Shown here piece after piece: positions 1 through 64,000 of a stretch of DNA of 64,000 nt. Positions within the stretch are counted from its first letter, which is position 1. Each line of letters starts with the position of its first letter. The position numbers and the translations under genes were made by a program. Location of the stretch: contig JAYWIR010000028.1 in assembly GCA_036172245.1 (NCBI GenBank), forward strand, positions 1,302,001 through 1,366,000, in the 5' to 3' direction. This DNA is from Raillietiella orientalis (lineage: Eukaryota). The notes beneath the pieces are model-generated. The model had not been told where the DNA came from and searched no databases. It worked only from the letters and a program-made list of their open reading frames with translations.

Positions 1-3000
1 GTGGTCTACGGAGAAAGGGCGCTTGCGCGTCTCGGCGATCTGCGGAGGAGGGATGGCATGCATCAGCTGCCAAGAAAGCGAAAGCGAAGAAGCGGATGCA
101 GGAAGAAATCGGAAAGCGTCGATCCGCTGATCGCGCTTCCGCGCAGCCGCGAAGACCACCACCGCGACAGGAGGCAGGTGAGGTCTGAACGAGGTGAGAG
201 GATCGTTCCGGCGACCTGTGCGAGCGCCGTGTGCCCCTGGCAACAATCCAAAGTGACAAAGGCTCGCAGGAGAGAAGGCTGACACGCTTCCTGAATTGGG
301 GTTCACTCTCTCCTTTCTTCGCGCGGACTCTTGCGAGGACGTTTCAATTATGGATGAGATGTCAGTGGATGTCAGGCCGCGCAAAATAACCTCATTGTCG
401 CCCCCCATGCACGAGGATCGCGTCGGGGAATTGGGAGGAACGACAACGAAAGCGGTAGGTGTGCTGCTGCTACTGCGAAATGAATCGCCACTTCCCTTCG
501 TCGTGCCAGGAAATGAAGTGCACCTCTGGGGAACAATGCAAGGGGTTGTGGACTCTTGCGCCTGAAGGCGAAAGGGGTAAATTGGCCATTCTGGCAGTTA
601 TAATTCACTCACCAAAGAAATCCCAGAGGTTCTATTACGGGGAGGACCTTTTTCGGGGACGGAACAGGATCTTCACTTATGTATGAGCCCACCGAGTGGC
701 TTTTCCTATCGCGGAAGAACATTTCTCCGAAGACGCCCGGGAGGTCAGCCCCTTGTTGTGACTTGCGCTGGCACTCCCCGCGCCTCTCTCGCATGGCATC
801 GATTTGAGTGAATTCCACAACAGTGACACGGCGCTTTCGATCTTTCAAGGCCGGAGTGCATCCCAGGCAACCCTCGCAGATCTTCGAAACCCAGATTTCC
901 GATTTCCGAGGCTCCTCTTTTGTTTTTGGCTCGCCTGTTCTCCGGAATCGCCATGCAATAAGAGACCACCTGCCTGGTATGACGTGGGCAACAGACACGA
1001 GATGGTAACAGAATCCTTCGGTTGACAGCTATCTGTGTGTCCTCCGTCCTTCGTGCTGATGCTGGGGCGAGATTCGAATTCCTGTGTGCGATCGTTTCTT
1101 GGAGGATTTTGACACGTCTTCAAACGGACCAGGACAGAAATCCCCCGCCCTTCGCAGAAAGGGGGTTTCCAGTTAAGGCGAAAGGCATCGGTGCGCTCAT
1201 CGGGTGCTCGACGCAAAGGCCGACCTTTTCTCCTGGATGTGCCATTGGCTCGCCAAGAGCAGGAAGCATCCAACAACGAAGCCTTCCAGATGAACTCTTT
1301 CAGCCATCTTTCAGCTTTGTATCGCATCTCGTGAATGTCTGTTCGCAGGTGTGGAGCTGCACCGAAGTTGGTCGAAGACAAGATTCCCGCCGAAGAGATG
1401 AAAGGATTCAACTCGTTCTTCAAGAAGGAGACCCAACAGAGGTCCAAAAGCAGAGCACAGAAAATTCAACAGTCAGTTGGGCGGGAAGGTGTCTCGGGCG
1501 CTTATGTCTTCGGGCGCGCATCAAGCGAGTCAAAACTCTGGTCATCCATCTCGCTCATCTACCACGGTCATCCCCCTCCACCTCCTCTTGAGGGTTGTCG
1601 ACCACTAATGATGAGCAAACGGATCGCGGTTCCCATCATCTCCACGTGAGGAAGCGCATGAGCAGCCCACGCCTTGCCGTTCCAAGGAGGATCTCTTATT
1701 TGCCTGTTCCCGCACATCACAACGCCTCATTTGCAAGATGCTCCCTCTGATTACTGCGAACTGGGGGAGAGAAAGAAGTCGGAACGAAAGCCAAGGTTCC
1801 TCTGTTTGAACATCCTCTCCATCCCTCTTCCATTATTTTGCCCATGCCGGGGAAATCGTGGAGAAAATGCAATAAGCAAACGCACAGAGATCGGTTAGAG
1901 TTCCCCGTTTGCACGGAAGCTGCATCGAAAATTTGGCTGGTAGGGCAGCTGTGATCGAACTGGCGCCGTTCTGGGTGGAAAATTTAGTTTCCAAGAAGAT
2001 GCCGCTTGCCGGTCACGGCCTCGCAACCATCGAGGTCTCCGCATGTCGGAACAAGTGTAGGCGTTGAGGCCTCAGCCTCCTTCCCGTACCGGATGAATGA
2101 AAATTTGCCTTCGGTTCGTGAAACGCACCGGGCGATCAGGAAGATCAGGAGCACCGAAGCTGGCCCACGCTTCCGTGTTACAGAGCTGCCTCGCTCGCGC
2201 GAATCTGCGAGCGCATCCTAATCTCATCCCGACAAAGACTCGAACGAATTTGCCAGCAGGATGGAGACTTGAAGTTTGGACCGAAAACCCCACTGTCGAG
2301 TGGGGATGGATTGCACAGCCTACGCTTTGCGCTGCCAAAACAAAAATGGAAAAAAAAAAAAAAAAAAACCCACAAAGGGGTGAAGATGCGTTTCAAGTGG
2401 TCTGCAAGTTCAAGCGGCAGTGTCAAACCATGAGTCAGAAGAGTATAGTAATCAGCTCAAAAGACTACGTGGTCAGGAAAACAACTGGCGGTCCGGCGTC
2501 TTTCCCTGTTTGCTCCCTCAGTGAATTTTTGATGATCCTCCCACGTTCATGAGGACGTGATCTCGAGTGCTTCGTGCTTGTCGTGGAAACTTCCATTCAG
2601 AACGGTGAGGGGAAAGGTGCACGTCGTCACTCTGCTTGCAGGCGGTGTGTCCGTCGTTTGGCTCGTGGATCTCTTTCCTCCCCGTATCTCAAGCTGCTGC
2701 GGAATTCACAGGAATGAACCTTAGACTTGCATGAAAGTTTTGCGAAACCCAACCACCATCTCGCGACTGGGGAGCCGATCGGCTAATTGAGCATCAGGAG
2801 CACAGGTAAGGAAGCGGAGGTCCTTTTCGAGCAGGGGTTCCAGGAATTTTCCCTTTTTCTTTTTTTCCCAACAAGGATCGAGTGAAAGGCAACTTCTAGA
2901 TTGATCGATAGCAGGATTGCCGCCCATTAATCGAGAAGCATCCGATCGTTTTGTTCTTGCAGCGTTGAAAGCACATCCCGAACTTGATGAGGGACAAGGG

Positions 3001-6000
3001 GGGATCTTTCATCCGCATCCTCAGAAACCACATAAATTCTTCGTGCCGATTTCTCAACGGTTGTGATTTCAGCAGCTGCGCATCACCCGATGTTGTTCGA
3101 AAATTGCATCACCGCCATAATAAGTGGAAACTCCCTGATTTCTAGGCGAGCGGAGGGCCATTCATATTTGCTATTTAGGAAGAAGTGTTGAGTAACCAGC
3201 AAGCTCTAACGACAGCGTCTAGTCGAAAGAGATAAACGAAAAACATACGGAAACGTCCATTATTCGAGTGAATGATACACCTTTTCCTTTTTTTTTTTTT
3301 TTTATTAAAAAATATAAATTAAACACGAATGGCTGATTTTGTGCAGAGATCTGCCAACGGACCGTAATTTAGGTTACCTCAGCGAATGAATCAATTAAGA
3401 AGAGAGGAGGATAGGGAGCACTCGTAATGGTCATTAATTCCGACAAGCGCGACTTGCATTGAAATGCTGAAACAAAGAACGAATATTAAATGACAGTTTA
3501 TTTTACAGACTGATGATGCTGCTTGGATGGGTCGCGTATTCAGCTCTGAAGGAGAGAAAACACTGTTCCGGAGAGGGTTTCACGCGCGAACCTCGCGGAA
3601 TCGGCGCCTTCTCCGAGCTGAAAAAGCAACGAAGGCATTCCGACACAGCCATCCGTGATTTTTCAGCTACCTCGAGGGAGGAACTCCCACCTTGAAAACT
3701 AAAGCAGGCGGGAAGAACAGTCTCGAGGGGAAAATTACTACCTGGGAGAGAGTCTCTGGAACCGTTTCTGACGCCAGCTTGCAGGACATATTCCGCTGTC
3801 TCGTTCACGGAAGATGCCGCATCACTGGATCAGAAATAAGATCGCAGCCTCTCTCTTCCTTCTGAATGGGGAGGCATTGCAAGTGGCCAGGTTTTCATGC
3901 TGGTAGTAGTCATAATCCGTGCATTTGCACTGATCCATTATAAATTATCAGCGAAAGAATCATAGTGAAGAGAGCGATTACAGATCGGAACAGTGAGCGT
4001 GGCAATGACGAAGAGAAGGGTCTACAGTAGATGTCTCGAAGAGACCTTCGAAGCGGCCAGAAAATTCCCATCTACTTGCACATAAGATGGTGAAATGAAG
4101 GTTTCTAGAAGGGCGGGAACGAGAAACAGATACTTTTGCTGCTTCTGTGAAGATGCACGCGGAGCTGAACCGTGGAAGGAAATCAGAAGGATGGGCTTAA
4201 AAAAATATTGAACTGGTAACCAGTTCAATGTTGCGACTCTGGCAGGGCAGAGTCGTAATATTAACTAGTCTTTCCCTCAATTGCCTTTTCGTCTTCGAAC
4301 CATCTGTGGGTCTCCGAGGCAGCAACCAAAAGGACAAGAGCTCCACTATCGAGCCAACAGAATAGGATTTTTGAAGCAGAATCGCATGTGTGAAGAAGCT
4401 GCTTTCGGTACCAGTTGGCTCTTGCGTCGTCTGATTTTAGTTTTCCTTCCAAGTGGAGTGCTAACTCACGCTATTTCCTGCCTCTCTTCAGCTTCTTTCA
4501 AAAGGGCGTATCTCACTTGTTTCCAGAGTATAGAATTTGCTTAGAAGATCAACCGTGTCACGAGGAGGGCATAGAAGACCAGATGGGGAGGAACACAAAT
4601 CCCTATTGTGAGCGTTGGCTTCTGTGCGGTGGGAACGCACGAGATTAAGGACCAACCACTAGAGAAACTTTCTCAACCTTGAAGATGAGTGTTGCGAGAA
4701 ATCTTCCCTCCAATTATTCATTACGAGCCACTGTTGTTGTGGCTGCTGGTAGTGCTGAGTCACCTGGTTCTCCTTTTCTTCCATCTTCACTTGACAGATT
4801 CAAGAGAATGCGATGTCATGAAAGCCATTTATAGAATCGTCTCATTCATGTTCTGTCGAAGAACGACCTGCTAGCCAAGAAAAGAAGGATCAGGCTGTAG
4901 CTTGAGGAACCAGTCATCTCAGTTGTCACCTTCTATCTCCTTCTTACTCCCTCCTGAAATTAAAGAGGGAAGGAATCCTTGTTGCCAAAGGCTTCTGAAG
5001 AAGAGAATTATTCCGTTCTTCCTCTGGAGCAGTTTGCAATTATTATAGCATGTGAAAATCATGGTCACACAGATGTGGATCGCAGTCAGATGTTCTTACG
5101 CTTTACTGAAACCGAAGTACAGAGTTCCAGAGTAGACCAGGTACTGATCAGGTGATTAGCTCGCAATCTCGTGCTTCGTGTCAAACATGTTCTTCTCATT
5201 TCACGCCGATCAAGTTCACTCTTTAGAAATATCGTCAAAATCATCTTGGCGGCCTCAGCTGCTGAGTCGACTTCTCTGCAGAAGGGCCAGTCTACAAGGT
5301 TTGTCCCAAAGCCATTTATCTGCCTCCCTCCACTCCTCCGGTGCATTCTTATTAATGTAATCAGAAGCAGCACGGGAAAAGGCCTCTATTGTCAAACACG
5401 GCCCTATTTTCTGCTTTCCCAAATCGATGCCTCCTATATGAAAAGCACAGATGAAGTAAATTTTGAATGTTCAGCCTTCGCAAACGCATCTCCGATGGAT
5501 GACCGCCCCGAGACAGATTCGGACTCAGATTCCCGACCCAGTGCTTCAGCGTTGACCAGGAACAACTTCACGCTCCCCAGAAAAGGAAAGCATTCGTTTG
5601 TATCCAAGAGTGGTGGATCTTGCGGCGCCATGGACTCGGGTCATAAGGACTTCTCCCAATAATTCGCAATCGAAACTCCAAAGCCTCTCGGAGCGCTTTG
5701 CATTTTCATTTTATATCGAATTCTGCTCGCATTTGCCCTTTGTCAAGCAGCAGAGCTTTCTGATCTCTGGAGGGGAGCAAATGGTGCTCTTCATGTGTGC
5801 GCGTGTTAAATGAAGCTCTCGGATCAGCGCTCCATCGCTCAGCGATATTTCACCTATTTCCCGATCCCGACCGCCAAGCCGCGGCGCAGAGGAAACATCC
5901 AGGCACCCCGGCGGCAGCACACGGGACTCCTCCGCATTCCGCCGTTAATCAACAGGAGAGGTCCGGTGTCCGCATTCTGCTCCAACCTCCTCGCGGAGCA

Positions 6001-8299
6001 AGGTGAATAAAGTATGAAGACGGGGGAAAATCCGAATTAAGGAGCAGAACGCTACTGCTCGAAAACCGTCGGCGGCTAGTGTCCCTGAATGAGCTCCGAG
6101 ACACTCTCGTTTTAACTCGAGTGCGGGAGCTGTTGAACGGCTTTTCAGAACTGACAGCAAACCTCCATGGGAACGCATTCGGGAGAACGCAAAGGTAGCA
6201 ACCGCGGGACCGAAAGCAACCTCAACCTCGCGTCAAGACGGCCAGGAGTCCCAAAAATGTTGAATCGAAAAAAGCGATCTTTTCTTGAATGCGATTTCTT
6301 CTGATCGGTCAGTTCTTAAAGGTATCGGGAGCTGCTCGATGAGGTATCCAGAAAAAATGGGTGAGAAGGAATCAGGAGCAGATCCGGGACTGCGGAACCC
6401 CTACATCACGGATATCAACAGAATGGCGATTGTGGAGAAATGAAACGCAGATCGCAGATCTCTTTCGATTGAAAAGCGTTTTCCACGTAACGTTCCCATG
6501 GAGATCACAGAATTTGGGGGGGGGGGGGGATTATGCTTTGCACTGGGGGAATGAGTGCCAAGAAGCAGCCGACGTGTGCAACTCTGTCCCTCGGCATTCA
6601 GCCGCCGATCGTCAGGCGGACCTCAGCCTGACTTATCCGAGTTGTGTGCTCAGTTTCCGTGAAGATGCCAACCTGATCCGGCGGCAAATGGAATACGAGA
6701 AAAATTGAAGAAGAAGAAGAAAAAAAAAAAAATCCACGGATCTTCAGCGACCTCTTCCTTTCCGGACTGCATGCGTCAGGGGACATTTCTTATCGAAGGA
6801 AAGATTCGGGAAGGGGGGAGGGGAGCGAAGCATTGGTAAAAGTTGACGAAACGAGGGCTGGGCCTTTTCGGAAAGATGCATGGCGAAACGCGAGCGGTCG
6901 CCATGTCGGGAGCGAAGGAAAACACGCCAAGGATAGACTCAGAACGTTGAACTTTGGGTAGACGGATTGTCGGAACCGGCAAGGCCCTACTCGGCGTGCG
7001 TAGATAAATGGTATGAGTGGTTTTTCCAGCTTGCATGAGGGTCCCACGAAAGCAGCCCGCTGGGACGATGCAGGGGAGGGAACAGCTGTTTTTTTTTTTT
7101 TTTCTTTTCTTTTCTTTTCTTTTCACTCGTCCGAGAAGGAATTTCCCTTCCCGGGTGGACAAGAGCGAATCCGGAACTCAGAGCGAAATTGTGCTTTCTG
7201 CTGACCATGATCAGGCAGAGAATGCCTAGGAGTCTCTGGAACCTTTAACCGGGAATGGAGAGATCGCACTGATACCTATTGCCGGAGATTCGAGGGTGCC
7301 ATTTTCCTTTTTCGTGGGCCGGCAAGCTGAATGAACGCTTACAAACCAAACTTCATCCAATGAAGATGCGTTCTTCGCACACTTATGAATACTTAACTAG
7401 GAGCTCACAATTATTCGTTTCTCGCAGCAGAATTCATTCTCTTTTGTGCACTCATTAATGTAAAAAAAAAAAATTCATTATTTATCTTTCATCTATTAGC
7501 GGTTATATTTCTGAACAGATGAGTAGTACTCTGTTTCGACTCCCGTTCATCCTGTCACTCAATAATTCAATTACGAGACTATCGATTGCAATTCTGGAGC
7601 CATGTATGGAAACGTCACATTCTTCTCCGGTCTTTAAAACTCATTAAGCATCCTTAAGTAGATGACAAGTAAAAGCATGTGATTGCAAGCATCTCTTTCT
7701 GGTCACGAACGCGAGTAGAAAGGGCCTCTGAGGAAGGCACGGTCTCCCACAACACACATCCTCGTCGTTTAATGAGTTCACGCTCAGTTTGGCGTCGCTT
7801 GGTGATGGAGCAACCTCCCCTTTCCACCTTCTCTCTCTTATAAGGAAAATGTAGAACGGAAAATGCATCTTTCTTCTGGGAGAAAGCATCCAGAAAATCT
7901 TACACACGAGAGCATCTTCGAATGCTCTCTCGCGCTTTTTTTTTCCGCATCCTTACGAGGCGGTTCGCTTGGATGCAGAGGGAGGGAGAAGGACATGAAT
8001 TGCGATGTTCGTTATCCCGATAAATCTGCCCTTGGGTCATAAAAAAAATTCAGCTTTCCGACCATCCTGGTAAGTACCTTTTCCGATAATAAGCAAAGGG
8101 TTCCCATAAAGGAACCGGTCAAGTCGATAGTTGGAAAATGAGTGATCGGCTCTGGAGAGGCCGGGAAGGAAGTGCAGATCACAACTGCGGAGACAAACCA
8201 CGAAATACTTTTCCCTGTTGCAGCTGGGAGATTTCCTTCGAGAAGCCTCGAAAAGATGTTTTTGGGGGAACAATCCACCTGCAGTGAAATCACTGAAGA

Positions 8300-9900
8300 C
8301 TTGGAGGAGGCCGACAAGGAAAAACTGGAAGAAGAAGCGATTCATGGCATGTGGGGTGGTGGTCCACGACCCGTTACGAACAAAGACTCTCCCCAAACAT
8401 TTCCGAAAAATAAATAGCACCAGCATGCGTAGGTCAATACCAAAGTAACAGCAGGCAAAAATCCCCTCGTTGTACAGCTTCAGGCCGCGGAAAAGACATT
8501 TGAAGAAAGAAATTCGTCTCGAAAAGAATTGCAGAGGTGGCGGCGGCAAGAAACCTACACGAAACACTAATGCAGTCCAGGTGTTCTCAGTGGCTGATGG
8601 ACTTGAAATGCTGTAACCTAACTGACCTATCATTCTAGCATTCAGCGAACGGAATGAAAAATCATTCACAAGGAGCAGTCGCAGGGTTTTTGCCTCAAGG
8701 TGAACAGCAGCACGAGTTTTGGAACAGCTTCCTCCCTAAATGGAGCATCTCTGCTGCTTGAAGTTGAGAATTGCCTTCCACATGTAAGCAACTCATTGCC
8801 CGCAAGCAATGAAGGAAACGAGTGTGTAAAAAGTCCTTAGGAGTGATGAGGTTTCCCCGCCACCTCTGAACCAGAAGAAACGGAGTCGTTGCCGCATTCC
8901 CTAAGAAGGCGCACGGCGTGCACCAGGAAGCCACGCCCTTTCGTTTGCAGCAGTGCATTCGGGAGAGCCTGCCACGTAAGCTACATCACTGGGGAAGCCT
9001 CTCTACTTCGGGATAAATACGGAATCCACGTATCCCTCCATGCTCCTACCATAGTTCGGTCTGGACCCAACATCCAATCTCCTGAATTCCGGCCTACTCA
9101 ACACTAGACGGACGCTCCAAGGAGAAAATCCAGCTGCGACACAGAACGGAAGAAGTGAATCCATGACTACCTGATGCGTGCACTTTGCTGGTGGATTTCG
9201 CTTTGCTCAAGTTCTGAAACAGCAGATTTCACGACACAGACTTGCAGAGGCAGCGGAGAACGCATCAGAGAACACAAGCGTGGAGAACAGAGACAGAACC
9301 GCGCCAGGTCGTGGGTAAAGTGAAAGGGACCGCAAGGATTGCTCAATTAGCCAAAACTTGCGCTCGCTCAAGCATTCCTGAACCGCATCAAAAGGCGAAG
9401 CACATGAGTTTTCCTTAATGACTGAGGTCCACCGAGAAAACATGATGCGTGCAGTCAGGTGAGCGACTGGACTGTCTGATCTCTTGATTCCTTTAATGAA
9501 GGATAATTGAGGAATCAATTAAACGATCCCTTGAATGGCTTCATCGCTTCTATCATGATTTTGGGAAACGACTTTCAAAGGTCGATTACTTCATTGCAGT
9601 CGGGATGAAACGGCCAAACATCAAAAGCACGGATAGGTGCTTAGGGGGGATTCTGGAAGCGAGGCCTATTTGATGAGACTGTGAAGAATGCTGGATGGCT
9701 ATTGGAGTCCCCAGTCCGACTCGGCAAGGTTCGATCGCGTCCATCGAAGATGCGTGATGGAAACATAACCAATCAACAGAGACTCCCCCTTTACGGCATC
9801 TGATGCTTTGCATGAGTAATATGCTCGGGATGCTCATCTGTTTAAGCTCTTCCGCGAAGAGGAAGTTCTGATCGATACTTCGCGGAGTGTTCCTGCCGAC
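8300..9900 (+). mobile_element. Decayed LINE RT relic within the inferred Vsx intron
   Basis: KSLGVMRFPRHL*...VVAAFPKK (about 8830-8910), QSPEFRPT, TLLVDFAL and IIEESIKRSLEWLHRF in RT order, with stops and frameshifts. Confidence 0.38.
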
Positions 9901-12900
9901 GCTTCCTGGATGACGAGACTCGGCGTCCAAGAAGGAAAAGGGAAGCAAAAATGTGAGGAATCGCTGCGGAAAGAATAGGCCGAAAGACACGCGAGGGAAT
10001 TCCACGATTTCCAAAACGAATTCCCAAACAGAATCCGATCGCAGGAAACAAAGAAGGGCGCTGAATCGGAAAGCTTCCGAGGTGGTTTGGTGCCTCGCAG
10101 GGACGCTGACCCCCGCCCTAACATCCGATGTGGTAGGCCACGGGGACAGAAGGCGAAAGGCGAATGCAACTGCGATGAACTCTGGAAGAGTTCTTCGCTT
10201 GCCTGACATCTTTCTCGAAGTCTGAGCATCATTGCTGCTTGACGGTTCCTGGCCGGCTCATACGACAGCAGCTCAACGAGGAAGGGCAGTTGGCATACGG
10301 TCGATGATGCAATGTCAACGATGTCAAATCACACGAACAACCAGGAACGTATGATAATGACAATACGTCGCAAATCAACACGTCGTCATGAAACAAGATG
10401 ACGACGCTTCGTGACCGCTTCGGACCGGTAGGAACGGTGCGACTGCCATTAGGCAGCCTGATTTCTGGAACCTATCTGTGGCGCCACACTCAACCACGTC
10501 GCCTCAACCTCTCCACCAAACTCTGAAGGTGGACTCTCGGGTGCCCTATTGCTGCTCATTTCTTCTTCAGCTTGGGGATTTTTCATTGTCCTCAAGCGTC
10601 TTCCTCCAGAGCTGCGTGTAAATATTCTCGCCCGCCCCCTCTTCTGCATCTCAATCAGCATCTCAACGATCTCGTGTACGCTTATCGATCAGCCTCCATC
10701 GTCACTGCTGCATCATTTGACATTGAATAAAAGGAATAGCTGCGTTCCGAGTTCGCGAAGATCAGAGGAGTTCGGGGTCAAAGATATTTTAAGGAACCTC
10801 CGTACACCGTTCACGTCTCTTGTGTGGTGGAGAGTCTAGAAGCGCAGCTTGCGCAACAGGAGGGCACTGACTGCGCTAAACGGGCAACCCTTCCCCCTTC
10901 TTTGTTCGTTCTTAGGGTGCCTCAGTCCCAAATTCAATCGTTCCGAATGGAACGAAGGGAGCAGCGCTGTTGCTTAGCATTTCCTCTTCACTGTACGGTA
11001 GCTTCTACTCATCCAGTCCGTAAGCATTCGATCGCCAGCCAGGCGGCCTTGGTCACCAGCATAGCTTTCGGCGATACTCCTGCTTCTTGCATCTCCGCCT
11101 AGGTTGTTCCCCCAGGAGTGACCAGGTTCTTCCTATCCTTTGAGCTATCTATTATCCGTCTATCTATCTCTCCTTCCCTCTTTCTACCCTCCATCTTTCT
11201 GCTTATCCTACCCCCTCCCCCCTTCTCCCGTGAACGGGAGATTCGATTGCCAGCTAGGCGGCCTTGGCCGCCGGCGTCTCTTCCGACAATCCTCCTGCTT
11301 TTTGCGTCCGCGCCTGGGTTCTTCCTACAGGAATGACCAGGTTCGGAGAGACCCGCGTTCTGAACGAATGTGTCTTCAGTCATCTTTCTCCCCTCTCCCA
11401 GCCGTTCCCACGACGCCGAACTTCGACCGGCAGGAGACTGAGGGTGCTTTCGGCAAACTTTCGCGCACGATTTCATACCGCTTTTCGGATGGGCGATCCT
11501 CTCACCGGGAAGAGGTGGGGAGGAGGAAGAGGAGAGCAGCGGGATCTCTGAATCCGGAGAATGGGACGCCAACAGATGTTCGCAGCATTCGCAGAGGGCT
11601 TCGAAGGGGAAGAGCACTGCCATCCGCGGAATCCCCCGACGAGGGAGCACCTTTTCCTGTCCTCGCTCTTCATGGATGACTGCTGCGTGGAACGCGAGAG
11701 AAGGCAAGCAAATCCCCAGCTTGAGGAGGTGGGAGTCGTTGGGGATTCGAACGATCCGAGGGGAAGGCGGGGGCGATCCGAGAGACGGCGCCGTCGGTAT
11801 TGGGAGGAGGGAAGACAGCAGCGGTCCCCCGGGAAAAGCAGCGGTGCCCTCCGACGCGACCAAGATGGCGCGCGGGTCCTTCCTGCCCGAACGAAGGCGC
11901 GCGCGAGCCGGACAGGAAGGCATTCCCTCTCCTTCTATACAACGCGAGATCAAGAAAGGAAGAATAGCAATGTCCGTCGCTCCTGAAGGAGCGACGAACA
12001 TTCCGGAATTTCGTCGTGTCGCGAAAGAAACTCCGTGAGGCACTTCTCCTCCTCCCCCATTCCTCCTTCCAAGGAGTGATGGAGAGACGAGGGAACGAAG
12101 AGTTTTCCCTAGTTCTGCTTCCGGCCAAGCGCGCGCTCAGGTCCGCAGCTCCCCCCTCCTCCTCCTCCAGGCGACAGCCTTAGCAAGCAGCCAATAGGAA
12201 GCTTAGGAAGGGAGACGCGAGATCGCTCTCCAGCTGCCTCTCCTGAATTGCTCCGGCGATCGCAAAGGGCGGGCGGCACAAGTCCCAGCCTCACGAATTG
12301 CGAGTGTGAAGGCGGACCTACGCGAGGAAGGGTGGCTGACCCTCGGAAGATGGCGAATTTCTCCCCCGTATCTAAAGGAAGGGCAGAAAAGGGAAATCCT
12401 CAAGATGGAGGATTCTCCGGAAGACACACAGGAAAGCTCACAGACGATCGTCAGCATCCTGACCATCTCCTTGGAAGCGGCAAGAATACATCCCACCCAC
12501 CCAACAACGTCTTTCGCAGCCCCATGTCCAAGCAACTCCTCTGAATACCCTTCTCCTTCTTGAATCACCTTGGTCACCATCCTTTAGCCAGATGAAGCCT
12601 CACGCGCTCGCGGAGCTTAGCGATGACCGAAGAAAGCCAGCGGCCGCAGCGGAAACGAAGCAACCCTTTTCAGGTCCTCTGCTTCCTGCTTCTTTTCTCG
12701 TTCACCGATGGTCCCCCGCCGAGGAGATTCTGATTGCTTCGTCTCACCATCTGACATCGCCGTCGGTACATCCGGGACTGCGATTCACACGGAAACGAAG
12801 GTGGCTGCAACCAATCAGCGTGGCGATCCGGAAACTGTCGTCATCATCTCCTTATCTTCTATTGCCCCCGTTCCAAGCAAAACGACGGGAGGAACGACAG

Positions 12901-13529
12901 GATTTCGAAACCAGCCAGACCAATTGTAACGATCTCCACGTGGGCCTTATTGAAAAAAAAAAAAAAAAAACTCCAGGCGATTCTTGGGCAGCAGGCGGCC
13001 GACCCCCTTCCAGGTAAGCGGCGACGCTCGTCGACGAGCGATTTGAGAGGAGACACCGAGACACCAGAGACCAGCCAGTTGACCAACTTGATCCGGGTCG
13101 TCCTCTTGCGAGATCAGAGGAAGAGCCGGTTGACGAGAGGGATGCTACCCCCGGACGCACTCGTTCAGGAGAGGAGAGAGAGGAGAAAGACGGCCCCGCG
13201 CTATCAAGAAAGATTGTCAGAACCCGAACGGACTCCCTTCCCCCGCTCTAGGAAGCAGCATCTGTGGTGCGCAGACGTGGCGCTATCAGGGAGTGACTGC
13301 TCCCGGAACACGGGTCGGTATTCCGACAGCAGAAAACAGCTCGCAGTAGACCTTCCGGGGCCCTCAATGTCTCTGCACCTATCACGAAGAAGTTGGTGGA
13401 TGGAGATGCTCGCCCCTTTCTTCAGCGAGTTGTTTTCACAGTTCGAAATTGGAGAGGTTCCACACTTCGGAACAATCCAGAAACATGAGCGCAGGGAGCA
13501 CTCGGGAAGGAGACTGAGCGACGCATGCA

Positions 13530-13870
13530 GATATGTATATACCTGTCTATCTCTTATTTATCTACCTATCCTTCCATCCTTCATACTATTCGTTTATCTA
13601 CCTATTCTTTCAGCTTTCTACTGTCCATCTACCTACCTATTCTTACTTCTTTCTACACTCCATCGATCCACCTATCCTTCCCTCTTTCTATTCTCCATTT
13701 ATCTAGATGGGTGGAAGAAAGCTGCCTGCCCTTCCATCTACCTACCATCCATCTATCTAGCTGCCGTTCTGTCTGTCTTTCATTCATCTGTTTACTAATG
13801 CATCTTTATATGCCTTCATCTACGTCTGTATTTTCACATTTCTATCTACATATGCCATTCCATATCCTTG
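13530..13870. repeat. Degenerate (CTAT/ATCT/CTAC)n low-complexity tract; a shorter similar tract lies at about 11130-11215
   Basis: Recurring tctatc, tctacc, atctat and catcta words, with G depleted on the plus strand. Confidence 0.75.
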
Positions 13871-14479
13871 CATGCTTCAATCCTGTATATGTAAACAAAG
13901 GGCCAAAAGAGAACTTCGGTTGGCCTTGGTGCCTTTTAGTCAGCAAAGAGGGAAAGGGATTACAGAGCTGTTCTCCGAGTAGCGGGGAAGGCATTGAGGA
14001 GAACAGGAATGCTTTGCTTCCAGGCTCCAGCAGGAGAGCAGAGGAGCTCCGCCTGGAATCGAACGAGAGCGATCCGTTCCTTCGGATGAACAGCAGCGAC
14101 GAAGCAGGGGCTCCAGCCAGGAGCTCTGGTGATTCAGGCATGCCAGCCTCTCAAGAGCCGTCCCAGATCGCGGGCGAAGGAGAGGAAGAGGGGCTCCCAG
14201 CCTCTGTGCCTCCTAGGATGCGCGGAAAGAGACAGACGGTCTGCGAAGGCCGTCTCCACCTCCTTGATCTCTCTCCCTTCCTTCCCACCGCCCTCGACCC
14301 GCATCTGGGAGGCCCTCGGCACGGGCATAAAGGACCTTCATGGTTCCGGTAGCCTGTCACGCTTCCATCTCCCCTTCTCTTTTCGAACCTCCAAATGGGC
14401 ATCCAGAGCTCCGGACGAATATAGAGGATTGCCATGGTTTCGGAGATGGTCCATAAATGTATCTCTCGTTGTCTCTCCC

Positions 14480-14960
14480 CCTCCTATTTTTTGTTGTCGC
14501 TACTGCCTCTTTCCTCACCCTTCGAGTGAGGGAACACCACTGAAAGAAGAGACAAGTTCTCCCGAGGAACCTCGTTTTTCGGCTTCCTGCGTCTCTTTCG
14601 GGACGGGCAGGACGTTCCCGGCCTACTTCGGGATCCCTCCTCGAAAGGACCTCCGATCGATAAGAGCAGCATCAATCTACTGCGGGAGCATCCTCAAGGA
14701 GCTGCTTCCCGTTTTCCAGAAGCAATTCCGCCCTCCTCCTCGTTCCCAGTCGAGACCGCCTAGCAAAGACCGTTTATCAGACCCCCCGCGTCACGTTTCC
14801 GGGTGCGTCTCGTCACGGCTAAGACGGAAACAGGAGTCCTGGAGTACGATGAATCCGAAGCCGAGTATCGAAACGACCTGTTTGCTCTCTGCTGCCACCT
14901 TGCCCGTGTCCGAATCCCTCGCCTCATCAACGAGTGGTTGAGCCAGTCTCTGCTCGTGTG
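14480..14960 (+). mobile_element. Possible LINE ORF2 C-terminal fragment
   Basis: TFPAYFGIPPRKDL (cf. FxYLGxxLxxxL) and AKTVYQTP. Weak. Confidence 0.22.
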
Positions 14961-16129
14961 CTCCCGTGCATTCTCGTTAAGGAGGACGGAATAGATGGGT
15001 GGAAGGAGGACTCCACAGGGGAGTCTCTTTGATCTCATGATCCCACTGTGAAGGCCAACCCACATGTGCAACGTGTGATTGAAGAGGTCACATCCTCAGC
15101 CTCTGCGGCGGATCTGGATTCTCTTCTCATTTGGGGAAAAGGGAGAGAGGGGAAAGAAAGGAGATGAAAAGGAAGGAGAAGGGAGGAGCGGCTTCGTCTC
15201 CTCGTTGGTGATAAAAAACGAAAAAAAAAAGGACAGGGAGGGCGCAGCACTCCTATTGTCTGATGACGCTCGCTCACCAGGCAGGAGGGGAGACCCGACC
15301 TTGTCGCGAAAGACTTTTCACGAGAGTAGGTGAGGAAATCCTGGCGACTGCACCGTGGGGGTACCTGAAAGGGTAGACCTCAGATGGCGAGGGACTCTGG
15401 AATGCATTCGGAAGAGAGCCGCGCTCTTCGCGGGAAGGTGGACGCCTGCCTGGATCGTCCTCCTTGTGGCCCACGACGCAGAACTCCCTGCTCATTGGTT
15501 CTTCGTGATAGGGTGGACGTGGTTGTCCGCCTGATTGTGGTGGTGCATGGTGAACGGCCGCCGAGTGTAGCCGCTAGCAGCAGCCTCACCCACAAAGCTG
15601 TGAGGAGTGAGCCTGCCACCTCACAAAGCGCGCGCGTGGAAGGACCCCTCCGCCACCATCCGTAGCCCCTTAGCTCGCCGAAGAGTGCTTAAGTGCCCGG
15701 ACTTGCATGCTACCTTCATGCTCCGCATACACTAAGCAACGCCGCTTTCTCTAGCCCCCCCACCGCCTCCTTGCCGTCACCGTTTTCTAGACCAAGGTTC
15801 TCGTGGCAACGACATCACTCCCACCGATCGTGCGATGGCGAATTGCTCCCTTGGCATCGGTCTCATCATCGCTGGTTGAACGCCAAATCGAGTGAAGATC
15901 ACGTGCATCAGGAAGTCATCACCAGAACACCTCTATGTCAGCAGTGTTACCCAACACTGCCGCCGCTCTGGCGGGCGCAACGTCGCCGACGACGCTCCGT
16001 GTCGGCGTCTCGGCGCCACAAGTGCTCGCGTGGCAACGCGACATAGCAAAACAATGGTCGCCTAAGAAACACCTCGTCATTAGCGAACGGTGCTTTTTCT
16101 TGGAGAAATGAATATTACCCTCCCTGCGA

Positions 16130-16228
16130 TAACAATGGTTACCACAGCAACAGAGGCATCGGTAACAATCGTTACTACAGCAACAGAGGCATTGGTAACA
16201 ATGGTTACTACAGCAACGACGACATTGC
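16130..16228. repeat. 33-bp minisatellite, 3 copies
   Basis: taacaatggttaccacagcaacagaggcatcgg / taacaatcgttactacagcaacagaggcattgg / taacaatggttactacagcaacgacgacattgc. Confidence 0.9.
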
Positions 16229-16598
16229 TGACAGTGGTCCAGTGGAATACCTTGGACGTTCTTCCACCTTTCATCTCTCACGTCATGGCTAATAATGATT
16301 GAGAGAGTCCCCTAGCGTGGCCATACGTGTGACCTTTTTACAACGATGTAAGATACGAACGCGTCTTCATTCTCAATGCTCGCTCAGAGGGAACATCACC
16401 GATGTCCCTGCCATCCATTGTCAAGAGCATCAGCGACGCCAGCAGCAGTATCCACGCGAGTTCCAGATGCGATAGAGGAACACTGCTGGCGCCGCCAAGT
16501 ACGCGCCCTGATCGTGGCCGTCGCCAAGGTTTTACCGGTGCTCCGGGAACAGCAAAAGAGGAGGATGGCTCTCGCAAGGACCCCGTGAAGATCCTTAC

Positions 16599-16992
16599 CA
16601 GACACGTCGTTCCGGAAGCTGTTGTCCAGGCCCTGGAGAACGGTCGAGGAGGAGGCGGGTATGGGCACGCTGGGCAGGAAGTTGAGGTAGGACATCCTGG
16701 AGCCCATGGCGAAGGTGTCCGCCGCCGCAAACGCATTGTGCGCCAGGAAGGGCCGGATCTGAGAGTAGGTTGATCCGCTCAGAGTCGGGCCGAAGTTCCT
16801 CGCGCTGGTCTGGGGGTTCAGGGAAGGAGGATTCAGCCCCAACAGCTGCTGTATGGCGAAGGGAGACCTCTGGGAGAATGCGGGAGTGGAAGGGAAGCTC
16901 CCGTAAGCGGAGGCGCCGCTTATCACGGAAGACATGATCGATAGGGGGTCCACGTCAGCAACAACCGGTCTCTCGGGCAACACCAGGTTCAT
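16599..16992 (-). CDS. Vsx: First coding exon of a Vsx/Chx10-like paired-class homeobox gene (N-terminus with eh1/octapeptide motif)
   Basis: ATG at 16990-16992. Translation MNLVLPERP...QRSPFAIQQLLGLN...GSRMSYLNFL...NDVS(G). RSPFAIQQLLGL (16834-16869) is an eh1/octapeptide FxIxxLL motif of the Vsx type, and SRMSYLN resembles the RMAYFN block I recall from arthropod Vsx. The exon ends at a canonical donor TG|GTAAGG (intron starts at 16598), giving 394 nt and phase 1. No homeodomain exon was found in 1-16598, so the family call rests on N-terminal motifs only. Confidence 0.72.
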
Positions 16993-16999
16993 GCCGTCA

Positions 17000-17860
17000 C
17001 GTGGCTGCCGGACGGCGGCGGTTCACACCACTTAGGATTTCGGGAGGCGCTCTGCTCTCGTTCCCGCCAGCGGTCCCATCTCTTCCCGGAGCGATCTGCA
17101 GCACTCACTGGAGTAGCGAGCCCTCGGGAGGCGAGGAGCGGGCAGTCTCCGAGAAAAGCCCCGCCCCCTTTCTCCGAGCAAGCACCAATGGCAGGCGGGC
17201 GCGCGTTCCGTGCAGGGTAGCGTCCGTCCCCGGAACGGCGGCGCGCGGCCATCGCGGCAGGCAGAATCTTCGCCTCGTCCTCCACGCTCCTCCGGCTTCT
17301 TTCTTCCCCACACCCGCCCCCGTATCCTCCAGAGAAGAGCAACATCTCGCATGGACCAAGCAGAGGAAGGCGGCAAGGGAGCGAGGAGGAAGGAGCTCTG
17401 GGATCAGCCACCTCCTCCAGGGAGGACCTCGCGTGAGAAAGGAAGCCACCGGCTGCTTTTCCCCCTTGTCTCGGCCTGGCTTCCTGGACTTCTTCCCCCT
17501 CCTGAACCTCCTTCGTTGGAGGAAAGCACAAGAGAGCTCCAGTACCCGTTTCCTCCTCTTCCTCCTCCCTCTTCCCAGAGTTTGAGAAGGGGGGAAAGGA
17601 GATGAGGGGGAGGGGAGTGGAAGCCGCCGTTGCTGCCCCGAAGGAGCGCAAGGAAGCCGCCAGCACTGGCAGCCGGGGAGAAGAACGGGAAGGAAATGAG
17701 AGGGAAAGCAAAGGGGTAGGAGGGAAGTAGGGGAAACAGGAACGCTTGGAAAGCACACAGCGCACGCGATGCGGGGAGAAAGAGGAAAAGGGAAGCACGC
17801 CATCCAGAGGATTCCGTCTTCCGGGGTGAAGCTGGCGACGCTACTGCGCTCCCTCCTTAA
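17000..17860 (-). promoter_or_regulatory. Probable 5' UTR/promoter region of the Vsx-like gene
   Basis: GC-rich sequence with polypurine/polypyrimidine tracts directly upstream of the ATG on the minus strand. Positional inference only; no TSS can be identified. Confidence 0.3.
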
Positions 17861-20729
17861 CGAGGAAACAGTGGGAGTAGTAGGAGGAAACAAACCCCCT
17901 CATGGGAGAAGGCTGCGTCCTTCGAAGCAGGAAATCTGATCAACGGGATGAGCGCCATCTTCCGCCCACATCTCCGAGGAACTAGTCCAAGCGAAAGGAA
18001 GAGTACGAAAGGAATAGTTGAGGACCAAAACGACGACATACCCTCCGTATAAAACCGAACCCTCAAGCGATCCCACTTCCACTTCTCACCCATCCAGTCA
18101 TAGGAATCTGAATCCCTGCATCCAGCCTCGCCTCAACCAACCAGACCAAATCCTCCGTCCTCCCCTAACCGAATGGCGGATACCTACGAAAGAACATTAG
18201 CATACAACACGGAGACGGCGAACGAAGGACCACAACTGACCACGCAGACTACTCCATCCATCCAAAATTTTTCCTTTCCCATGATGCCCGCCCGCACTGC
18301 ACATTGCCCGGCAACGCACTCAGCTAAGACCTCGGTTCCTTTGTGCAATTCTTCATGCGATCAGCGCCCCGGCGTGACCGAGCAACCACAACGGACATTC
18401 CTCCAGAGAAACACCACGCACATTGAAGTAGATTCGCGTGCCGCCAAGTAGCCAAGGCGACCGTTTCCCGGAGGGGCGGCGAAACGGTCCTCCTCCACGG
18501 ACAGCATTCTCACCCCGATCACAGCTGCGATCCGTCTGCATCGCAAAGACCCTCTTCTGTTGAATCGATCCATCTACACACGCACCACACCGAAACGAAC
18601 ATGCAGCCTCCTGGTCTCCACAGAAACCCCATCGGCAACACGGCAATGCGACCTCCTTGTCCCGTCCACTGTCTCGCTACACGCGACAGCGAAGCAGCCT
18701 CCCCCCCTCCTTGGACACAATCGCCAAAGGAGAGGTCATTTTCCACACGAAAAGCTTCCTACCCTCGGGGGGAAGATGGCGCGCGTCGCACGGATGGCAC
18801 AGCCTGGTGCTGCTTGCAAGCAAGCAGTCGCGCCTCCTCATCGGGACGAAGAGGTCTCTGGAGTCTGCCCAAAAGGCGGAGGCAACTCCCCACACCCGCC
18901 GATCCACCGCCGGAAAGGGGCAAGAAAGGAAAGCTACGAAAAAGCCCGCCGACAGCCACGATCATTCCCCTGACTCGGAGGCGAGCGCGGGCGCATCCCA
19001 GCATCCCAGCATGGGGAGCGTCCTCCCGAGAGGGGCCAAGGAACCGTGGCAACCGCCGTTGCAGGGCACCGTCCGGGGCGAAGGTCTTCCCCTTCAATGG
19101 CGAAAACAACGCCGCACGGCACCGGAAAATCAACCGGGAGTGGGCGTGCCGCGGAGGGCATCGCTGCGAGAAAGCCACCGAGGCGAAGGGCGACAGGGAG
19201 AATTCGGGAAAGTCCGAAACCTATCGCATCCCGGAAGGAAACCCAGGAGGAAGAGGGGAAGGAGCAAAAGCACAACGCAACCTCCTCTGTGCTCGCCCGC
19301 GTGCGGGACCGCGTCGGTAATACCTGGCCGGGAGGCAGGAGGGCGCAGGGGTCGGATCACGAAATGACAAGAGGGCCGACCTCTCGCGCACCCATTCTCC
19401 AATCCCTGCAAGGGAGAACGCGACCAGCACTCCGCGCCGCCCCTGGCGCCACTCGACGCCCCCGGAGAGAGGAGCAGCACCAGGAGTATCTCGAGCACCA
19501 GCGTGGAAGCAGTGGCACAACGCCGCGGGGTGCGCGCGCAAACAGCCTGCGGGGGCGCAACCACACGCGGCCGTGGCCATAAACGCGACCTTCTTTTTGG
19601 GAGCTGAGGTCACCGAACAGCGAGACCGCGGCCGGTCCGCATGCAAACGGACCAACACCTACGCCGACTGGCCCTCGCACCACCCGGAAAGAAAGAACGA
19701 AGCCCTTCTGGGTGCTCACATGGTGGTCACCCTGTACCCGCGGGCATCCCAGATGGCATTCCCGACGTGAAGCGCATCGTAAACCCTCCGCAGCCTTGAT
19801 CGTCCCCGTCCCTTCCCGACAGACAAACGTCCCCTGCCCCTCAGACCCGCGGAGTACCTGCCGACCCAATTGTTCGCCTCGGAAACGCGCCTCCGAGGGC
19901 GCCGTCGCGTCCCGGGCGCGGAGGTCCTGCTGCAGCTCCCCTGCCTTACGCGGCTGTCCGCGGAACACCTCGCCCGCGCAGGTCGCACGCGCCAAGCGAA
20001 AGAGGCGCCACTTCCGAGCCTGCACTCGGGTCGAGGCAGGCCGACCGAGATCGGCCCATGCGCAAGAGGGAAGCGAGGCGAGCACGCGAGAAAAAGGAGA
20101 CGACTGGATGGGCGCAATCTGTGCAGACGCCTCCGTGACGGGCGCGTGCGCACGGAGAAGACGGGCAGGCGAGCGGCGCCCCACGGCGCTGCTGGAGTCG
20201 AACGAGCAGGAGAACGGAGGCGGCCGGAAGCACCACCACCACCACGAAAACAGCCGACGGGACGAAGATAAGCGCGCCTCCGCATTCCCGCCCGCTCGCC
20301 CAGCAGAAGAGGAGAGACCGAAGACCAGGAGCAGCGTTCCCGAGCCTCTCCAGGACGGTCCCGTCCCATCCGTTCATTGTCCTGACGCTTCCCCGATTCC
20401 CCCCTCCCCTCTCCCGTCGTCCCTCCATTCATCCCTCCGAGATGAGCTCGCAGATACACGCCGCACAACTAGACGCGACGGGCGTAGGTGCCCATTGTCT
20501 GGCCCCGTGCCTTTGTTGCCCAATTCGAGGTCGGCGCCGGGGGACGACCGTCGACTCGCACAAAGGCGGTGCTCTGCGCGCAGTCCAATCGCTCGCGCGC
20601 GGAAGGAGGGGCGACCGACCTGCCAGCGCCCCGCTCCAACCGCTGGCGGACGAGGATGCGCGGCGCTCGAAAAGGCGCCGCGTGCCCGCAAGAAACGCCC
20701 GCGGCCAGCATCGAAGACGGCGGCGCCAG

Positions 20730-20870
20730 GCGCCAGGCTGCGGAGTTCAGCGAGAGCTCCTGGTCTCCCCCTGGCTCTACTTCTCTCTCCATCGAGCGCC
20801 CAGGGCGCCGTTTTTTCTCTGAAAGCGTCGAAAACGCACGCGGATCGCACCCCGGGAGAAAGGTTCGGCG
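20730..20870 (+). mobile_element. APE endonuclease-like LINE fragment (mirror at about 62445-62585, minus strand)
   Basis: FSESSWSPPGSTSLSIERPGRRFFSESVENARG resembles SETWLxP...PGYxFF...RGGG. Confidence 0.35.
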
Positions 20871-21899
20871 CGCCAATCCAGCCAGCGGGATGACACGCAG
20901 CAACGGGCGTTTTCGACCAAGTCTGCGTGTGCAGCCGCGCTTCGAGGAGCGCACCCGGCGTACAGAAGCTGACGGGAAGGCGGCAAGCGAACGTGCGCAC
21001 GCACGGGAGGAAAGGGCGCACGCGTCCCCCTTCCTCCCGCTCGCCGGGAGCTCTCGGGAGCAGTTGCTTGCACTCAAGAGCGCGCCGGTGCACTTCGCGA
21101 ACGCTCGCGCAGGCGCAGGCCGCCGCCAGCCGACCGCTTCCAGTGGCCGTGGGAGTGCGACCTCCGCTGCGCTTCTCTTCGCCCGCCAAACAATGGGCGT
21201 CGCCGACCGCGATCGGCGCGCTTGTCAGGCGCATCGCCCGACAAGAGTGGTCCGGCTGTCAGCGCAGACAATCCGCTGCTCCAGAGCTATCTGACGAGCA
21301 CCGCACGTCCGCTCATTATCTGCACTCGTTAGCGGGGGCGCCGCTGCCTGCCTGACTCGGCAGAATCCTCGCCCGCCTGCAAGGACCCGCAAGGTCACCG
21401 CGAGCGGCGACCACCTCGGCCTCCGGCCCGGACTTCGGACAAGCACGGCCTCAAAGGTCGCGCCGCCTCCCCTGCCAACCCTTCCTCCGCACGGAGGAGC
21501 ACAACCGCCGCCGCTCGGCGTCCGCAACCAAGCGAGCTCCGTCTGCGTCACGGCAGTCGCGAGCGCCATCAGACAGCGCGCTGCTCCTCCAGCTGGCGCC
21601 GTCTGAGACCACCCCTTCCATCGAACGGAAGATCCGCTCAAACGCAGACGGCCCTTCCGGAGTGTCTCCGACGCGTCCTCGGTCGCGCGGGCCAACCACT
21701 CCCTCCGACGAGCGGGCACGCCGTTACCGCAACGGCCGTTGGCGCGCCCTCCGCGTGCCTGCCCATGCCGAGCGCGGCGTACTCGACGCCTGTCCGCAGG
21801 AAGCCCTTCCGCGGCGAAAGACTGAAGGACGCATGCGCTGCGCCGGGGGTCGGCACCCAACGCGCGCACCCCTTCTTCCGTGCTCCGCCTACAGTCCTC

Positions 21900-24700
21900 G
21901 TGCGGTATGGCATCCTCGAAAAGTCGCATCCTCCGATCGCTCTCGCGGGCACGATCCTCACCAGACGGGTCGACTCGGGAGTCGCCGTCACCTTGGCAGG
22001 TGCCACTCGCGACCTCGGCGATCGTACGCCCTCAATCAATATTCCCGGCTTCCTGGAAACGCGGCAGCTATTCCTGCAGATCCGCCTGTCCGATCCAGCC
22101 TCCGGGCTTCCGCCTAAAGCGGCATCCAAACCAGCGGCGCGGAGGTGGACTTCCCGCGTACCATGCAAGGCCGTCGTCTTCCGGCGGTCGCCGCACCTGA
22201 AAAAAGAGCACCCTCTGGTGCTCGATGGACGCTGGGAAGCAAACACTCAAGGATCGGGAAAAACGCGTGACGGCGGCTTTCGGACGTCGGATGATCTTTC
22301 GGAGAATTCCACCTCGGGCGTCCTTGCCGGAGACGAAAGACGGAAGACGCGTTCGGACACCCCAACTCCCGTGTCGCACCAGCGTGCTGGCGGCTGTGAG
22401 CGAGGGCGATCTCGGAACCAGCACGCCTTGCATCCTTCGTCATCCTTCCTGTAGATTCCCTCTTCAAGCTTGAATCGGCGAGGAATCCCAGGCAGGAAAA
22501 GGGCAAGGAGTTTACGGCTGGTCATCGGTCCACAATTTGACTACTCCTGATCGTCGAGACTGGAGTGGGGGGAGGCTTTAGAGTTTCTCCAGAACGGACG
22601 CTCTTCGAAATCGTGCCTTCCTTTTCGACGAAAGTCACCTCTCCTGTCGTCTCTCGGCTGCCGCGCGTCCTGTTGCTCTCCCAAGGTACTCAGAACGCAC
22701 AACCAGATGCCAACGCCTTTCGGGAGTCGAGAGGGTGGAGCCAGCCTCTCCCTCTGTACCTGAACCGTTACCGAGAACGCAGCCGAGGAAATGAGCCATC
22801 CCTCGCTTCCTCCTGCTCCCGCCTTCGCTCCGAACTCGCTCTGCGGACGGGTTGGCCCAATGCTCCCGATGTTTCCACGCGTCCTCCGTGCTCTCCACCT
22901 CGGCCGTCGCGGTAGCTCGTCTCCTCCGCTTCCTCCGCTGCCGCGGTGCTGCTGGTGGGCGACTCCTTGGAGTGCATTCCCTCTTACTTATCTCCCACAG
23001 ACACCACGAGCATCGTCGTCACCCATGGACGACAACGGAAGGTACAAGGAGAGCGGTTGCAATGCAGAAGAGTTCGCAGTGGCTGGGCGCACGGTCGCAC
23101 GCGTGCGGCTGGCTCGGCGCTCGGTTCCCTGGAGTCACCAGCCACCCCACTGGTCGCCTCGAGGGAGGCCTCCGCTCTTGCGGACTCTACTGATGACGAT
23201 CTTCAGGAAGGACCGAAGAACTTCGCTCCCAAGCAGTGGGGAACGCATGGGTGCGTCCCAAGACTTGGGCTGCTCGGCCTCGTGGCCGCCGGCGAAGTGC
23301 TGGCAACTATGCTTTCGCGCAGCCGCTTGACCAACGAACACTCATGCACGTTTGCATCCCCACTTCGGTGCGTGACTTTCGCGAGACGACACGGTCCGTG
23401 GACCTCCTGGTGCCTGCCGGTCAACTCCAACACCTGGCGGCTGCAGACAGTGAACACCAGAATGCAAGTCACCGAGGACCCCACGAAAATCGTCGCCGGC
23501 GGCCAACCGAGGAAATCGGGCCGCATCAACGTCGAAAGGACGGTGGAAGAAATGAAAAAGTGGCTCCCTGAGGCAGCGATGTCCCCCGTTTCGGAACAGC
23601 GTGGCACCTGCCCAGCTGCGAGGTAGGAGGACTTCGTCGAACGGGAGAAGAGGGAGAAGGGTCCCTTGGTGGCAGCTCCTTGCACCACCTGGTCGACGAA
23701 GCAGACTCACCTGGTGCTCCATCCGAAGAACCTGCTCGCTGGCAGCGCCTCCCGAAAATTCCGAAGGAACAAACACGTACGTGAAGATCCCGAAATCCTC
23801 TTCCGCACCCTCCGGGGGAAGGCGCCAACAGTGACGGCGAATACAGCCCCGGCGCCGAAGAGGGAATCGAAAGCAAGGAAGCGAGCGAGCATTTGCACGT
23901 CGATTCTCACGTGCAGGCGTCGAGCCTCCTTCGCAACCGGTCCGCGCATGCTGATGAGTGCAGAGACCACGTGGGGACGCAGAGGCGGCCGTCGGTAGAA
24001 ACGCGCGTGGACACTCGCATCTCGCGGACGGTTACCGGGACGCGCCAGGGAAGGCGTGAGAGCGCCGGAGGATCGGTGAGCCTGCAAGCCCGTGCAATAG
24101 GACTGTCCCGCAAGAAACCGAACGCTGCGGGAAGAAAGGGAACGCCAAGGGCGAAAGAGGGAGGACGACAGGCAGTGAACGGCACCCCCTCCCTCCTCAT
24201 TCTCGACAGATTCGGATGGCATCTCTGCGGGCGATCCACTCCTCGCGACGTCGCTGCTGTCGAGGCTATGCCGGCGCGCATGCCCAGCACACATGGCGCG
24301 CCGCTAGAGGACTGCACACTCTTTCCCTCGTGCCCGCGGGGCGATGGCGGCTGCAGGCGCTTTCCACCCCGTTGCCCTGTACCATGCTCTCCACCAGCTG
24401 GCGTACATTCGACAAGCGTGCGCCCTATAGCATCCGAGGGTGCCATCCAGGAAGACCGCTGCGTGTTTGTAGGACAATCCCGCCTGCTCCGAGACGACTG
24501 CAGCTCGGTGAACGGAGCGTCACGCCGTCGACGTCCCTTACACGAACGAACGGCGCCCGCACACTTGCCCGGCTCCACGGCCCACCGGCTGGAAGAAACA
24601 CTTTCCCTTCAGCTCCATTCCCGCTCCTGCGTGCACATCCTCCACTTTGACGGGGTTTGAGATGATGTCGTGCGCTCCTGAGGCGGCTTCCCAGGGGAGC
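21900..24700 (+). mobile_element. GC-shifted Ty3/Gypsy pol relic (protease-RT-RNase H-integrase N-terminus), left-arm copy
   Basis: Protease VDSGVAVTL (21969) with downstream PLVLDGRW (cf. PLILGxDW). RT IVPSFSTKVTSPVV (SPVV at 22640), QPLP and MDD (23025-23033). Connection ASPLR...WTSWC (23354-23413) and DPTK. RNase H-like ERE and HPKNL. Integrase N-terminal-like DRFGW (24205-24219). The PR-RT-RH-IN order is that of Ty3/Gypsy. No LTRs recognised. Confidence 0.68.
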
Positions 24701-24949
24701 AAAGCGGCGTGCCGTGACACTTGCACACCATCCCCCTCACGGAGAAGGCGACCCTGCGTTTCGCCAGAAAAAGGTGCGCTCGCGGAGCCGTCAGCATCCG
24801 ATGGATGACGCTGTCCCACCTCGCCGCCTTGCGCAAGTGTTCGTCGCCCGTCTTCCCACTTTCGCCACAGACGAGCGCGGAGCGGTTCCTTGCGGGACGT
24901 TCGTCCGCGCATTCGGCGCGCGTCTTTTCCTCTTCCCGTCGCTCCGTCA

Positions 24950-27900
24950 TTCAGCGCGCAAACGCCGCCCAGCGAGAGGGTGTTGCAAGTGGACCGTGGC
25001 CTTTCCGCGCAAAGCGACCACCTCCCGCCCTCTCTGCGCCAGCATCCGCGGCATCCCCCTCTCGTCCAGAGGCAGACGTGGGAAGACGAGACGGATCAAA
25101 GGGCGCGCGCATCGTCCCGGACCGGGAGCAGCGGTCGGGAAGGCAGCCAGCGTTCCCGGTGGGCAGGCGTAAACTTGGGGTGCTGCCCGTTCGTGCGTGC
25201 CGCCCCATCGCCCTCCACTAGTCCGACGCGCTCGCGGTGCGGCGCGCCTCATTTATTCGCGTGAGTTGCGATTTCTCGCGTGTGACCGAGCGCCCCTCCA
25301 GAATGCGCACGCAACGCCAGCAGCGTACGCGGAGGAGCCGCACGAAGGCCGCGCGCTCCCTCACGGATGAGCGGGCGCAACCCTTCCGAAGATGGGACGG
25401 CACTTGACTCGCTCGTGGGCACGCGCCCTTCGACTGTAGTCGCATCGCGGTCCACACGCAGGAGAAATACCTTCCCGCGGGATGAGTCCGCACGTGGATG
25501 CAACCTTCGACGACCCAAACGCCACCGACACAGCTGCCCTCCGAAACACCGCAAATCGCTGGCACTCGCGTGGAGGGAACGCACGACCACCATCCGGGTG
25601 TGCAGCGGGAACGCTTGCGCGGTGGCTCTATCCGTTGAGGAGGTCTTCCGCCATGAGGCAGCGCGTTTCGAGTGCGAGCGCGAGGGTGGGAGAAGGAGGG
25701 GTCCGCCTAAGAAGGGTCGCCCCCAGCATGTATGGCGGCGATTGCAACCGCAACGCAAGGCCGAATGGGGAATGGAAAGCCGCCAGCGCGGCAAGTGGAC
25801 GAAGCTGCCGCCACGAGGGCCTCCCTATCGCGCTGTCCGCCTACTCGTGGGGAAGGCGAACAGTCCGTTCCCCGCCCACTCCTCTCCTTTCGCGTTCAAG
25901 TGCGTGCGCCCCTCCAAAACGAAGCGAAAGGGGCAAGATGCCCCTGATTGCTCCTCGCGCTCAGGCAACATGGCGGGAGGCAGCCGTCGCTCCTCGCCCT
26001 TCCTGCGCGGAAAGGCCCGTCATCTTGAGAATGCGCACATTCGGGACGCGGCCCCTGCGTGGGCCCGAAATGTCCGCCAATGCAGGCGGACGAACCTCTC
26101 CGGCAGGGAGGAAGGCGGGCACACAGCTTGGCCCTACGCCAGCGACAAAGGTTAACGGCGACTTGCTCGATGCGCAACGACGCCCACGGTGGAGCTGCGC
26201 AGCGTGATGTCACTACGACTGCCGTAGATCGACACCCCCACCGGCGTGGAGACCCGACAATTCGCGTGTCCGCGAGCTCCCCGACTGCACGCCCTGGGGA
26301 AGATCCCCCTTACGAGACAGAGAGGAGATGCGGCTCCCCTTCGGCTGCGAGGAGTCGCGCAGTCGCGTCCCGCCCGGTAGACGCGCTCCGGTTTCCCGGG
26401 GGATCCGAGAAGAGCATGCCCACACGCTGCTTGAAACACGACAACGCGTGAGCAGACATCGCCGCTGGGCATCCTTCGCTACCAGCGGGGGCGCCTTTCC
26501 TGTTCGGCAGTCCCGCGCTGCCGCTCGTGTGCGCTGCTCCCCTTCACCGTGCACACTTCTTCGGAAGAGCCTTCGGAAAGGGGGCACTCCCACGCTCGGC
26601 TTCGGGTTTGGGAGACGCGTGCTTCCCAGGACGAGGGAGTTCCTGGAAAAACCACATGCGCTGAATAAGCTGGCGAAGGAGAAAGAACGGGTGGGCCACG
26701 CCCCGCTCAGTTTCCCCCCTCTCCGCCTTCCCTTCCCGACACTGCAAAGAGATACCCTATCCCCTGCGCACGAAAAGCAGCCCACAAACTAACCACGGGT
26801 AGTCCCAAAAAGGGATGACGATGTCCACCACAGAGGCGTGGGTCTTCCTGGAGTCGCACGGTTTGTTCGCACGCTCGCTCGCCCGTTCCCCTGCTCGGAC
26901 GACTCGCGGCTCGTGGTCGCGACTGCCACAAGCGCACGAGCGCAAGCGTCAAGTTGTCCGTCGGCAAAAGGCGCAGCGCGAGAGGGTTTCCAGGGGAACG
27001 TGTGCGATCTCTCGCCTCGGACCCCCCGCCGGAAGCACGCGTCTTCCCGTCGTAGCGACGGCTGCACGCGCTGCGACGCGCGCAACGGCGCGCTTGCCGC
27101 TCTTCGCCCAAGCCAAACGCGCGCGCCAAGCTGCCCTTCCAGGCAAGTCCGCACGCGCCTGCGCAGCGGTGCTGCGCCCGCGAGCTTCCTCGGAACGGCG
27201 CCTCACCGTCACGCGCGCACGTGCAGGCCGAGGAGGCAACGCCACGGTAGGGCACGCAACTCGGACGCGCGTGCGTGCGGCCATAAGTGCATGAGTGCAG
27301 TGCAACGGCGTCGACGACGACCGTTCCCAGCGTATCCTGGGAACGGAAAATGCGGAAAACGGAACCGACAAACGCATGCGTAAAACTTGTGCACTTCTCG
27401 CGCGCACGCGCGTGCGCGAAAGACGGGCTTTTGCGTTGCCAGGCTTGCGCACGGATTGTCGGTTGCCGCCGCTCGGGAACAGGCTCCGAAGAGCGCGTTC
27501 CCGGTCTCCCGCCGGCCTAGGAGGAAACGCGCACGTTTCCGGCGGGGGCAGCTTCAGGCCAGCGGGGCGAGGGAAAGCGCGCTGGGATGACCGCTGCCGC
27601 CGGCGAGAGCGCGCGTCTCCGGACGGTGCTCGAGCAGCCCCAGAGGCACCCGTCCGCCAGTAGGCGGGAAGTTGTGTTGTTGGGGACGCAGCACAGGGCA
27701 GTCGGCGCGAGAGGTGTCGCGATTGTTCCGGGAGACCCCCGCCAGGGTCGCCTCGACAATATTTTGACAGCCTGCGGGCGGCCCATTGTGTTTCTGTCCC
27801 CGCCCGAAATCGGGGCGGCCCATTGTGAGGCAGCCGACTCGCGTTGCAGATCCCGCGTGAAAAGCATCGCACCACTTTGGCGACCGCCGACGGCGACCCG

Positions 27901-28150
27901 CGCAAACCGTCGGCCGCCAGTACGGTGGCGCTGCGGAACACGTCCAGGCAACGGCGGCAGCGCGTCCACCGGCAGGGCGTGGCGCCTGCAGCACTGCAGC
28001 GGCACGCAGCCGCTGCAGGCACGACCGCCGTGCACCTTCGACGCCTTCCTCGAGGATGATGCATTCGGCGACCGTAACCCGGAGGAGAGTCTCCCGTTCC
28101 CAAGCGCAGTGCGTCCGCGCTTTCGAAGTGCGCCGCTCTCCACTCCAACA
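24950..28150 (+). mobile_element. GC-shifted CR1-like LINE ORF2 relic, left-arm copy
   Basis: APE end GTALDSLVGTRPS (25403, cf. LDLxxTNxP). RT start TLLRKSLRKGGTP...VLPR (26568, cf. LFNxSLxxGxxP..PLPK). SGAAPASFLG (27165, cf. SGVPQGSxLG). C-terminal ILTACGRPIVFLSPP (27779, cf. YxAxVRPILEYxxP) and GTQPLQARP (cf. LGLQPLxxRR). Confidence 0.6.
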
Positions 28151-28629
28151 CCACAAGCGTTACGCCGGACCCTCGACCGCTGGCTCCTCCCGTGAAGAAG
28201 ACGGTCGCAGCGAACGCAGACGCCTTGAGCCGGCGCCGGCGTCTCCGACGGTCCCATTTCGCCTGGCGCGCGGCTCACCACGAGCAGACTGCGCTTCCGC
28301 ATGGGACATACGGCAGGCAGGAGGCATGCGGTTTCGCTCCATAGCGCCCACTGCTCGGTGCGAAGGGAGGCCGGCCGCAAACAGCGATTCTCCTTCTGCA
28401 GCGCCAATCGACCATCTGGCGTTCGCCACTCGGCCCTGCCCCCTTCGACCACAGCGGCCTTGGCGCGGATACGCGCCAATCCGGAAGACGCAACGCTTAT
28501 CCCGTTCGCGTTTTGCCCCGAACTCTTCCACGGGTACCGAAACTCCGCTGTCTCTTCCCCTGCGTCGTGCTGGAAGACGCTCCCCCCTGCTGTGGCGGGA
28601 GGAAACACGCCCTGAAGCAGTCCCCTGGG

Positions 28630-29500
28630 ATTGTCGTCGCACCCCGTGCCAGCGAACGCAGAAGCAGCGGTCCCTCCGCTTCCGTCCGCTGCCGTGTGGA
28701 GGCGCCTTCCGTCCGGGTACGTACCTGCATTTGCCACGTGTCCCCTCGTCCCGAAAGTAGCCAACCCTGGAGCTGAAGCTGCCTCGCGCAAAAGTGTGGC
28801 GCCCGGCGTCCATCGGACCGCTGACTCGCCCCCGGCAGGCGATCGCGCCCCGGGAGAACAAGGTGTATCTCAGGCCCGGACGATCACCTCGAGCACCAAC
28901 GTTCCTGCTAGGCAAACCTCACCTATCTGCGAAGAGCGGGATAGCTTCCTTCTCTTCGAGAGTACGGACACCTGCCCACCTTGGAAAGCAGCGTCGTTGA
29001 AACGAACGCGCAGAAGATGCCGGAATCAGCCGTCGGAAGGGAAGGAGATGGAGGGCGGCTGCGCAAGCTCCGAACCACCATTAGCGACTCGAAATAGGGG
29101 GGACCACTTTCTTCCCCTCCAACCCAGGTCCCCCGTCTAGACGAAGGACTAGCTCCCTGAACACGGTCTGCGCGTTACATCACCCGCTCCTAGGCGGTGG
29201 GAAACGTGGGTAGCGAACTTGGCAGACGAGAAAGGTGTCCCGAGGCACCGCGCGACGGCTCTGCCGCGACGAGCACCATCACGCGAGCGCAACTAAGAGC
29301 GCCTTTCTGCGGCGACGAAGAAACCACCGCAGCCCATCGGAGAACACCTCTTCGGAACAGGGACGCCATCTCCATCGTCATCCGCTCGTCTTCGTGACGG
29401 CGAGAGGACGCGGATATTCAGTCCGTGAGCCCTACCAAGGTGAAACCGGATCGGAACTTGAGCGGTGCGCCGTCCTCCCTCCTTCCACCTCCCAACTCGT
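28630..29500 (+). mobile_element. Further LINE RT fragment in the arm (mirror at about 53766-54636, minus strand)
   Basis: RLPSGYVP...PLVPK (28706, cf. SLxxGxVP..PxPK), VGSELG (cf. QGSxLG), FCGDE (cf. FADD) and SVSPTKVK (cf. LNPxKTK). Weak, manual. Confidence 0.4.
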
Positions 29501-30139
29501 GCCGAGATGGTTCGGCAAGGCGGGCGGTGACGCGAAGAAGCCCTGACTGTTTCCTCCCGCTCCCGCGCAAGTCGCCGTAGTCTCGTGTGAACCTTGGTCG
29601 TCGTCTATAGCGAGCGTTGCTCTACGAAAAAGCGCAGAGGTAGCCCTGAAGGGAAAGGATGGCGTTGCGGCTGCTGGCGTGCGGCGGCTCGGCCAGCGTC
29701 CAGACGACGGTCAGCGTACATCGCCGAAAGGACAGCCCGAGAAGTGAATCAGACGGAAACCGCCGCACCGGCTACGGTTTGGGCGGTGCATCACTCCCAC
29801 CTGGCAGGAGACTTTCCAGCTTCGCGCTCGAAAACGTTCGGGGAATCGGGAGAAGCCGCTGCCAGGCGACAGGGCAACGGCCCCTTCCGACCTGCTCGCC
29901 TGGCTGGCTGAGTGCTTGCAGCTGACGCGGAACCGGGAGCGTGCCAGGCTAGGGAAGCCACCGCCGGACACGTCCCCTATCTTCACGGTACGCGCGCGCG
30001 CTGTCCACCTCCCGCAGGGAGCAGAAAGCGCAAGCGCGGGAGGTACTCCCCGAGCTGGGCGACAGGGAACGGTGGGGCGAAGGAAGAAGCTTGCTCCGTT
30101 CTTTTCTGCTGCTGAACACGCCCAACCCGCGTGACCTTT

Positions 30140-30480
30140 AGCTGCTGGACTCCGCGGAGGGCGCGAGAAAATGCTCCTGAGGTCTCCCGTGCATGCACGC
30201 TGCGCTTGGGGCTACGCCGCCAGGCGTGGGAACTCCGTTTCCCAAGCGTCTCAACAAGAACGAGCAGTCGCGCAACTCTTGCTCGCTTCCCGGAACCCCA
30301 CCAAGAAGAAACGCATCCAAGCAACAAATCCGCACACTCCCAGAAGCGCCGCCTCCGCTGGACTTCGAGACGGTGGTCGCTGCCGCCACCGTCTCGAAGT
30401 GACGGATGTCGAGAGGCGTCGCGGATGCGCTCTGAAGGGAAGCGCAGGACGCAGGACCGACGAGCAGTGAAGAAACGGGA
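30140..30480 (-). mobile_element. Possible LINE RT N-terminal fragment (mirror at about 52786-53126, plus strand)
   Basis: VSKSSGGG...ICCLDAFLLGGVPGS resembles KAxGxDG...LFNxCLxxGxVP. Confidence 0.28.
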
Positions 30481-32316
30481 GCTTCGCAGACGGCGGAAAC
30501 CAAGCGTAGATTTTCGCCTGCAGACAGCCACCCTCCCGTGAAGCCCTGTGCTTTGCCTCTCGGGACGCCGCCGTGCAGCCGATTGCTCCTGGCCAAAGCC
30601 TCTGTGGCGAGCGGGACGCGCTGAGCCCTGCTTCGAGCGCGCCCCGCAGAAGCCGTGGGGCCTCCGTGTTCTCTCCGCTCCTCGGTTTCCCAGCAACGGG
30701 CGCGCGCGTTGCCTTTTCCGCAGGCGCCAATCCTCATCCCTCGTCCCAACCCGCAAGAGGAGCACGTCTTCCCGCTGACGTGCTCCCGAACCAGCCCCCG
30801 TTCTGCCCCATTCCTTTCCCCCGAGGTGCCCCAGGCAAACAGAAAGGGCAACCGCAATCCAGAAGGCTTCTCCGCATGACCGTGTGCATGCCGGACAGGA
30901 ACCGGTGGCGCGTGCGGGACAATCAAGAGTTGAGGCTCGCGACGGCCGCCTCCCGTTCCACCTGCAGCACGCGCCGCATCAGAAAGTCTCCCCATCGAAA
31001 CTGGGAACAACGTGGAGAGCGCGTGCTGCGTCACACGCGAGAGCTTCCCGCGGCCATGTGCCAAAGAATTGGAGAAGGTGCGTCGCGCCTGGCGCAGAAC
31101 CCGCTCGCATCCTTAGCGCCCAGAGACAACCGGAGGGGGGGGGGAAGAACCGAGCCAAGTGCCGCAGCACGCGCGTCTGACCGGTCTCCCGCCGAGGAAG
31201 CGGCCGCCAGGTAAAGGCCGGGACGCTCCGCGGGAGCGAAGAGGTATGCCTCGCCCCTGCGCACATCCTGCGGGTGCGATCTCATCAAGTGGAACGGAAA
31301 AGCAAGTCCGTCGCGTGCTGCCCGCTGCTCCCAGACGCCTTTTTGTTCCGCCTCACACGCAACGAAGGCAGCGCTCGACACCGTATCGCCCACAGAAGGC
31401 TCAGTGCGCTTCTTGTCCGGGGGCGGATGGGTGGATCCCAGGATGCACAGGAAGCCGTCCGAAGGCGACGTCCTCTCGTCCTGGGACGCCTTCGAAGAGT
31501 TTCATCCTACTCCTCCATCCTACTTTTCTCCTGCCTCGAGAGCGTGGTGTGCCGGCTGGGATGTTGCTCGACGCTCCTTCGCGTATCCGCTTGCGGACAG
31601 CGTTCGTCTGTGCATTCCCGCCAAAGGGACTTGCCGTGTCCCGATCCTATTCAGTGAAGGGACGAGTGTCCGCATCGGGGACGTAGCCAGCGGGCAGCGT
31701 ACGAGGATGAGGAAGGAAGCGTAAAAAGAGCTTCGACCCCACAACCCTCTTGCGGGAATCGCCGCGGCTGTCACCGGGTGACCTCCACGGTCTGTCCGAT
31801 AAGCGGAATTGCACGGGAGGAGCGCGCCGTCGGTTCTTGCGCGGCGTCTCTCGGAAGGCACGAGACTCGTCGTCCAGGCAACTCGTCTGCCTGCGACGCG
31901 TCTGCCTCCTTCCGCGGTTCCTCGCCTCGCAATTCAAAATCGCTACTTCCCCTCTCTCCCACGCGACCCCACCAGTGCTGTGGCACCGCGGAAGCCTCCT
32001 GTTCCTCCGAGAAGAGACCGCCGGCTGGCACCCATCCGACGGAACGTCGTCGTCGTCTGGTTTTCAGATCGCTTCCGAACCGTCGGCGGCTAAGGACGCG
32101 CCCCATCGGTCACGACAGGAGCAGCGACATCGTTCCCTGGGAACGCGTTTTCCTGCGCCGCGATCATCGAACGGCGGCGGTCGTGCGCAAGCGTTGCTCG
32201 CGCCTGCGTGCGCGAGAGGCGCAAAGCTGCGGTGACGGTGGGTGGAGATGCTGAAGCGGGCAAGGGCGGCAGCGAGCAAGCCGGCTCGAGTCGGGGCCGA
32301 GCTGCCGGCGCGGGAT

Positions 32317-35300
32317 GCCTCCGTCACGAAAGTTGCATCGGCATAGAAGAGCGCTCTTCCTTCCGATGGCGCTTCCCATCTCGTCAGCTGCCGACAGCCG
32401 AACCCGCGGGAAAGAAATCCGAGAAGCGACGGCGCGCATGAACCGAGGCGGAGGAGCGCGCCGCCACTGTGACCACGGACAGAAGCCCTCGGATGATTGG
32501 GTTTCGAGCAAGAGGATCGCACCGCACCAATCGCTGCACCGCAGCGCCTTCTCCATATCCTGCAGACCGAGCAATTCAAACACCGTCCCATGTCCAGCGA
32601 CCGCAGCAAGGGACATCCGCTCTCTCTGGTTGGGCCCGGCAACGCGCTGCCAACGACCCGATGACGGTAGATCGCTGCTGCGCCCTCGCTCGCACGAGGC
32701 GGCCCTTCCGTCATAACGCACCAGCATCGCCCCCGCAGCTGCCGTCACGTGGCTTCATCGGGCAGAATCCTTCAGTAGAAAGGACCGGGCGAGGAGGTGG
32801 CAGAGAGCCGGTGGACGACCGGCCACCACCTCGGCCTCCCGCGGCGCACGTTGAACGACTTGAACCTGTTCGGGAGCTCCTCTTCGAGATTGGGCGGCGG
32901 CGGATCTGCAAAGCCTGCCCTCTGCTGGCGCGCCTCCAGCGCTGCGTTCCCTTCTCCATCGATGAGATGCGCGCGCAGATGCACGCATTCGGTGCCGGGT
33001 ATTCGTGGCGCCTCTCGAGGCTGCGGGCGAGCGCTGGCGGCGGCATCCGTCCGTACCTGCCGCTGGAGTCCGCCGTCGGCAGCAAGCGGGAGATTGAAGT
33101 TTGGGGACGCGCGCCGCTGCCTCGCCTCCCTCTGGCATCTCTTTCGGTCGCCCTCGCAACTGCGCTTCTCAGTAGCGCATCCGACTAGCCTTTGCTTTCC
33201 GCGCAGCCGAACGCGGGAAAGTGGTGCTCGCCTCCGTCCGCGTTCTCCAGCTCTACGAGTAGGCGGTGCATCTCATCAGCCCATGGCGCCGTCGAGCGCG
33301 CCACCGGACAGGGAGAGCAATCGGTCGTCGCCTGTGCAAGAGGCGCGCTCCCCAAGCATCCCTGCGGCACGCCTTCCCCTTCGTGCGCTTCCACGACTGC
33401 CGACGGCCGCGGAAGCGGCTCAGCGTTGCCATCCGTCGGTTGGCAGGAGTTCCGCGACGTCGAGCTCCAGGACAACGCGTGTCGATCGCGCGCGCTGCGG
33501 TCGGAAGAAACTGTTAGAGCGCGGTCGCACGCACGGCGCGCTCCCGGTCCGTCAGCCTGCCGCCCGACGGGTGCGCTGCTGCCCGGCAGCCGGAAGTCGC
33601 CGCGGGGTAGCGGCTGCGCACTCCTCCCTCGCCCCGCGCCCGGCAGTCTTCGAAATCCGCGCGCCCGCCTCTCCGCAGCTTGAAGAGCGACGCTCTCGGC
33701 AGGGTTTGCTGGCAACAGGAAAGCGTCCCGGGAAAGCGCGCAGCGGCTTCCGAAGGTTGGCATCCCTGGACTCCATGGTAGTTGCACGGGGACGCCTTCG
33801 TCCGCGAAGGAGCTGCCGTTCAGCTGCGTCGTCCACCAGGCTTCCCTGCCCGGATGTTCGTTCCTCTTCCGCTGCGGCGCGGAACCGCTGGCACTGGTGA
33901 CCGGTCTCGCATGTACCAAGAAATTTTCCGCGCTTGCGCCGTCCCGTCTTCCACGGATCGTGAAAGGGATCGCCAACTGCTAGGCGACCGGTAAGCTCCT
34001 CGTGGCTCGCTCTTCCCGCAGTTGACCGCAAGAGAAAGGAGGGAGCAGGAGAGGGCGGTGGCGTCCGACCTGACGACGGCACGCACGCGCGATTCGCTCC
34101 TTTCGCCCGCCGCGCGCTCTGCTTCTCCGCTCCAAGTGGGCGCCGCTCGCTTGCAGACGCACGGGGCGTCCGCGGCTGTTGCGACCTCGCTTGAGCTCGG
34201 GCGCTGCCCTGCACGCCCACACGCTCGCCACCTTCTCGCCGTCGCCACGAGGGAGAGGCTTTTCCCTGTGCTCGTGAGCGCTTCGCGAGCTGCTCCTGGG
34301 ATCGAATGTCGCGCGAGCTGGAGGACACTTGTTCGGGGAAAGCCCAGGTGCTGTCCCCTGCAGCTGGAGCGGGCTTTCCCTAGCTGCGGCGCCACCGTCG
34401 GCGCTTTCCTGCACAGCAAAGGAAGGCAGATCGTCCGCACCGTTCCCGCCTGTGTCCGACTCGGGAACGGGGACGGATGCGGCGATCAATCGGCGCGCGC
34501 GCTTTTCCTGCCTGCCATCTTCGCTTGAATCGCGAGGGGTGGGGTGACGAAGCACCCTCCGCCAAGTGTCCAGGTCGGCCGCTTCCGAGCGGGGGCGGCC
34601 GGGGAGATGCGTGCAGCACGTTCGCGGCGATCCCTTGCTGCTGCCGGCAGCTCTTCTGCACCGACTCAGACGCCCTCCAAGCGCGCGCCCTGCCCGTCTT
34701 CCAGCCAGCTAGGCCGCTGTAGGCGACCCTCCAACCTGTAGGCGCGTCGCCGCCCCCGCCGGCCCGCGCTGCGCTTTCGTCCGGCGCTCCCGCGTGAGGT
34801 CGCTGCCCGTCCGCTTGCCCGCTCGTTCGGACGGACGAACGAGCGTCCTGGAAGCGCCGATTGCCGCAACCGTGTTCGCGTTCCAGAGATGCGTCCCACG
34901 TGTCTCGAGCTGCCCGTTCCCCGGTCCCGCGTGGTGATGCGTGCGCCTTCGTCTCCTTCGGACACGATCCTTCTTCCCAAAGGCTGCAGCGCTGTGAGTT
35001 ACGACGCTGGTGACTCGTGGTAGCGTAGGGAAGGGTGCGTAGACGATTGGCGCTGGAGTGCTCCCGGACGCCTCTGACGTGAGTAGGATGGCCAATCCTG
35101 TCCGGAAATCCAGGTCCTTCTCCCCGATGGTTTCTTCGCAGGCCGTGGAGAACGCGGGGTGGTACCGTGCTGCGGCGCGGGTGCCTGTCGGTGGCGCGCG
35201 CCCGCGCAGAACCGATTGCCGCCTTTCGACGTGCCGTCCGGGCGAAGAGCGGTGCTGGTAGACGGCAACCGGAGGTCGAGATCGGAAGTCGCCGGATCGG

Positions 35301-35767
35301 AGGGATGCGACCCGCGGCGGCGTGCGCTCGTGGCTTTCGGCTGGCGCAAGAAGCGCACGCCACGCTGCAGGTACGTCCTCTCAGGCGCTCAGTCGTGCAC
35401 AGTCCGCGGCGCTGCTCGCCGCCGTGCGATGTGGTCGATCCGGGAGTCCTACTCCGGGAGTGAAACTCGGTTGGAATCCAGGGTGCTCGGGTGCTGCGCT
35501 GGATGTCTCCCGAGGGAAGATTCGCTCCATCGCACGTGTCCCCGCCGTGTTGCCTTCTCGTCCTTGCGTGTTGAAAAGCACCCCCTCCCCTCGACGGAGT
35601 GACACTTGTTCCCCAATTTTCTTCTCTATCGTGGGTATTGCGGCGGCTTCCCGTGTTTTCCTCGAGCATCGGGCTCTTGCGATCTTTGCTGCTCGCACGG
35701 CCCGCGTGTTTTTCTCGGTGAGCTCCTCGTTCCGAGTCGGCTTGGTCGGAGCGGATGTTTCCTCCCT
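32317..35767 (-). mobile_element. Left-arm copy of the same CR1-like relic
   Basis: Mirror of 47500-50950. GVPQG at 33359-33373 and WADE at 33272-33283 (ORF 33185-33976). Confidence 0.7.
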
Positions 35768-36034
35768 GCATGATGGAAGGCCATGCTGCTTGGTGGCGTC
35801 GCTGGCATTTGCGGTGACGGACCTCATCGGAAAGGCTGCGCGTTTGCCGGCAGCAGCATCGCAGTGTGAGTGTTTTGGTTTCTCCCTGAACGACGGCATG
35901 CACTTTTCTGTATGCATGGTGTTGTCGCCGGGTGGAATTTTGTCCCGTGACGCACGTGCTCGGGCTGCATGGTCTCTGGGTGTCTGTCGATGTCTGAGCG
36001 AGTGCTCGAGGGGGGAAAACAGAGGTCCTGTTTG

Positions 36035-39000
36035 TCACACGAGAGCCTCCGAGAGCGTTTTCTGCGTCCCCTGTCGTGGGAGCGAGCTGCTGCTGGTACA
36101 GGACTCCTTCTTTCCCGGAGGTTGCACAGCTCCAGGGAAGATCATGCAGACGCAACGTTTACTCTTCGTGTTTGAGATGAGGCAGTCAGGAGACTTCCCG
36201 TTGGGTCGGAGGTGGTGCGGGACGGGATGCGCCTTCTTCGTCCAGGGGTCGGATGCCTTCGAATGAAAAAACACCGGGAAGCGTGAAACGTGTCCCGTTT
36301 TCCGTGAAGAAGAAGGTATTCCGGAAGAAGCCGGTGCAGACAGCAGGAAGATTCGTTCTTGTGTTGCGAGCCACGTGCTGCGAAAGTAGGCGATCCCGAT
36401 GTGCAGCGGTCCTGACTTCCCGTGTGCTGAGGGGGAGGAAGAAAAGAAAAGGAGCTTAGCGCTGTCGACGGCGGTTCTGCTACGCAAGGCATAACGAAAC
36501 GAACGCTTTCCAGTACGGGAAAAGGAACATCGATTGCAGACATATGGGGATGTGGATTCTGGAGAAAAGGAATGCAGCGGGAAGGAATGGGGAGAGCGAT
36601 GCGAACGAGTGGCTGTGGCCCCTTCGAAAGTGCACCTATCCGGGGCGCTTGGTCCTTCTCCCCTTCCGTTCCGTTCCGCTGAAAGGACCCGTCCGGGGTC
36701 GTCTTGTGCATCTGAGACGCGCCTGCTTCCGTACGAGCGGTGGAAGTGCAGCGGGACCACCCGCTGAAGCACGTGACCATTTCCGGAAGAGCTTTTCCCA
36801 CGTCGAATGTGGGGAAGAGAACTGCCTCTTCGCTGACCTGCAAAGGCCAGAGGGGTTGCTTCGTTGCTGTGGGAAGTGTACCTTAAGCGTAGGCTGATTC
36901 CTTCCAGTCGTTCCATGTTTCCCCAAAGAGTCGTACGCGTGCTCGAAGGGAGCGTTCGGAAGACCGTCCGTCTGCTAAACTTCGGATTCCGAGTGAAGGC
37001 GTTTGAGGTCTGAGGATATCGCTGATTTCGGTTCGCCTCTTCCGTCTCTTTGAAAGGCGAGGTCGTGACACCTGAGGTGATTTCGTATCCGTGATCTGTG
37101 CTGCTCTCCACAGCATCATATCCTGCAAGTATGTTGCTCCCGGCAGTGATCTCCAAGCTGCCGTGAAGAGTCTCTTTGACTTCTGTGCTCTGCCGTGGTT
37201 GCGTAGTCGCTCCAGATGCTTAGATACATAGTGAAAATAGAAAGAGAAGCAGAGTAGCAGGATGTCCGATCTTGAGAAAAGAGGAGCCTCTCTGCGGTTT
37301 TTACTGTTTGAAAATGGCGTATTTAGAATTTGAGGTTGTTGTGCATTAATGGTCGTGTACTGTGGTTGTTGATTTGCTGTGAGGAGGATCCGAGTTCGAG
37401 ACGTTTTTTGATTTTTGCTTTATCTAAGGTTTGTTTGTCTTTGTTTTTGGTTGCTGTATTTCCAGAAATAATGTTTGTGAAATGTGCTCAAATTTTAAAT
37501 CTTCCGCTGGCTGCTGCATTCCGTTTTCTCCTGTGCATCGAATTTTATTCGAAGCTCATGGAATGCTCTTTTTTCTTCTCATCATTCGCTTCTCTGGCTT
37601 TATATAAATGTGACTGGCAGAGTTCTTTTTTCTGGCAGAGTTCATTTGATTAACAGGAGTGCGGGATGCTGATTCTCTTCTTTATGAAGATGTGGGTTTG
37701 CCCTTATCATTTTTAACTCTCTCTCAGAGTTCATTTGTTTTGTGGTTCGCAGTTATGCACTCTTTGCTTGTTGGAACTGAGTGTTTATGTCTTTTGCGTC
37801 TGAGACTGCACCCCATGTTCCGCTGAATTTTTGTTCCATAAATGGATTATGAAAATGATGCTGTTTTTACGATGCATCTTGGACCGAAGAATGCAAGTGC
37901 GCTCGATTCCTGCAGTCGAAACGAAGGCTGACATTTGTCATTGAGATTTCTACTGTAAGTGAAGAAGAGTAGTTCGCGACGGCATTGAGGGCAGATTTCA
38001 TCATAAGAAGTTGATGGATGCGAATTGAGACGCTTGTTGGAGGTGTGGACGTTTTGCTCCCGCTTTCGTGGTTCGCTTCTTCAACCACCAAAGGTCATGT
38101 TGGCCACGTTCCTGTTTTGCTAGCGTGCTAACAAAATTCCTTGCTGTTTCCTGTGATTCACATGATCACAGCTCATCATCCTCGGAGACTGGTGCTGCAC
38201 CTTTTTACAAGTCTCACGAATAAATAGTCTGCTTATGGCGCAGAAAGAGGATTCTCTTTCTGCGCTTGAGGAATGGTGGAGCATATCTGGAATTATTATC
38301 GGGGAAATCGCAAGTGGATGTCGAGCGTTTCCAAACGTGGCCTGCGAAGAGCGAAAGCCTTTGTTTTGGAAGACATTGGCGAGCGGTGGGGTCTTCACCG
38401 GCAGATCGAGACCCCACAGGTTACAGAACATCCACTGAAATAAAGGAAACTGTTCTCTAAATCTAATAGGAAGTCTTTGGGCTTCTTCCGTGTACAAATA
38501 AGAAGTTTGGACCTGGCACAATAACTGAGAAGTTCAAATTATAGGTTCTATCTTAAAAATAGAGGGAAGAACATCTGTCTATACTCGTTGGGTCTCTATG
38601 GAAACAATGAAAATTCTCCAAGTGGATAAGTGAATCCATATTTAGAAATCACCGCGACTCATTTGAAATCCCTGTTCATTTAAAGAGAGACCCGAAGAAC
38701 CCTATAGGCTCCTTACATGATTTCCTTTCGTGAAGTGTGCGGATGGAACGATCCCAATTAGTGAAATGTTCATCTAAATGATGCAGTTCCTTCCAGTTGG
38801 GTTCACGAGAAATGACTTCATGGACCCAGAATATAAAGTTTTTTGTAGTCGGTTTTCTTGAGCGTTCGTTTTACGTGGTTTTGCAATTCAAGTCCTCCTC
38901 TCCAGATCTGAGTTTTCAACCTTGTTTTTATCCTTTGCATAACTGTCGGATGCTGCGTATCGGATGTCGATTTCAGCACCCTTCGGCATGAGGCTTCAGA

Positions 39001-39647
39001 GCAACCAGCAGCCGCCAATTCACAAGAAGACGAACAGCTCTTGCAGGCCGTCGTTGGAATGGAGCCTTCTTGGGTCTTCTTCGCTTTGCATTGCGTTCTC
39101 AAAATGAATGGCAGATGAGTTTCTGATGACGAAGGCAGAATGGACGCATCCCTGAATGCGTGCAGGAAGCAGCAACTTGCAACAGCCATCCCTGTCCCAT
39201 CATCGGAAAATTGCGAAATTGTGATTCTTCGAAGGACACCCACAACTTCACACGATGAAGGTGAAAATTCGTTTCCAGAGAACCTCAAAAGCTATAAGGA
39301 AAAAGTAAGGAGGAGCAGAGCAGCATCGTCTGGTCTCGCGATCACGGAATCCCTTCTTTCCTCTTCTGCAAACTTCTGCAAGACGTTCCCTCGTTCTGGA
39401 TGCTTGATGAAGATCTTCAAACCTCACAATCAAAGGATTGTGAGGTTTGAAGATCGGTCAACGCTGCCGCGAACTTCATGCCGTTTTTCTCAGCACGAGT
39501 TTTCTCCAATGGCACACCTCCAGTAAAGTCGATTGAGATGCAGCATCCATTAGAAAGTGAGGATTTGTTCAGTTGCTGCCTAGTGCAGATTACTGCATCG
39601 TCGTGATGAACATCATCCATGCAGCAGTTGCATGTGATTTTGGCCAT
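36035..39647 (-). mobile_element. Decayed CR1/L2-like LINE (PHD-like ORF1 start, APE, tether, RT) crossing from the spacer into the left arm
   Basis: Minus-strand motifs occur in canonical order: MAKITCNCCMDDVHHDDAVICT (PHD-like, from 39647); DSLIHLENFHCFHRD (APE-like, about 38590-38640); tether WGAVSDAKDIN (37783-37815) and LYKAREAND. Inside the arm follow RT-like YPQxxxxxxxxPKF, LPSSTR (cf. DPSNYR), AGQRRGSS (cf. FGFRxGxS), VVPLHFHRSYGS (cf. VFLDFSKAFDS) and TAVD (cf. YADD, 36464-36475). Manual alignment. Confidence 0.62.
39412..39455. repeat. Perfect 20-bp inverted repeat with a 4-nt loop
   Basis: gatcttcaaacctcacaatc-aaag-gattgtgaggtttgaagatc. Confidence 0.95.
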
Positions 39648-42199
39648 GAACTTCTTCTCTTAGAAAGACCCATTCTCATCCGTGGGTAGCTGGATCAGGA
39701 TCATTCATCGTAAAGTTCTTCTCGCAGTGAGTATGATTTTGCGTGTATTTTCTGACATTACCTTTTAGATAAGGCCTCAGAATCCTAAATGTTTCGCCAC
39801 ACGGAGGATTCGATGCAGCTTTCGGTTTTGAGTGAATTCGAATGCGAAAAAAAAACTCTGTTGCGAACGAGTGGTTCCGAATAAATGCCCTCGAACACTT
39901 CCTCACCTTCATTCCTCTGGAGGCTTCCTTCTGAGAAGCTGGAAGGGGGAACTGTGAGATGAGATTTCGGATGAGGAAGTGCATTATTTCATCTCCTCTG
40001 ATTTCCTAATTTTCCCTAACAGTTCTTATAAGACGGTAGCTGCAGGCTATAAAAACGACAAATCTCACGCCACTAGAAGATTGCAGGGGTTGCAGCTGAG
40101 ATCAAAAACAGAGATTGCAGTGTCTCCACAAATAAGCATTTCTTACTAACATCCACGCCATAATGAAATAAAAAGGCATTTTTCTTCGCCTATTTTCTGA
40201 AAAAAAAATTTTTTTTTTTTTTTTAAAAAATACGTATTTGGATGCTTTTTCCCATAAAAACTCATATGTTCCAACGAATTCCATTTAATTTACTTTCATC
40301 AATTATCGTTGTGATGAAATCCAATCTTCGAATTCTCAATTATGACTATTTTGCAGATTCCCAACGGATCGGAGTATCGAACTCAATCCATTCCTATGTC
40401 TGCAAAGGGGAAAAATCGAATTCCAGAATGCGATTGAAGTTCTGATTTCGATATCCATCTAATTGAACGGCCACGCACTGTCATCCCCACACATTTATAG
40501 AGCAGGAAAGCCCTCGATCCATAGTGCAGGGCGTTTACAAGAGTTAATTAGCATGTGTCTGCTCATTTTCATACCATTTCATTGGGAGGAGCACTTAAAT
40601 TCGGCCGTGCCGTCCCAGAATGAGGAACGTGACATGAGTAAGACGGGAAATTCCGTTCCATGAATGAGTGCAATAAGAGTATGGCAGCATTACTGTGTTC
40701 ACTACTACTATGATGAGATGCTTTTTTCTCTCCCCTCAGGGAGGAACTGCGAGATCAGCCATACGCAATCTCGTTCGGATGAACGTTTGCTACTCTTTGT
40801 CAGGCCAGAAGAGTGCTCCGGAAGAGGAAAAAGCAGTCAACGCCGGAACCTCCATTACCGAGCTTTATTAGATTCAAGGATGAACGGCCGCTGTTCAAGA
40901 TGGATTGAATGATTTTAGCCTCCACTCTCCACAAACAATATGTGCTAGATCAAGTTGTAGAGGCTTGTGGACAATAAGAGGACGGAGAGATGAGTCGGAT
41001 TCAGATGAGAGTCAGGTTACAGAGAGGGATTTTTTTTTTTTTTAATGAGAACGTTTCGGAGAAAGGAAATCTGAGGAACTGACGTGTGCTGTCAGTAAAT
41101 AATGGTTTTACTAAGCGAGTTTTAGAGTTGGAGTTCTGACCCTAAATAAGGGGGGTGAGGGGTGGGGGGCATTTTCCAATTTTGGGGCTGACTTCTCGGA
41201 ATCTCGCACGGTCTGTTGGAGTCTCATTAGATTCTGCTCATTCGATTCCGAAATCCTCCTTATGCTGGCATCTCAGAACACTTATGAGAAGAGAATGCTG
41301 AAAGGATGGAATTGAATAGCTTCCATAAAATTTGCACTGCTCATCACTGACTCCTCAAGAAAGGTCGGGAAAGATCGAAGGTCACCTTGAAACGGCTTTA
41401 AAATTCAAAGCCTTAGGTGACACATCGAGTTCGTAAAATGGTACGTCTTTCGTATGCTTTCTCTCTTGGGTTTTTCACCCGGAAGTGCCGGGGCACTTAT
41501 TATTTAAATTCTAACAGAATAAAATTTTCTAATAAAGTCTTTAGGTTCATTCAGGCAGACCACGTGGTTCCGCCTGTCTGGGAACACTTGTCTTTACCGG
41601 CCCTGAGGCCGGTGAGGTTCTCTTCGCTAGCGAAGGGGAAGGGAAAACAGCAGAAAAAAAAAAAAAAAAAAAAAACCACGAAAAAGATATCTCTCTTAGG
41701 TATCCGTCAGTTACAGGTTTGAAGTCTAAAAAGACTGAAGATAAAAATGCGATCATACCGTTATGCGCTGTGCATCTCAGAATGCTCATGATGTAAGAAA
41801 GATTGTTCGTGGTCATCGGAATTTTTCTGACCATGATTCAGAAAGCTCGAGCTGAAGAGGAGAGCAAGGAACGTGGCAAGGAACGAAACACACACATCCT
41901 TTAGGACTTTCTAATGAAGCTCATCATCTGTCATGAGGAAAAGGCATAAGTTGATTGTGCGAAAGAGAAGCGACCTATTCAACAATTTTAAATATCTGCA
42001 TTTTGATAGATGTAAGGGAATGAGCTCTTAAAATAACAAAAGAAACAAAAAGACATCTATCGATAACCTACAATCATTCAATTTCTTTTTTGCTGGTCGG
42101 CGAATGGTTTTCAACTCGGATACACAACAGCAGAAGTCACGAGTAGGAGTAGAACTCTACCTTGGGTAGTATAGGTCCCGTGGCAGTCCAGTGGCTATG

Positions 42200-43720
42200 C
42201 CACAGGACCATCAGAACCACCAAATGCCATTGAATGCTCGGGATGCAGAAAGTATGTTTCTCGAGTTCCTTCTTGGGCGATGTTCCTTCTGATTTTCCCG
42301 TTGAAATTCAAGGCGCCAATGAAGGCACTACAAACATCTGAAGGATGGTCCTCCTTAATGATGCTTGGATCGAAGCTGATTCCTTCAAACATCAATTCTG
42401 GATACTTGTGCACGTAAATGTTCCCTACTCTTACAGCATCCTGTTTATGCACCAGTGCGAATGTCTGGGTTCTGGGTGCAAATTAAGAAACAAAGATTCA
42501 TACCAGGAACCGTTTTACATTGGGAAGTGCCGCTCGTGGTTCGCTGCCAACCCAAATAGGATGGATCTCCTGATAGGGCAAAAGCATTTGTCTGGAAACG
42601 AGGAAGCATACTTGTGTTTTAGAGCTGTCAAATTCCAAAAGGGTCCAATGGCACCAGGCGATATCTCTTTGTTTTGATTTCAAGGCATCCGGGCAAATCG
42701 AGAGGAACAGTTCAGCGTTTTGGGGTATTCCTGCTCTGAAATCGAAAGTCCACACTAATCGTCTCTTCCATCAAAGCAAGACCTAAATTCCTGAGGTACT
42801 CCTTCTATCTGGATATTCTCGCCTGTGACGTGCGCATGTTAACGTAAATGACCATCTAAATCCTATCCACAATAGTGCATTTAATGACCGCTGTACTCCT
42901 AGGATGCTCGTTGGAAATTCTAAAATCAACCGTACATGTTCTTCCAGTATATTCCGTTGGTTTATCGATGGACTGCATCGGCTCCATCTCCTCGCGAGAT
43001 CAGTATGAAACTTTCTTTCTCTCTCGTGCTCGGTTTGCCTCGGATGCTCGGTTTGTGCTGCAGAGGAGCTTGCAGATAGTTTGTGTGAACGCCTGTGATG
43101 CAGAAAAGTCAGAAGTTATCCATCAGGAAAACAGAGTGCAAAGATTCTGTGAGCAGGGAAACTAATTCTCCTCTTTGAAATGGAGCACCACATCGTTGTC
43201 TTCCGGAATTGAAACTTTTCTCTCGTGGGGAAATTTCTTTCCCTCCTATTCGCTGTATATCCTTTCATATAGTCTGAATCGACTCCCTGCCCTATTGCCC
43301 CATTTCTCACTTGCATGTGTTTCGATTCCTACGCTTTATATGAACACCTAACCCTATTATAACACTCTGCCCTTCTACTTCCTTTCATAACGCCTTTATC
43401 TTCCATAAATTCGATGCGAATTCTCGGTTTGCTTCTGTTTTCTCTTTTTCTGTTTCTTCTTCTTTTTTTCCTTCGAATCTTCCCTTCCTCACAGCATCAG
43501 TGCAAAGAAAAAATGGAAGGGCTGATTGTCATTTTCTTGAATTCCTATTCAATACCGAGATCATCCCAAGTAAGGCATCTCATCGCAGAACCAGAGCTGA
43601 CGAAGATGCCATTTTTATTATTTCACATCAACAGATCAATGGGCATACCGAAGGAATGCCATTTATATGTTGTCAAGGTGCATGCATTCTCCCCCACCTT
43701 CTCTCTTCTACATCACACGA
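42200..43720 (-). mobile_element. Decayed AT-rich CR1/L2-like ORF2 relic in the spacer (internally deleted and frameshifted)
   Basis: Minus strand: PIDLLM (APE end-like), ERNFPTREK, VDFRIS, YVNMRTSQARI, GVPQ (42791-42802), IAWCHWTLLEFDSSKTQVCFL (cf. WxxxWxLxFNxSKTQ) and IYVHKYPELMFEGISFDP. Confidence 0.55.
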
Positions 43721-44279
43721 AGGAGGCTTTTTGCACCGAGTCAGCGAGAAAGACGGTCAGTCTCTCAGTAACAGCATACAAATCTACGCGTGGTGAACGG
43801 GTCACTCCGGAGAGAATGAGGAAGGAGAGATTCCCTTCGGGGTTCCCCTTCGGAGACAACCAGGGTGGGAGGTGCGATCCCCCCCATCCGGGGGGGATCC
43901 CTCTCCAAGCGTGAGAGGAACGTACTCCGAGCCCTTCCTGACCCTTCATAGGGCGGACCCCATCCCGGGGTGCCCCCTATCTTGAAGAATTAGACGCCCT
44001 CCTGCGGGTTGCCGCAGGCAGAGAGGCGTGGAAACAAAACGGTGTGTTTAAAAGAGCCACGAGCACCACGAGGCACGCGACCGGTTCTGAGGTACTCAGC
44101 CAACCAAAAAAAGAAAACTCTTAAAAAAAAAAAAAAAAAAAGCTGGAACGAAAACAGCAAAGACAGAAGAAAAAGAACCCAAGGATTTCCATCGTCGAAA
44201 ATACAGCACTCTGCATGGAGGAAATGTTTCAGTATTCACCATCTAAAAGTGCACTGTCCTTAATGTCTTCGAATGTTCG

Positions 44280-47232
44280 AGATGATCCGGTTGAGCGAGA
44301 CCTCATCCACTCCATATAAGTTGCATGTTATCTCTCTGGAGGTCTTCAAGACGAGGCATCAAATCAAGAGGAGAATGAAAGGAGTGAAAATGAGTGACGA
44401 GAGAATGAGCTGGTTTAGGTCAGCATCTGCTGTTGAGGAAGAATGAGGAAAAACGGAGAGAGAAGGAGGCATACAAAAAACTTCCTTTATCTTTAAGTTT
44501 GCTATCAGAGCTGCGACAGACCCACAGGAATATTACTCCTTCGCCAAGAACCAGAAGGCTCCGAAGGAGAACTATTTTTCTCTGTCAAATCAGAAAGCCG
44601 AAGCTGAGGCCACGAGTAGAGGGTGGCTGGCCGCTAACGAGTCCCTCAAACGATTCCAAGGGAACAGGGGACAAATGGAGTTTTTTGAAAGCATAGGCCG
44701 ATGCCGACGATGCTCTAAAATTGATGATTGCATAAAATGGATTCATAAAGTGACATCTAAATGTTAGAGAGCAAGGGAAATCTCCCCTCTGCTATGCCTG
44801 TGATCATCTTTAATACGGTCAGGATAGTTGCCTGCGAAGATTGCCTCTTAAATTGAAGGTTTTATTGCATGCAAACTGTTAAAGCTCTGGACGTCATTCA
44901 GGATCTGTCGGGAGTTTCATAAACATGCTTCAGTACAGTATTTAAGAAACCAGTCGAAGTAGGCCAGAGACAACCGAGGAAGAGGGATGGTAAGAGTGCA
45001 TTCCCGGAAATCACAATGCAATTGAAAGCTTTGACAAAAGAACATCTCGGTGGAAGTGCACGCTTTGAAGTCGGAACACTTTTGACGATCCTATGCACAC
45101 AAGTGTGGAATATGCCTCAAAGAGAGGCAAAGAAAGAGACTGCAAGATAATAGACGCACGCTTATGAAGTTTGGACCACAGAGAAGGAGATTCATAATTG
45201 AATGAGGCAGCCACCCAGAAAATAGCATCTTGGAGAAGAAAGAGGCATACAATAAAAAGAAATTTGGAAGGACAACGATTCTAAGCTTACACTCAGGAGT
45301 TGCGTTGAGCTTCACCACGTGAGCCTCGGTAGTCGATAGCCTTGATCCCCGTTGCCATAAACGACAAGCGGAATCTTCTGACTTCTGCCGCTTCAGTCGC
45401 CACAATAAAGTGTACTTTCTTTCCGAATAAACAAAATTATCTTAGTGCACTCCTAAACACACGTACGTGACGCACATGCCCTCATGGGTGCATCCATATT
45501 CCGCGAGCAGCACGGGTCGGTCATTCGCCGCGCCTTCTGCTGGATTGCAATGCACTTCTTCCGGGATTGGGTACGCCTGTCTTCAGCGTCTCCGCATCAC
45601 CGTGACGATCCAAGAAGCTTGTCAAGAAGATTCTTTCTCCAGAAAGAGATGCCCGTCACCACAATCGTATCCATTTTGTGGCATGTCAGCAAGCTAAGAT
45701 AAGCTGAAGGCAGCGAAAGGATAAGAACAGCAAAATAGTATAACCAGTGAAACTGCTGTCCCAGAATCCTCCTTACGAGCATAGGAATGGCTTCATCTAC
45801 CGTACGAAGAGAAAAGAGAAATCTCCTGTACCTGACGCAAACTCTCCAGTAACTGATGGGAGAGGAAGCGATCCTAGTCAGCTCCACAATTACTCATATT
45901 CTAATTACTTCTTCCCCCCCTTTTATCCCTGTAGCCTTCTCCCATACACGCGTGAATGCGACGAAAGAGAGGTATCTCTTGCAATGGACTCCGTTGAAGT
46001 CAAGCATCCTGCTGCTCTGCTTCTCTTTCTATTTTCACTATGTATCTAAGCATCTAGCGACTACGCAACCACGGCAGAGCACAGAAGTCAAAGAGACTCT
46101 TCACGGCAGCTTGGAGATCACTGCCGGGAGCAACATACTTGCAGGATATGATGCTGTGGAGAGCAGCACAGATCACGGATACGAAATCACCTCAGGTGTC
46201 ACGACCTCGCCTTTCAAAGAGACGGAAGAGGCGAACCGAAATCAGCGATATCCTCAGACCTCAAACGCCTTCACTCGGAATCCGAAGTTTAGCAGACGGA
46301 CGGTCTTCCGAACGCTCCCTTCGAGCACGCGTACGACTCTTTGGGGAAACATGGAACGACTGGAAGGAATCAGCCTACGCTTAAGGTACACTTCCCACAG
46401 CAACGAAGCAACCCCTCTGGCCTTTGCAGGTCAGCGAAGAGGCAGTTCTCTTCCCCACATTCGACGTGGGAAAAGCTCTTCCGGAAATGGTCACGTGCTT
46501 CAGCGGGTGGTCCCGCTGCACTTCCACCGCTCGTACGGAAGCAGGCGCGTCTCAGATGCACAAGACGACCCCGGACGGGTCCTTTCAGCGGAACGGAACG
46601 GAAGGGGAGAAGGACCAAGCGCCCCGGATAGGTGCACTTTCGAAGGGGCCACAGCCACTCGTTCGCATCGCTCTCCCCATTCCTTCCCGCTGCATTCCTT
46701 TTCTCCAGAATCCACATCCCCATATGTCTGCAATCGATGTTCCTTTTCCCGTACTGGAAAGCGTTCGTTTCGTTATGCCTTGCGTAGCAGAACCGCCGTC
46801 GACAGCGCTAAGCTCCTTTTCTTTTCTTCCTCCCCCTCAGCACACGGGAAGTCAGGACCGCTGCACATCGGGATCGCCTACTTTCGCAGCACGTGGCTCG
46901 CAACACAAGAACGAATCTTCCTGCTGTCTGCACCGGCTTCTTCCGGAATACCTTCTTCTTCACGGAAAACGGGACACGTTTCACGCTTCCCGGTGTTTTT
47001 TCATTCGAAGGCATCCGACCCCTGGACGAAGAAGGCGCATCCCGTCCCGCACCACCTCCGACCCAACGGGAAGTCTCCTGACTGCCTCATCTCAAACACG
47101 AAGAGTAAACGTTGCGTCTGCATGATCTTCCCTGGAGCTGTGCAACCTCCGGGAAAGAAGGAGTCCTGTACCAGCAGCAGCTCGCTCCCACGACAGGGGA
47201 CGCAGAAAACGCTCTCGGAGGCTCTCGTGTGA
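44280..47232 (+). mobile_element. Decayed CR1/L2-like LINE, mirror counterpart, crossing from the spacer into the right arm
   Basis: APE-like DLSGVS*TCFS (44902-44934, cf. DIIGVSETWF), FTT*ASVVDSLD (45311-45346, cf. PTR..LD) and FSRHNKVYF (45392, cf. SDH). Tether IRTAK*Y (45721-45741) and DPSQLHNYSYSNYF. These lead into the same RT relic as the left arm (ORF 45856-47232; YPQ at 46249, TAVD at 46792-46803). Confidence 0.65.
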
Positions 47233-47499
47233 CAAACAGGACCTCTGTTTTCCCCCCTCGAGCACTCGCTCAGACATCGACAGACACCCAGAGACCATGC
47301 AGCCCGAGCACGTGCGTCACGGGACAAAATTCCACCCGGCGACAACACCATGCATACAGAAAAGTGCATGCCGTCGTTCAGGGAGAAACCAAAACACTCA
47401 CACTGCGATGCTGCTGCCGGCAAACGCGCAGCCTTTCCGATGAGGTCCGTCACCGCAAATGCCAGCGACGCCACCAAGCAGCATGGCCTTCCATCATGC

Positions 47500-50400
47500 A
47501 GGGAGGAAACATCCGCTCCGACCAAGCCGACTCGGAACGAGGAGCTCACCGAGAAAAACACGCGGGCCGTGCGAGCAGCAAAGATCGCAAGAGCCCGATG
47601 CTCGAGGAAAACACGGGAAGCCGCCGCAATACCCACGATAGAGAAGAAAATTGGGGAACAAGTGTCACTCCGTCGAGGGGAGGGGGTGCTTTTCAACACG
47701 CAAGGACGAGAAGGCAACACGGCGGGGACACGTGCGATGGAGCGAATCTTCCCTCGGGAGACATCCAGCGCAGCACCCGAGCACCCTGGATTCCAACCGA
47801 GTTTCACTCCCGGAGTAGGACTCCCGGATCGACCACATCGCACGGCGGCGAGCAGCGCCGCGGACTGTGCACGACTGAGCGCCTGAGAGGACGTACCTGC
47901 AGCGTGGCGTGCGCTTCTTGCGCCAGCCGAAAGCCACGAGCGCACGCCGCCGCGGGTCGCATCCCTCCGATCCGGCGACTTCCGATCTCGACCTCCGGTT
48001 GCCGTCTACCAGCACCGCTCTTCGCCCGGACGGCACGTCGAAAGGCGGCAATCGGTTCTGCGCGGGCGCGCGCCACCGACAGGCACCCGCGCCGCAGCAC
48101 GGTACCACCCCGCGTTCTCCACGGCCTGCGAAGAAACCATCGGGGAGAAGGACCTGGATTTCCGGACAGGATTGGCCATCCTACTCACGTCAGAGGCGTC
48201 CGGGAGCACTCCAGCGCCAATCGTCTACGCACCCTTCCCTACGCTACCACGAGTCACCAGCGTCGTAACTCACAGCGCTGCAGCCTTTGGGAAGAAGGAT
48301 CGTGTCCGAAGGAGACGAAGGCGCACGCATCACCACGCGGGACCGGGGAACGGGCAGCTCGAGACACGTGGGACGCATCTCTGGAACGCGAACACGGTTG
48401 CGGCAATCGGCGCTTCCAGGACGCTCGTTCGTCCGTCCGAACGAGCGGGCAAGCGGACGGGCAGCGACCTCACGCGGGAGCGCCGGACGAAAGCGCAGCG
48501 CGGGCCGGCGGGGGCGGCGACGCGCCTACAGGTTGGAGGGTCGCCTACAGCGGCCTAGCTGGCTGGAAGACGGGCAGGGCGCGCGCTTGGAGGGCGTCTG
48601 AGTCGGTGCAGAAGAGCTGCCGGCAGCAGCAAGGGATCGCCGCGAACGTGCTGCACGCATCTCCCCGGCCGCCCCCGCTCGGAAGCGGCCGACCTGGACA
48701 CTTGGCGGAGGGTGCTTCGTCACCCCACCCCTCGCGATTCAAGCGAAGATGGCAGGCAGGAAAAGCGCGCGCGCCGATTGATCGCCGCATCCGTCCCCGT
48801 TCCCGAGTCGGACACAGGCGGGAACGGTGCGGACGATCTGCCTTCCTTTGCTGTGCAGGAAAGCGCCGACGGTGGCGCCGCAGCTAGGGAAAGCCCGCTC
48901 CAGCTGCAGGGGACAGCACCTGGGCTTTCCCCGAACAAGTGTCCTCCAGCTCGCGCGACATTCGATCCCAGGAGCAGCTCGCGAAGCGCTCACGAGCACA
49001 GGGAAAAGCCTCTCCCTCGTGGCGACGGCGAGAAGGTGGCGAGCGTGTGGGCGTGCAGGGCAGCGCCCGAGCTCAAGCGAGGTCGCAACAGCCGCGGACG
49101 CCCCGTGCGTCTGCAAGCGAGCGGCGCCCACTTGGAGCGGAGAAGCAGAGCGCGCGGCGGGCGAAAGGAGCGAATCGCGCGTGCGTGCCGTCGTCAGGTC
49201 GGACGCCACCGCCCTCTCCTGCTCCCTCCTTTCTCTTGCGGTCAACTGCGGGAAGAGCGAGCCACGAGGAGCTTACCGGTCGCCTAGCAGTTGGCGATCC
49301 CTTTCACGATCCGTGGAAGACGGGACGGCGCAAGCGCGGAAAATTTCTTGGTACATGCGAGACCGGTCACCAGTGCCAGCGGTTCCGCGCCGCAGCGGAA
49401 GAGGAACGAACATCCGGGCAGGGAAGCCTGGTGGACGACGCAGCTGAACGGCAGCTCCTTCGCGGACGAAGGCGTCCCCGTGCAACTACCATGGAGTCCA
49501 GGGATGCCAACCTTCGGAAGCCGCTGCGCGCTTTCCCGGGACGCTTTCCTGTTGCCAGCAAACCCTGCCGAGAGCGTCGCTCTTCAAGCTGCGGAGAGGC
49601 GGGCGCGCGGATTTCGAAGACTGCCGGGCGCGGGGCGAGGGAGGAGTGCGCAGCCGCTACCCCGCGGCGACTTCCGGCTGCCGGGCAGCAGCGCACCCGT
49701 CGGGCGGCAGGCTGACGGACAGGGAGCGCGCCGTGCGTGCGACCGCGCTCTAACAGTTTCTTCCGACCGCAGCGCGCGCGATCGACACGCGTTGTCCTGG
49801 AGCTCGACGTCGCGGAACTCCTGCCAACCGACGGATGGCAACGCTGAGCCGCTTCCGCGGCCGTCGGCAGTCGTGGAAGCGCACGAAGGGGAAGGCGTGC
49901 CGCAGGGATGCTTGGGGAGCGCGCCTCTTGCACAGGCGACGACCGATTGCTCTCCCTGTCCGGTGGCGCGCTCGACGGCGCCATGGGCTGATGAGATGCA
50001 CCGCCTACTCGTAGAGCTGGAGAACGCGGACGGAGGCGAGCACCACTTTCCCGCGTTCGGCTGCGCGGAAAGCAAAGGCTAGTCGGATGCGCTACTGAGA
50101 AGCGCAGTTGCGAGGGCGACCGAAAGAGATGCCAGAGGGAGGCGAGGCAGCGGCGCGCGTCCCCAAACTTCAATCTCCCGCTTGCTGCCGACGGCGGACT
50201 CCAGCGGCAGGTACGGACGGATGCCGCCGCCAGCGCTCGCCCGCAGCCTCGAGAGGCGCCACGAATACCCGGCACCGAATGCGTGCATCTGCGCGCGCAT
50301 CTCATCGATGGAGAAGGGAACGCAGCGCTGGAGGCGCGCCAGCAGAGGGCAGGCTTTGCAGATCCGCCGCCGCCCAATCTCGAAGAGGAGCTCCCGAACA

Positions 50401-50950
50401 GGTTCAAGTCGTTCAACGTGCGCCGCGGGAGGCCGAGGTGGTGGCCGGTCGTCCACCGGCTCTCTGCCACCTCCTCGCCCGGTCCTTTCTACTGAAGGAT
50501 TCTGCCCGATGAAGCCACGTGACGGCAGCTGCGGGGGCGATGCTGGTGCGTTATGACGGAAGGGCCGCCTCGTGCGAGCGAGGGCGCAGCAGCGATCTAC
50601 CGTCATCGGGTCGTTGGCAGCGCGTTGCCGGGCCCAACCAGAGAGAGCGGATGTCCCTTGCTGCGGTCGCTGGACATGGGACGGTGTTTGAATTGCTCGG
50701 TCTGCAGGATATGGAGAAGGCGCTGCGGTGCAGCGATTGGTGCGGTGCGATCCTCTTGCTCGAAACCCAATCATCCGAGGGCTTCTGTCCGTGGTCACAG
50801 TGGCGGCGCGCTCCTCCGCCTCGGTTCATGCGCGCCGTCGCTTCTCGGATTTCTTTCCCGCGGGTTCGGCTGTCGGCAGCTGACGAGATGGGAAGCGCCA
50901 TCGGAAGGAAGAGCGCTCTTCTATGCCGATGCAACTTTCGTGACGGAGGC
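47500..50950 (+). mobile_element. GC-shifted, nearly complete CR1-like LINE relic (ORF1 end plus ORF2 APE-RT-C-terminus), right-arm copy
   Basis: One frame from 47350 to 50556 with only isolated stops. Motifs in order: NEELT (47536, cf. ORF1 NEDLT), LLAPAESH (cf. IIAITESW), IVYAP, DTWRRVL, LIAASVP, VPxxxxxxxxxPTF, SVALQAAER, GDFR, exact GVPQG (49894-49908), WADE (49984-49995, cf. F/YADD), RRPISKRSS (cf. VRPILEYxS). After a frameshift come DLPSS and RISFPRV (50846, cf. SFFPR). Confidence 0.7.
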
Positions 50951-53900
50951 ATCCCGCGCCGGCAGCTCGGCCCCGACTCGAGCCGGCTTGCTCGCTGCCG
51001 CCCTTGCCCGCTTCAGCATCTCCACCCACCGTCACCGCAGCTTTGCGCCTCTCGCGCACGCAGGCGCGAGCAACGCTTGCGCACGACCGCCGCCGTTCGA
51101 TGATCGCGGCGCAGGAAAACGCGTTCCCAGGGAACGATGTCGCTGCTCCTGTCGTGACCGATGGGGCGCGTCCTTAGCCGCCGACGGTTCGGAAGCGATC
51201 TGAAAACCAGACGACGACGACGTTCCGTCGGATGGGTGCCAGCCGGCGGTCTCTTCTCGGAGGAACAGGAGGCTTCCGCGGTGCCACAGCACTGGTGGGG
51301 TCGCGTGGGAGAGAGGGGAAGTAGCGATTTTGAATTGCGAGGCGAGGAACCGCGGAAGGAGGCAGACGCGTCGCAGGCAGACGAGTTGCCTGGACGACGA
51401 GTCTCGTGCCTTCCGAGAGACGCCGCGCAAGAACCGACGGCGCGCTCCTCCCGTGCAATTCCGCTTATCGGACAGACCGTGGAGGTCACCCGGTGACAGC
51501 CGCGGCGATTCCCGCAAGAGGGTTGTGGGGTCGAAGCTCTTTTTACGCTTCCTTCCTCATCCTCGTACGCTGCCCGCTGGCTACGTCCCCGATGCGGACA
51601 CTCGTCCCTTCACTGAATAGGATCGGGACACGGCAAGTCCCTTTGGCGGGAATGCACAGACGAACGCTGTCCGCAAGCGGATACGCGAAGGAGCGTCGAG
51701 CAACATCCCAGCCGGCACACCACGCTCTCGAGGCAGGAGAAAAGTAGGATGGAGGAGTAGGATGAAACTCTTCGAAGGCGTCCCAGGACGAGAGGACGTC
51801 GCCTTCGGACGGCTTCCTGTGCATCCTGGGATCCACCCATCCGCCCCCGGACAAGAAGCGCACTGAGCCTTCTGTGGGCGATACGGTGTCGAGCGCTGCC
51901 TTCGTTGCGGGTGAGGCGGAACAAAAAGGCGTCTGGGAGCAGCGGGCAGCACGCGACGGACTTGCTTTTCCGTTCCACTTGATGAGATCGCACCCGCAGG
52001 ATGTGCGCAGGGGCGAGGCATACCTCTTCGCTCCCGCGGAGCGTCCCGGCCTTTACCTGGCGGCCGCTTCCTCGGCGGGAGACCGGTCAGACGCGCGTGC
52101 TGCGGCGCTTGGCTCGGTTCTTCCCCCCCCCTCCGGTTGTCTCTGGGCGCTAAGGATGCGAGCGGGTTCTGCGCCAGGCGCGACGCACCTTCTCCAATTC
52201 TTTGGCACATGGCCGCGGGAAGCTCTCGCGTGTGACGCAGCACGCGCTCTCCACGTTGTTCCCAGTTTCGATGGGGAGACTTTCTGATGCGGCGCGTGCT
52301 GCAGGTGGAACGGGAGGCGGCCGTCGCGAGCCTCAACTCTTGATTGTCCCGCACGCGCCACCGGTTCCTGTCCGGCATGCACACGGTCATGCGGAGAAGC
52401 CTTCTGGATTGCGGTTGCCCTTTCTGTTTGCCTGGGGCACCTCGGGGGAAAGGAATGGGGCAGAACGGGGGCTGGTTCGGGAGCACGTCAGCGGGAAGAC
52501 GTGCTCCTCTTGCGGGTTGGGACGAGGGATGAGGATTGGCGCCTGCGGAAAAGGCAACGCGCGCGCCCGTTGCTGGGAAACCGAGGAGCGGAGAGAACAC
52601 GGAGGCCCCACGGCTTCTGCGGGGCGACCTCGAAGCAGGGCTCAGCGCGTCCCGCTCGCCACAGAGGCTTTGGCCAGGAGCAATCGGCTGCACGGCGGCG
52701 TCCCGAGAGGCAAAGCACAGGGCTTCACGGGAGGGTGGCTGTCTGCAGGCGAAAATCTACGCTTGGTTTCCGCCGTCTGCGAAGCTCCCGTTTCTTCACT
52801 GCTCGTCGGTCCTGCGTCCTGCGCTTCCCTTCAGAGCGCATCCGCGACGCCTCTCGACATCCGTCACTTCGAGACGGTGGCGGCAGCGACCACCGTCTCG
52901 AAGTCCAGCGGAGGCGGCGCTTCTGGGAGTGTGCGGATTTGTTGCTTGGATGCGTTTCTTCTTGGTGGGGTTCCGGGAAGCGAGCAAGAGTTGCGCGACT
53001 GCTCGTTCTTGTTGAGACGCTTGGGAAACGGAGTTCCCACGCCTGGCGGCGTAGCCCCAAGCGCAGCGTGCATGCACGGGAGACCTCAGGAGCATTTTCT
53101 CGCGCCCTCCGCGGAGTCCAGCAGCTAAAGGTCACGCGGGTTGGGCGTGTTCAGCAGCAGAAAAGAACGGAGCAAGCTTCTTCCTTCGCCCCACTGTTCC
53201 CTGTCGCCCAGCTCGGGGAGTACCTCCCGCGCTTGCGCTTTCTGCTCCCTGCGGGAGGTGGACAGCGCGCGCGCGTACCGTGAAGATAGGGGACGTGTCC
53301 GGCGGTGGCTTCCCTAGCCTGGCACGCTCCCGGTTCCGCGTCAGCTGCAAGCACTCAGCCAGCCAGGCGAGCAGGTCGGAAGGGGCCGTTGCCCTGTCGC
53401 CTGGCAGCGGCTTCTCCCGATTCCCCGAACGTTTTCGAGCGCGAAGCTGGAAAGTCTCCTGCCAGGTGGGAGTGATGCACCGCCCAAACCGTAGCCGGTG
53501 CGGCGGTTTCCGTCTGATTCACTTCTCGGGCTGTCCTTTCGGCGATGTACGCTGACCGTCGTCTGGACGCTGGCCGAGGCGCCGCACGCCAGCAGCCGCA
53601 ACGCCAGCCTTTCCCTTCAGGGCTACCTCTGCGCTTTTTCGTAGAGCAACGCTCGCTATAGACGACGACCAAGGTTCACACGAGACTACGGCGACTTGCG
53701 CGGGAGCGGGAGGAAACAGTCAGGGCTTCTTCGCGTCACCGCCCGCCTTGCCGAACCATCTCGGCACGAGTTGGGAGGTGGAAGGAGGGAGGACGGCGCA
53801 CCGCTCAAGTTCCGATCCGGTTTCACCTTGGTAGGGCTCACGGACTGAATATCCGCGTCCTCTCGCCGTCCCGAAGACGAGCGGATGACGATGGAGATGG

Positions 53901-55115
53901 CGTCCCTGTTCCGAAGAGGTGCTCTCCGATGGGCTGCGGTGGTTTCTTCGTCGCCGCAGAAAGGCGCTCTTCGTTGCGCTCGCGTGATGGTGCTCGTCGC
54001 GGCAGAGCCGTCGCGCGGTGCCTCGGGACACCTTTCTCGTCTGCCAAGTTCGCTACCCACGTTTCCCACCGCCTAGGAGCGGGTGATGTAACGCGCAGAC
54101 CGTGTTCAGGGAGCTAGTCCTTCGTCTAGACGGGGGACCTGGGTTGGAGGGGAAGAAAGTGGTCCCCCCTATTTCGAGTCGCTAATGGTGGTTCGGAGCT
54201 TGCGCAGCCGCCCTCCATCTCCTTCCCTTCCGACGGCTGATTCCGGCATCTTCTGCGCGTTCGTTTCAACGACGCTGCTTTCCAAGGTGGGCAGGTGTCC
54301 GTACTCTCGAAGAGAAGGAAGCTATCCCGCTCTTCGCAGATAGGTGAGGTTTGCCTAGCGGGAACGTTGGTGCTCGAGGTGATCGTCCGGGCCTGAGATA
54401 CACCTTGTTCTCCCGGGGCGCGATCGCCTGCCGGGGGCGAGTCAGCGGTCCGATGGACGCCGGGCGCCACACTTTTGCGCGAGGCAGCTTCAGCTCCAGG
54501 GTTGGCTTCTTTCGGGACGAGGGGACACGTGGCAAATGCAGGTACGTACCCGGACGGAAGGCGCCTCCACACGGCAGCGGACGGAAGCGGAGGGACCGCT
54601 GCTTCTGCGTTCGCTGGCACGGGGTGCGACGACAATCCCAGGGGACTGCTTCAGGGCGTGTTTCCTCCCGCCACAGCAGGGGGGAGCGTCTTCCAGCACG
54701 ACGCAGGGGAAGAGACAGCGGAGTTTCGGTACCCGTGGAAGAGTTCGGGGCAAAACGCGAACGGGATAAGCGTTGCGTCTTCCGGATTGGCGCGTATCCG
54801 CGCCAAGGCCGCTGTGGTCGAAGGGGGCAGGGCCGAGTGGCGAACGCCAGATGGTCGATTGGCGCTGCAGAAGGAGAATGGCTGTTTGCGGCCGGCCTCC
54901 CTTCGCACCGAGCAGTGGGCGCTATGGAGCGAAACCGCATGCCTCCTGCCTGCCGTATGTCCCATGCGGAAGCGCAGTCTGCTCGTGGTGAGCCGCGCGC
55001 CAGGCGAAATGGGACCGTCGGAGACGCCGGCGCCGGCTCAAGGCGTCTGCGTTCGCTGCGACCGTCTTCTTCACGGGAGGAGCCAGCGGTCGAGGGTCCG
55101 GCGTAACGCTTGTGG

Positions 55116-58100
55116 TGTTGGAGTGGAGAGCGGCGCACTTCGAAAGCGCGGACGCACTGCGCGGGCGCGCCGCCGCCAGGCTGCACGCCCGTTTTCACAC
55201 TGGCGGGCGCATGGGAACGGGAGACTCTCCTCCGGGTTACGGTCGCCGAATGCATCATCCTCGAGGAAGGCGTCGAAGGTGCACGGCGGTCGTGCCTGCA
55301 GCGGCTGCGTGCCGCTGCAGTGCTGCAGGCGCCACGCCCTGCCGGTGGACGCGCTGCCGCCGTTGCCTGGACGTGTTCCGCAGCGCCACCGTACTGGCGG
55401 CCGACGGTTTGCGCGGGTCGCCGTCGGCGGTCGCCAAAGTGGTGCGATGCTTTTCACGCGGGATCTGCAACGCGAGTCGGCTGCCTCACAATGGGCCGCC
55501 CCGATTTCGGGCGGGGACAGAAACACAATGGGCCGCCCGCAGGCTGTCAAAATATTGTCGAGGCGACCCTGGCGGGGGTCTCCCGGAACAATCGCGACAC
55601 CTCTCGCGCCGACTGCCCTGTGCTGCGTCCCCAACAACACAACTTCCCGCCTACTGGCGGACGGGTGCCTCTGGGGCTGCTCGAGCACCGTCCGGAGACG
55701 CGCGCTCTCGCCGGCGGCAGCGGTCATCCCAGCGCGCTTTCCCTCGCCCCGCTGGCCTGAAGCTGCCCCCGCCGGAAACGTGCGCGTTTCCTCCTAGGCC
55801 GGCGGGAGACCGGGAACGCGCTCTTCGGAGCCTGTTCCCGAGCGGCGGCAACCGACAATCCGTGCGCAAGCCTGGCAACGCAAAAGCCCGTCTTTCGCGC
55901 ACGCGCGTGCGCGCGAGAAGTGCACAAGTTTTACGCATGCGTTTGTCGGTTCCGTTTTCCGCATTTTCCGTTCCCAGGATACGCTGGGAACGGTCGTCGT
56001 CGACGCCGTTGCACTGCACTCATGCACTTATGGCCGCACGCACGCGCGTCCGAGTTGCGTGCCCTACCGTGGCGTTGCCTCCTCGGCCTGCACGTGCGCG
56101 CGTGACGGTGAGGCGGCGTTCCGAGGAAGCTCGCGGGCGCAGCACCGCTGCGCAGGCGCGTGCGGACTTGCCTGGAAGGGCAGCTTGGCGCGCGTGTTTG
56201 GCTTGGGCGAAGAGCGGCAAGCGCGCCGTTGCGCGCGTCGCAGCGCGTGCAGCCGTCGCTACGACGGGAAGACGCGTGCTTCCGGCGGGGGGTCCGAGGC
56301 GAGAGATCGCACACGTTCCCCTGGAAACCCTCTCGCGCTGCGCCTTTTGCCGACGGACAACTTGACGCTTGCGCTCGTGCGCTTGTGGCAGTCGCGACCA
56401 CGAGCCGCGAGTCGTCCGAGCAGGGGAACGGGCGAGTGAGCGTGCGAACAAACCGTGCGACTCCAGGAAGACCCACGCCTCTGTGGTGGACATCGTCATC
56501 CCTTTTTGGGACTACCCGTGGTTAGTTTGTGGGCTGCTTTTCGTGCGCAGGGGATAGGGTATCTCTTGTGCAGTGTCGGGAAGGGAAGGCGGAGAGGGGG
56601 GAAACTGAGCGGGGCGTGGCCCACCCGTTCTTTCTCCTTCGCCAGCTTATTCAGCGCATGTGGTTTTTCCAGGAACTCCCTCGTCCTGGGAAGCACGCGT
56701 CTCCCAAACCCGAAGCCGAGCGTGGGAGTGCCCCCTTTCCGAAGGCTCTTCCGAAGAAGTGTGCACGGTGAAGGGGAGCAGCGCACACGAGCGGCAGCGC
56801 GGGACTGCCGAACAGGAAAGGCGCCCCCGCTGGTAGCGAAGGATGCCCAGCGGCGATGTCTGCTCACGCGTTGTCGTGTTTCAAGCAGCGTGTGGGCATG
56901 CTCTTCTCGGATCCCCCGGGAAACCGGAGCGCGTCTACCGGGCGGGACGCGACTGCGCGACTCCTCGCAGCCGAAGGGGAGCCGCATCTCCTCTCTGTCT
57001 CGTAAGGGGGATCTTCCCCAGGGCGTGCAGTCGGGGAGCTCGCGGACACGCGAATTGTCGGGTCTCCACGCCGGTGGGGGTGTCGATCTACGGCAGTCGT
57101 AGTGACATCACGCTGCGCAGCTCCACCGTGGGCGTCGTTGCGCATCGAGCAAGTCGCCGTTAACCTTTGTCGCTGGCGTAGGGCCAAGCTGTGTGCCCGC
57201 CTTCCTCCCTGCCGGAGAGGTTCGTCCGCCTGCATTGGCGGACATTTCGGGCCCACGCAGGGGCCGCGTCCCGAATGTGCGCATTCTCAAGACGACGGGC
57301 CTTTCCGCGCAGGAAGGGCGAGGAGCGACGGCTGCCTCCCGCCATGTTGCCTGAGCGCGAGGAGCAATCAGGGGCATCTTGCCCCTTTCGCTTCGTTTTG
57401 GAGGGGCGCACGCACTTGAACGCGAAAGGAGAGGAGTGGGCGGGGAACGGACTGTTCGCCTTCCCCACGAGTAGGCGGACAGCGCGATAGGGAGGCCCTC
57501 GTGGCGGCAGCTTCGTCCACTTGCCGCGCTGGCGGCTTTCCATTCCCCATTCGGCCGTGCGTTGCGGTTGCAATCGCCGCCATACATGCTGGGGGCGACC
57601 CTTCTTAGGCGGACCCCTCCTTCTCCCACCCTCGCGCTCGCACTCGAAACGCGCTGCCTCATGGCGGAAGACCTCCTCAACGGATAGAGCCACCGCGCAA
57701 GCGTTCCCGCTGCACACCCGGATGGTGGTCGTGCGTTCCCTCCACGCGAGTGCCAGCGATTTGCGGTGTTTCGGAGGGCAGCTGTGTCGGTGGCGTTTGG
57801 GTCGTCGAAGGTTGCATCCACGTGCGGACTCATCCCGCGGGAAGGTATTTCTCCTGCGTGTGGACCGCGATGCGACTACAGTCGAAGGGCGCGTGCCCAC
57901 GAGCGAGTCAAGTGCCGTCCCATCTTCGGAAGGGTTGCGCCCGCTCATCCGTGAGGGAGCGCGCGGCCTTCGTGCGGCTCCTCCGCGTACGCTGCTGGCG
58001 TTGCGTGCGCATTCTGGAGGGGCGCTCGGTCACACGCGAGAAATCGCAACTCACGCGAATAAATGAGGCGCGCCGCACCGCGAGCGCGTCGGACTAGTGG

Positions 58101-58365
58101 AGGGCGATGGGGCGGCACGCACGAACGGGCAGCACCCCAAGTTTACGCCTGCCCACCGGGAACGCTGGCTGCCTTCCCGACCGCTGCTCCCGGTCCGGGA
58201 CGATGCGCGCGCCCTTTGATCCGTCTCGTCTTCCCACGTCTGCCTCTGGACGAGAGGGGGATGCCGCGGATGCTGGCGCAGAGAGGGCGGGAGGTGGTCG
58301 CTTTGCGCGGAAAGGCCACGGTCCACTTGCAACACCCTCTCGCTGGGCGGCGTTTGCGCGCTGAA
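55116..58365 (-). mobile_element. Right-arm copy of the CR1-like ORF2 relic (retains an extra 48 bp)
   Basis: Mirror of 24950-28150. Confidence 0.6.
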
Positions 58366-58614
58366 TGACGGAGCGACGGGAAGAGGAAAAGACGCGCGCC
58401 GAATGCGCGGACGAACGTCCCGCAAGGAACCGCTCCGCGCTCGTCTGTGGCGAAAGTGGGAAGACGGGCGACGAACACTTGCGCAAGGCGGCGAGGTGGG
58501 ACAGCGTCATCCATCGGATGCTGACGGCTCCGCGAGCGCACCTTTTTCTGGCGAAACGCAGGGTCGCCTTCTCCGTGAGGGGGATGGTGTGCAAGTGTCA
58601 CGGCACGCCGCTTT

Positions 58615-61415
58615 GCTCCCCTGGGAAGCCGCCTCAGGAGCGCACGACATCATCTCAAACCCCGTCAAAGTGGAGGATGTGCACGCAGGAGCGGGAATGG
58701 AGCTGAAGGGAAAGTGTTTCTTCCAGCCGGTGGGCCGTGGAGCCGGGCAAGTGTGCGGGCGCCGTTCGTTCGTGTAAGGGACGTCGACGGCGTGACGCTC
58801 CGTTCACCGAGCTGCAGTCGTCTCGGAGCAGGCGGGATTGTCCTACAAACACGCAGCGGTCTTCCTGGATGGCACCCTCGGATGCTATAGGGCGCACGCT
58901 TGTCGAATGTACGCCAGCTGGTGGAGAGCATGGTACAGGGCAACGGGGTGGAAAGCGCCTGCAGCCGCCATCGCCCCGCGGGCACGAGGGAAAGAGTGTG
59001 CAGTCCTCTAGCGGCGCGCCATGTGTGCTGGGCATGCGCGCCGGCATAGCCTCGACAGCAGCGACGTCGCGAGGAGTGGATCGCCCGCAGAGATGCCATC
59101 CGAATCTGTCGAGAATGAGGAGGGAGGGGGTGCCGTTCACTGCCTGTCGTCCTCCCTCTTTCGCCCTTGGCGTTCCCTTTCTTCCCGCAGCGTTCGGTTT
59201 CTTGCGGGACAGTCCTATTGCACGGGCTTGCAGGCTCACCGATCCTCCGGCGCTCTCACGCCTTCCCTGGCGCGTCCCGGTAACCGTCCGCGAGATGCGA
59301 GTGTCCACGCGCGTTTCTACCGACGGCCGCCTCTGCGTCCCCACGTGGTCTCTGCACTCATCAGCATGCGCGGACCGGTTGCGAAGGAGGCTCGACGCCT
59401 GCACGTGAGAATCGACGTGCAAATGCTCGCTCGCTTCCTTGCTTTCGATTCCCTCTTCGGCGCCGGGGCTGTATTCGCCGTCACTGTTGGCGCCTTCCCC
59501 CGGAGGGTGCGGAAGAGGATTTCGGGATCTTCACGTACGTGTTTGTTCCTTCGGAATTTTCGGGAGGCGCTGCCAGCGAGCAGGTTCTTCGGATGGAGCA
59601 CCAGGTGAGTCTGCTTCGTCGACCAGGTGGTGCAAGGAGCTGCCACCAAGGGACCCTTCTCCCTCTTCTCCCGTTCGACGAAGTCCTCCTACCTCGCAGC
59701 TGGGCAGGTGCCACGCTGTTCCGAAACGGGGGACATCGCTGCCTCAGGGAGCCACTTTTTCATTTCTTCCACCGTCCTTTCGACGTTGATGCGGCCCGAT
59801 TTCCTCGGTTGGCCGCCGGCGACGATTTTCGTGGGGTCCTCGGTGACTTGCATTCTGGTGTTCACTGTCTGCAGCCGCCAGGTGTTGGAGTTGACCGGCA
59901 GGCACCAGGAGGTCCACGGACCGTGTCGTCTCGCGAAAGTCACGCACCGAAGTGGGGATGCAAACGTGCATGAGTGTTCGTGGGTCAAGCGGCTGCGCGA
60001 AAGCATAGTTGCCAGCACTTCGCCGGCGGCCACGAGGCCGAGCAGCCCAAGTCTTGGGACGCACCCATGCGTTCCCCACTGCTTGGGAGCGAAGTTCTTC
60101 GGTCCTTCCTGAAGATCGTCATCGGTAGAGTCCGCAAGAGCGGAGGCCTCCCTCGAGGCGACCAGTGGGGTGGCTGGTGACGCCAGGGAACCGAGCGCCG
60201 AGCCAGCCGCACGCGTGCGACCGTGCACCCAGCCACTGCGAACTCTTCTGCATTGCAACCGCTCTCCTTGTACCTTCCGTTGTCGTCCATGGGTGACGAC
60301 GATGCTCGTGGTGTCTGTGGGAGATAAGTAAGAGGGAATGCACTCCAAGGAGTCGCCCACCAGCAGCACCGCGGCAGCGGAGGAAGCGGAGGAGACGAGC
60401 TACCGCGACGGCCGAGGTGGAGAGCACGGGGGACGCGTGGAAACATCGGGAGCATTGGGCCAACCCGTCCGCAGAGCGAGTTCGGAGCGAAGGCGGGAGC
60501 AGGAGGAAGCGAGGGATGGCTCATTTCCTCGGCTGCGTTCTCGGTAACGGTTCAGGTACAGAGGGAGAGGCTGGCTCCACCCTCTCGACTCCCGAAAGGC
60601 GTTGACATCTGGTTGTGCGTTCTTAGTACCTTGGGAGAGCAACAGGACGCGCGGCAGCCGAGAGACGACAGGAGAGGTGACTTTCGTCGAAAAGGAAGGC
60701 ACGATTTCGAAGAGCGTCCGTTCTGGAGAAACTCTAAAGCCTCCCCCCACTCCAGTCTCGACGATCAGGAGTAGTCAAATTGTGGACCGATGACCAGCCG
60801 TAAACTCCTTGCCCTTTTCCTGCCTGGGATTCCTCGCCGATTCAAGCTTGAAGAGGGAATCTACAGGAAGGATGACGAAGGATGCAAGGCGTGCTGGTTC
60901 CGAGATCGCCCTCGCTCACAGCCGCCAGCACGCGGGTGCGACACGGGAGTTGGGGTGTCCGAACGCGTCTTCCGTCTTTCGTCTCCGGCAAGGACGCCCG
61001 AGGTGGAATTCTCCGAAAGATCATCCGACGTCCGAAAGCCGCCGTCACGCGTTTTTCCCGATCCTTGAGTGTTTGCTTCCCAGCGTCCATCGAGCACCAG
61101 AGGGTGCTCTTTTTTCAGGTGCGGCGACCGCCGGAAGACGACGGCCTTGCATGGAACGCGGGAAGTCCACCTCCGCGCCGCTGGTTTGGATGCCGCTTTA
61201 GGCGAACGCCCGGAGGCTGGATCGGACAGGCGGATCTGCAGGAATAGTTGCCGCGTTTCCAGGAAGCCGGGAATATTGATTGAGGGCGTACGATCGCCGA
61301 GGTCGCGAGTGGCTCCTGCCAAGGTGACGGCGACTCCCGAGTCGACCCGTCTGGTGAGGATCGTGCCCGCGAGAGCGACCGGAGGATGCGACTTTTCGAG
61401 GATGCCATACCGCAC
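58615..61415 (-). mobile_element. Right-arm copy of the Gypsy pol relic
   Basis: Mirror of 21900-24700 (ORFs 60861-61550, 60400-60750, 59689-60369 and 58655-59422). Confidence 0.68.
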
Positions 61416-64000
61416 GAGGACTGTAGGCGGAGCACGGAAGAAGGGGTGCGCGCGTTGGGTGCCGACCCCCGGCGCAGCGCATGCGTCCTTCAGTCTTTCG
61501 CCGCGGAAGGGCTTCCTGCGGACAGGCGTCGAGGACGCCGCGCTCGGCATGGGCAGGCACGCGGAGGGCGCGCCAACGGCCGTTGCGGTAACGGCGTGCC
61601 CGCTCGTCGGAGGGAGTGGTTGGCCCGCGCGACCGAGGACGCGTCGGAGACACTCCGGAAGGGCCGTCTGCGTTTGCGCGGATCTTCCGTTCGCTGGAAG
61701 GGGTGGTCTCAGACGGCGCCAGCTGGAGGAGCAGCGCGCTGTCTGATGGCGCTCGCGACTGCCGTGACGCAGACGGAGCTCGCTTGGTTGCGGACGCCGA
61801 GCGGCGGCGGTTGTGCTCCTCCGTGCGGAGGAAGGGTTGGCAGGGGAGGCGGCGCGACCTTTGAGGCCGTGCTTGTCCGAAGTCCGGGCCGGAGGCCGAG
61901 GTGGTCGCCGCTCGCGGTGACCTTGCGGGTCCTTGCAGGCGGGCGAGGATTCTGCCGAGTCAGGCAGGCAGCGGCGCCCCCGCTAACGAGTGCAGATAAT
62001 GAGCGGACGTGCGGTGCTCGTCAGATAGCTCTGGAGCAGCGGTTTGTCTGCGCTGACAGCCGGACCACTCTTGTCGGGCGATGCGCCTGACAAGCGCGCC
62101 GATCGCGGTCGGCGACGCCCATTGTTTGGCGGGCGAAGAGAAGCGCAGCGGAGGTCGCACTCCCACGGCCACTGGAAGCGGTCGGCTGGCGGCGGCCTGC
62201 GCCTGCGCGAGCGTTCGCGAAGTGCACCGGCGCGCTCTTGAGTGCAAGCAACTGCTCCCGAGAGCTCCCGGCGAGCGGGAGGAAGGGGGACGCGTGCGCC
62301 CTTTCCTCCCGTGCGTGCGCACGTTCGCTTGCCGCCTTCCCGTCAGCTTCTGTACGCCGGGTGCGCTCCTCGAAGCGCGGCTGCACACGCAGACTTGGTC
62401 GAAAACGCCCGTTGCTGCGTGTCATCCCGCTGGCTGGATTGGCGCGCCGAACCTTTCTCCCGGGGTGCGATCCGCGTGCGTTTTCGACGCTTTCAGAGAA
62501 AAAACGGCGCCCTGGGCGCTCGATGGAGAGAGAAGTAGAGCCAGGGGGAGACCAGGAGCTCTCGCTGAACTCCGCAGCCTGGCGCCTGGCGCCGCCGTCT
62601 TCGATGCTGGCCGCGGGCGTTTCTTGCGGGCACGCGGCGCCTTTTCGAGCGCCGCGCATCCTCGTCCGCCAGCGGTTGGAGCGGGGCGCTGGCAGGTCGG
62701 TCGCCCCTCCTTCCGCGCGCGAGCGATTGGACTGCGCGCAGAGCACCGCCTTTGTGCGAGTCGACGGTCGTCCCCCGGCGCCGACCTCGAATTGGGCAAC
62801 AAAGGCACGGGGCCAGACAATGGGCACCTACGCCCGTCGCGTCTAGTTGTGCGGCGTGTATCTGCGAGCTCATCTCGGAGGGATGAATGGAGGGACGACG
62901 GGAGAGGGGAGGGGGGAATCGGGGAAGCGTCAGGACAATGAACGGATGGGACGGGACCGTCCTGGAGAGGCTCGGGAACGCTGCTCCTGGTCTTCGGTCT
63001 CTCCTCTTCTGCTGGGCGAGCGGGCGGGAATGCGGAGGCGCGCTTATCTTCGTCCCGTCGGCTGTTTTCGTGGTGGTGGTGGTGCTTCCGGCCGCCTCCG
63101 TTCTCCTGCTCGTTCGACTCCAGCAGCGCCGTGGGGCGCCGCTCGCCTGCCCGTCTTCTCCGTGCGCACGCGCCCGTCACGGAGGCGTCTGCACAGATTG
63201 CGCCCATCCAGTCGTCTCCTTTTTCTCGCGTGCTCGCCTCGCTTCCCTCTTGCGCATGGGCCGATCTCGGTCGGCCTGCCTCGACCCGAGTGCAGGCTCG
63301 GAAGTGGCGCCTCTTTCGCTTGGCGCGTGCGACCTGCGCGGGCGAGGTGTTCCGCGGACAGCCGCGTAAGGCAGGGGAGCTGCAGCAGGACCTCCGCGCC
63401 CGGGACGCGACGGCGCCCTCGGAGGCGCGTTTCCGAGGCGAACAATTGGGTCGGCAGGTACTCCGCGGGTCTGAGGGGCAGGGGACGTTTGTCTGTCGGG
63501 AAGGGACGGGGACGATCAAGGCTGCGGAGGGTTTACGATGCGCTTCACGTCGGGAATGCCATCTGGGATGCCCGCGGGTACAGGGTGACCACCATGTGAG
63601 CACCCAGAAGGGCTTCGTTCTTTCTTTCCGGGTGGTGCGAGGGCCAGTCGGCGTAGGTGTTGGTCCGTTTGCATGCGGACCGGCCGCGGTCTCGCTGTTC
63701 GGTGACCTCAGCTCCCAAAAAGAAGGTCGCGTTTATGGCCACGGCCGCGTGTGGTTGCGCCCCCGCAGGCTGTTTGCGCGCGCACCCCGCGGCGTTGTGC
63801 CACTGCTTCCACGCTGGTGCTCGAGATACTCCTGGTGCTGCTCCTCTCTCCGGGGGCGTCGAGTGGCGCCAGGGGCGGCGCGGAGTGCTGGTCGCGTTCT
63901 CCCTTGCAGGGATTGGAGAATGGGTGCGCGAGAGGTCGGCCCTCTTGTCATTTCGTGATCCGACCCCTGCGCCCTCCTGCCTCCCGGCCAGGTATTACCG

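Follow-up and report, generated by a model that had tools for sequence, protein, structure and literature searches.

A large palindromic duplication with a unique 8.7-kb spacer, probably a real structure of a eukaryotic chromosome

The window, that is, the whole stretch of 64,000 nucleotides analysed here, holds two near-identical inverted arms around a unique spacer, and the best explanation of this arrangement is that a eukaryotic chromosome carries a real palindromic (inverted) segmental duplication, a reading that the sequence favours with moderate confidence. The structure, the differences between the arms, the base composition and the missing coding signal are direct observations, from which we infer that the palindrome is present in the organism rather than only in the assembly, and that it may have originated by fold-back and been modified later by gene conversion.

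Geometry and base composition

The left arm, as far as it is visible, spans positions 19315–37264 (17,950 bp, 64.7% GC) and is the reverse complement of the right arm at positions 46005–64000 (17,996 bp, 64.8% GC). Between them lies a spacer at positions 37265–46004 (8,740 bp, 44.0% GC), which is unique in the window, is not itself palindromic and has no other match there save a 44-bp internal hairpin. These limits derive from an inverted-repeat search of the window, in which the arms appear as four collinear inverted blocks, together with BLASTN, MAFFT and base composition. BLASTN joins the arms in two HSPs, the first pairing 28104–37264 with 55162–46005 (99.804% identity over 9,161 columns, 15 mismatches) and the second pairing 19315–28107 with 64000–55207 (99.716% over 8,794 columns, 24 mismatches). 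In the arm-versus-arm MAFFT alignment, 39 positions are substituted and 52 columns belong to indels, which make up four events; the substitutions correspond to an arm–arm divergence of 0.22% (39 in 17,950 bp). Chance cannot produce an inverted match of this length, 17.9 kb. The first-pass annotation had described arms of at least 18 kb with about 99.8% identity around an 8.7-kb spacer, differing by 35–40 substitutions and four indels; this geometry is borne out by the repeat search, BLASTN and MAFFT, the substitutions counted in the alignment fall within that range, and all four indels are present, within 1–2 bases of where they had been placed.

Base 19315 pairs with base 64000, the last base of the window, where the right arm is cut off. 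The left limit at 19315 therefore marks where the window stops and not where the structure does. The arms measure at least 18 kb each and their full length is probably greater; the true outer ends are not seen and fall beyond the window, so that the full shape of the palindrome is not visible in it. The left flank (10001–19314) has an intermediate GC content of 56.5%, with no compositional break at 19315, and is a possible continuation of the arm, whose outer edge may, judging by the GC profile, fall near position 10,000–11,000.

At the inner edges of the arms, the GC content steps from 54.7 to 41.9% on one side of the spacer and from 46.4 to 54.6% on the other, the innermost 1.5 kb of the arms reaching only 54–60% GC. 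This step may merely mark a duplication edge that fell on an existing compositional boundary. The dinucleotide signature is alike in arm, spacer and flank, with TpA at 0.35–0.52, AC/GT low and GA/TC high, and the arms are therefore native DNA. Meanwhile, CpG is not depleted (observed/expected 1.1–1.2), so the genome is not of the mammalian type.

Differences between the arms and the innermost segment

The four indels consist of a 1-bp event at 26746/56568, a 1-bp event in a G10/G9 run at 31135, a 2-bp event (CC) at 37212–37213 and a stretch of 48 bp at 55164–55211 that is found in the right arm only. The 48-bp stretch is not a tandem copy, bears GCGC at both edges and adjoins a substitution; it is a biological indel, either lost from the left arm or gained by the right one. 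The sequenced DNA comprised two distinct copies, because 39 substitutions stand against four indels, the sole homopolymer indel among these is the one at 31135, and the largest is the non-tandem one of 48 bp. A simple fold-back read chimera, left by a missed adapter or by whole-genome amplification, would have arms that meet directly or over a join of adapter length and that differ by errors only; it is ruled out by the 8,740-bp unique, non-palindromic spacer together with the same 39 substitutions and 48-bp indel. Transitions and transversions between the arms stand at 15:24, a ratio that is low compared with natural variation in many taxa and that counts against a real palindrome.

The differences are over-dispersed along the arms, with a variance/mean per kb of 2.94, reached in 0 of 5,000 simulations, and a longest difference-free gap of 3,709 bp (P = 0.004). 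A cluster at 21272–23333 (mirror 59982–62043) holds 18 of the 39 substitutions within 2,062 bp, a concentration also reached in 0 of 5,000 simulations, and outward of it 1,957 bp are identical between the arms. Arm-to-arm gene conversion could account for such over-dispersion, but allelic variation or uneven mutation would give the same picture, and a patchy divergence of 0.2% is equally expected between two alleles at a single locus.

An assembly artefact fits this level of divergence (0.22%) and its patchiness equally well. In that case, the arms would represent both haplotypes of a single-copy region, joined into one contig in opposite directions through the spacer by way of a heterozygous spacer inversion or of chimeric long reads. 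A mirrored contig would likewise look as the palindrome does here, reaching the window's end with no true outer boundary, and palindromic homologous blocks in an earlier bdelloid rotifer assembly are discussed as possible artefacts in the available text of PMC5916493. However, the window consists of A, C, G and T only, with zero N, which speaks against an artefact of this kind and rules out a gap-joined haplotig. Furthermore, the 8.7-kb unique, non-palindromic spacer demands either read support at both of its junctions or a heterozygous inversion whose breakpoints coincide exactly with them. An artefact is a rather unlikely source of the palindrome, while still carrying appreciable weight.

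The preferred reading, a real duplication, also draws on the segment next to the spacer. The innermost 53 bp of the left arm (37212–37264) and their 51-bp partner in the right arm (46005–46055) are separated by two differences, one a substitution and the other the 2-bp indel, outward of which the arms agree over 3,665 bp. For at least 2 of the 43 difference events to fall in these innermost 53 bp, the P value is 0.007, a post hoc figure, as the region was picked out from the same data. Beyond the arms, the two ends of the spacer share no similarity above that of shuffles. The innermost excess together with the long identical run fits a fold-back seeded by a short inverted repeat and followed by partial homogenisation through gene conversion, the 53-bp segment being the candidate pre-existing repeat. 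Neither this excess nor the GC step at the arm edges is expected from a mis-join, and both could be chance.

In such a fold-back, a stalled fork, or a broken end that had been resected, would pair through an imperfect short inverted repeat of about 50 bp, now the innermost part of the arms, and the paired end would copy the neighbouring DNA backwards, the loop remaining as the spacer. Afterwards, point mutations and small indels would build up to the present divergence, and arm-to-arm gene conversion would erase differences in patches. Such conversion, if GC-biased and old, may in addition have made the arms richer in GC.

As a structure, the palindrome provides a substrate on which the spacer may invert and other rearrangements may follow. 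If real, it offers a clean, fully sequenced case in a genome without CpG depletion, with inner junctions defined at base level and an unusually large GC contrast between arm and spacer. It would bear on the origin of large palindromes, as a fold-back may have been seeded by its innermost 53 bp, and on how far GC-biased conversion shifts composition without a gene under selection. If it is an artefact, a mis-threaded contig beside a possible developmental gene would bring a false duplication into any annotation.

Coding content of the arms, the spacer and the left flank

Pfam yields no match above the curated cut-offs among the stop-to-stop ORFs of at least 130 aa that start before position 46,500, which make up 135 of the window's 219; the 84 that start beyond this position belong to the right arm. 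Three matches in the scanned set fall below the cut-offs: Antimicrobial_5 (16.5 bits), zn-ribbon_14 (16.2 bits) and APH (19.5 bits). No Pfam family is found among shorter ORFs either, comprising 135 of 60–129 aa in the flank, 55 of 60–129 aa in the spacer and 79 of 75–129 aa in the arms. The arms show no three-base periodicity. Long ORFs in the arms (up to 592 aa) were considered as genes and rejected, their amino-acid make-up not being protein-like and their length being explained by a scarcity of stops on both strands. Stop trinucleotides occur in the arms at 0.0138 and 0.0103 on the two strands vs 0.025 expected, an approximately twofold depletion that follows from TpA at 0.35 of its expectation.

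Rfam gives no match at the gathering score in the whole window and none at E up to 0.1 in positions 1–46,100, and no tRNA genes were found. The visible arms were said in the first-pass annotation to lack any intact gene, and indeed no recognisable gene emerges from Pfam on the scanned ORFs or from the periodicity analysis. The retroelement debris that it also placed there is not supported: the scanned arm ORFs are devoid of reverse transcriptase, integrase, endonuclease and gag families, no dispersed or tandem repeats were found in the arms, and poly(A)-tailed retroposon-like pieces occur only in the spacer and the left flank. In the spacer, an ORF on the minus strand (42198–42482) has motifs suggestive of a decayed LINE endonuclease; no homolog was found for it, and it has no Pfam match. 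As the visible arms yielded neither a gene nor an RNA, the visible palindrome is best read as structural and not as a gene-carrying amplicon.

The same content bears on two further explanations. In its geometry, but in nothing else, the locus recalls a mobile element or an integrated virus with very long terminal or internal inverted repeats, since its unique core is shorter than the long inverted repeats that enclose it; a giant TIR transposon and the unique-short region of a herpes-like virus would be examples. This is extremely improbable, as the scanned spacer and arm ORFs contain no transposase, integrase, polymerase, capsid or other Pfam family, no three-base periodicity is seen, the dinucleotide signature is that of the flank, and one 40-nt probe from the arm has no exact match in viral contigs, nor in metagenome contigs. 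Alternatively, the locus might be a functional inverted-repeat module, either an inverted-repeat-type centromere or an invertible flip-flop segment. Centromeres of this type, in which identical inverted repeats enclose an AT-richer core, occur in fission yeast and in some Candida and Komagataella species, and the present locus, gene-free as a whole, resembles them in its unique 8.7-kb core, which is lower in GC than the GC-rich, near-identical inverted repeats on either side. Such a module is nevertheless highly improbable here: no tRNA genes and no repeats of any family accompany the structure, an exon-like ORF giving a metazoan-style transcription-factor lead lies 2.4 kb away, and there is no sign that the locus has a kinetochore or recombinase function.

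This exon-like ORF, on the minus strand at 16600–16935, encodes 112 aa (MSSVIS...FAIQQLLGL...NDVS) and is followed by a GTAAGG donor-like site; the surrounding 208-aa stop-to-stop frame has a GC3 of 0.73. Its best protein-atlas score, 0.88 for 'Empty spiracles homeobox 2', is below the 0.9 trust line of the tool, and it contains what we take to be an eh1/octapeptide-like motif. No homolog was found for it among longer proteins, and it has no Pfam match. The homeodomain helix-3 motif WFxNxR/K is absent from all six frames of the window, as is the Pfam Homeodomain from the 135 flank ORFs of 60–129 aa. The homeobox reading is thus a weak lead, in which the homeodomain could sit in exons beyond the window. 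An arm start 1–2 kb upstream of a homeobox gene, as had been claimed earlier, is misleading, since the start is an artefact of the window and no homeodomain occurs in its six frames. For the same reason, the exon-like ORF may itself lie within the palindrome.

A more far-reaching version of the preferred real duplication can be built on these features, although it is doubtful. The palindrome would then be old, devoid of genes and outside the setting of mammalian sex chromosomes, and GC-biased arm-to-arm conversion would have driven its arms to approximately 65% GC, about 20 points above the spacer. The arms would extend leftwards to approximately position 10,000, and the exon-like, possibly homeobox-type gene would form a head-to-head inverted pair.

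Comparison with known palindromic duplications

The available text of PMC8327919 defines large sex-chromosome palindromes by arms longer than 8 kb, identity above 99% and less than 500 kb between the arms, and the present structure lies within all three limits. Primate X and Y palindromes have reported spacers of 77 bp to 358 kb (PMC8327919, PMC8981503), and the arms of primate X palindromes are described as GC-richer than their flanks (PMC8981503). The palindrome analysed here resembles those covered in the consulted parts of these two papers in its inverted repeats of more than 8 kb and more than 99% identity, its unique spacer, its GC-richer arms and its patchy identity. There are also significant differences. 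Of 26 human X palindromes, 21 have protein-coding genes in their arms, in contrast to the present arms, in which none was found, and the GC excess is about 20 points here vs about 5 points in primate X/Y palindromes; the average within-species divergence of primate palindromes is below 0.2%, compared with 0.22% here (PMC8327919, PMC8981503, in the portions available). The GC content of the arms, approximately 65%, is near the equilibrium of about 61% for primate X palindromes, itself only extrapolated, and CpG is not depleted (1.1–1.2), unlike in the mammalian-type genomes that carry the primate palindromes.

In the case of human fold-back inverted duplications, the accessible part of PMC3907307 reports a single-copy spacer of 766–70,466 bp (median 3,428 bp; under 15 kb in 20 of 21) and short inverted homology at the spacer edge, with inverted repeats of about 300 bp and roughly 90% identity in 3 of the 21 cases. 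The present palindrome shares with them a kilobase spacer, unique within the window, its copy number being judged from the window alone, and its innermost 53 bp, roughly 94% identical, are comparable with the inverted repeats of those three cases (PMC3907307). The human duplications described there are de novo, megabase-scale and terminal, and were found in patients (PMC3907307). In contrast, the palindrome here looks fixed, or at least old enough for 39 substitutions, and its distal end lies beyond the window.

Similarly, the early bdelloid rotifer assembly, as covered by the available text of PMC5916493, placed near-identical copies in inverted orientation on one record and raised the question of an artefact. 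The rotifer palindromes are of a gene-order type on gapped short-read scaffolds (PMC5916493), whereas the present one is continuous, without N, and has sharp junctions at base level. A palindromic segmental duplication with a central spacer, outside the sex chromosomes, is reported for mouse chromosome 12 in the accessible portion of PMC13688818, although it is of megabase scale, unlike the one described here. The structural kind, a large palindromic duplication with a spacer, is therefore already known, and the palindrome in this window is probably a real further case of it.

Arms, spacer and arm-to-arm differences

Repeat searching, BLASTN and MAFFT bore out the inverted repeat described in the first-pass annotation, in both its coordinates and its counts. 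The left arm (19315–37264) and the right arm (46005–64000) are joined in four collinear inverted blocks. BLASTN aligns 28104–37264 with 55162–46005 at 99.804% identity (15 mismatches) and 19315–28107 with 64000–55207 at 99.716% (24 mismatches). In the MAFFT alignment, the arms differ by 39 substitutions and four indels: a 1-bp indel at 26746/56568, 48 bp present in the right arm only (55164–55211), a 1-bp indel at 31135 where a G10 run faces G9, and two bases, CC, at 37212–37213. Between the arms, the 8,740-bp spacer (37265–46004) matches nothing in the window except its own 44-bp internal hairpin. This hairpin-forming inverted repeat is located at 39412–39455 and is 91% self-complementary.

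Base 19315 is partnered by base 64000, the final base of the window; hence, it is the window that sets the palindrome's apparent start on the left. GC content shows no break at this point (0.604, 0.654 and 0.672 in consecutive 500-bp bins), so the arms are at least 18 kb long, and they may extend across the left flank (1–19314).

The differences are unevenly distributed along the arms. Their density is over-dispersed (variance/mean per kb of 2.94), and 18 of the 39 substitutions are packed into 2,062 bp, each value being matched by none of 5,000 simulations; the longest stretch between differences is 3,709 bp (P = 0.004). At the inner edge, the innermost 53 bp (37212–37264, partner 46005–46055) account for 2 of the 43 difference events, and no difference occurs in the adjoining 3,665 bp, with P = 0.007 and P = 0.00015, both post hoc and under an assumed uniform rate. 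Neither the transition:transversion ratio (15:24) nor the direction of change (left A/T against right G/C at 21 sites, the reverse at 10; P = 0.07) is decisive.

Base composition and the probable reality of the palindrome

GC content reaches 64.7% in the left arm and 64.8% in the right arm, compared with 44.0% in the spacer, 49.3% in flank positions 1–10,000 and 56.5% in 10,001–19,314. At the left inner edge, it falls from 54.7% in the last kilobase of the arm to 41.9% in the first kilobase of the spacer; at the right inner edge, it rises from 46.4% to 54.6% from spacer to arm. Within 1.5 kb of the spacer, the GC content of the arm is just 54–60%. CpG observed/expected is 0.74–1.05 in the flank and spacer and 1.06–1.22 over most of the arms, and is depleted nowhere. 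The dinucleotide signature is common to arm, spacer and flank (TpA at 0.35–0.52 of expectation, AC/GT low, GA/TC high), indicating that the GC-rich arms belong to this genome rather than being of foreign origin. TpA observed/expected is 0.35 in the arms and 0.43–0.52 elsewhere in the window, alongside CpG at or above expectation. On the plus strand, A outnumbers T and C outnumbers G between about 17.5 kb and about 31 kb; between about 32 kb and 36 kb the A/T skew is reversed (T > A), with a mirror of this asymmetry in the right arm. Within each arm, it may be the trace of divergent transcription or of a replication switch.

Primate X palindrome arms are also richer in GC than their flanks (46.3% versus 41.2% in human; PMC8981503); here, the arms stand about 20 points above their own spacer. 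The boldest reading of this contrast is an old palindrome near the GC equilibrium of about 61% that was extrapolated for primate X palindromes. Alternatively, and more plainly, the duplication took in a GC-rich domain, its edge falling by chance at a compositional boundary. Both readings can accommodate the 54–60% GC of the innermost 1.5 kb.

Judged from sequence alone, the structure is on balance probably a real palindrome. Were this a simple fold-back chimera, produced by a missed adapter or as an amplification palindrome, the two arms should abut, yet they are separated by a unique, non-palindromic spacer of 8.7 kb. Placement of a haplotig during scaffolding should have introduced a run of N, and the window consists of A, C, G and T only. 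Sequencing noise on one molecule should yield mostly homopolymer indels; the 39 substitutions compare with four indels, one of them in a homopolymer. Because the differences are rich in substitutions and the 48-bp indel is non-tandem, with GCGC at either edge, two distinct DNA copies were sequenced. Less probably, these copies are two alleles of one locus mis-threaded into one contig, for example through a heterozygous spacer inversion. The patchy 0.22% divergence is compatible with alleles and equally with paralogous arms, and palindromic arrangements have later been discussed as possible assembly artefacts (PMC5916493). The excess of differences at the inner edge before the long identical stretch, a post hoc observation, and the composition step exactly at the arm edges both lean towards a real palindrome.

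Gene and repeat content of the arms and their surroundings

The arms had been described as holding no intact gene, and none was found there with Pfam, Rfam, tRNA and periodicity searches. Pfam gave no family above cut-off in the 135 stop-to-stop ORFs of at least 130 aa that start before 46,500, out of 219 in the window (the other 84 being in the right arm), and none in 79 arm ORFs of 75–129 aa. Three-base periodicity is absent from the arms. The only scanning window with a value above 6 is a 33-bp tandem repeat. No tandem or dispersed repeats, Rfam families or tRNA genes were found in the arms. The frequency of stop trinucleotides per position is 0.0138 on one strand and 0.0103 on the other, below the expected 0.025, because TpA is rare; this compositional scarcity generates ORFs of 300–590 aa without coding. 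The long arm ORFs (up to 592 aa) were accordingly rejected as genes, their amino-acid make-up also not being protein-like.

The retroelement debris previously ascribed to the arms is unsupported, as they yielded neither a Pfam family nor repeats. Poly(A)-tailed, retroposon-like pieces are situated instead in the spacer (about 41560–41672 and 43800–44140) and the left flank (2327–2377 and 12940–12981). These A18–A22 tracts, with unique sequence ahead of them, look like retroposon insertions and occur in the spacer and flank, not in the arms. Two adjacent minus-strand spacer ORFs (42198–42770) have the most protein-like make-up in the window, with motifs reminiscent of a decayed LINE endonuclease; they gave no Pfam match and no homolog in the homology search. 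In addition, the left flank contains tandem arrays at 16130–16217 (33 bp, 2.7 copies) and 13559–13705 (35 bp, 4.2 copies), the latter with relatives at 11129–11200.

Beside the left arm, where a homeobox gene had been proposed, an exon-like ORF stands but a homeodomain does not. The 112-aa ORF (MSSVIS...SPFAIQQLLGL...NDVS) runs on the minus strand from 16935 down to 16600 and is terminated by a GTAAGG donor-like site. The surrounding region has the strongest periodicity of the window, and the 208-aa stop-to-stop frame has a GC3 of 0.73, versus 0.56 at the other two codon positions. Its FAIQQLLGL segment is a putative eh1/octapeptide-like motif, of the kind present in homeobox factors. The nearest protein-atlas clusters are 'Empty spiracles homeobox 2' (0.88), the Hox9 N-terminal domain (0.80) and Nkx-6.3 (0.77), all below the trust line of 0.9 and thus leads only. 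The homeodomain helix-3 motif was found in no frame of the window, Pfam gave nothing in this ORF or in 135 flank ORFs of 60–129 aa, and a word-based homology search among longer proteins returned no match for it. Membership of a homeobox gene therefore stays a weak lead; should it hold, the exons encoding the homeodomain would be located beyond the window.

Proposed origin and comparison with known palindromes

Human non-recurrent inverted duplications have a fold-back origin (PMC3907307), in which a resected end folds onto itself by pairing at short inverted homology, and what was the loop persists as a single-copy spacer. There, spacers span 766–70,466 bp (20 of 21 below 15 kb), junction homology measures 2–8 bp in 13 of the 21 cases, and inverted repeats of about 300 bp, roughly 90% identical, lie at 3 of 21 junctions. 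The present structure has an 8.74-kb spacer and a short inner segment of lower identity, about 53 bp at roughly 94%, with perfect identity next to it. This layout fits the fold-back model, which is the likeliest origin. The innermost segment would then derive from a short inverted repeat that was already present and served to prime the backward copying; alternatively, it could reflect weaker gene conversion at the edge of the arm. After such a fold-back, the copies would have diverged, and patchy arm-to-arm gene conversion may have produced the over-dispersed differences, as uneven mutation would too.

Nothing in the Pfam scans of arm and spacer ORFs, the tRNA search, the dinucleotide signature or the exact matching of one 40-nt arm probe to viral contigs favoured a mobile element, a virus, a centromere or a flip-flop segment. 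Large palindromes are delimited in PMC8327919 by arms > 8 kb, identity > 99% and < 500 kb between arms, and this structure lies within all three limits. Compared with mammalian sex-chromosome palindromes, its arms are ones in which no genes were found, and its genome is without CpG depletion.

Follow-up and report, generated by a model that had tools for sequence, protein, structure and literature searches.

The stretch of DNA analysed here, referred to as the window, comprises 64,000 nt of contig JAYWIR010000028.1 of Raillietiella orientalis and contains a large inverted repeat. A repeat search and blastn placed its arms, 99.8% identical, at 19315–37264 and 46005–64000 (17.95 kb aligned in two HSPs of 99.72–99.80% identity), on either side of a spacer of 8740 nt (37265–46004) that is unique within the window. 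Arms matching at more than 99% and separated by unique DNA are features of large palindromes maintained by gene conversion between their arms. The arms can be followed to the window end only, where the right arm is truncated: position 19315 pairs with base 64000, and the visible start of the left arm is thus the window limit, the domain start of 18000 given in an earlier note on this DNA being arbitrary. At both spacer junctions, the repeat continues as an imperfect extension of 51 nt. The divergence between the arms is 0.22%, made up of 39 substitutions and four indel events, including a unique 48-nt sequence present in the right arm only (55164–55211, aligned against left-arm position ~28103), indicating two physical copies rather than one copy read twice.

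The GC content of the arm was 64.7% (0.647) and that of the spacer, which carries A/T homopolymers of up to 22 nt, was 44.0% (0.440), confirming the contrast pointed out in the earlier note. The 60-nt lines sampled there do have GC contents of 0.72, 0.80, and 0.75 in the arms versus 0.38 and 0.42 in the spacer, but the arm lines belong to the top 10%, and the word ‘extreme’ is not borne out. The arm core (19315–35460; GC 0.656) is very homogeneous, without internal repeats or A/T runs of at least 8 nt. In 100-nt steps along the arm as a whole, GC varied with an SD of 0.051 versus a binomial value of 0.048. The 17.95 kb of the arm contain no A/T run of 8 nt or longer, whereas the spacer and the far flank have 0.6–0.7 per kb. 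The GC content changes at 35461 and again at 37221 (0.68 to 0.57 to 0.43), and these change points delimit an inner transition zone (35461–37264) with a GC content of approximately 0.57, falling to 0.50 in its final 200 nt. The change point at 37221 lies within approximately 45 nt of the homology end (37264; repeat end given as 37211–37264), and the GC domain coincides with the palindrome arms, as had been claimed. At the left junction, GC falls sharply (0.50 to 0.39), whereas the fall at the right one is weak (0.50 to 0.46). Steps of this kind would also be expected if an inverted copy of an existing GC-rich block had landed beside AT-rich DNA.

Left of the visible arm, a GC shoulder (11201–19314; change points 11201 and 18751) has a GC content of 0.567 to position 18750 and 0.65 beyond, GC already reaching 0.57–0.62 at 11.2–19.3 kb, with an intermediate density of A/T runs; this shoulder may be further arm sequence whose partner lies outside the window. 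The observed/expected ratio of CpG was 1.14 in the arm, where the abundance noted earlier was confirmed, 0.81 in the spacer, and 0.89–0.94 in the left flank. CpG depletion is thus absent throughout the window, which makes a vertebrate host with CpG methylation improbable.

The arm contained 87 open reading frames (ORFs) of at least 130 aa, 11 of which were at least 300 aa and the longest 592 aa. A frame-blind second-order Markov model of the arm yielded 87.5±5.4 ORFs of at least 130 aa with a longest frame of 584±121 aa; the many kilobase-long frames reported earlier are therefore present, but in a number no greater than expected from composition. Stop codons were evenly distributed over the six frames (χ2 68.2, df 55), no frame being preferentially open, and period-3 power remained at the null level over most of the arm. 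The translations were rich in Arg, Ala, Gly, and Pro, as in random GC-rich DNA. At approximately 65% GC, the AT-rich stop triplets TAA, TGA, and TAG seldom occur in any frame, and this rarity accounts for the long frames. Only at 22801–24600 did a period-3 signal exceed the null (power 3.5 and 3.3 versus a null 99th percentile of 2.93; GC3 z = 4.0 and 2.8), and for the candidate frames of this stretch, 22916–23995 on the plus strand with one stop and 23206–23706 on the minus strand, neither a Pfam match nor a homologue was found. The arm ORFs yielded no Pfam domain, and searches of the arms found neither rRNA nor tRNA nor any other Rfam family. The window also yielded no recognizable flanking genes, the longest flank ORF (347 aa) being without family. 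The arms thus apparently are essentially non-coding, and their long frames are a by-product of composition.

The arms contrast so strongly in composition with the neighbouring DNA that they might be taken for foreign GC-rich DNA, for example of viral, plasmid, or bacterial origin, or for a gene-bearing element dispersed in many copies. Such an origin is, however, very improbable: no Pfam domain was found in the arm ORFs, most of the arm shows no codon periodicity, no Rfam family was found, whether rRNA, tRNA, or other, and the translations resemble random GC-rich DNA. Moreover, no match to the arms was found among plasmids, phages, IMG/VR, and JGI metagenome contigs, and arm and flanks share an oligonucleotide signature (r_di 0.79–0.91; r_tri 0.70–0.91), suggesting that the arms are native DNA. 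The earlier proposal that the frames are open through loss of stop triplets, and not because a foreign coding element is present, agrees with the Markov model, the even stops, the missing periodicity, and the flank-like signature.

The earlier note further interpreted the arms as ordinary retrotransposon debris, that is, as mainly decayed copies of CR1/L2 LINEs and Ty3/Gypsy elements in which GC-rich codons replaced the original ones, with few indels. A single lead exceeded chance: GVPQG and WADE stand in one frame, 25 residues apart, at 33272–33373 on the minus strand, with a mirror copy at ~49894–49995 on the plus strand. A spacing of 25 residues between the two is typical of the blocks that surround the FADD/YADD box of LINE reverse transcriptase (RT), and the residues retained can be encoded by GC-rich codons. 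A looser form of the pair, G[VLIA][PRK]QG.{20,30}[FYW]AD[DE], occurred in 0 of 400 arms simulated with the Markov model, and GVPQG alone in 3%. However, no further RT blocks were recognized beyond this pair, and the ORF carrying it did not match RVT_1 at E ≤ 10, although HMMER filters may conceal very weak RVT_1 matches. The same ORF matched no RT among PDB chains, had no homologue at E ≤ 10 among 6021 word-sharing candidates, and reached a recognition of 1380 in a protein language-model atlas, under the 2300 reached by most real proteins.

The profile check that the earlier note had itself proposed revealed no RT, APE, or protease similarity in any ORF tried. RT, endonuclease, protease, RNase H, and integrase Pfam models matched 0 of 391 stop-to-stop ORFs. 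In the arm region, where 257 ORFs were searched and ORFs of at least 60 aa span 83% of the six-frame space of the arm, neither the 138 ORFs of 130 aa or longer nor the 119 of 60–129 aa matched RVT_1, Exo_endo_phos, RVP, RNase H, or rve at E ≤ 0.01. Relaxing the threshold to E ≤ 10 gave no match to these five profiles in 35 ORFs (9 + 26) around the claimed relics, including Exo_endo_phos upstream of the candidate RT (ORF 34383–36158 on the minus strand and its neighbours) and RVP, RVT_1, RNase H, and rve of Gypsy type in the 26 plus-strand ORFs at 21.3–27.4 kb. The quoted peptides all exist in the translations, but the strings attributed to Gypsy pol are 3–4-mers that recur 4–9 times in the six frames of the window (VDSG 4, SPVV 6, MDD 8, ASPL 9), in neighbourhoods unlike those of protease or RT; as skeletons of retrotransposons, the strings thus find no profile support. 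Furthermore, no frame is preferentially open, and a comparison within the window found no diverged repeat copies shared between the arm and the remaining DNA. Considering these results, it is rather unlikely that the arms consist mainly of retroelement relics.

The closest published match to this idea of GC-rich retrotransposon debris is offered by Trypanosoma cruzi, in which GC-rich centromeric strand-switch domains are said to consist of degenerate retroelements (PMC13508446; PMC1868937). Like the arms, these domains are gene-free, GC-rich, and 10–20 kb in length within less GC-rich DNA (PMC13508446). Their GC excess is, however, small (54.6% versus 50.5%), and the available text of the source describes no palindrome (0 uses of ‘palindrom’ or ‘inverted’; PMC13508446). 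RT or endonuclease domains of L1Tc/VIPER type were not detected in the arms, and in the window the arms are not flanked by directional clusters of long genes without introns. A trypanosomatid strand-switch domain was rejected as a candidate identity, with no retroelement domain of L1Tc/VIPER/DIRE type in the arms and no recognizable flanking genes in the window.

The differences between the arms are distributed patchily. At 21272–23333, 18 of the 39 substitutions were observed versus 4.5 expected (P = 7e-8), and at 31358–37254, one was observed versus 12.8 expected (P = 3.6e-6). Weak/strong (W/S) differences account for 30 of the 39, unpolarized. In the inner 1.8 kb, the arms are most alike, yet the GC content of the arm is lowest. 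This patchiness is the pattern expected of conversion tracts, though a palindrome growing in steps, or mutation at uneven rates, may also produce it. Transversions outnumbered transitions (24 versus 15), which is unusual for natural divergence.

Nearly identical inverted arms would also result from an assembly artefact, if two haplotypes of a single GC-rich locus, or a chimeric fold-back, had been assembled head to head. The right arm reaches the last base of the window, which could be the contig end; the patchy, SNP-like divergence of 0.22%, together with the 48-nt indel, looks like heterozygosity interrupted by runs of homozygosity; and the transversion excess could reflect consensus errors. 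However, the arms are separated by 8.7 kb of unique spacer, and the 51-nt imperfect repeat extension is found at both junctions, whereas fold-back chimeras usually turn without a spacer. Furthermore, the arms differ by 39 substitutions and only three small indels, the opposite of long-read consensus error. An artefact is thus improbable, slightly more so than an origin from retroelements.

Large palindromes are known from primate sex chromosomes, including P1–P8 of the human Y chromosome and 12 conserved palindromes of the X chromosome, and GC-biased conversion has been described for them (PMC8981503; PMC3723533; PMC8600007). As far as the accessible text goes, the equilibrium GC content (GC*) of primate X palindromes is 60.9% in the arm versus 39.9% in the flank, an odds ratio of 2.35, from which the authors infer a conversion bias of 0.70, or approximately 70:30 (PMC8981503). 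The locus described here resembles these palindromes in its inverted arms of more than 99% identity, its unique spacer, and arms GC-richer than their neighbours. Provided that the spacer is at mutational equilibrium, which the argument presupposes, the arm/spacer GC odds ratio of 2.33–2.43 is equivalent to a bias of 0.70–0.71 and equals the published equilibrium value of 2.35 (PMC8981503). Primate arms, on the other hand, have a GC content of 46%, far under their equilibrium, whereas the arms here stand at approximately 65%, as if equilibrium had been reached; primate X palindromes contain genes in 10 of 12 cases according to the available text, whereas none was recognizable in the arms here; and the window differs from primate palindromes in lacking CpG depletion. 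GC enrichment is also attributed to frequent non-allelic conversion with a GC repair bias in the conversion-homogenized rDNA arrays, histone families, and segmental duplications cited in the accessible part of PMC8981503. Those sequences are tandem or dispersed functional genes, whereas the present locus consists of two inverted non-coding copies without an Rfam family.

On the basis of these comparisons, we propose the following scenario, to which we give an even chance: the locus is an old, native, non-coding palindrome close to the equilibrium of GC-biased gene conversion (gBGC), reached at ordinary strength by a known mechanism. Intrachromosomal gene conversion from arm to arm would keep the two arms alike, and heteroduplex repair would favour G/C over A/T at roughly 70:30. 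The arms would consequently drift to approximately 65% GC, the unpaired spacer remaining at approximately 44%; the rarity of stop triplets would then yield long spurious ORFs on both strands; and substitutions would become so numerous that the original content of the arms is past recognition. As in a gBGC domain, the arm exceeds the adjoining DNA in GC content and the change falls where homology ends, although the right step is weaker. We infer from the data above that conversion homogenizes the arms, is GC-biased, and caused rather than followed the rise in GC. The inner 1.8 kb, most alike yet least GC-rich, requires an extra assumption, for example recent growth of the arms into the spacer. 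More tentatively, conversion may have lasted so long, or run so fast, that the arms are non-coding DNA at full gBGC equilibrium, the contrast of approximately 65% to 44% GC matching the 70:30 shift in odds, and that all ancestral features, possibly those of a LINE with one surviving motif pair, have been erased, a stronger version that seems doubtful to us.

The order of events may also have been the reverse: a pre-existing GC-rich non-coding domain may have been duplicated recently in inverted orientation, its GC content predating the palindrome and owing nothing to conversion. The divergence of just 0.22%, the sharp step at one junction and the gradual one at the other, as if one arm were original and continuous with the spacer, and the GC shoulder of 0.57–0.62 beyond the visible arm are consistent with such a duplication. 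In the accessible text of PMC8981503, the primate authors credit gBGC with only part of the gap between arm and flank and consider that palindromes may form more readily in DNA that is rich in GC. However, the extreme patchiness is unexpected from a single recent event with uniform mutation, the fit of the odds ratio to 70:30 would be a coincidence, and no other process was identified that makes 18 kb of non-coding DNA 65% GC beside 44%. A recent inverted duplication is thus a possible but less favoured explanation, with the same doubtful standing as full equilibrium.

GC-biased conversion between the arms, proposed in the earlier note, is thus a reasonable cause of the composition of the arms; its ‘unusual strength’ is not supported, the odds ratio being equal to the equilibrium value of primate X palindromes. 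Nor is an ‘undescribed system’ supported: the enrichment of palindrome arms in GC through biased conversion has already been published, and the finding is not new in kind. For annotation, the locus serves as a warning that in such domains kilobase-long ORFs in six frames and short ‘catalytic’ strings arise from composition alone and are not to be recorded as genes or transposon relics. If the stronger version, full equilibrium, is true, no palindrome had previously been seen at this end point, which those of primates are only predicted to approach, and the host genome would be that of a non-vertebrate and show no CpG depletion. Should the palindrome prove real and old, it would represent a natural end-point experiment for gBGC, in which the contrast between arm and spacer gives the bias directly (approximately 0.70), and the primate value of the bias would hold in a very different, unmethylated genome.

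The repeat search returned one large inverted repeat in the window, consisting of four gap-free blocks in which 19315-37211 pairs with 46056-64000, and at a lower length threshold the repeat extended to 37264/46005 via one mismatch and a 2-nt indel. The homology frays at the inner end instead of stopping cleanly: the last 51 nt (37212-37264/46005-46055) lie behind the indel, which is a CC present in the left arm only, and contain the mismatch. Base 19315 is paired with window base 64000, so the outer end of the left arm as seen here is imposed by the window and is not biological; the arm itself may extend further. The GC content was 0.647 in the whole arm, 0.656 in the arm core (19315-35460), 0.565 in the innermost 1.8 kb of the arm (35461-37264), and 0.440 in the spacer (37265-46004). 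The observation of GC-rich palindrome arms in the earlier note is largely real; the GC values given there for five sampled 60-nt lines were reproduced, though the three taken from the arm belong to the most GC-rich 10% of such lines.

Change-point fitting placed GC steps at 35461 and 37221 (0.68 to 0.57 to 0.43), the second no more than about 45 nt from where the homology ends, and at 11201 and 18751 on the left side of the window (0.50 to 0.57 to 0.65). In 200-nt bins, the step at the left junction was sharp (0.50 to 0.39), whereas that at the right junction was weak (0.50 to 0.46). The composition of the arm was very even, with a standard deviation of 100-nt GC of 0.051 compared to a binomial value of 0.048, and neither tandem nor dispersed repeats were found in the arm. 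A/T homopolymers of at least 8 nt were absent from the arm and occurred at 0.6-0.7 per kb, with lengths up to 22 nt, in the spacer and far flank. The A or T runs of 15-22 nt in the flank and spacer are located at 2336-2377, 6700-6741, 12940-12981, 40186-40235, 41643-41684, and 44113-44154, and the homopolymers there could be the tails of old retroposed copies or mere AT-rich slippage tracts.

The left arm aligned with the reverse complement of the right arm in two HSPs with 99.72% and 99.80% identity (blastn), and the arms differ by 39 substitutions, three small indels (1, 1, and 2 nt), and one 48-nt segment. Because the substitutions far outnumber the small indels and the 48-nt segment is unique to the right arm, the comparison speaks for two physical copies and not for one sequence folded back by the assembler. 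Transversions outnumbered transitions among the substitutions (24 versus 15), and a hand count between 21272 and 37255 assigned 15 of the 39 to A:T<->C:G transversions. Such a transversion-heavy spectrum is unusual for natural divergence and could originate from the mutation spectrum of the host or from consensus errors. An assembly artefact, in which two haplotypes were joined, is nevertheless quite unlikely. The substitutions were also distributed very patchily, with only one in 31358-37254 compared to 12.8 expected (P = 3.6e-6) and 18 in 21272-23333 compared to 4.5 expected (P = 7e-8). Furthermore, 30 of the 39 involve A/T versus G/C, the G/C allele being in the left arm at 10 and in the right arm at 20 of these positions (binomial p = 0.10).

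The di- and trinucleotide biases of the arm parallel those of the flanks and spacer (r_di 0.79-0.91, r_tri 0.70-0.91), with AA, GA, and GTA/TAC and GGA/TCC high and AC and TA low in all of them. Owing to this agreement, the arms appear to be native to the surrounding genome and not a virus or a transferred block. A foreign element is also opposed by the lack of any plasmid or phage match for 24001-32000 (blastn), and this explanation is highly improbable. Neither a search of IMG/VR with a 50-mer nor one of JGI metagenome contigs with a 60-mer returned an exact match. For want of any domain or codon periodicity, we rejected a giant virus, herpesvirus-type IRs/Us, a Streptomyces-type TIR, and a bacterial insert, and a trypanosomatid centromere was rejected for want of a retroelement domain or recognisable flanking genes. 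No match to Rfam was obtained at the gathering threshold, the two matches at E<=1 (Six3os1_2 and mir-4650) were at chance level, and no tRNAs were detected, ruling out palindromic rDNA or an organelle genome. The arms had a CpG observed/expected ratio of 1.14, compared to 0.81 for the spacer and 0.89-0.94 for the left flank, and CpG was not depleted anywhere across the window. The undepleted CpG would disfavour a CpG-methylating vertebrate host, making a framing of the arms in terms of CR1/L2 elements less natural.

The earlier note proposed that the arms are retrotransposon debris in which the skeletons of CR1/L2 and Gypsy proteins persist, and named a profile search as the decisive test. The Pfam scan covered 391 stop-to-stop ORFs, namely 138 of at least 130 aa (1-47300), 134 of 70-129 aa in the flank and spacer, and 119 of 60-129 aa in the arm, where 83% of the six-frame space falls within ORFs of 60 aa or longer. 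None matched a reverse transcriptase (RT), endonuclease, aspartic protease, RNase H, or integrase family, leaving the proposed skeletons wrong or at least unproven. The matches at E<0.01, APH (E = 8.8e-4), zn-ribbon_14, Antimicrobial_5, DUF7640, DUF6455, and Herpes_ORF32, did not reach the curated cut-offs, and chance alone would produce such matches with 391 queries. Rescanning at E<=10 detected no retrotransposon domain in nine minus-strand ORFs (approximately 32-36 kb) or 26 plus-strand ORFs (21.3-27.4 kb). The strings assigned to Gypsy pol recur in the six frames of the window (VDSG four, SPVV six, MDD eight, and ASPL nine times), and the sequence around them is unlike protease or RT.

The pair of strings assigned to CR1/L2 fared better. 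GVPQG (33359-33373) and WADE (33272-33283) lie exactly 25 residues apart in one minus-strand frame, an arrangement that would match the two central RT blocks of LINEs in both order and spacing. The pattern G[VLIA][PRK]QG.{20,30}[FYW]AD[DE] occurred in none of 400 arms simulated with a second-order Markov model, and GVPQG alone in 3%. For the 264-aa ORF carrying them, however, RVT_1 was not matched at E<=10, no PDB chain of an RT was recovered, and none of 6021 candidates sharing words with it reached E<=10; its language-model recognition was 1380, compared to the 2300 reached by most real proteins, and no usable atlas match was obtained. There is about an even chance that 33272-33373 is a real, nearly erased LINE relic. 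Such a relic would account for 100 nt of the 18 kb and would not make the arms as a whole transposon debris, and an origin of the arms mainly from transposable elements is unlikely.

The long ORFs pointed out in the earlier note, which it read as frames kept open for kilobases, are present. Counting stop-to-stop ORFs in the arm by minimum length gives 87 at 130 aa, 40 at 200 aa, and 11 at 300 aa, with a maximum of 592 aa. Dinucleotide-preserving shuffles gave fewer (60.8±4.9, 18.2±3.4, and 3.2±1.5, respectively), and none of 100 shuffles reached the observed counts. However, the second-order Markov model, which keeps trinucleotide frequencies and is blind to frame, matched all ORF statistics in 60 simulations (87.5±5.4, 37.9±5.2, and 11.9±3.1 ORFs; longest 584±121 aa), so that the apparent excess of ORFs vanishes when trinucleotide composition is taken into account. 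The excess over the dinucleotide shuffles arises because TAA (observed/expected 0.54) and TGA (0.62) are depleted on both strands; measured against dinucleotide expectation, these two and their complements (TTA and TCA) fall further short than any other trinucleotide of the arm, and the TA ratio is 0.35. The most enriched are GTA/TAC (1.43) and GGA/TCC (1.36), and both the depletion and the enrichment recur in weaker form in the flanks. This pattern could reflect a context bias of mutation or repair.

The 432 stops across the six frames were no more uneven than expected by chance (chi2 68.2, df 55), and codon-position GC in the arm was almost without periodicity. Period-3 Fourier power was at the shuffled level throughout, except at 22.8-24.6 kb (3.5 and 3.3 compared to a null 99th percentile of 2.93). 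Given the Markov fit, the even stops, and the near absence of periodicity, the kilobase-long open frames are a by-product of composition with no reading-frame memory. The translations of the long ORFs are rich in Arg (11-16%), Ala, Gly, Ser, and Pro, as is typical of non-coding GC-rich DNA. P0004 (23206-23706, minus strand) is, with P0002 of the flank described below, one of the two ORFs that had the best coding signal; its homologue search was empty, and the best atlas scores (0.80-0.81), to bacterial hypothetical clusters, were at chance level.

Outside the arms, the minus-strand ORF P0002 (16399-17022; GC1/2/3 = 0.56/0.56/0.73), which encodes 208 aa rich in Ser, Ala, and Pro, has a third-position GC signal stronger than any other in the window. 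No homologue of P0002 was found by word-indexed search or by phmmer against 1.84 billion representatives, and it could represent an exon belonging to a lineage-specific gene. It adjoins a 33-nt tandem repeat of 2.7 copies with 92% matches (16130-16217). Pyrimidine-rich, degenerate repeats of the CTAT/CTTC type are common to 11026-11344 and 13559-13793, two sites separated by 2.5 kb within the GC shoulder to the left of the palindrome, and 13559-13705 is a degenerate repeat of 4.2 copies with a 35-nt period. In the spacer, a single minus-strand frame (42198-43115) holds three ORFs of 110, 90, and 95 aa that are separated by short gaps with two stop codons each, and the middle and last are more protein-like than the remaining spacer. 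This stretch may be a decayed gene; its ORFs had no Pfam match, and the last two had only chance-level PDB matches. For P0005 and P0006, two frames of the spacer, PDB matches did not exceed chance.

Biased arm-to-arm conversion that enriches palindrome arms in GC, presented in the earlier note as a candidate undescribed system of unusual strength, has already been published (PMC8981503). Primate X palindromes have 46.3% GC in the arms compared to 41.2% in the flanks, equilibrium GC from replacement patterns is 60.9% and 39.9%, respectively, and the inferred conversion bias is approximately 0.70 (PMC8981503). We used an odds model in which the GC odds change by a factor of b/(1-b) for a conversion bias b, assuming that conversion is fast relative to mutation and that unpaired DNA is at mutational equilibrium. 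Under this model, the arm/spacer odds ratios, 2.33 with the whole arm and 2.43 with its core, are equivalent to a b of 0.70-0.71. Because the equilibrium values of PMC8981503 correspond to a nearly equal ratio of 2.35, the contrast would need no unusual strength, and an ordinary bias at equilibrium would suffice. The interpretation in the earlier note was thus right in spirit on composition and conversion, and wrong or unproven on skeletons, strength, and novelty.

We favour the following scenario, which has about an even chance of being right. Conversion between the arms with an ordinary GC bias would have brought them to equilibrium GC, implying approximately one or more substitutions per site, and such heavy substitution would have left the arms featureless and even, without A/T runs or recognisable relics. 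The intermediate GC of the inner 1.8 kb would require the added assumption that the arms recently grew into the spacer. A recent inverted duplication of a pre-existing GC block is a possible, though less probable, alternative, which the sharp left and weak right junction steps and the GC shoulder at 11-19 kb fit equally well. The authors of the primate study state that biased conversion only partly explains the present arm/flank difference and that GC-rich DNA may readily form or keep palindromes (PMC8981503). Overall, the window of Raillietiella orientalis contains a palindrome with GC-enriched arms, which is of a known kind and is possibly an unusually mature example.

What the first reader, a model, noticed from the sequence alone, without database searches (positions are those of the whole stretch)
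36035..47232. A LINE straddles the arm/spacer boundary symmetrically on both sides: an internal clock for the palindrome
Seen: the LINE RT relic at the inner end of each arm is preceded in the spacer by its expected upstream domains on both sides. On the left (minus strand) these are PHD-like 39647, APE about 38600 and tether 37800. On the right (plus strand) they are APE 44902, PTR/SDH-like 45311-45418 and tether IRTAK*Y 45721. The two spacer parts barely align at DNA level, whereas the RT parts are almost identical. Inference: either the arms once reached at least 2 kb further inward and the innermost part escaped conversion long ago, which makes the palindrome old and actively homogenised, or two inverted LINE copies seeded the duplication by ectopic recombination. 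Either way, a simple fold-back assembly artefact would not predict this symmetry.
Basis: partly seen in the sequence, partly recalled or inferred. Interest (0 to 1): 0.8.

Follow-up and report, generated by a model that had tools for sequence, protein, structure and literature searches.

The report
Self-repairing DNA palindrome, no LINE clock
The proposed retrotransposon straddling both arms was not found, but the stretch is a real 19-kb mirror-image duplication, one of many in this animal genome whose two copies seem to be kept alike by copying from each other.

Summary
The palindrome is in the assembly: arms 18237-37264 and 46005-65074, 99.49% identical, spacer 8,740 bp. The LINE was not found. 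Pfam, the genome's own LINEs, two L1 profiles, a 1.84-billion-protein search and the ESM Atlas show no RT, APE or PHD. The spacer halves do not align. A relic decayed by 30% or more would be missed.

A better clock lies in the arms. Differences are clustered (p=1.5e-4). Sampling the genome with random motifs gave 7 more inverted repeats with both ends resolved (arms 0.5-18 kb, spacers 2-49 kb). Their ends are frayed: 56 differences in the last 50 bp of 16 arm ends, against about 3 per kb inside. Six of these ends were a held-out test.

Best reading: long-lived inverted duplications kept alike by arm-to-arm gene conversion, roughly 400-2,400 of them in this genome. The mechanism is known from Drosophila and primates. 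The number and the lack of recognisable genes in the arms are the unusual part. No reads could be checked.

The parts
18237..37264 (+). Left palindrome arm, 19,028 bp, GC 0.645; two-copy DNA; no Pfam family in the ORFs scanned
   Evidence: uniqueness; Pfam (116 ORFs of 110 aa or more; only 3 weak hits under the curated cut-offs)
46005..64000 (-). Right arm (continues to 65074, G000:C28:1367074), 99.49% identical; 42 substitutions and 5 indel events against the left arm
37265..46004 (.). Spacer, 8,740 bp, GC 0.44; the halves do not align; no LINE domain detected
37205..37264 (.). Frayed inner end of the left arm: 2-bp indel at 37212 and substitution at 37255 (partner 46005-46062), right after 3.65 kb of perfect identity
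   Evidence: window-only null P(both ends have 2 or more events)=0.007
18237..18296 (.). Frayed outer end: substitution at 18248 and 4-bp indel at about 18290; weak similarity for about 35 bp beyond (p about 0.03, single test)
21272..23333 (.). Patch with 18 of the 42 arm substitutions (about 0.9%); read as the least recently converted block
33547..37211 (.). Longest perfectly identical block (about 3.65 kb); others are 18975-21271 and 23334-25757; read as recent conversion tracts
   Evidence: three largest gaps not reached in 20,000 uniform simulations
55164..55211 (.). 48-bp segment present in the right arm only (left position 28103)
45853..47232 (+). 459-aa open frame taken for an RT relic (mirror 36035-37219, -); no detectable homology; probably a chance frame in GC-rich DNA
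43801..44196 (+). Fragment of a high-copy dispersed repeat with an internal poly-A (83-89% to copies, about 2,200 candidates); truncated at both ends relative to 6 copies inspected; no LINE ORF match
41460..41680 (+). Short poly-A-tailed dispersed repeat (SINE-like; 78-85% to copies, about 300 candidates)

Best explanation
A real inverted duplication of 19 kb of single-copy DNA with no recognisable gene, in an animal genome, kept near-identical by arm-to-arm gene conversion. SHOWN: the structure, two-copy arms, clustered differences, frayed ends here and in 7 other inverted repeats. INFERRED (1) Birth: a break-and-rejoin or template-switch event left X on both sides of the spacer, probably as the by-product of an inversion (A-X-S-B to A-X-S'-X'-B). 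No repeat is needed at the junctions. (2) Upkeep: a break in one arm is repaired off the other arm 9-47 kb away, in tracts of kilobases, giving identical blocks of 2.3-3.7 kb between unconverted patches. (3) Tracts seldom reach the last ~50 bp of homology, so mutations pile up there. The ends record the age of the duplication and the core only the time since the last conversion. (4) Weakest step: conversion favours G/C, which would explain arm GC 0.645 against spacer 0.44.
For: 42 substitutions but only 5 indel events, one of 48 bp, which is not the profile of one molecule read twice. Clustering: dispersion p=1.5e-4. First 10 arm ends (window, C1, C8a, C6, C4): 22 differences in the terminal 50 bp (44/kb) against 4, 2, 1.2 and 3.4/kb further in; 150 simulated young duplications give 0.32 per end, P=3e-5. 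Held-out test after that prediction (C48, C8b, C51): 34 differences in 6 ends against 7 in 3.9 kb of core. The frayed zone is shorter than any read, so polishing does not explain it (inference). Chance homeology of that size in a 50-kb neighbourhood has an expectation of 4e-7 to 0.06 for the four sizes computed. Arms of the window, C8a and C8b have exactly two copies. Raised divergence at block edges is the published signature of conversion (PMC2588116, passages).
Against: No reads or second individual. The window's own fraying is mild: 4 events in 2 x 60 bp, P=0.027; the strong signal comes from the short-armed repeats. Internal patchiness could be heterozygosity if the two arms came from different haplotypes. 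Transversions dominate (27 of 42). Direct tests of GC bias were null: third-copy polarity 34:28, 2:2, 2:2. The other repeats were found with GC-rich motifs, so their GC is ascertained. 0 of 187 AT-rich hits against 17 of 332 GC-rich hits gives only p=0.025-0.064 per locus. If the ancestral flanks were outer-left and inner-right, the GC contrast has p of about 0.03-0.04. The C20 pair has 17 differences spread over 653 bp, with ends unresolved.
Confidence: 0.66

Rival explanations
1. Young duplication never converted. The 0.25% difference is age or allelic heterozygosity, patches are haplotype mosaics, and frayed ends were made at birth by joining at imperfect short homology or by error-prone synthesis near the junctions.
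For: The window's ends are only mildly frayed. Homology stops sharply beyond the edges, with no gradient. Inverted duplications of unique DNA arise at inversion breakpoints in flies, 17 of 29 (PMC1885836, passages). Several junctions of the other repeats abut dispersed repeats.
Against: 15 of 16 arm ends carry at least one difference in the last 50 bp, up to 9, in arms that are two-copy where tested. Chance homeology of that size is improbable. One end of a direct duplicate showed a single indel, as in the null.
Confidence: 0.22
2. Assembly or amplification artefact (fold-back read, chimera, haplotype misjoin).
For: No reads could be laid. Inverted repeats are frequent in this assembly. Misassembly is a recognised source of false palindromes (PMC7953838, passages). 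C2 and C20 begin with the same 20 kb.
Against: The contig is 2.97 Mb with unique DNA on both sides. The spacer is 8.7 kb. Arms differ by substitutions and a 48-bp indel. Four distinct junctions are needed, which a heterozygous inversion alone does not give (inference). An artefact predicts clean ends, not frayed ones.
Confidence: 0.07
3. One reading: a very old LINE lies across both inner junctions, showing kilobase erosion of the arms or seeding by two inverted LINEs.
For: IRTAK*Y and a Cys-rich peptide are present. The outward-reading strand is A-rich on both sides (left +0.29, reached by 1.8% of windows; right +0.13, 26%). Relics decayed by 30% or more escape the profile.
Against: All profile, BLAST, phmmer and Atlas tests were negative with working positive controls. 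The motifs are at chance level or absent. The LINEs recovered from this genome are L1/Tx1-like or R2-like; no CR1/L2-like element, the kind these motifs recall, came up.
Confidence: 0.04

Closest known systems
Gene-conversion-maintained duplicated blocks of Drosophila (Osada and Innan 2008, PMC2588116; passages read)
   Same: High identity in the middle and raised paralogous divergence at the edges, explained by inefficient conversion near the ends.
   Different: Their two illustrated blocks hold genes (Amy, Bob). Here the arms scanned show no host gene family, all cases studied are inverted, lie 2-49 kb apart, and the frayed zone is only about 40-50 bp.
Primate X and Y palindromes (PMC8981503, PMC3723533; passages read)
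   Same: Arms over 99% identical around a unique spacer, multi-kb conversion tracts (mean minimum 2,068 bp in P6), arms richer in GC than flanks (46 vs 41%). P6 is also gene-free.
   Different: Invertebrate-type genome; no evidence that C28 is a sex chromosome; GC contrast far larger (64.5 vs 44-56%); GC bias not shown directly; probably hundreds or more rather than about ten.
Inverted duplications at inversion breakpoints, staggered-break model (Ranz et al. 2007, PMC1885836; passages read)
   Same: Inverted copies of non-repetitive DNA flanking an ordinary segment. In the C1 repeat an L1 relic seems split between the inner-left and outer-right junctions, as this model predicts (weak).
   Different: The term 'gene conversion' does not occur in that paper's main text. 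No outgroup here to show that the spacer is inverted.
Palindromes of parthenogenetic animals, Folsomia candida and Adineta vaga (PMC7953838; passages read)
   Same: Several palindromes per invertebrate assembly, proposed to allow conversion.
   Different: Those were found by gene collinearity (15-16 and 19 per genome), which would miss gene-free arms like these. The reproductive mode of this animal is unknown.

Membership tests
APE-type non-LTR retrotransposon (LINE) relic | RVT_1 domain in the inner arm | tested here: not met
   detection limit about 20% decay
APE-type non-LTR retrotransposon (LINE) relic | APE endonuclease upstream of the RT on both sides | tested here: not met
   No PF03372 or PF14529 in six frames; L1 HMM -4.0 and -2.9 bits
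APE-type non-LTR retrotransposon (LINE) relic | Related copies elsewhere in the genome | tested here: not met
   DNA searches searches found no copy outside this locus; protein search of one frame, best other E=0.01
APE-type non-LTR retrotransposon (LINE) relic | Match to a CR1/L2/Jockey-specific library | not testable with these tools
   No such library or seed element was obtained
Conversion-maintained palindrome | Long inverted arms over 99% identical around a unique spacer | tested here: met
Conversion-maintained palindrome | Patchy identity and raised divergence at arm ends | tested here: met
   (mild for the window alone)
Conversion-maintained palindrome | Orthologous palindrome in a related species with concerted changes | not testable with these tools
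   G000 has no relatives in the collection
Conversion-maintained palindrome | GC-biased replacement in the arms | tested here: inconclusive
   GC plateau and taper; polarity null; motif sampling p=0.025-0.064
Conversion-maintained palindrome | Read support for both inner junctions | not testable with these tools
   No run could be laid on the stretch
Foldback or giant transposon with long terminal inverted repeats | Multi-copy arms, tandem subrepeats, transposase inside | tested here: not met
   Two copies only; no arrays; no transposase; arms not shared among the repeats compared; the C4 spacer holds an ordinary armadillo-repeat gene
Staggered-break inversion duplication | Spacer inverted relative to the ancestor, two new junctions | tested here: inconclusive
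   No marker at the window's junctions; split L1 relic suggestive at C1 only

The most novel reading that the evidence does not exclude
This animal carries several hundred to a few thousand gene-free inverted repeats (0.5-19 kb arms, up to 49 kb apart), about 4-5% of its GC-rich motif sites. Efficient intrachromosomal GC-biased conversion keeps them alive for millions of generations. They then build local GC peaks and make the 2-50 kb between the arms, host genes included, into segments that can flip. The 40-50 bp frayed zone would be an in-vivo ruler of the homology that conversion needs and a clock for each repeat.
Probability: 0.3. Interest if true: 0.75.

Novelty: new variant of a known kind. 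Interest (0 to 1): 0.5.

Why it matters
The LINE clock is gone, but a testable clock replaces it. Edge-versus-core divergence separates old converted palindromes from young duplications and artefacts using one assembly. If the count holds, gene-collinearity surveys have missed a large class of gene-free palindromes in an invertebrate genome. Hundreds of replicates would allow tract length, end effect, distance dependence and GC bias of ectopic conversion to be measured outside mammalian sex chromosomes.

Tried and rejected
LINE searches, all negative. Sequencing runs: none was listed, so no depth or junction test; this is no evidence either way.

My own hunches of spliced genes in the spacer (42198-42770 and 38821-39291, minus strand) got no support from Pfam, PDB, own-genome, Atlas or homolog searches (one search used a wrong frame). 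I treat them as unproven.

Kilobase erosion of arms: no homology in the spacer halves or outer flanks or beyond 14 ends. Giant transposon: rejected. GC-bias polarity: null. A LINE straddling the C1 junction: first suspected, dropped because the arm holds an R2-like relic and the spacer an L1 piece.

Rfam and tRNA scan: nothing. Pfam on 93 flank ORFs: nothing. One search was not scored. One search lacked its self-hit and is not used. One search returned nothing (threshold too strict), so the host is placed only as an animal by HSP90; 'invertebrate, arthropod-like' is my recalled impression.

Literature searches returned 0 papers, and one search listed none on such repeats. This is weak evidence of absence, as the library holds only open-licence papers. 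No supplements were read.
Full report
Setting. The window is G000:C28:1302001-1366000, in a 210-Mb, 491-contig eukaryote. Its HSP90 scores best against animal proteins. The genome has many intact L1/Tx1-like and some R2-like elements. GC per 3 kb over 304 kb around the window ranges from 0.29 to 0.64 outside the palindrome and is 0.61-0.68 in bins inside the arms.

The palindrome. Self-BLAST gives one long inverted match: 18237-37264 against 46005-65074, 99.486%, spacer 8,740 bp. The arms differ by 42 substitutions (15 transitions, 27 transversions) and 5 indel events, one of 48 bp. They have only these two copies in the genome (these searches skip very common words). They hold no tandem arrays of note, no Rfam or tRNA hit, and no Pfam family over its cut-off in 116 ORFs of 110 aa or more. 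Short exons could be missed.

The LINE claim. Pfam on six frames of 35900-47400 found no RT, endonuclease or PHD, with genuine LINE ORFs as positive controls in the same call. tblastn with the genome's LINE ORFs gave only composition-driven hits. Two profiles scored below zero; the broader one found a decayed LINE 90 kb away at E 8e-9. A profile without this genome's elements detected their ORFs after 10-20% random decay but not after 30%, and gave -4.0 and -2.9 bits for the two claimed relics. phmmer over 1.84 billion proteins gave 1 marginal hit, and the Atlas none. IRTAK*Y is present, but its pattern occurs in 11% of shuffles, and PTR/SDH are absent; that these motifs recall CR1/L2 elements is from memory. 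The spacer halves share nothing. The spacer does hold two short dispersed repeats. What may have suggested a LINE is an A-rich outward strand on both sides.

Signs of homogenisation in the arms. Differences are clustered (dispersion 2.8, p=1.5e-4). 18 substitutions fall in 21272-23333, while blocks of 2.3, 2.4 and 3.65 kb are identical. Both ends carry two events within 60 bp (P=0.027 for four events, 0.007 for two at each end). GC is 0.645 in the arms and tapers at both ends, against 0.44 in the spacer and 0.56 and 0.52 in the flanks.

The window is one of many. Four GC-rich motifs gave 336 listed sites (one search lists 100 of 175; the 4 sites in this palindrome were dropped). Of 23 close opposite-strand pairs checked, 9 were 97% or more identical over 500 bp or more, 1 was a third copy of one of these, 5 were short 78-96% repeats, and 8 did not match. 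Both ends were resolved for 7 of the 9, given as arm/spacer: C1 18.1/2.2 kb, C8a 2.5/22 kb, C8b 2.4/38 kb, C6 2.3/8.1 kb, C48 1.3/22 kb, C4 1.1/49 kb, C51 0.5/13 kb. C20 and C28 remain unresolved. Four AT-rich motifs gave 187 sites, 6 candidate pairs and no match. Weighting by arm length gives about 1,200 such repeats, or 365-2,400 for a twofold error in motif density and with or without the smallest; this rests on 7 loci and is rough. The arms of C8a and C8b are two-copy. C1 is rich in transposon relics, and C6 and C48 contain repeat pieces; C4 and C51 were not tested genome-wide. 100 of 150 candidate ORFs in or next to these arms were scanned, and only a zinc-finger hit in the R2-like relic appeared.

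Frayed ends. In the first five repeats, window included, the last 50 bp of 10 ends held 22 differences (44/kb) against 1-4/kb further in. Simulated young duplications give 0.32 per end (P=3e-5). I then fetched C48 and C8b and examined C51 as a held-out test: 34 differences in 6 ends, 7 in 3.9 kb of core. A pair of independent 378-bp repeat copies showed evenly spread differences, and one end of a direct duplicate a single indel. Beyond the frayed zone homology stops (P=0.25), so there is no sign of gradual kilobase erosion.

Mechanism. Old ends and young cores are what conversion predicts, as tracts need homology on both sides and seldom reach the last tens of bases. Osada and Innan report the same pattern in Drosophila blocks (PMC2588116, passages). 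Kilobase tracts and GC-rich arms are described for primate palindromes (PMC3723533, PMC8981503, passages). For the origin, staggered-break inversions make inverted copies of unique DNA (PMC1885836, passages). At C1 an old repeat spans the outer-left junction, and L1 pieces lie in order and on one strand across the join of inner-left and outer-right (E about 1e-5 each), which fits but is weak. The window has no such marker. Template switching with later widening of the spacer is an alternative origin (PMC10766186, passages).

Results against. GC-bias polarity was null. The GC enrichment of the other repeats is ascertained. The window's fraying is mild, its patches could be heterozygosity, the C20 pair shows spread differences, and no reads were available. 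Published counts in parthenogens are 0-19 per genome by gene collinearity, with a warning about misassembly (PMC7953838, passages). A preprint on bird immunoglobulin loci (10.64898/2026.09.05.749481, passages) concerns one gene locus and did not bear on the edges.

Verdict. LINE observation not confirmed; palindrome confirmed; old and converted, 0.66. The mechanism is known. The apparent abundance of gene-free, widely spaced inverted repeats with sharp 40-50 bp frayed ends was not found in searches. New variant of a known kind, interest 0.5.

Noticed in passing
G000:C1:10897729-10936075 (L163-L167): Second large palindrome: 18.06-kb arms, 99.4%, 2.2-kb spacer. R2-like relic inside both arms; 33 of 64 substitutions in 2 kb; L1 relic apparently split between the inner-left and outer-right junctions.
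   Followed up: partly
G000:C2:1-20000 and G000:C20:1-20000 (L113, L114, L126, L127): The two contigs start with the same 20 kb (99.98-100%), which contains short inverted repeats of 91-94%. Shared chromosome-end block or assembly branch.
   Followed up: no
G000 contigs C71, C114, C53, C76, C139, C189 and starts of C1, C28, C48, C53, C79, C275, C354: Intact L1/Tx1-like elements occur in same-strand arrays about 5.5 kb apart, often at contig ends or on small contigs; possibly telomeric or site-specific arrays.
   Followed up: no
G000:C28:22224, 47590, 59610 (L182, L145, L146): Three copies in alternating orientation, 97.5-99.4% identical; ends not resolved.
   Followed up: partly
L159, L161, L169 (inner junctions of C8a and C6): Dispersed repeats begin or end within about 10-25 bp of several arm ends, as if insertions bound the converted region.
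   Followed up: no
window 37265-38264 (-) and 44205-46004 (+): The outward-reading strand is A-rich on both sides of the spacer, continuing the skew of the inner 3 kb of the arms; unusual only on the left. Unexplained.
   Followed up: partly
window arm differences: 19 of 42 substitutions are A/C or G/T transversions, unlike C1, where transitions are about half.
   Followed up: no
window 42198-42770 (-) and 38821-39291 (-): Two adjacent open frames separated by an in-frame 39-bp GT-AG stretch, and a 157-aa frame after a pyrimidine-rich AG. Possible small genes; no homolog found.
   Followed up: yes
L152:9425 to L153:1365 (C4 spacer): Armadillo-repeat gene in one long frame (647 aa stop to stop) inside the 49-kb spacer of an inverted repeat.
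   Followed up: no
G000:C10:3233944 and 3257962 (L128, L129): Direct duplicate 24 kb apart, 99.9%; the one end seen is not frayed.
   Followed up: partly
window 11026-11129 and 11241-11344: 104-bp direct repeat, 80% identical.
   Followed up: no
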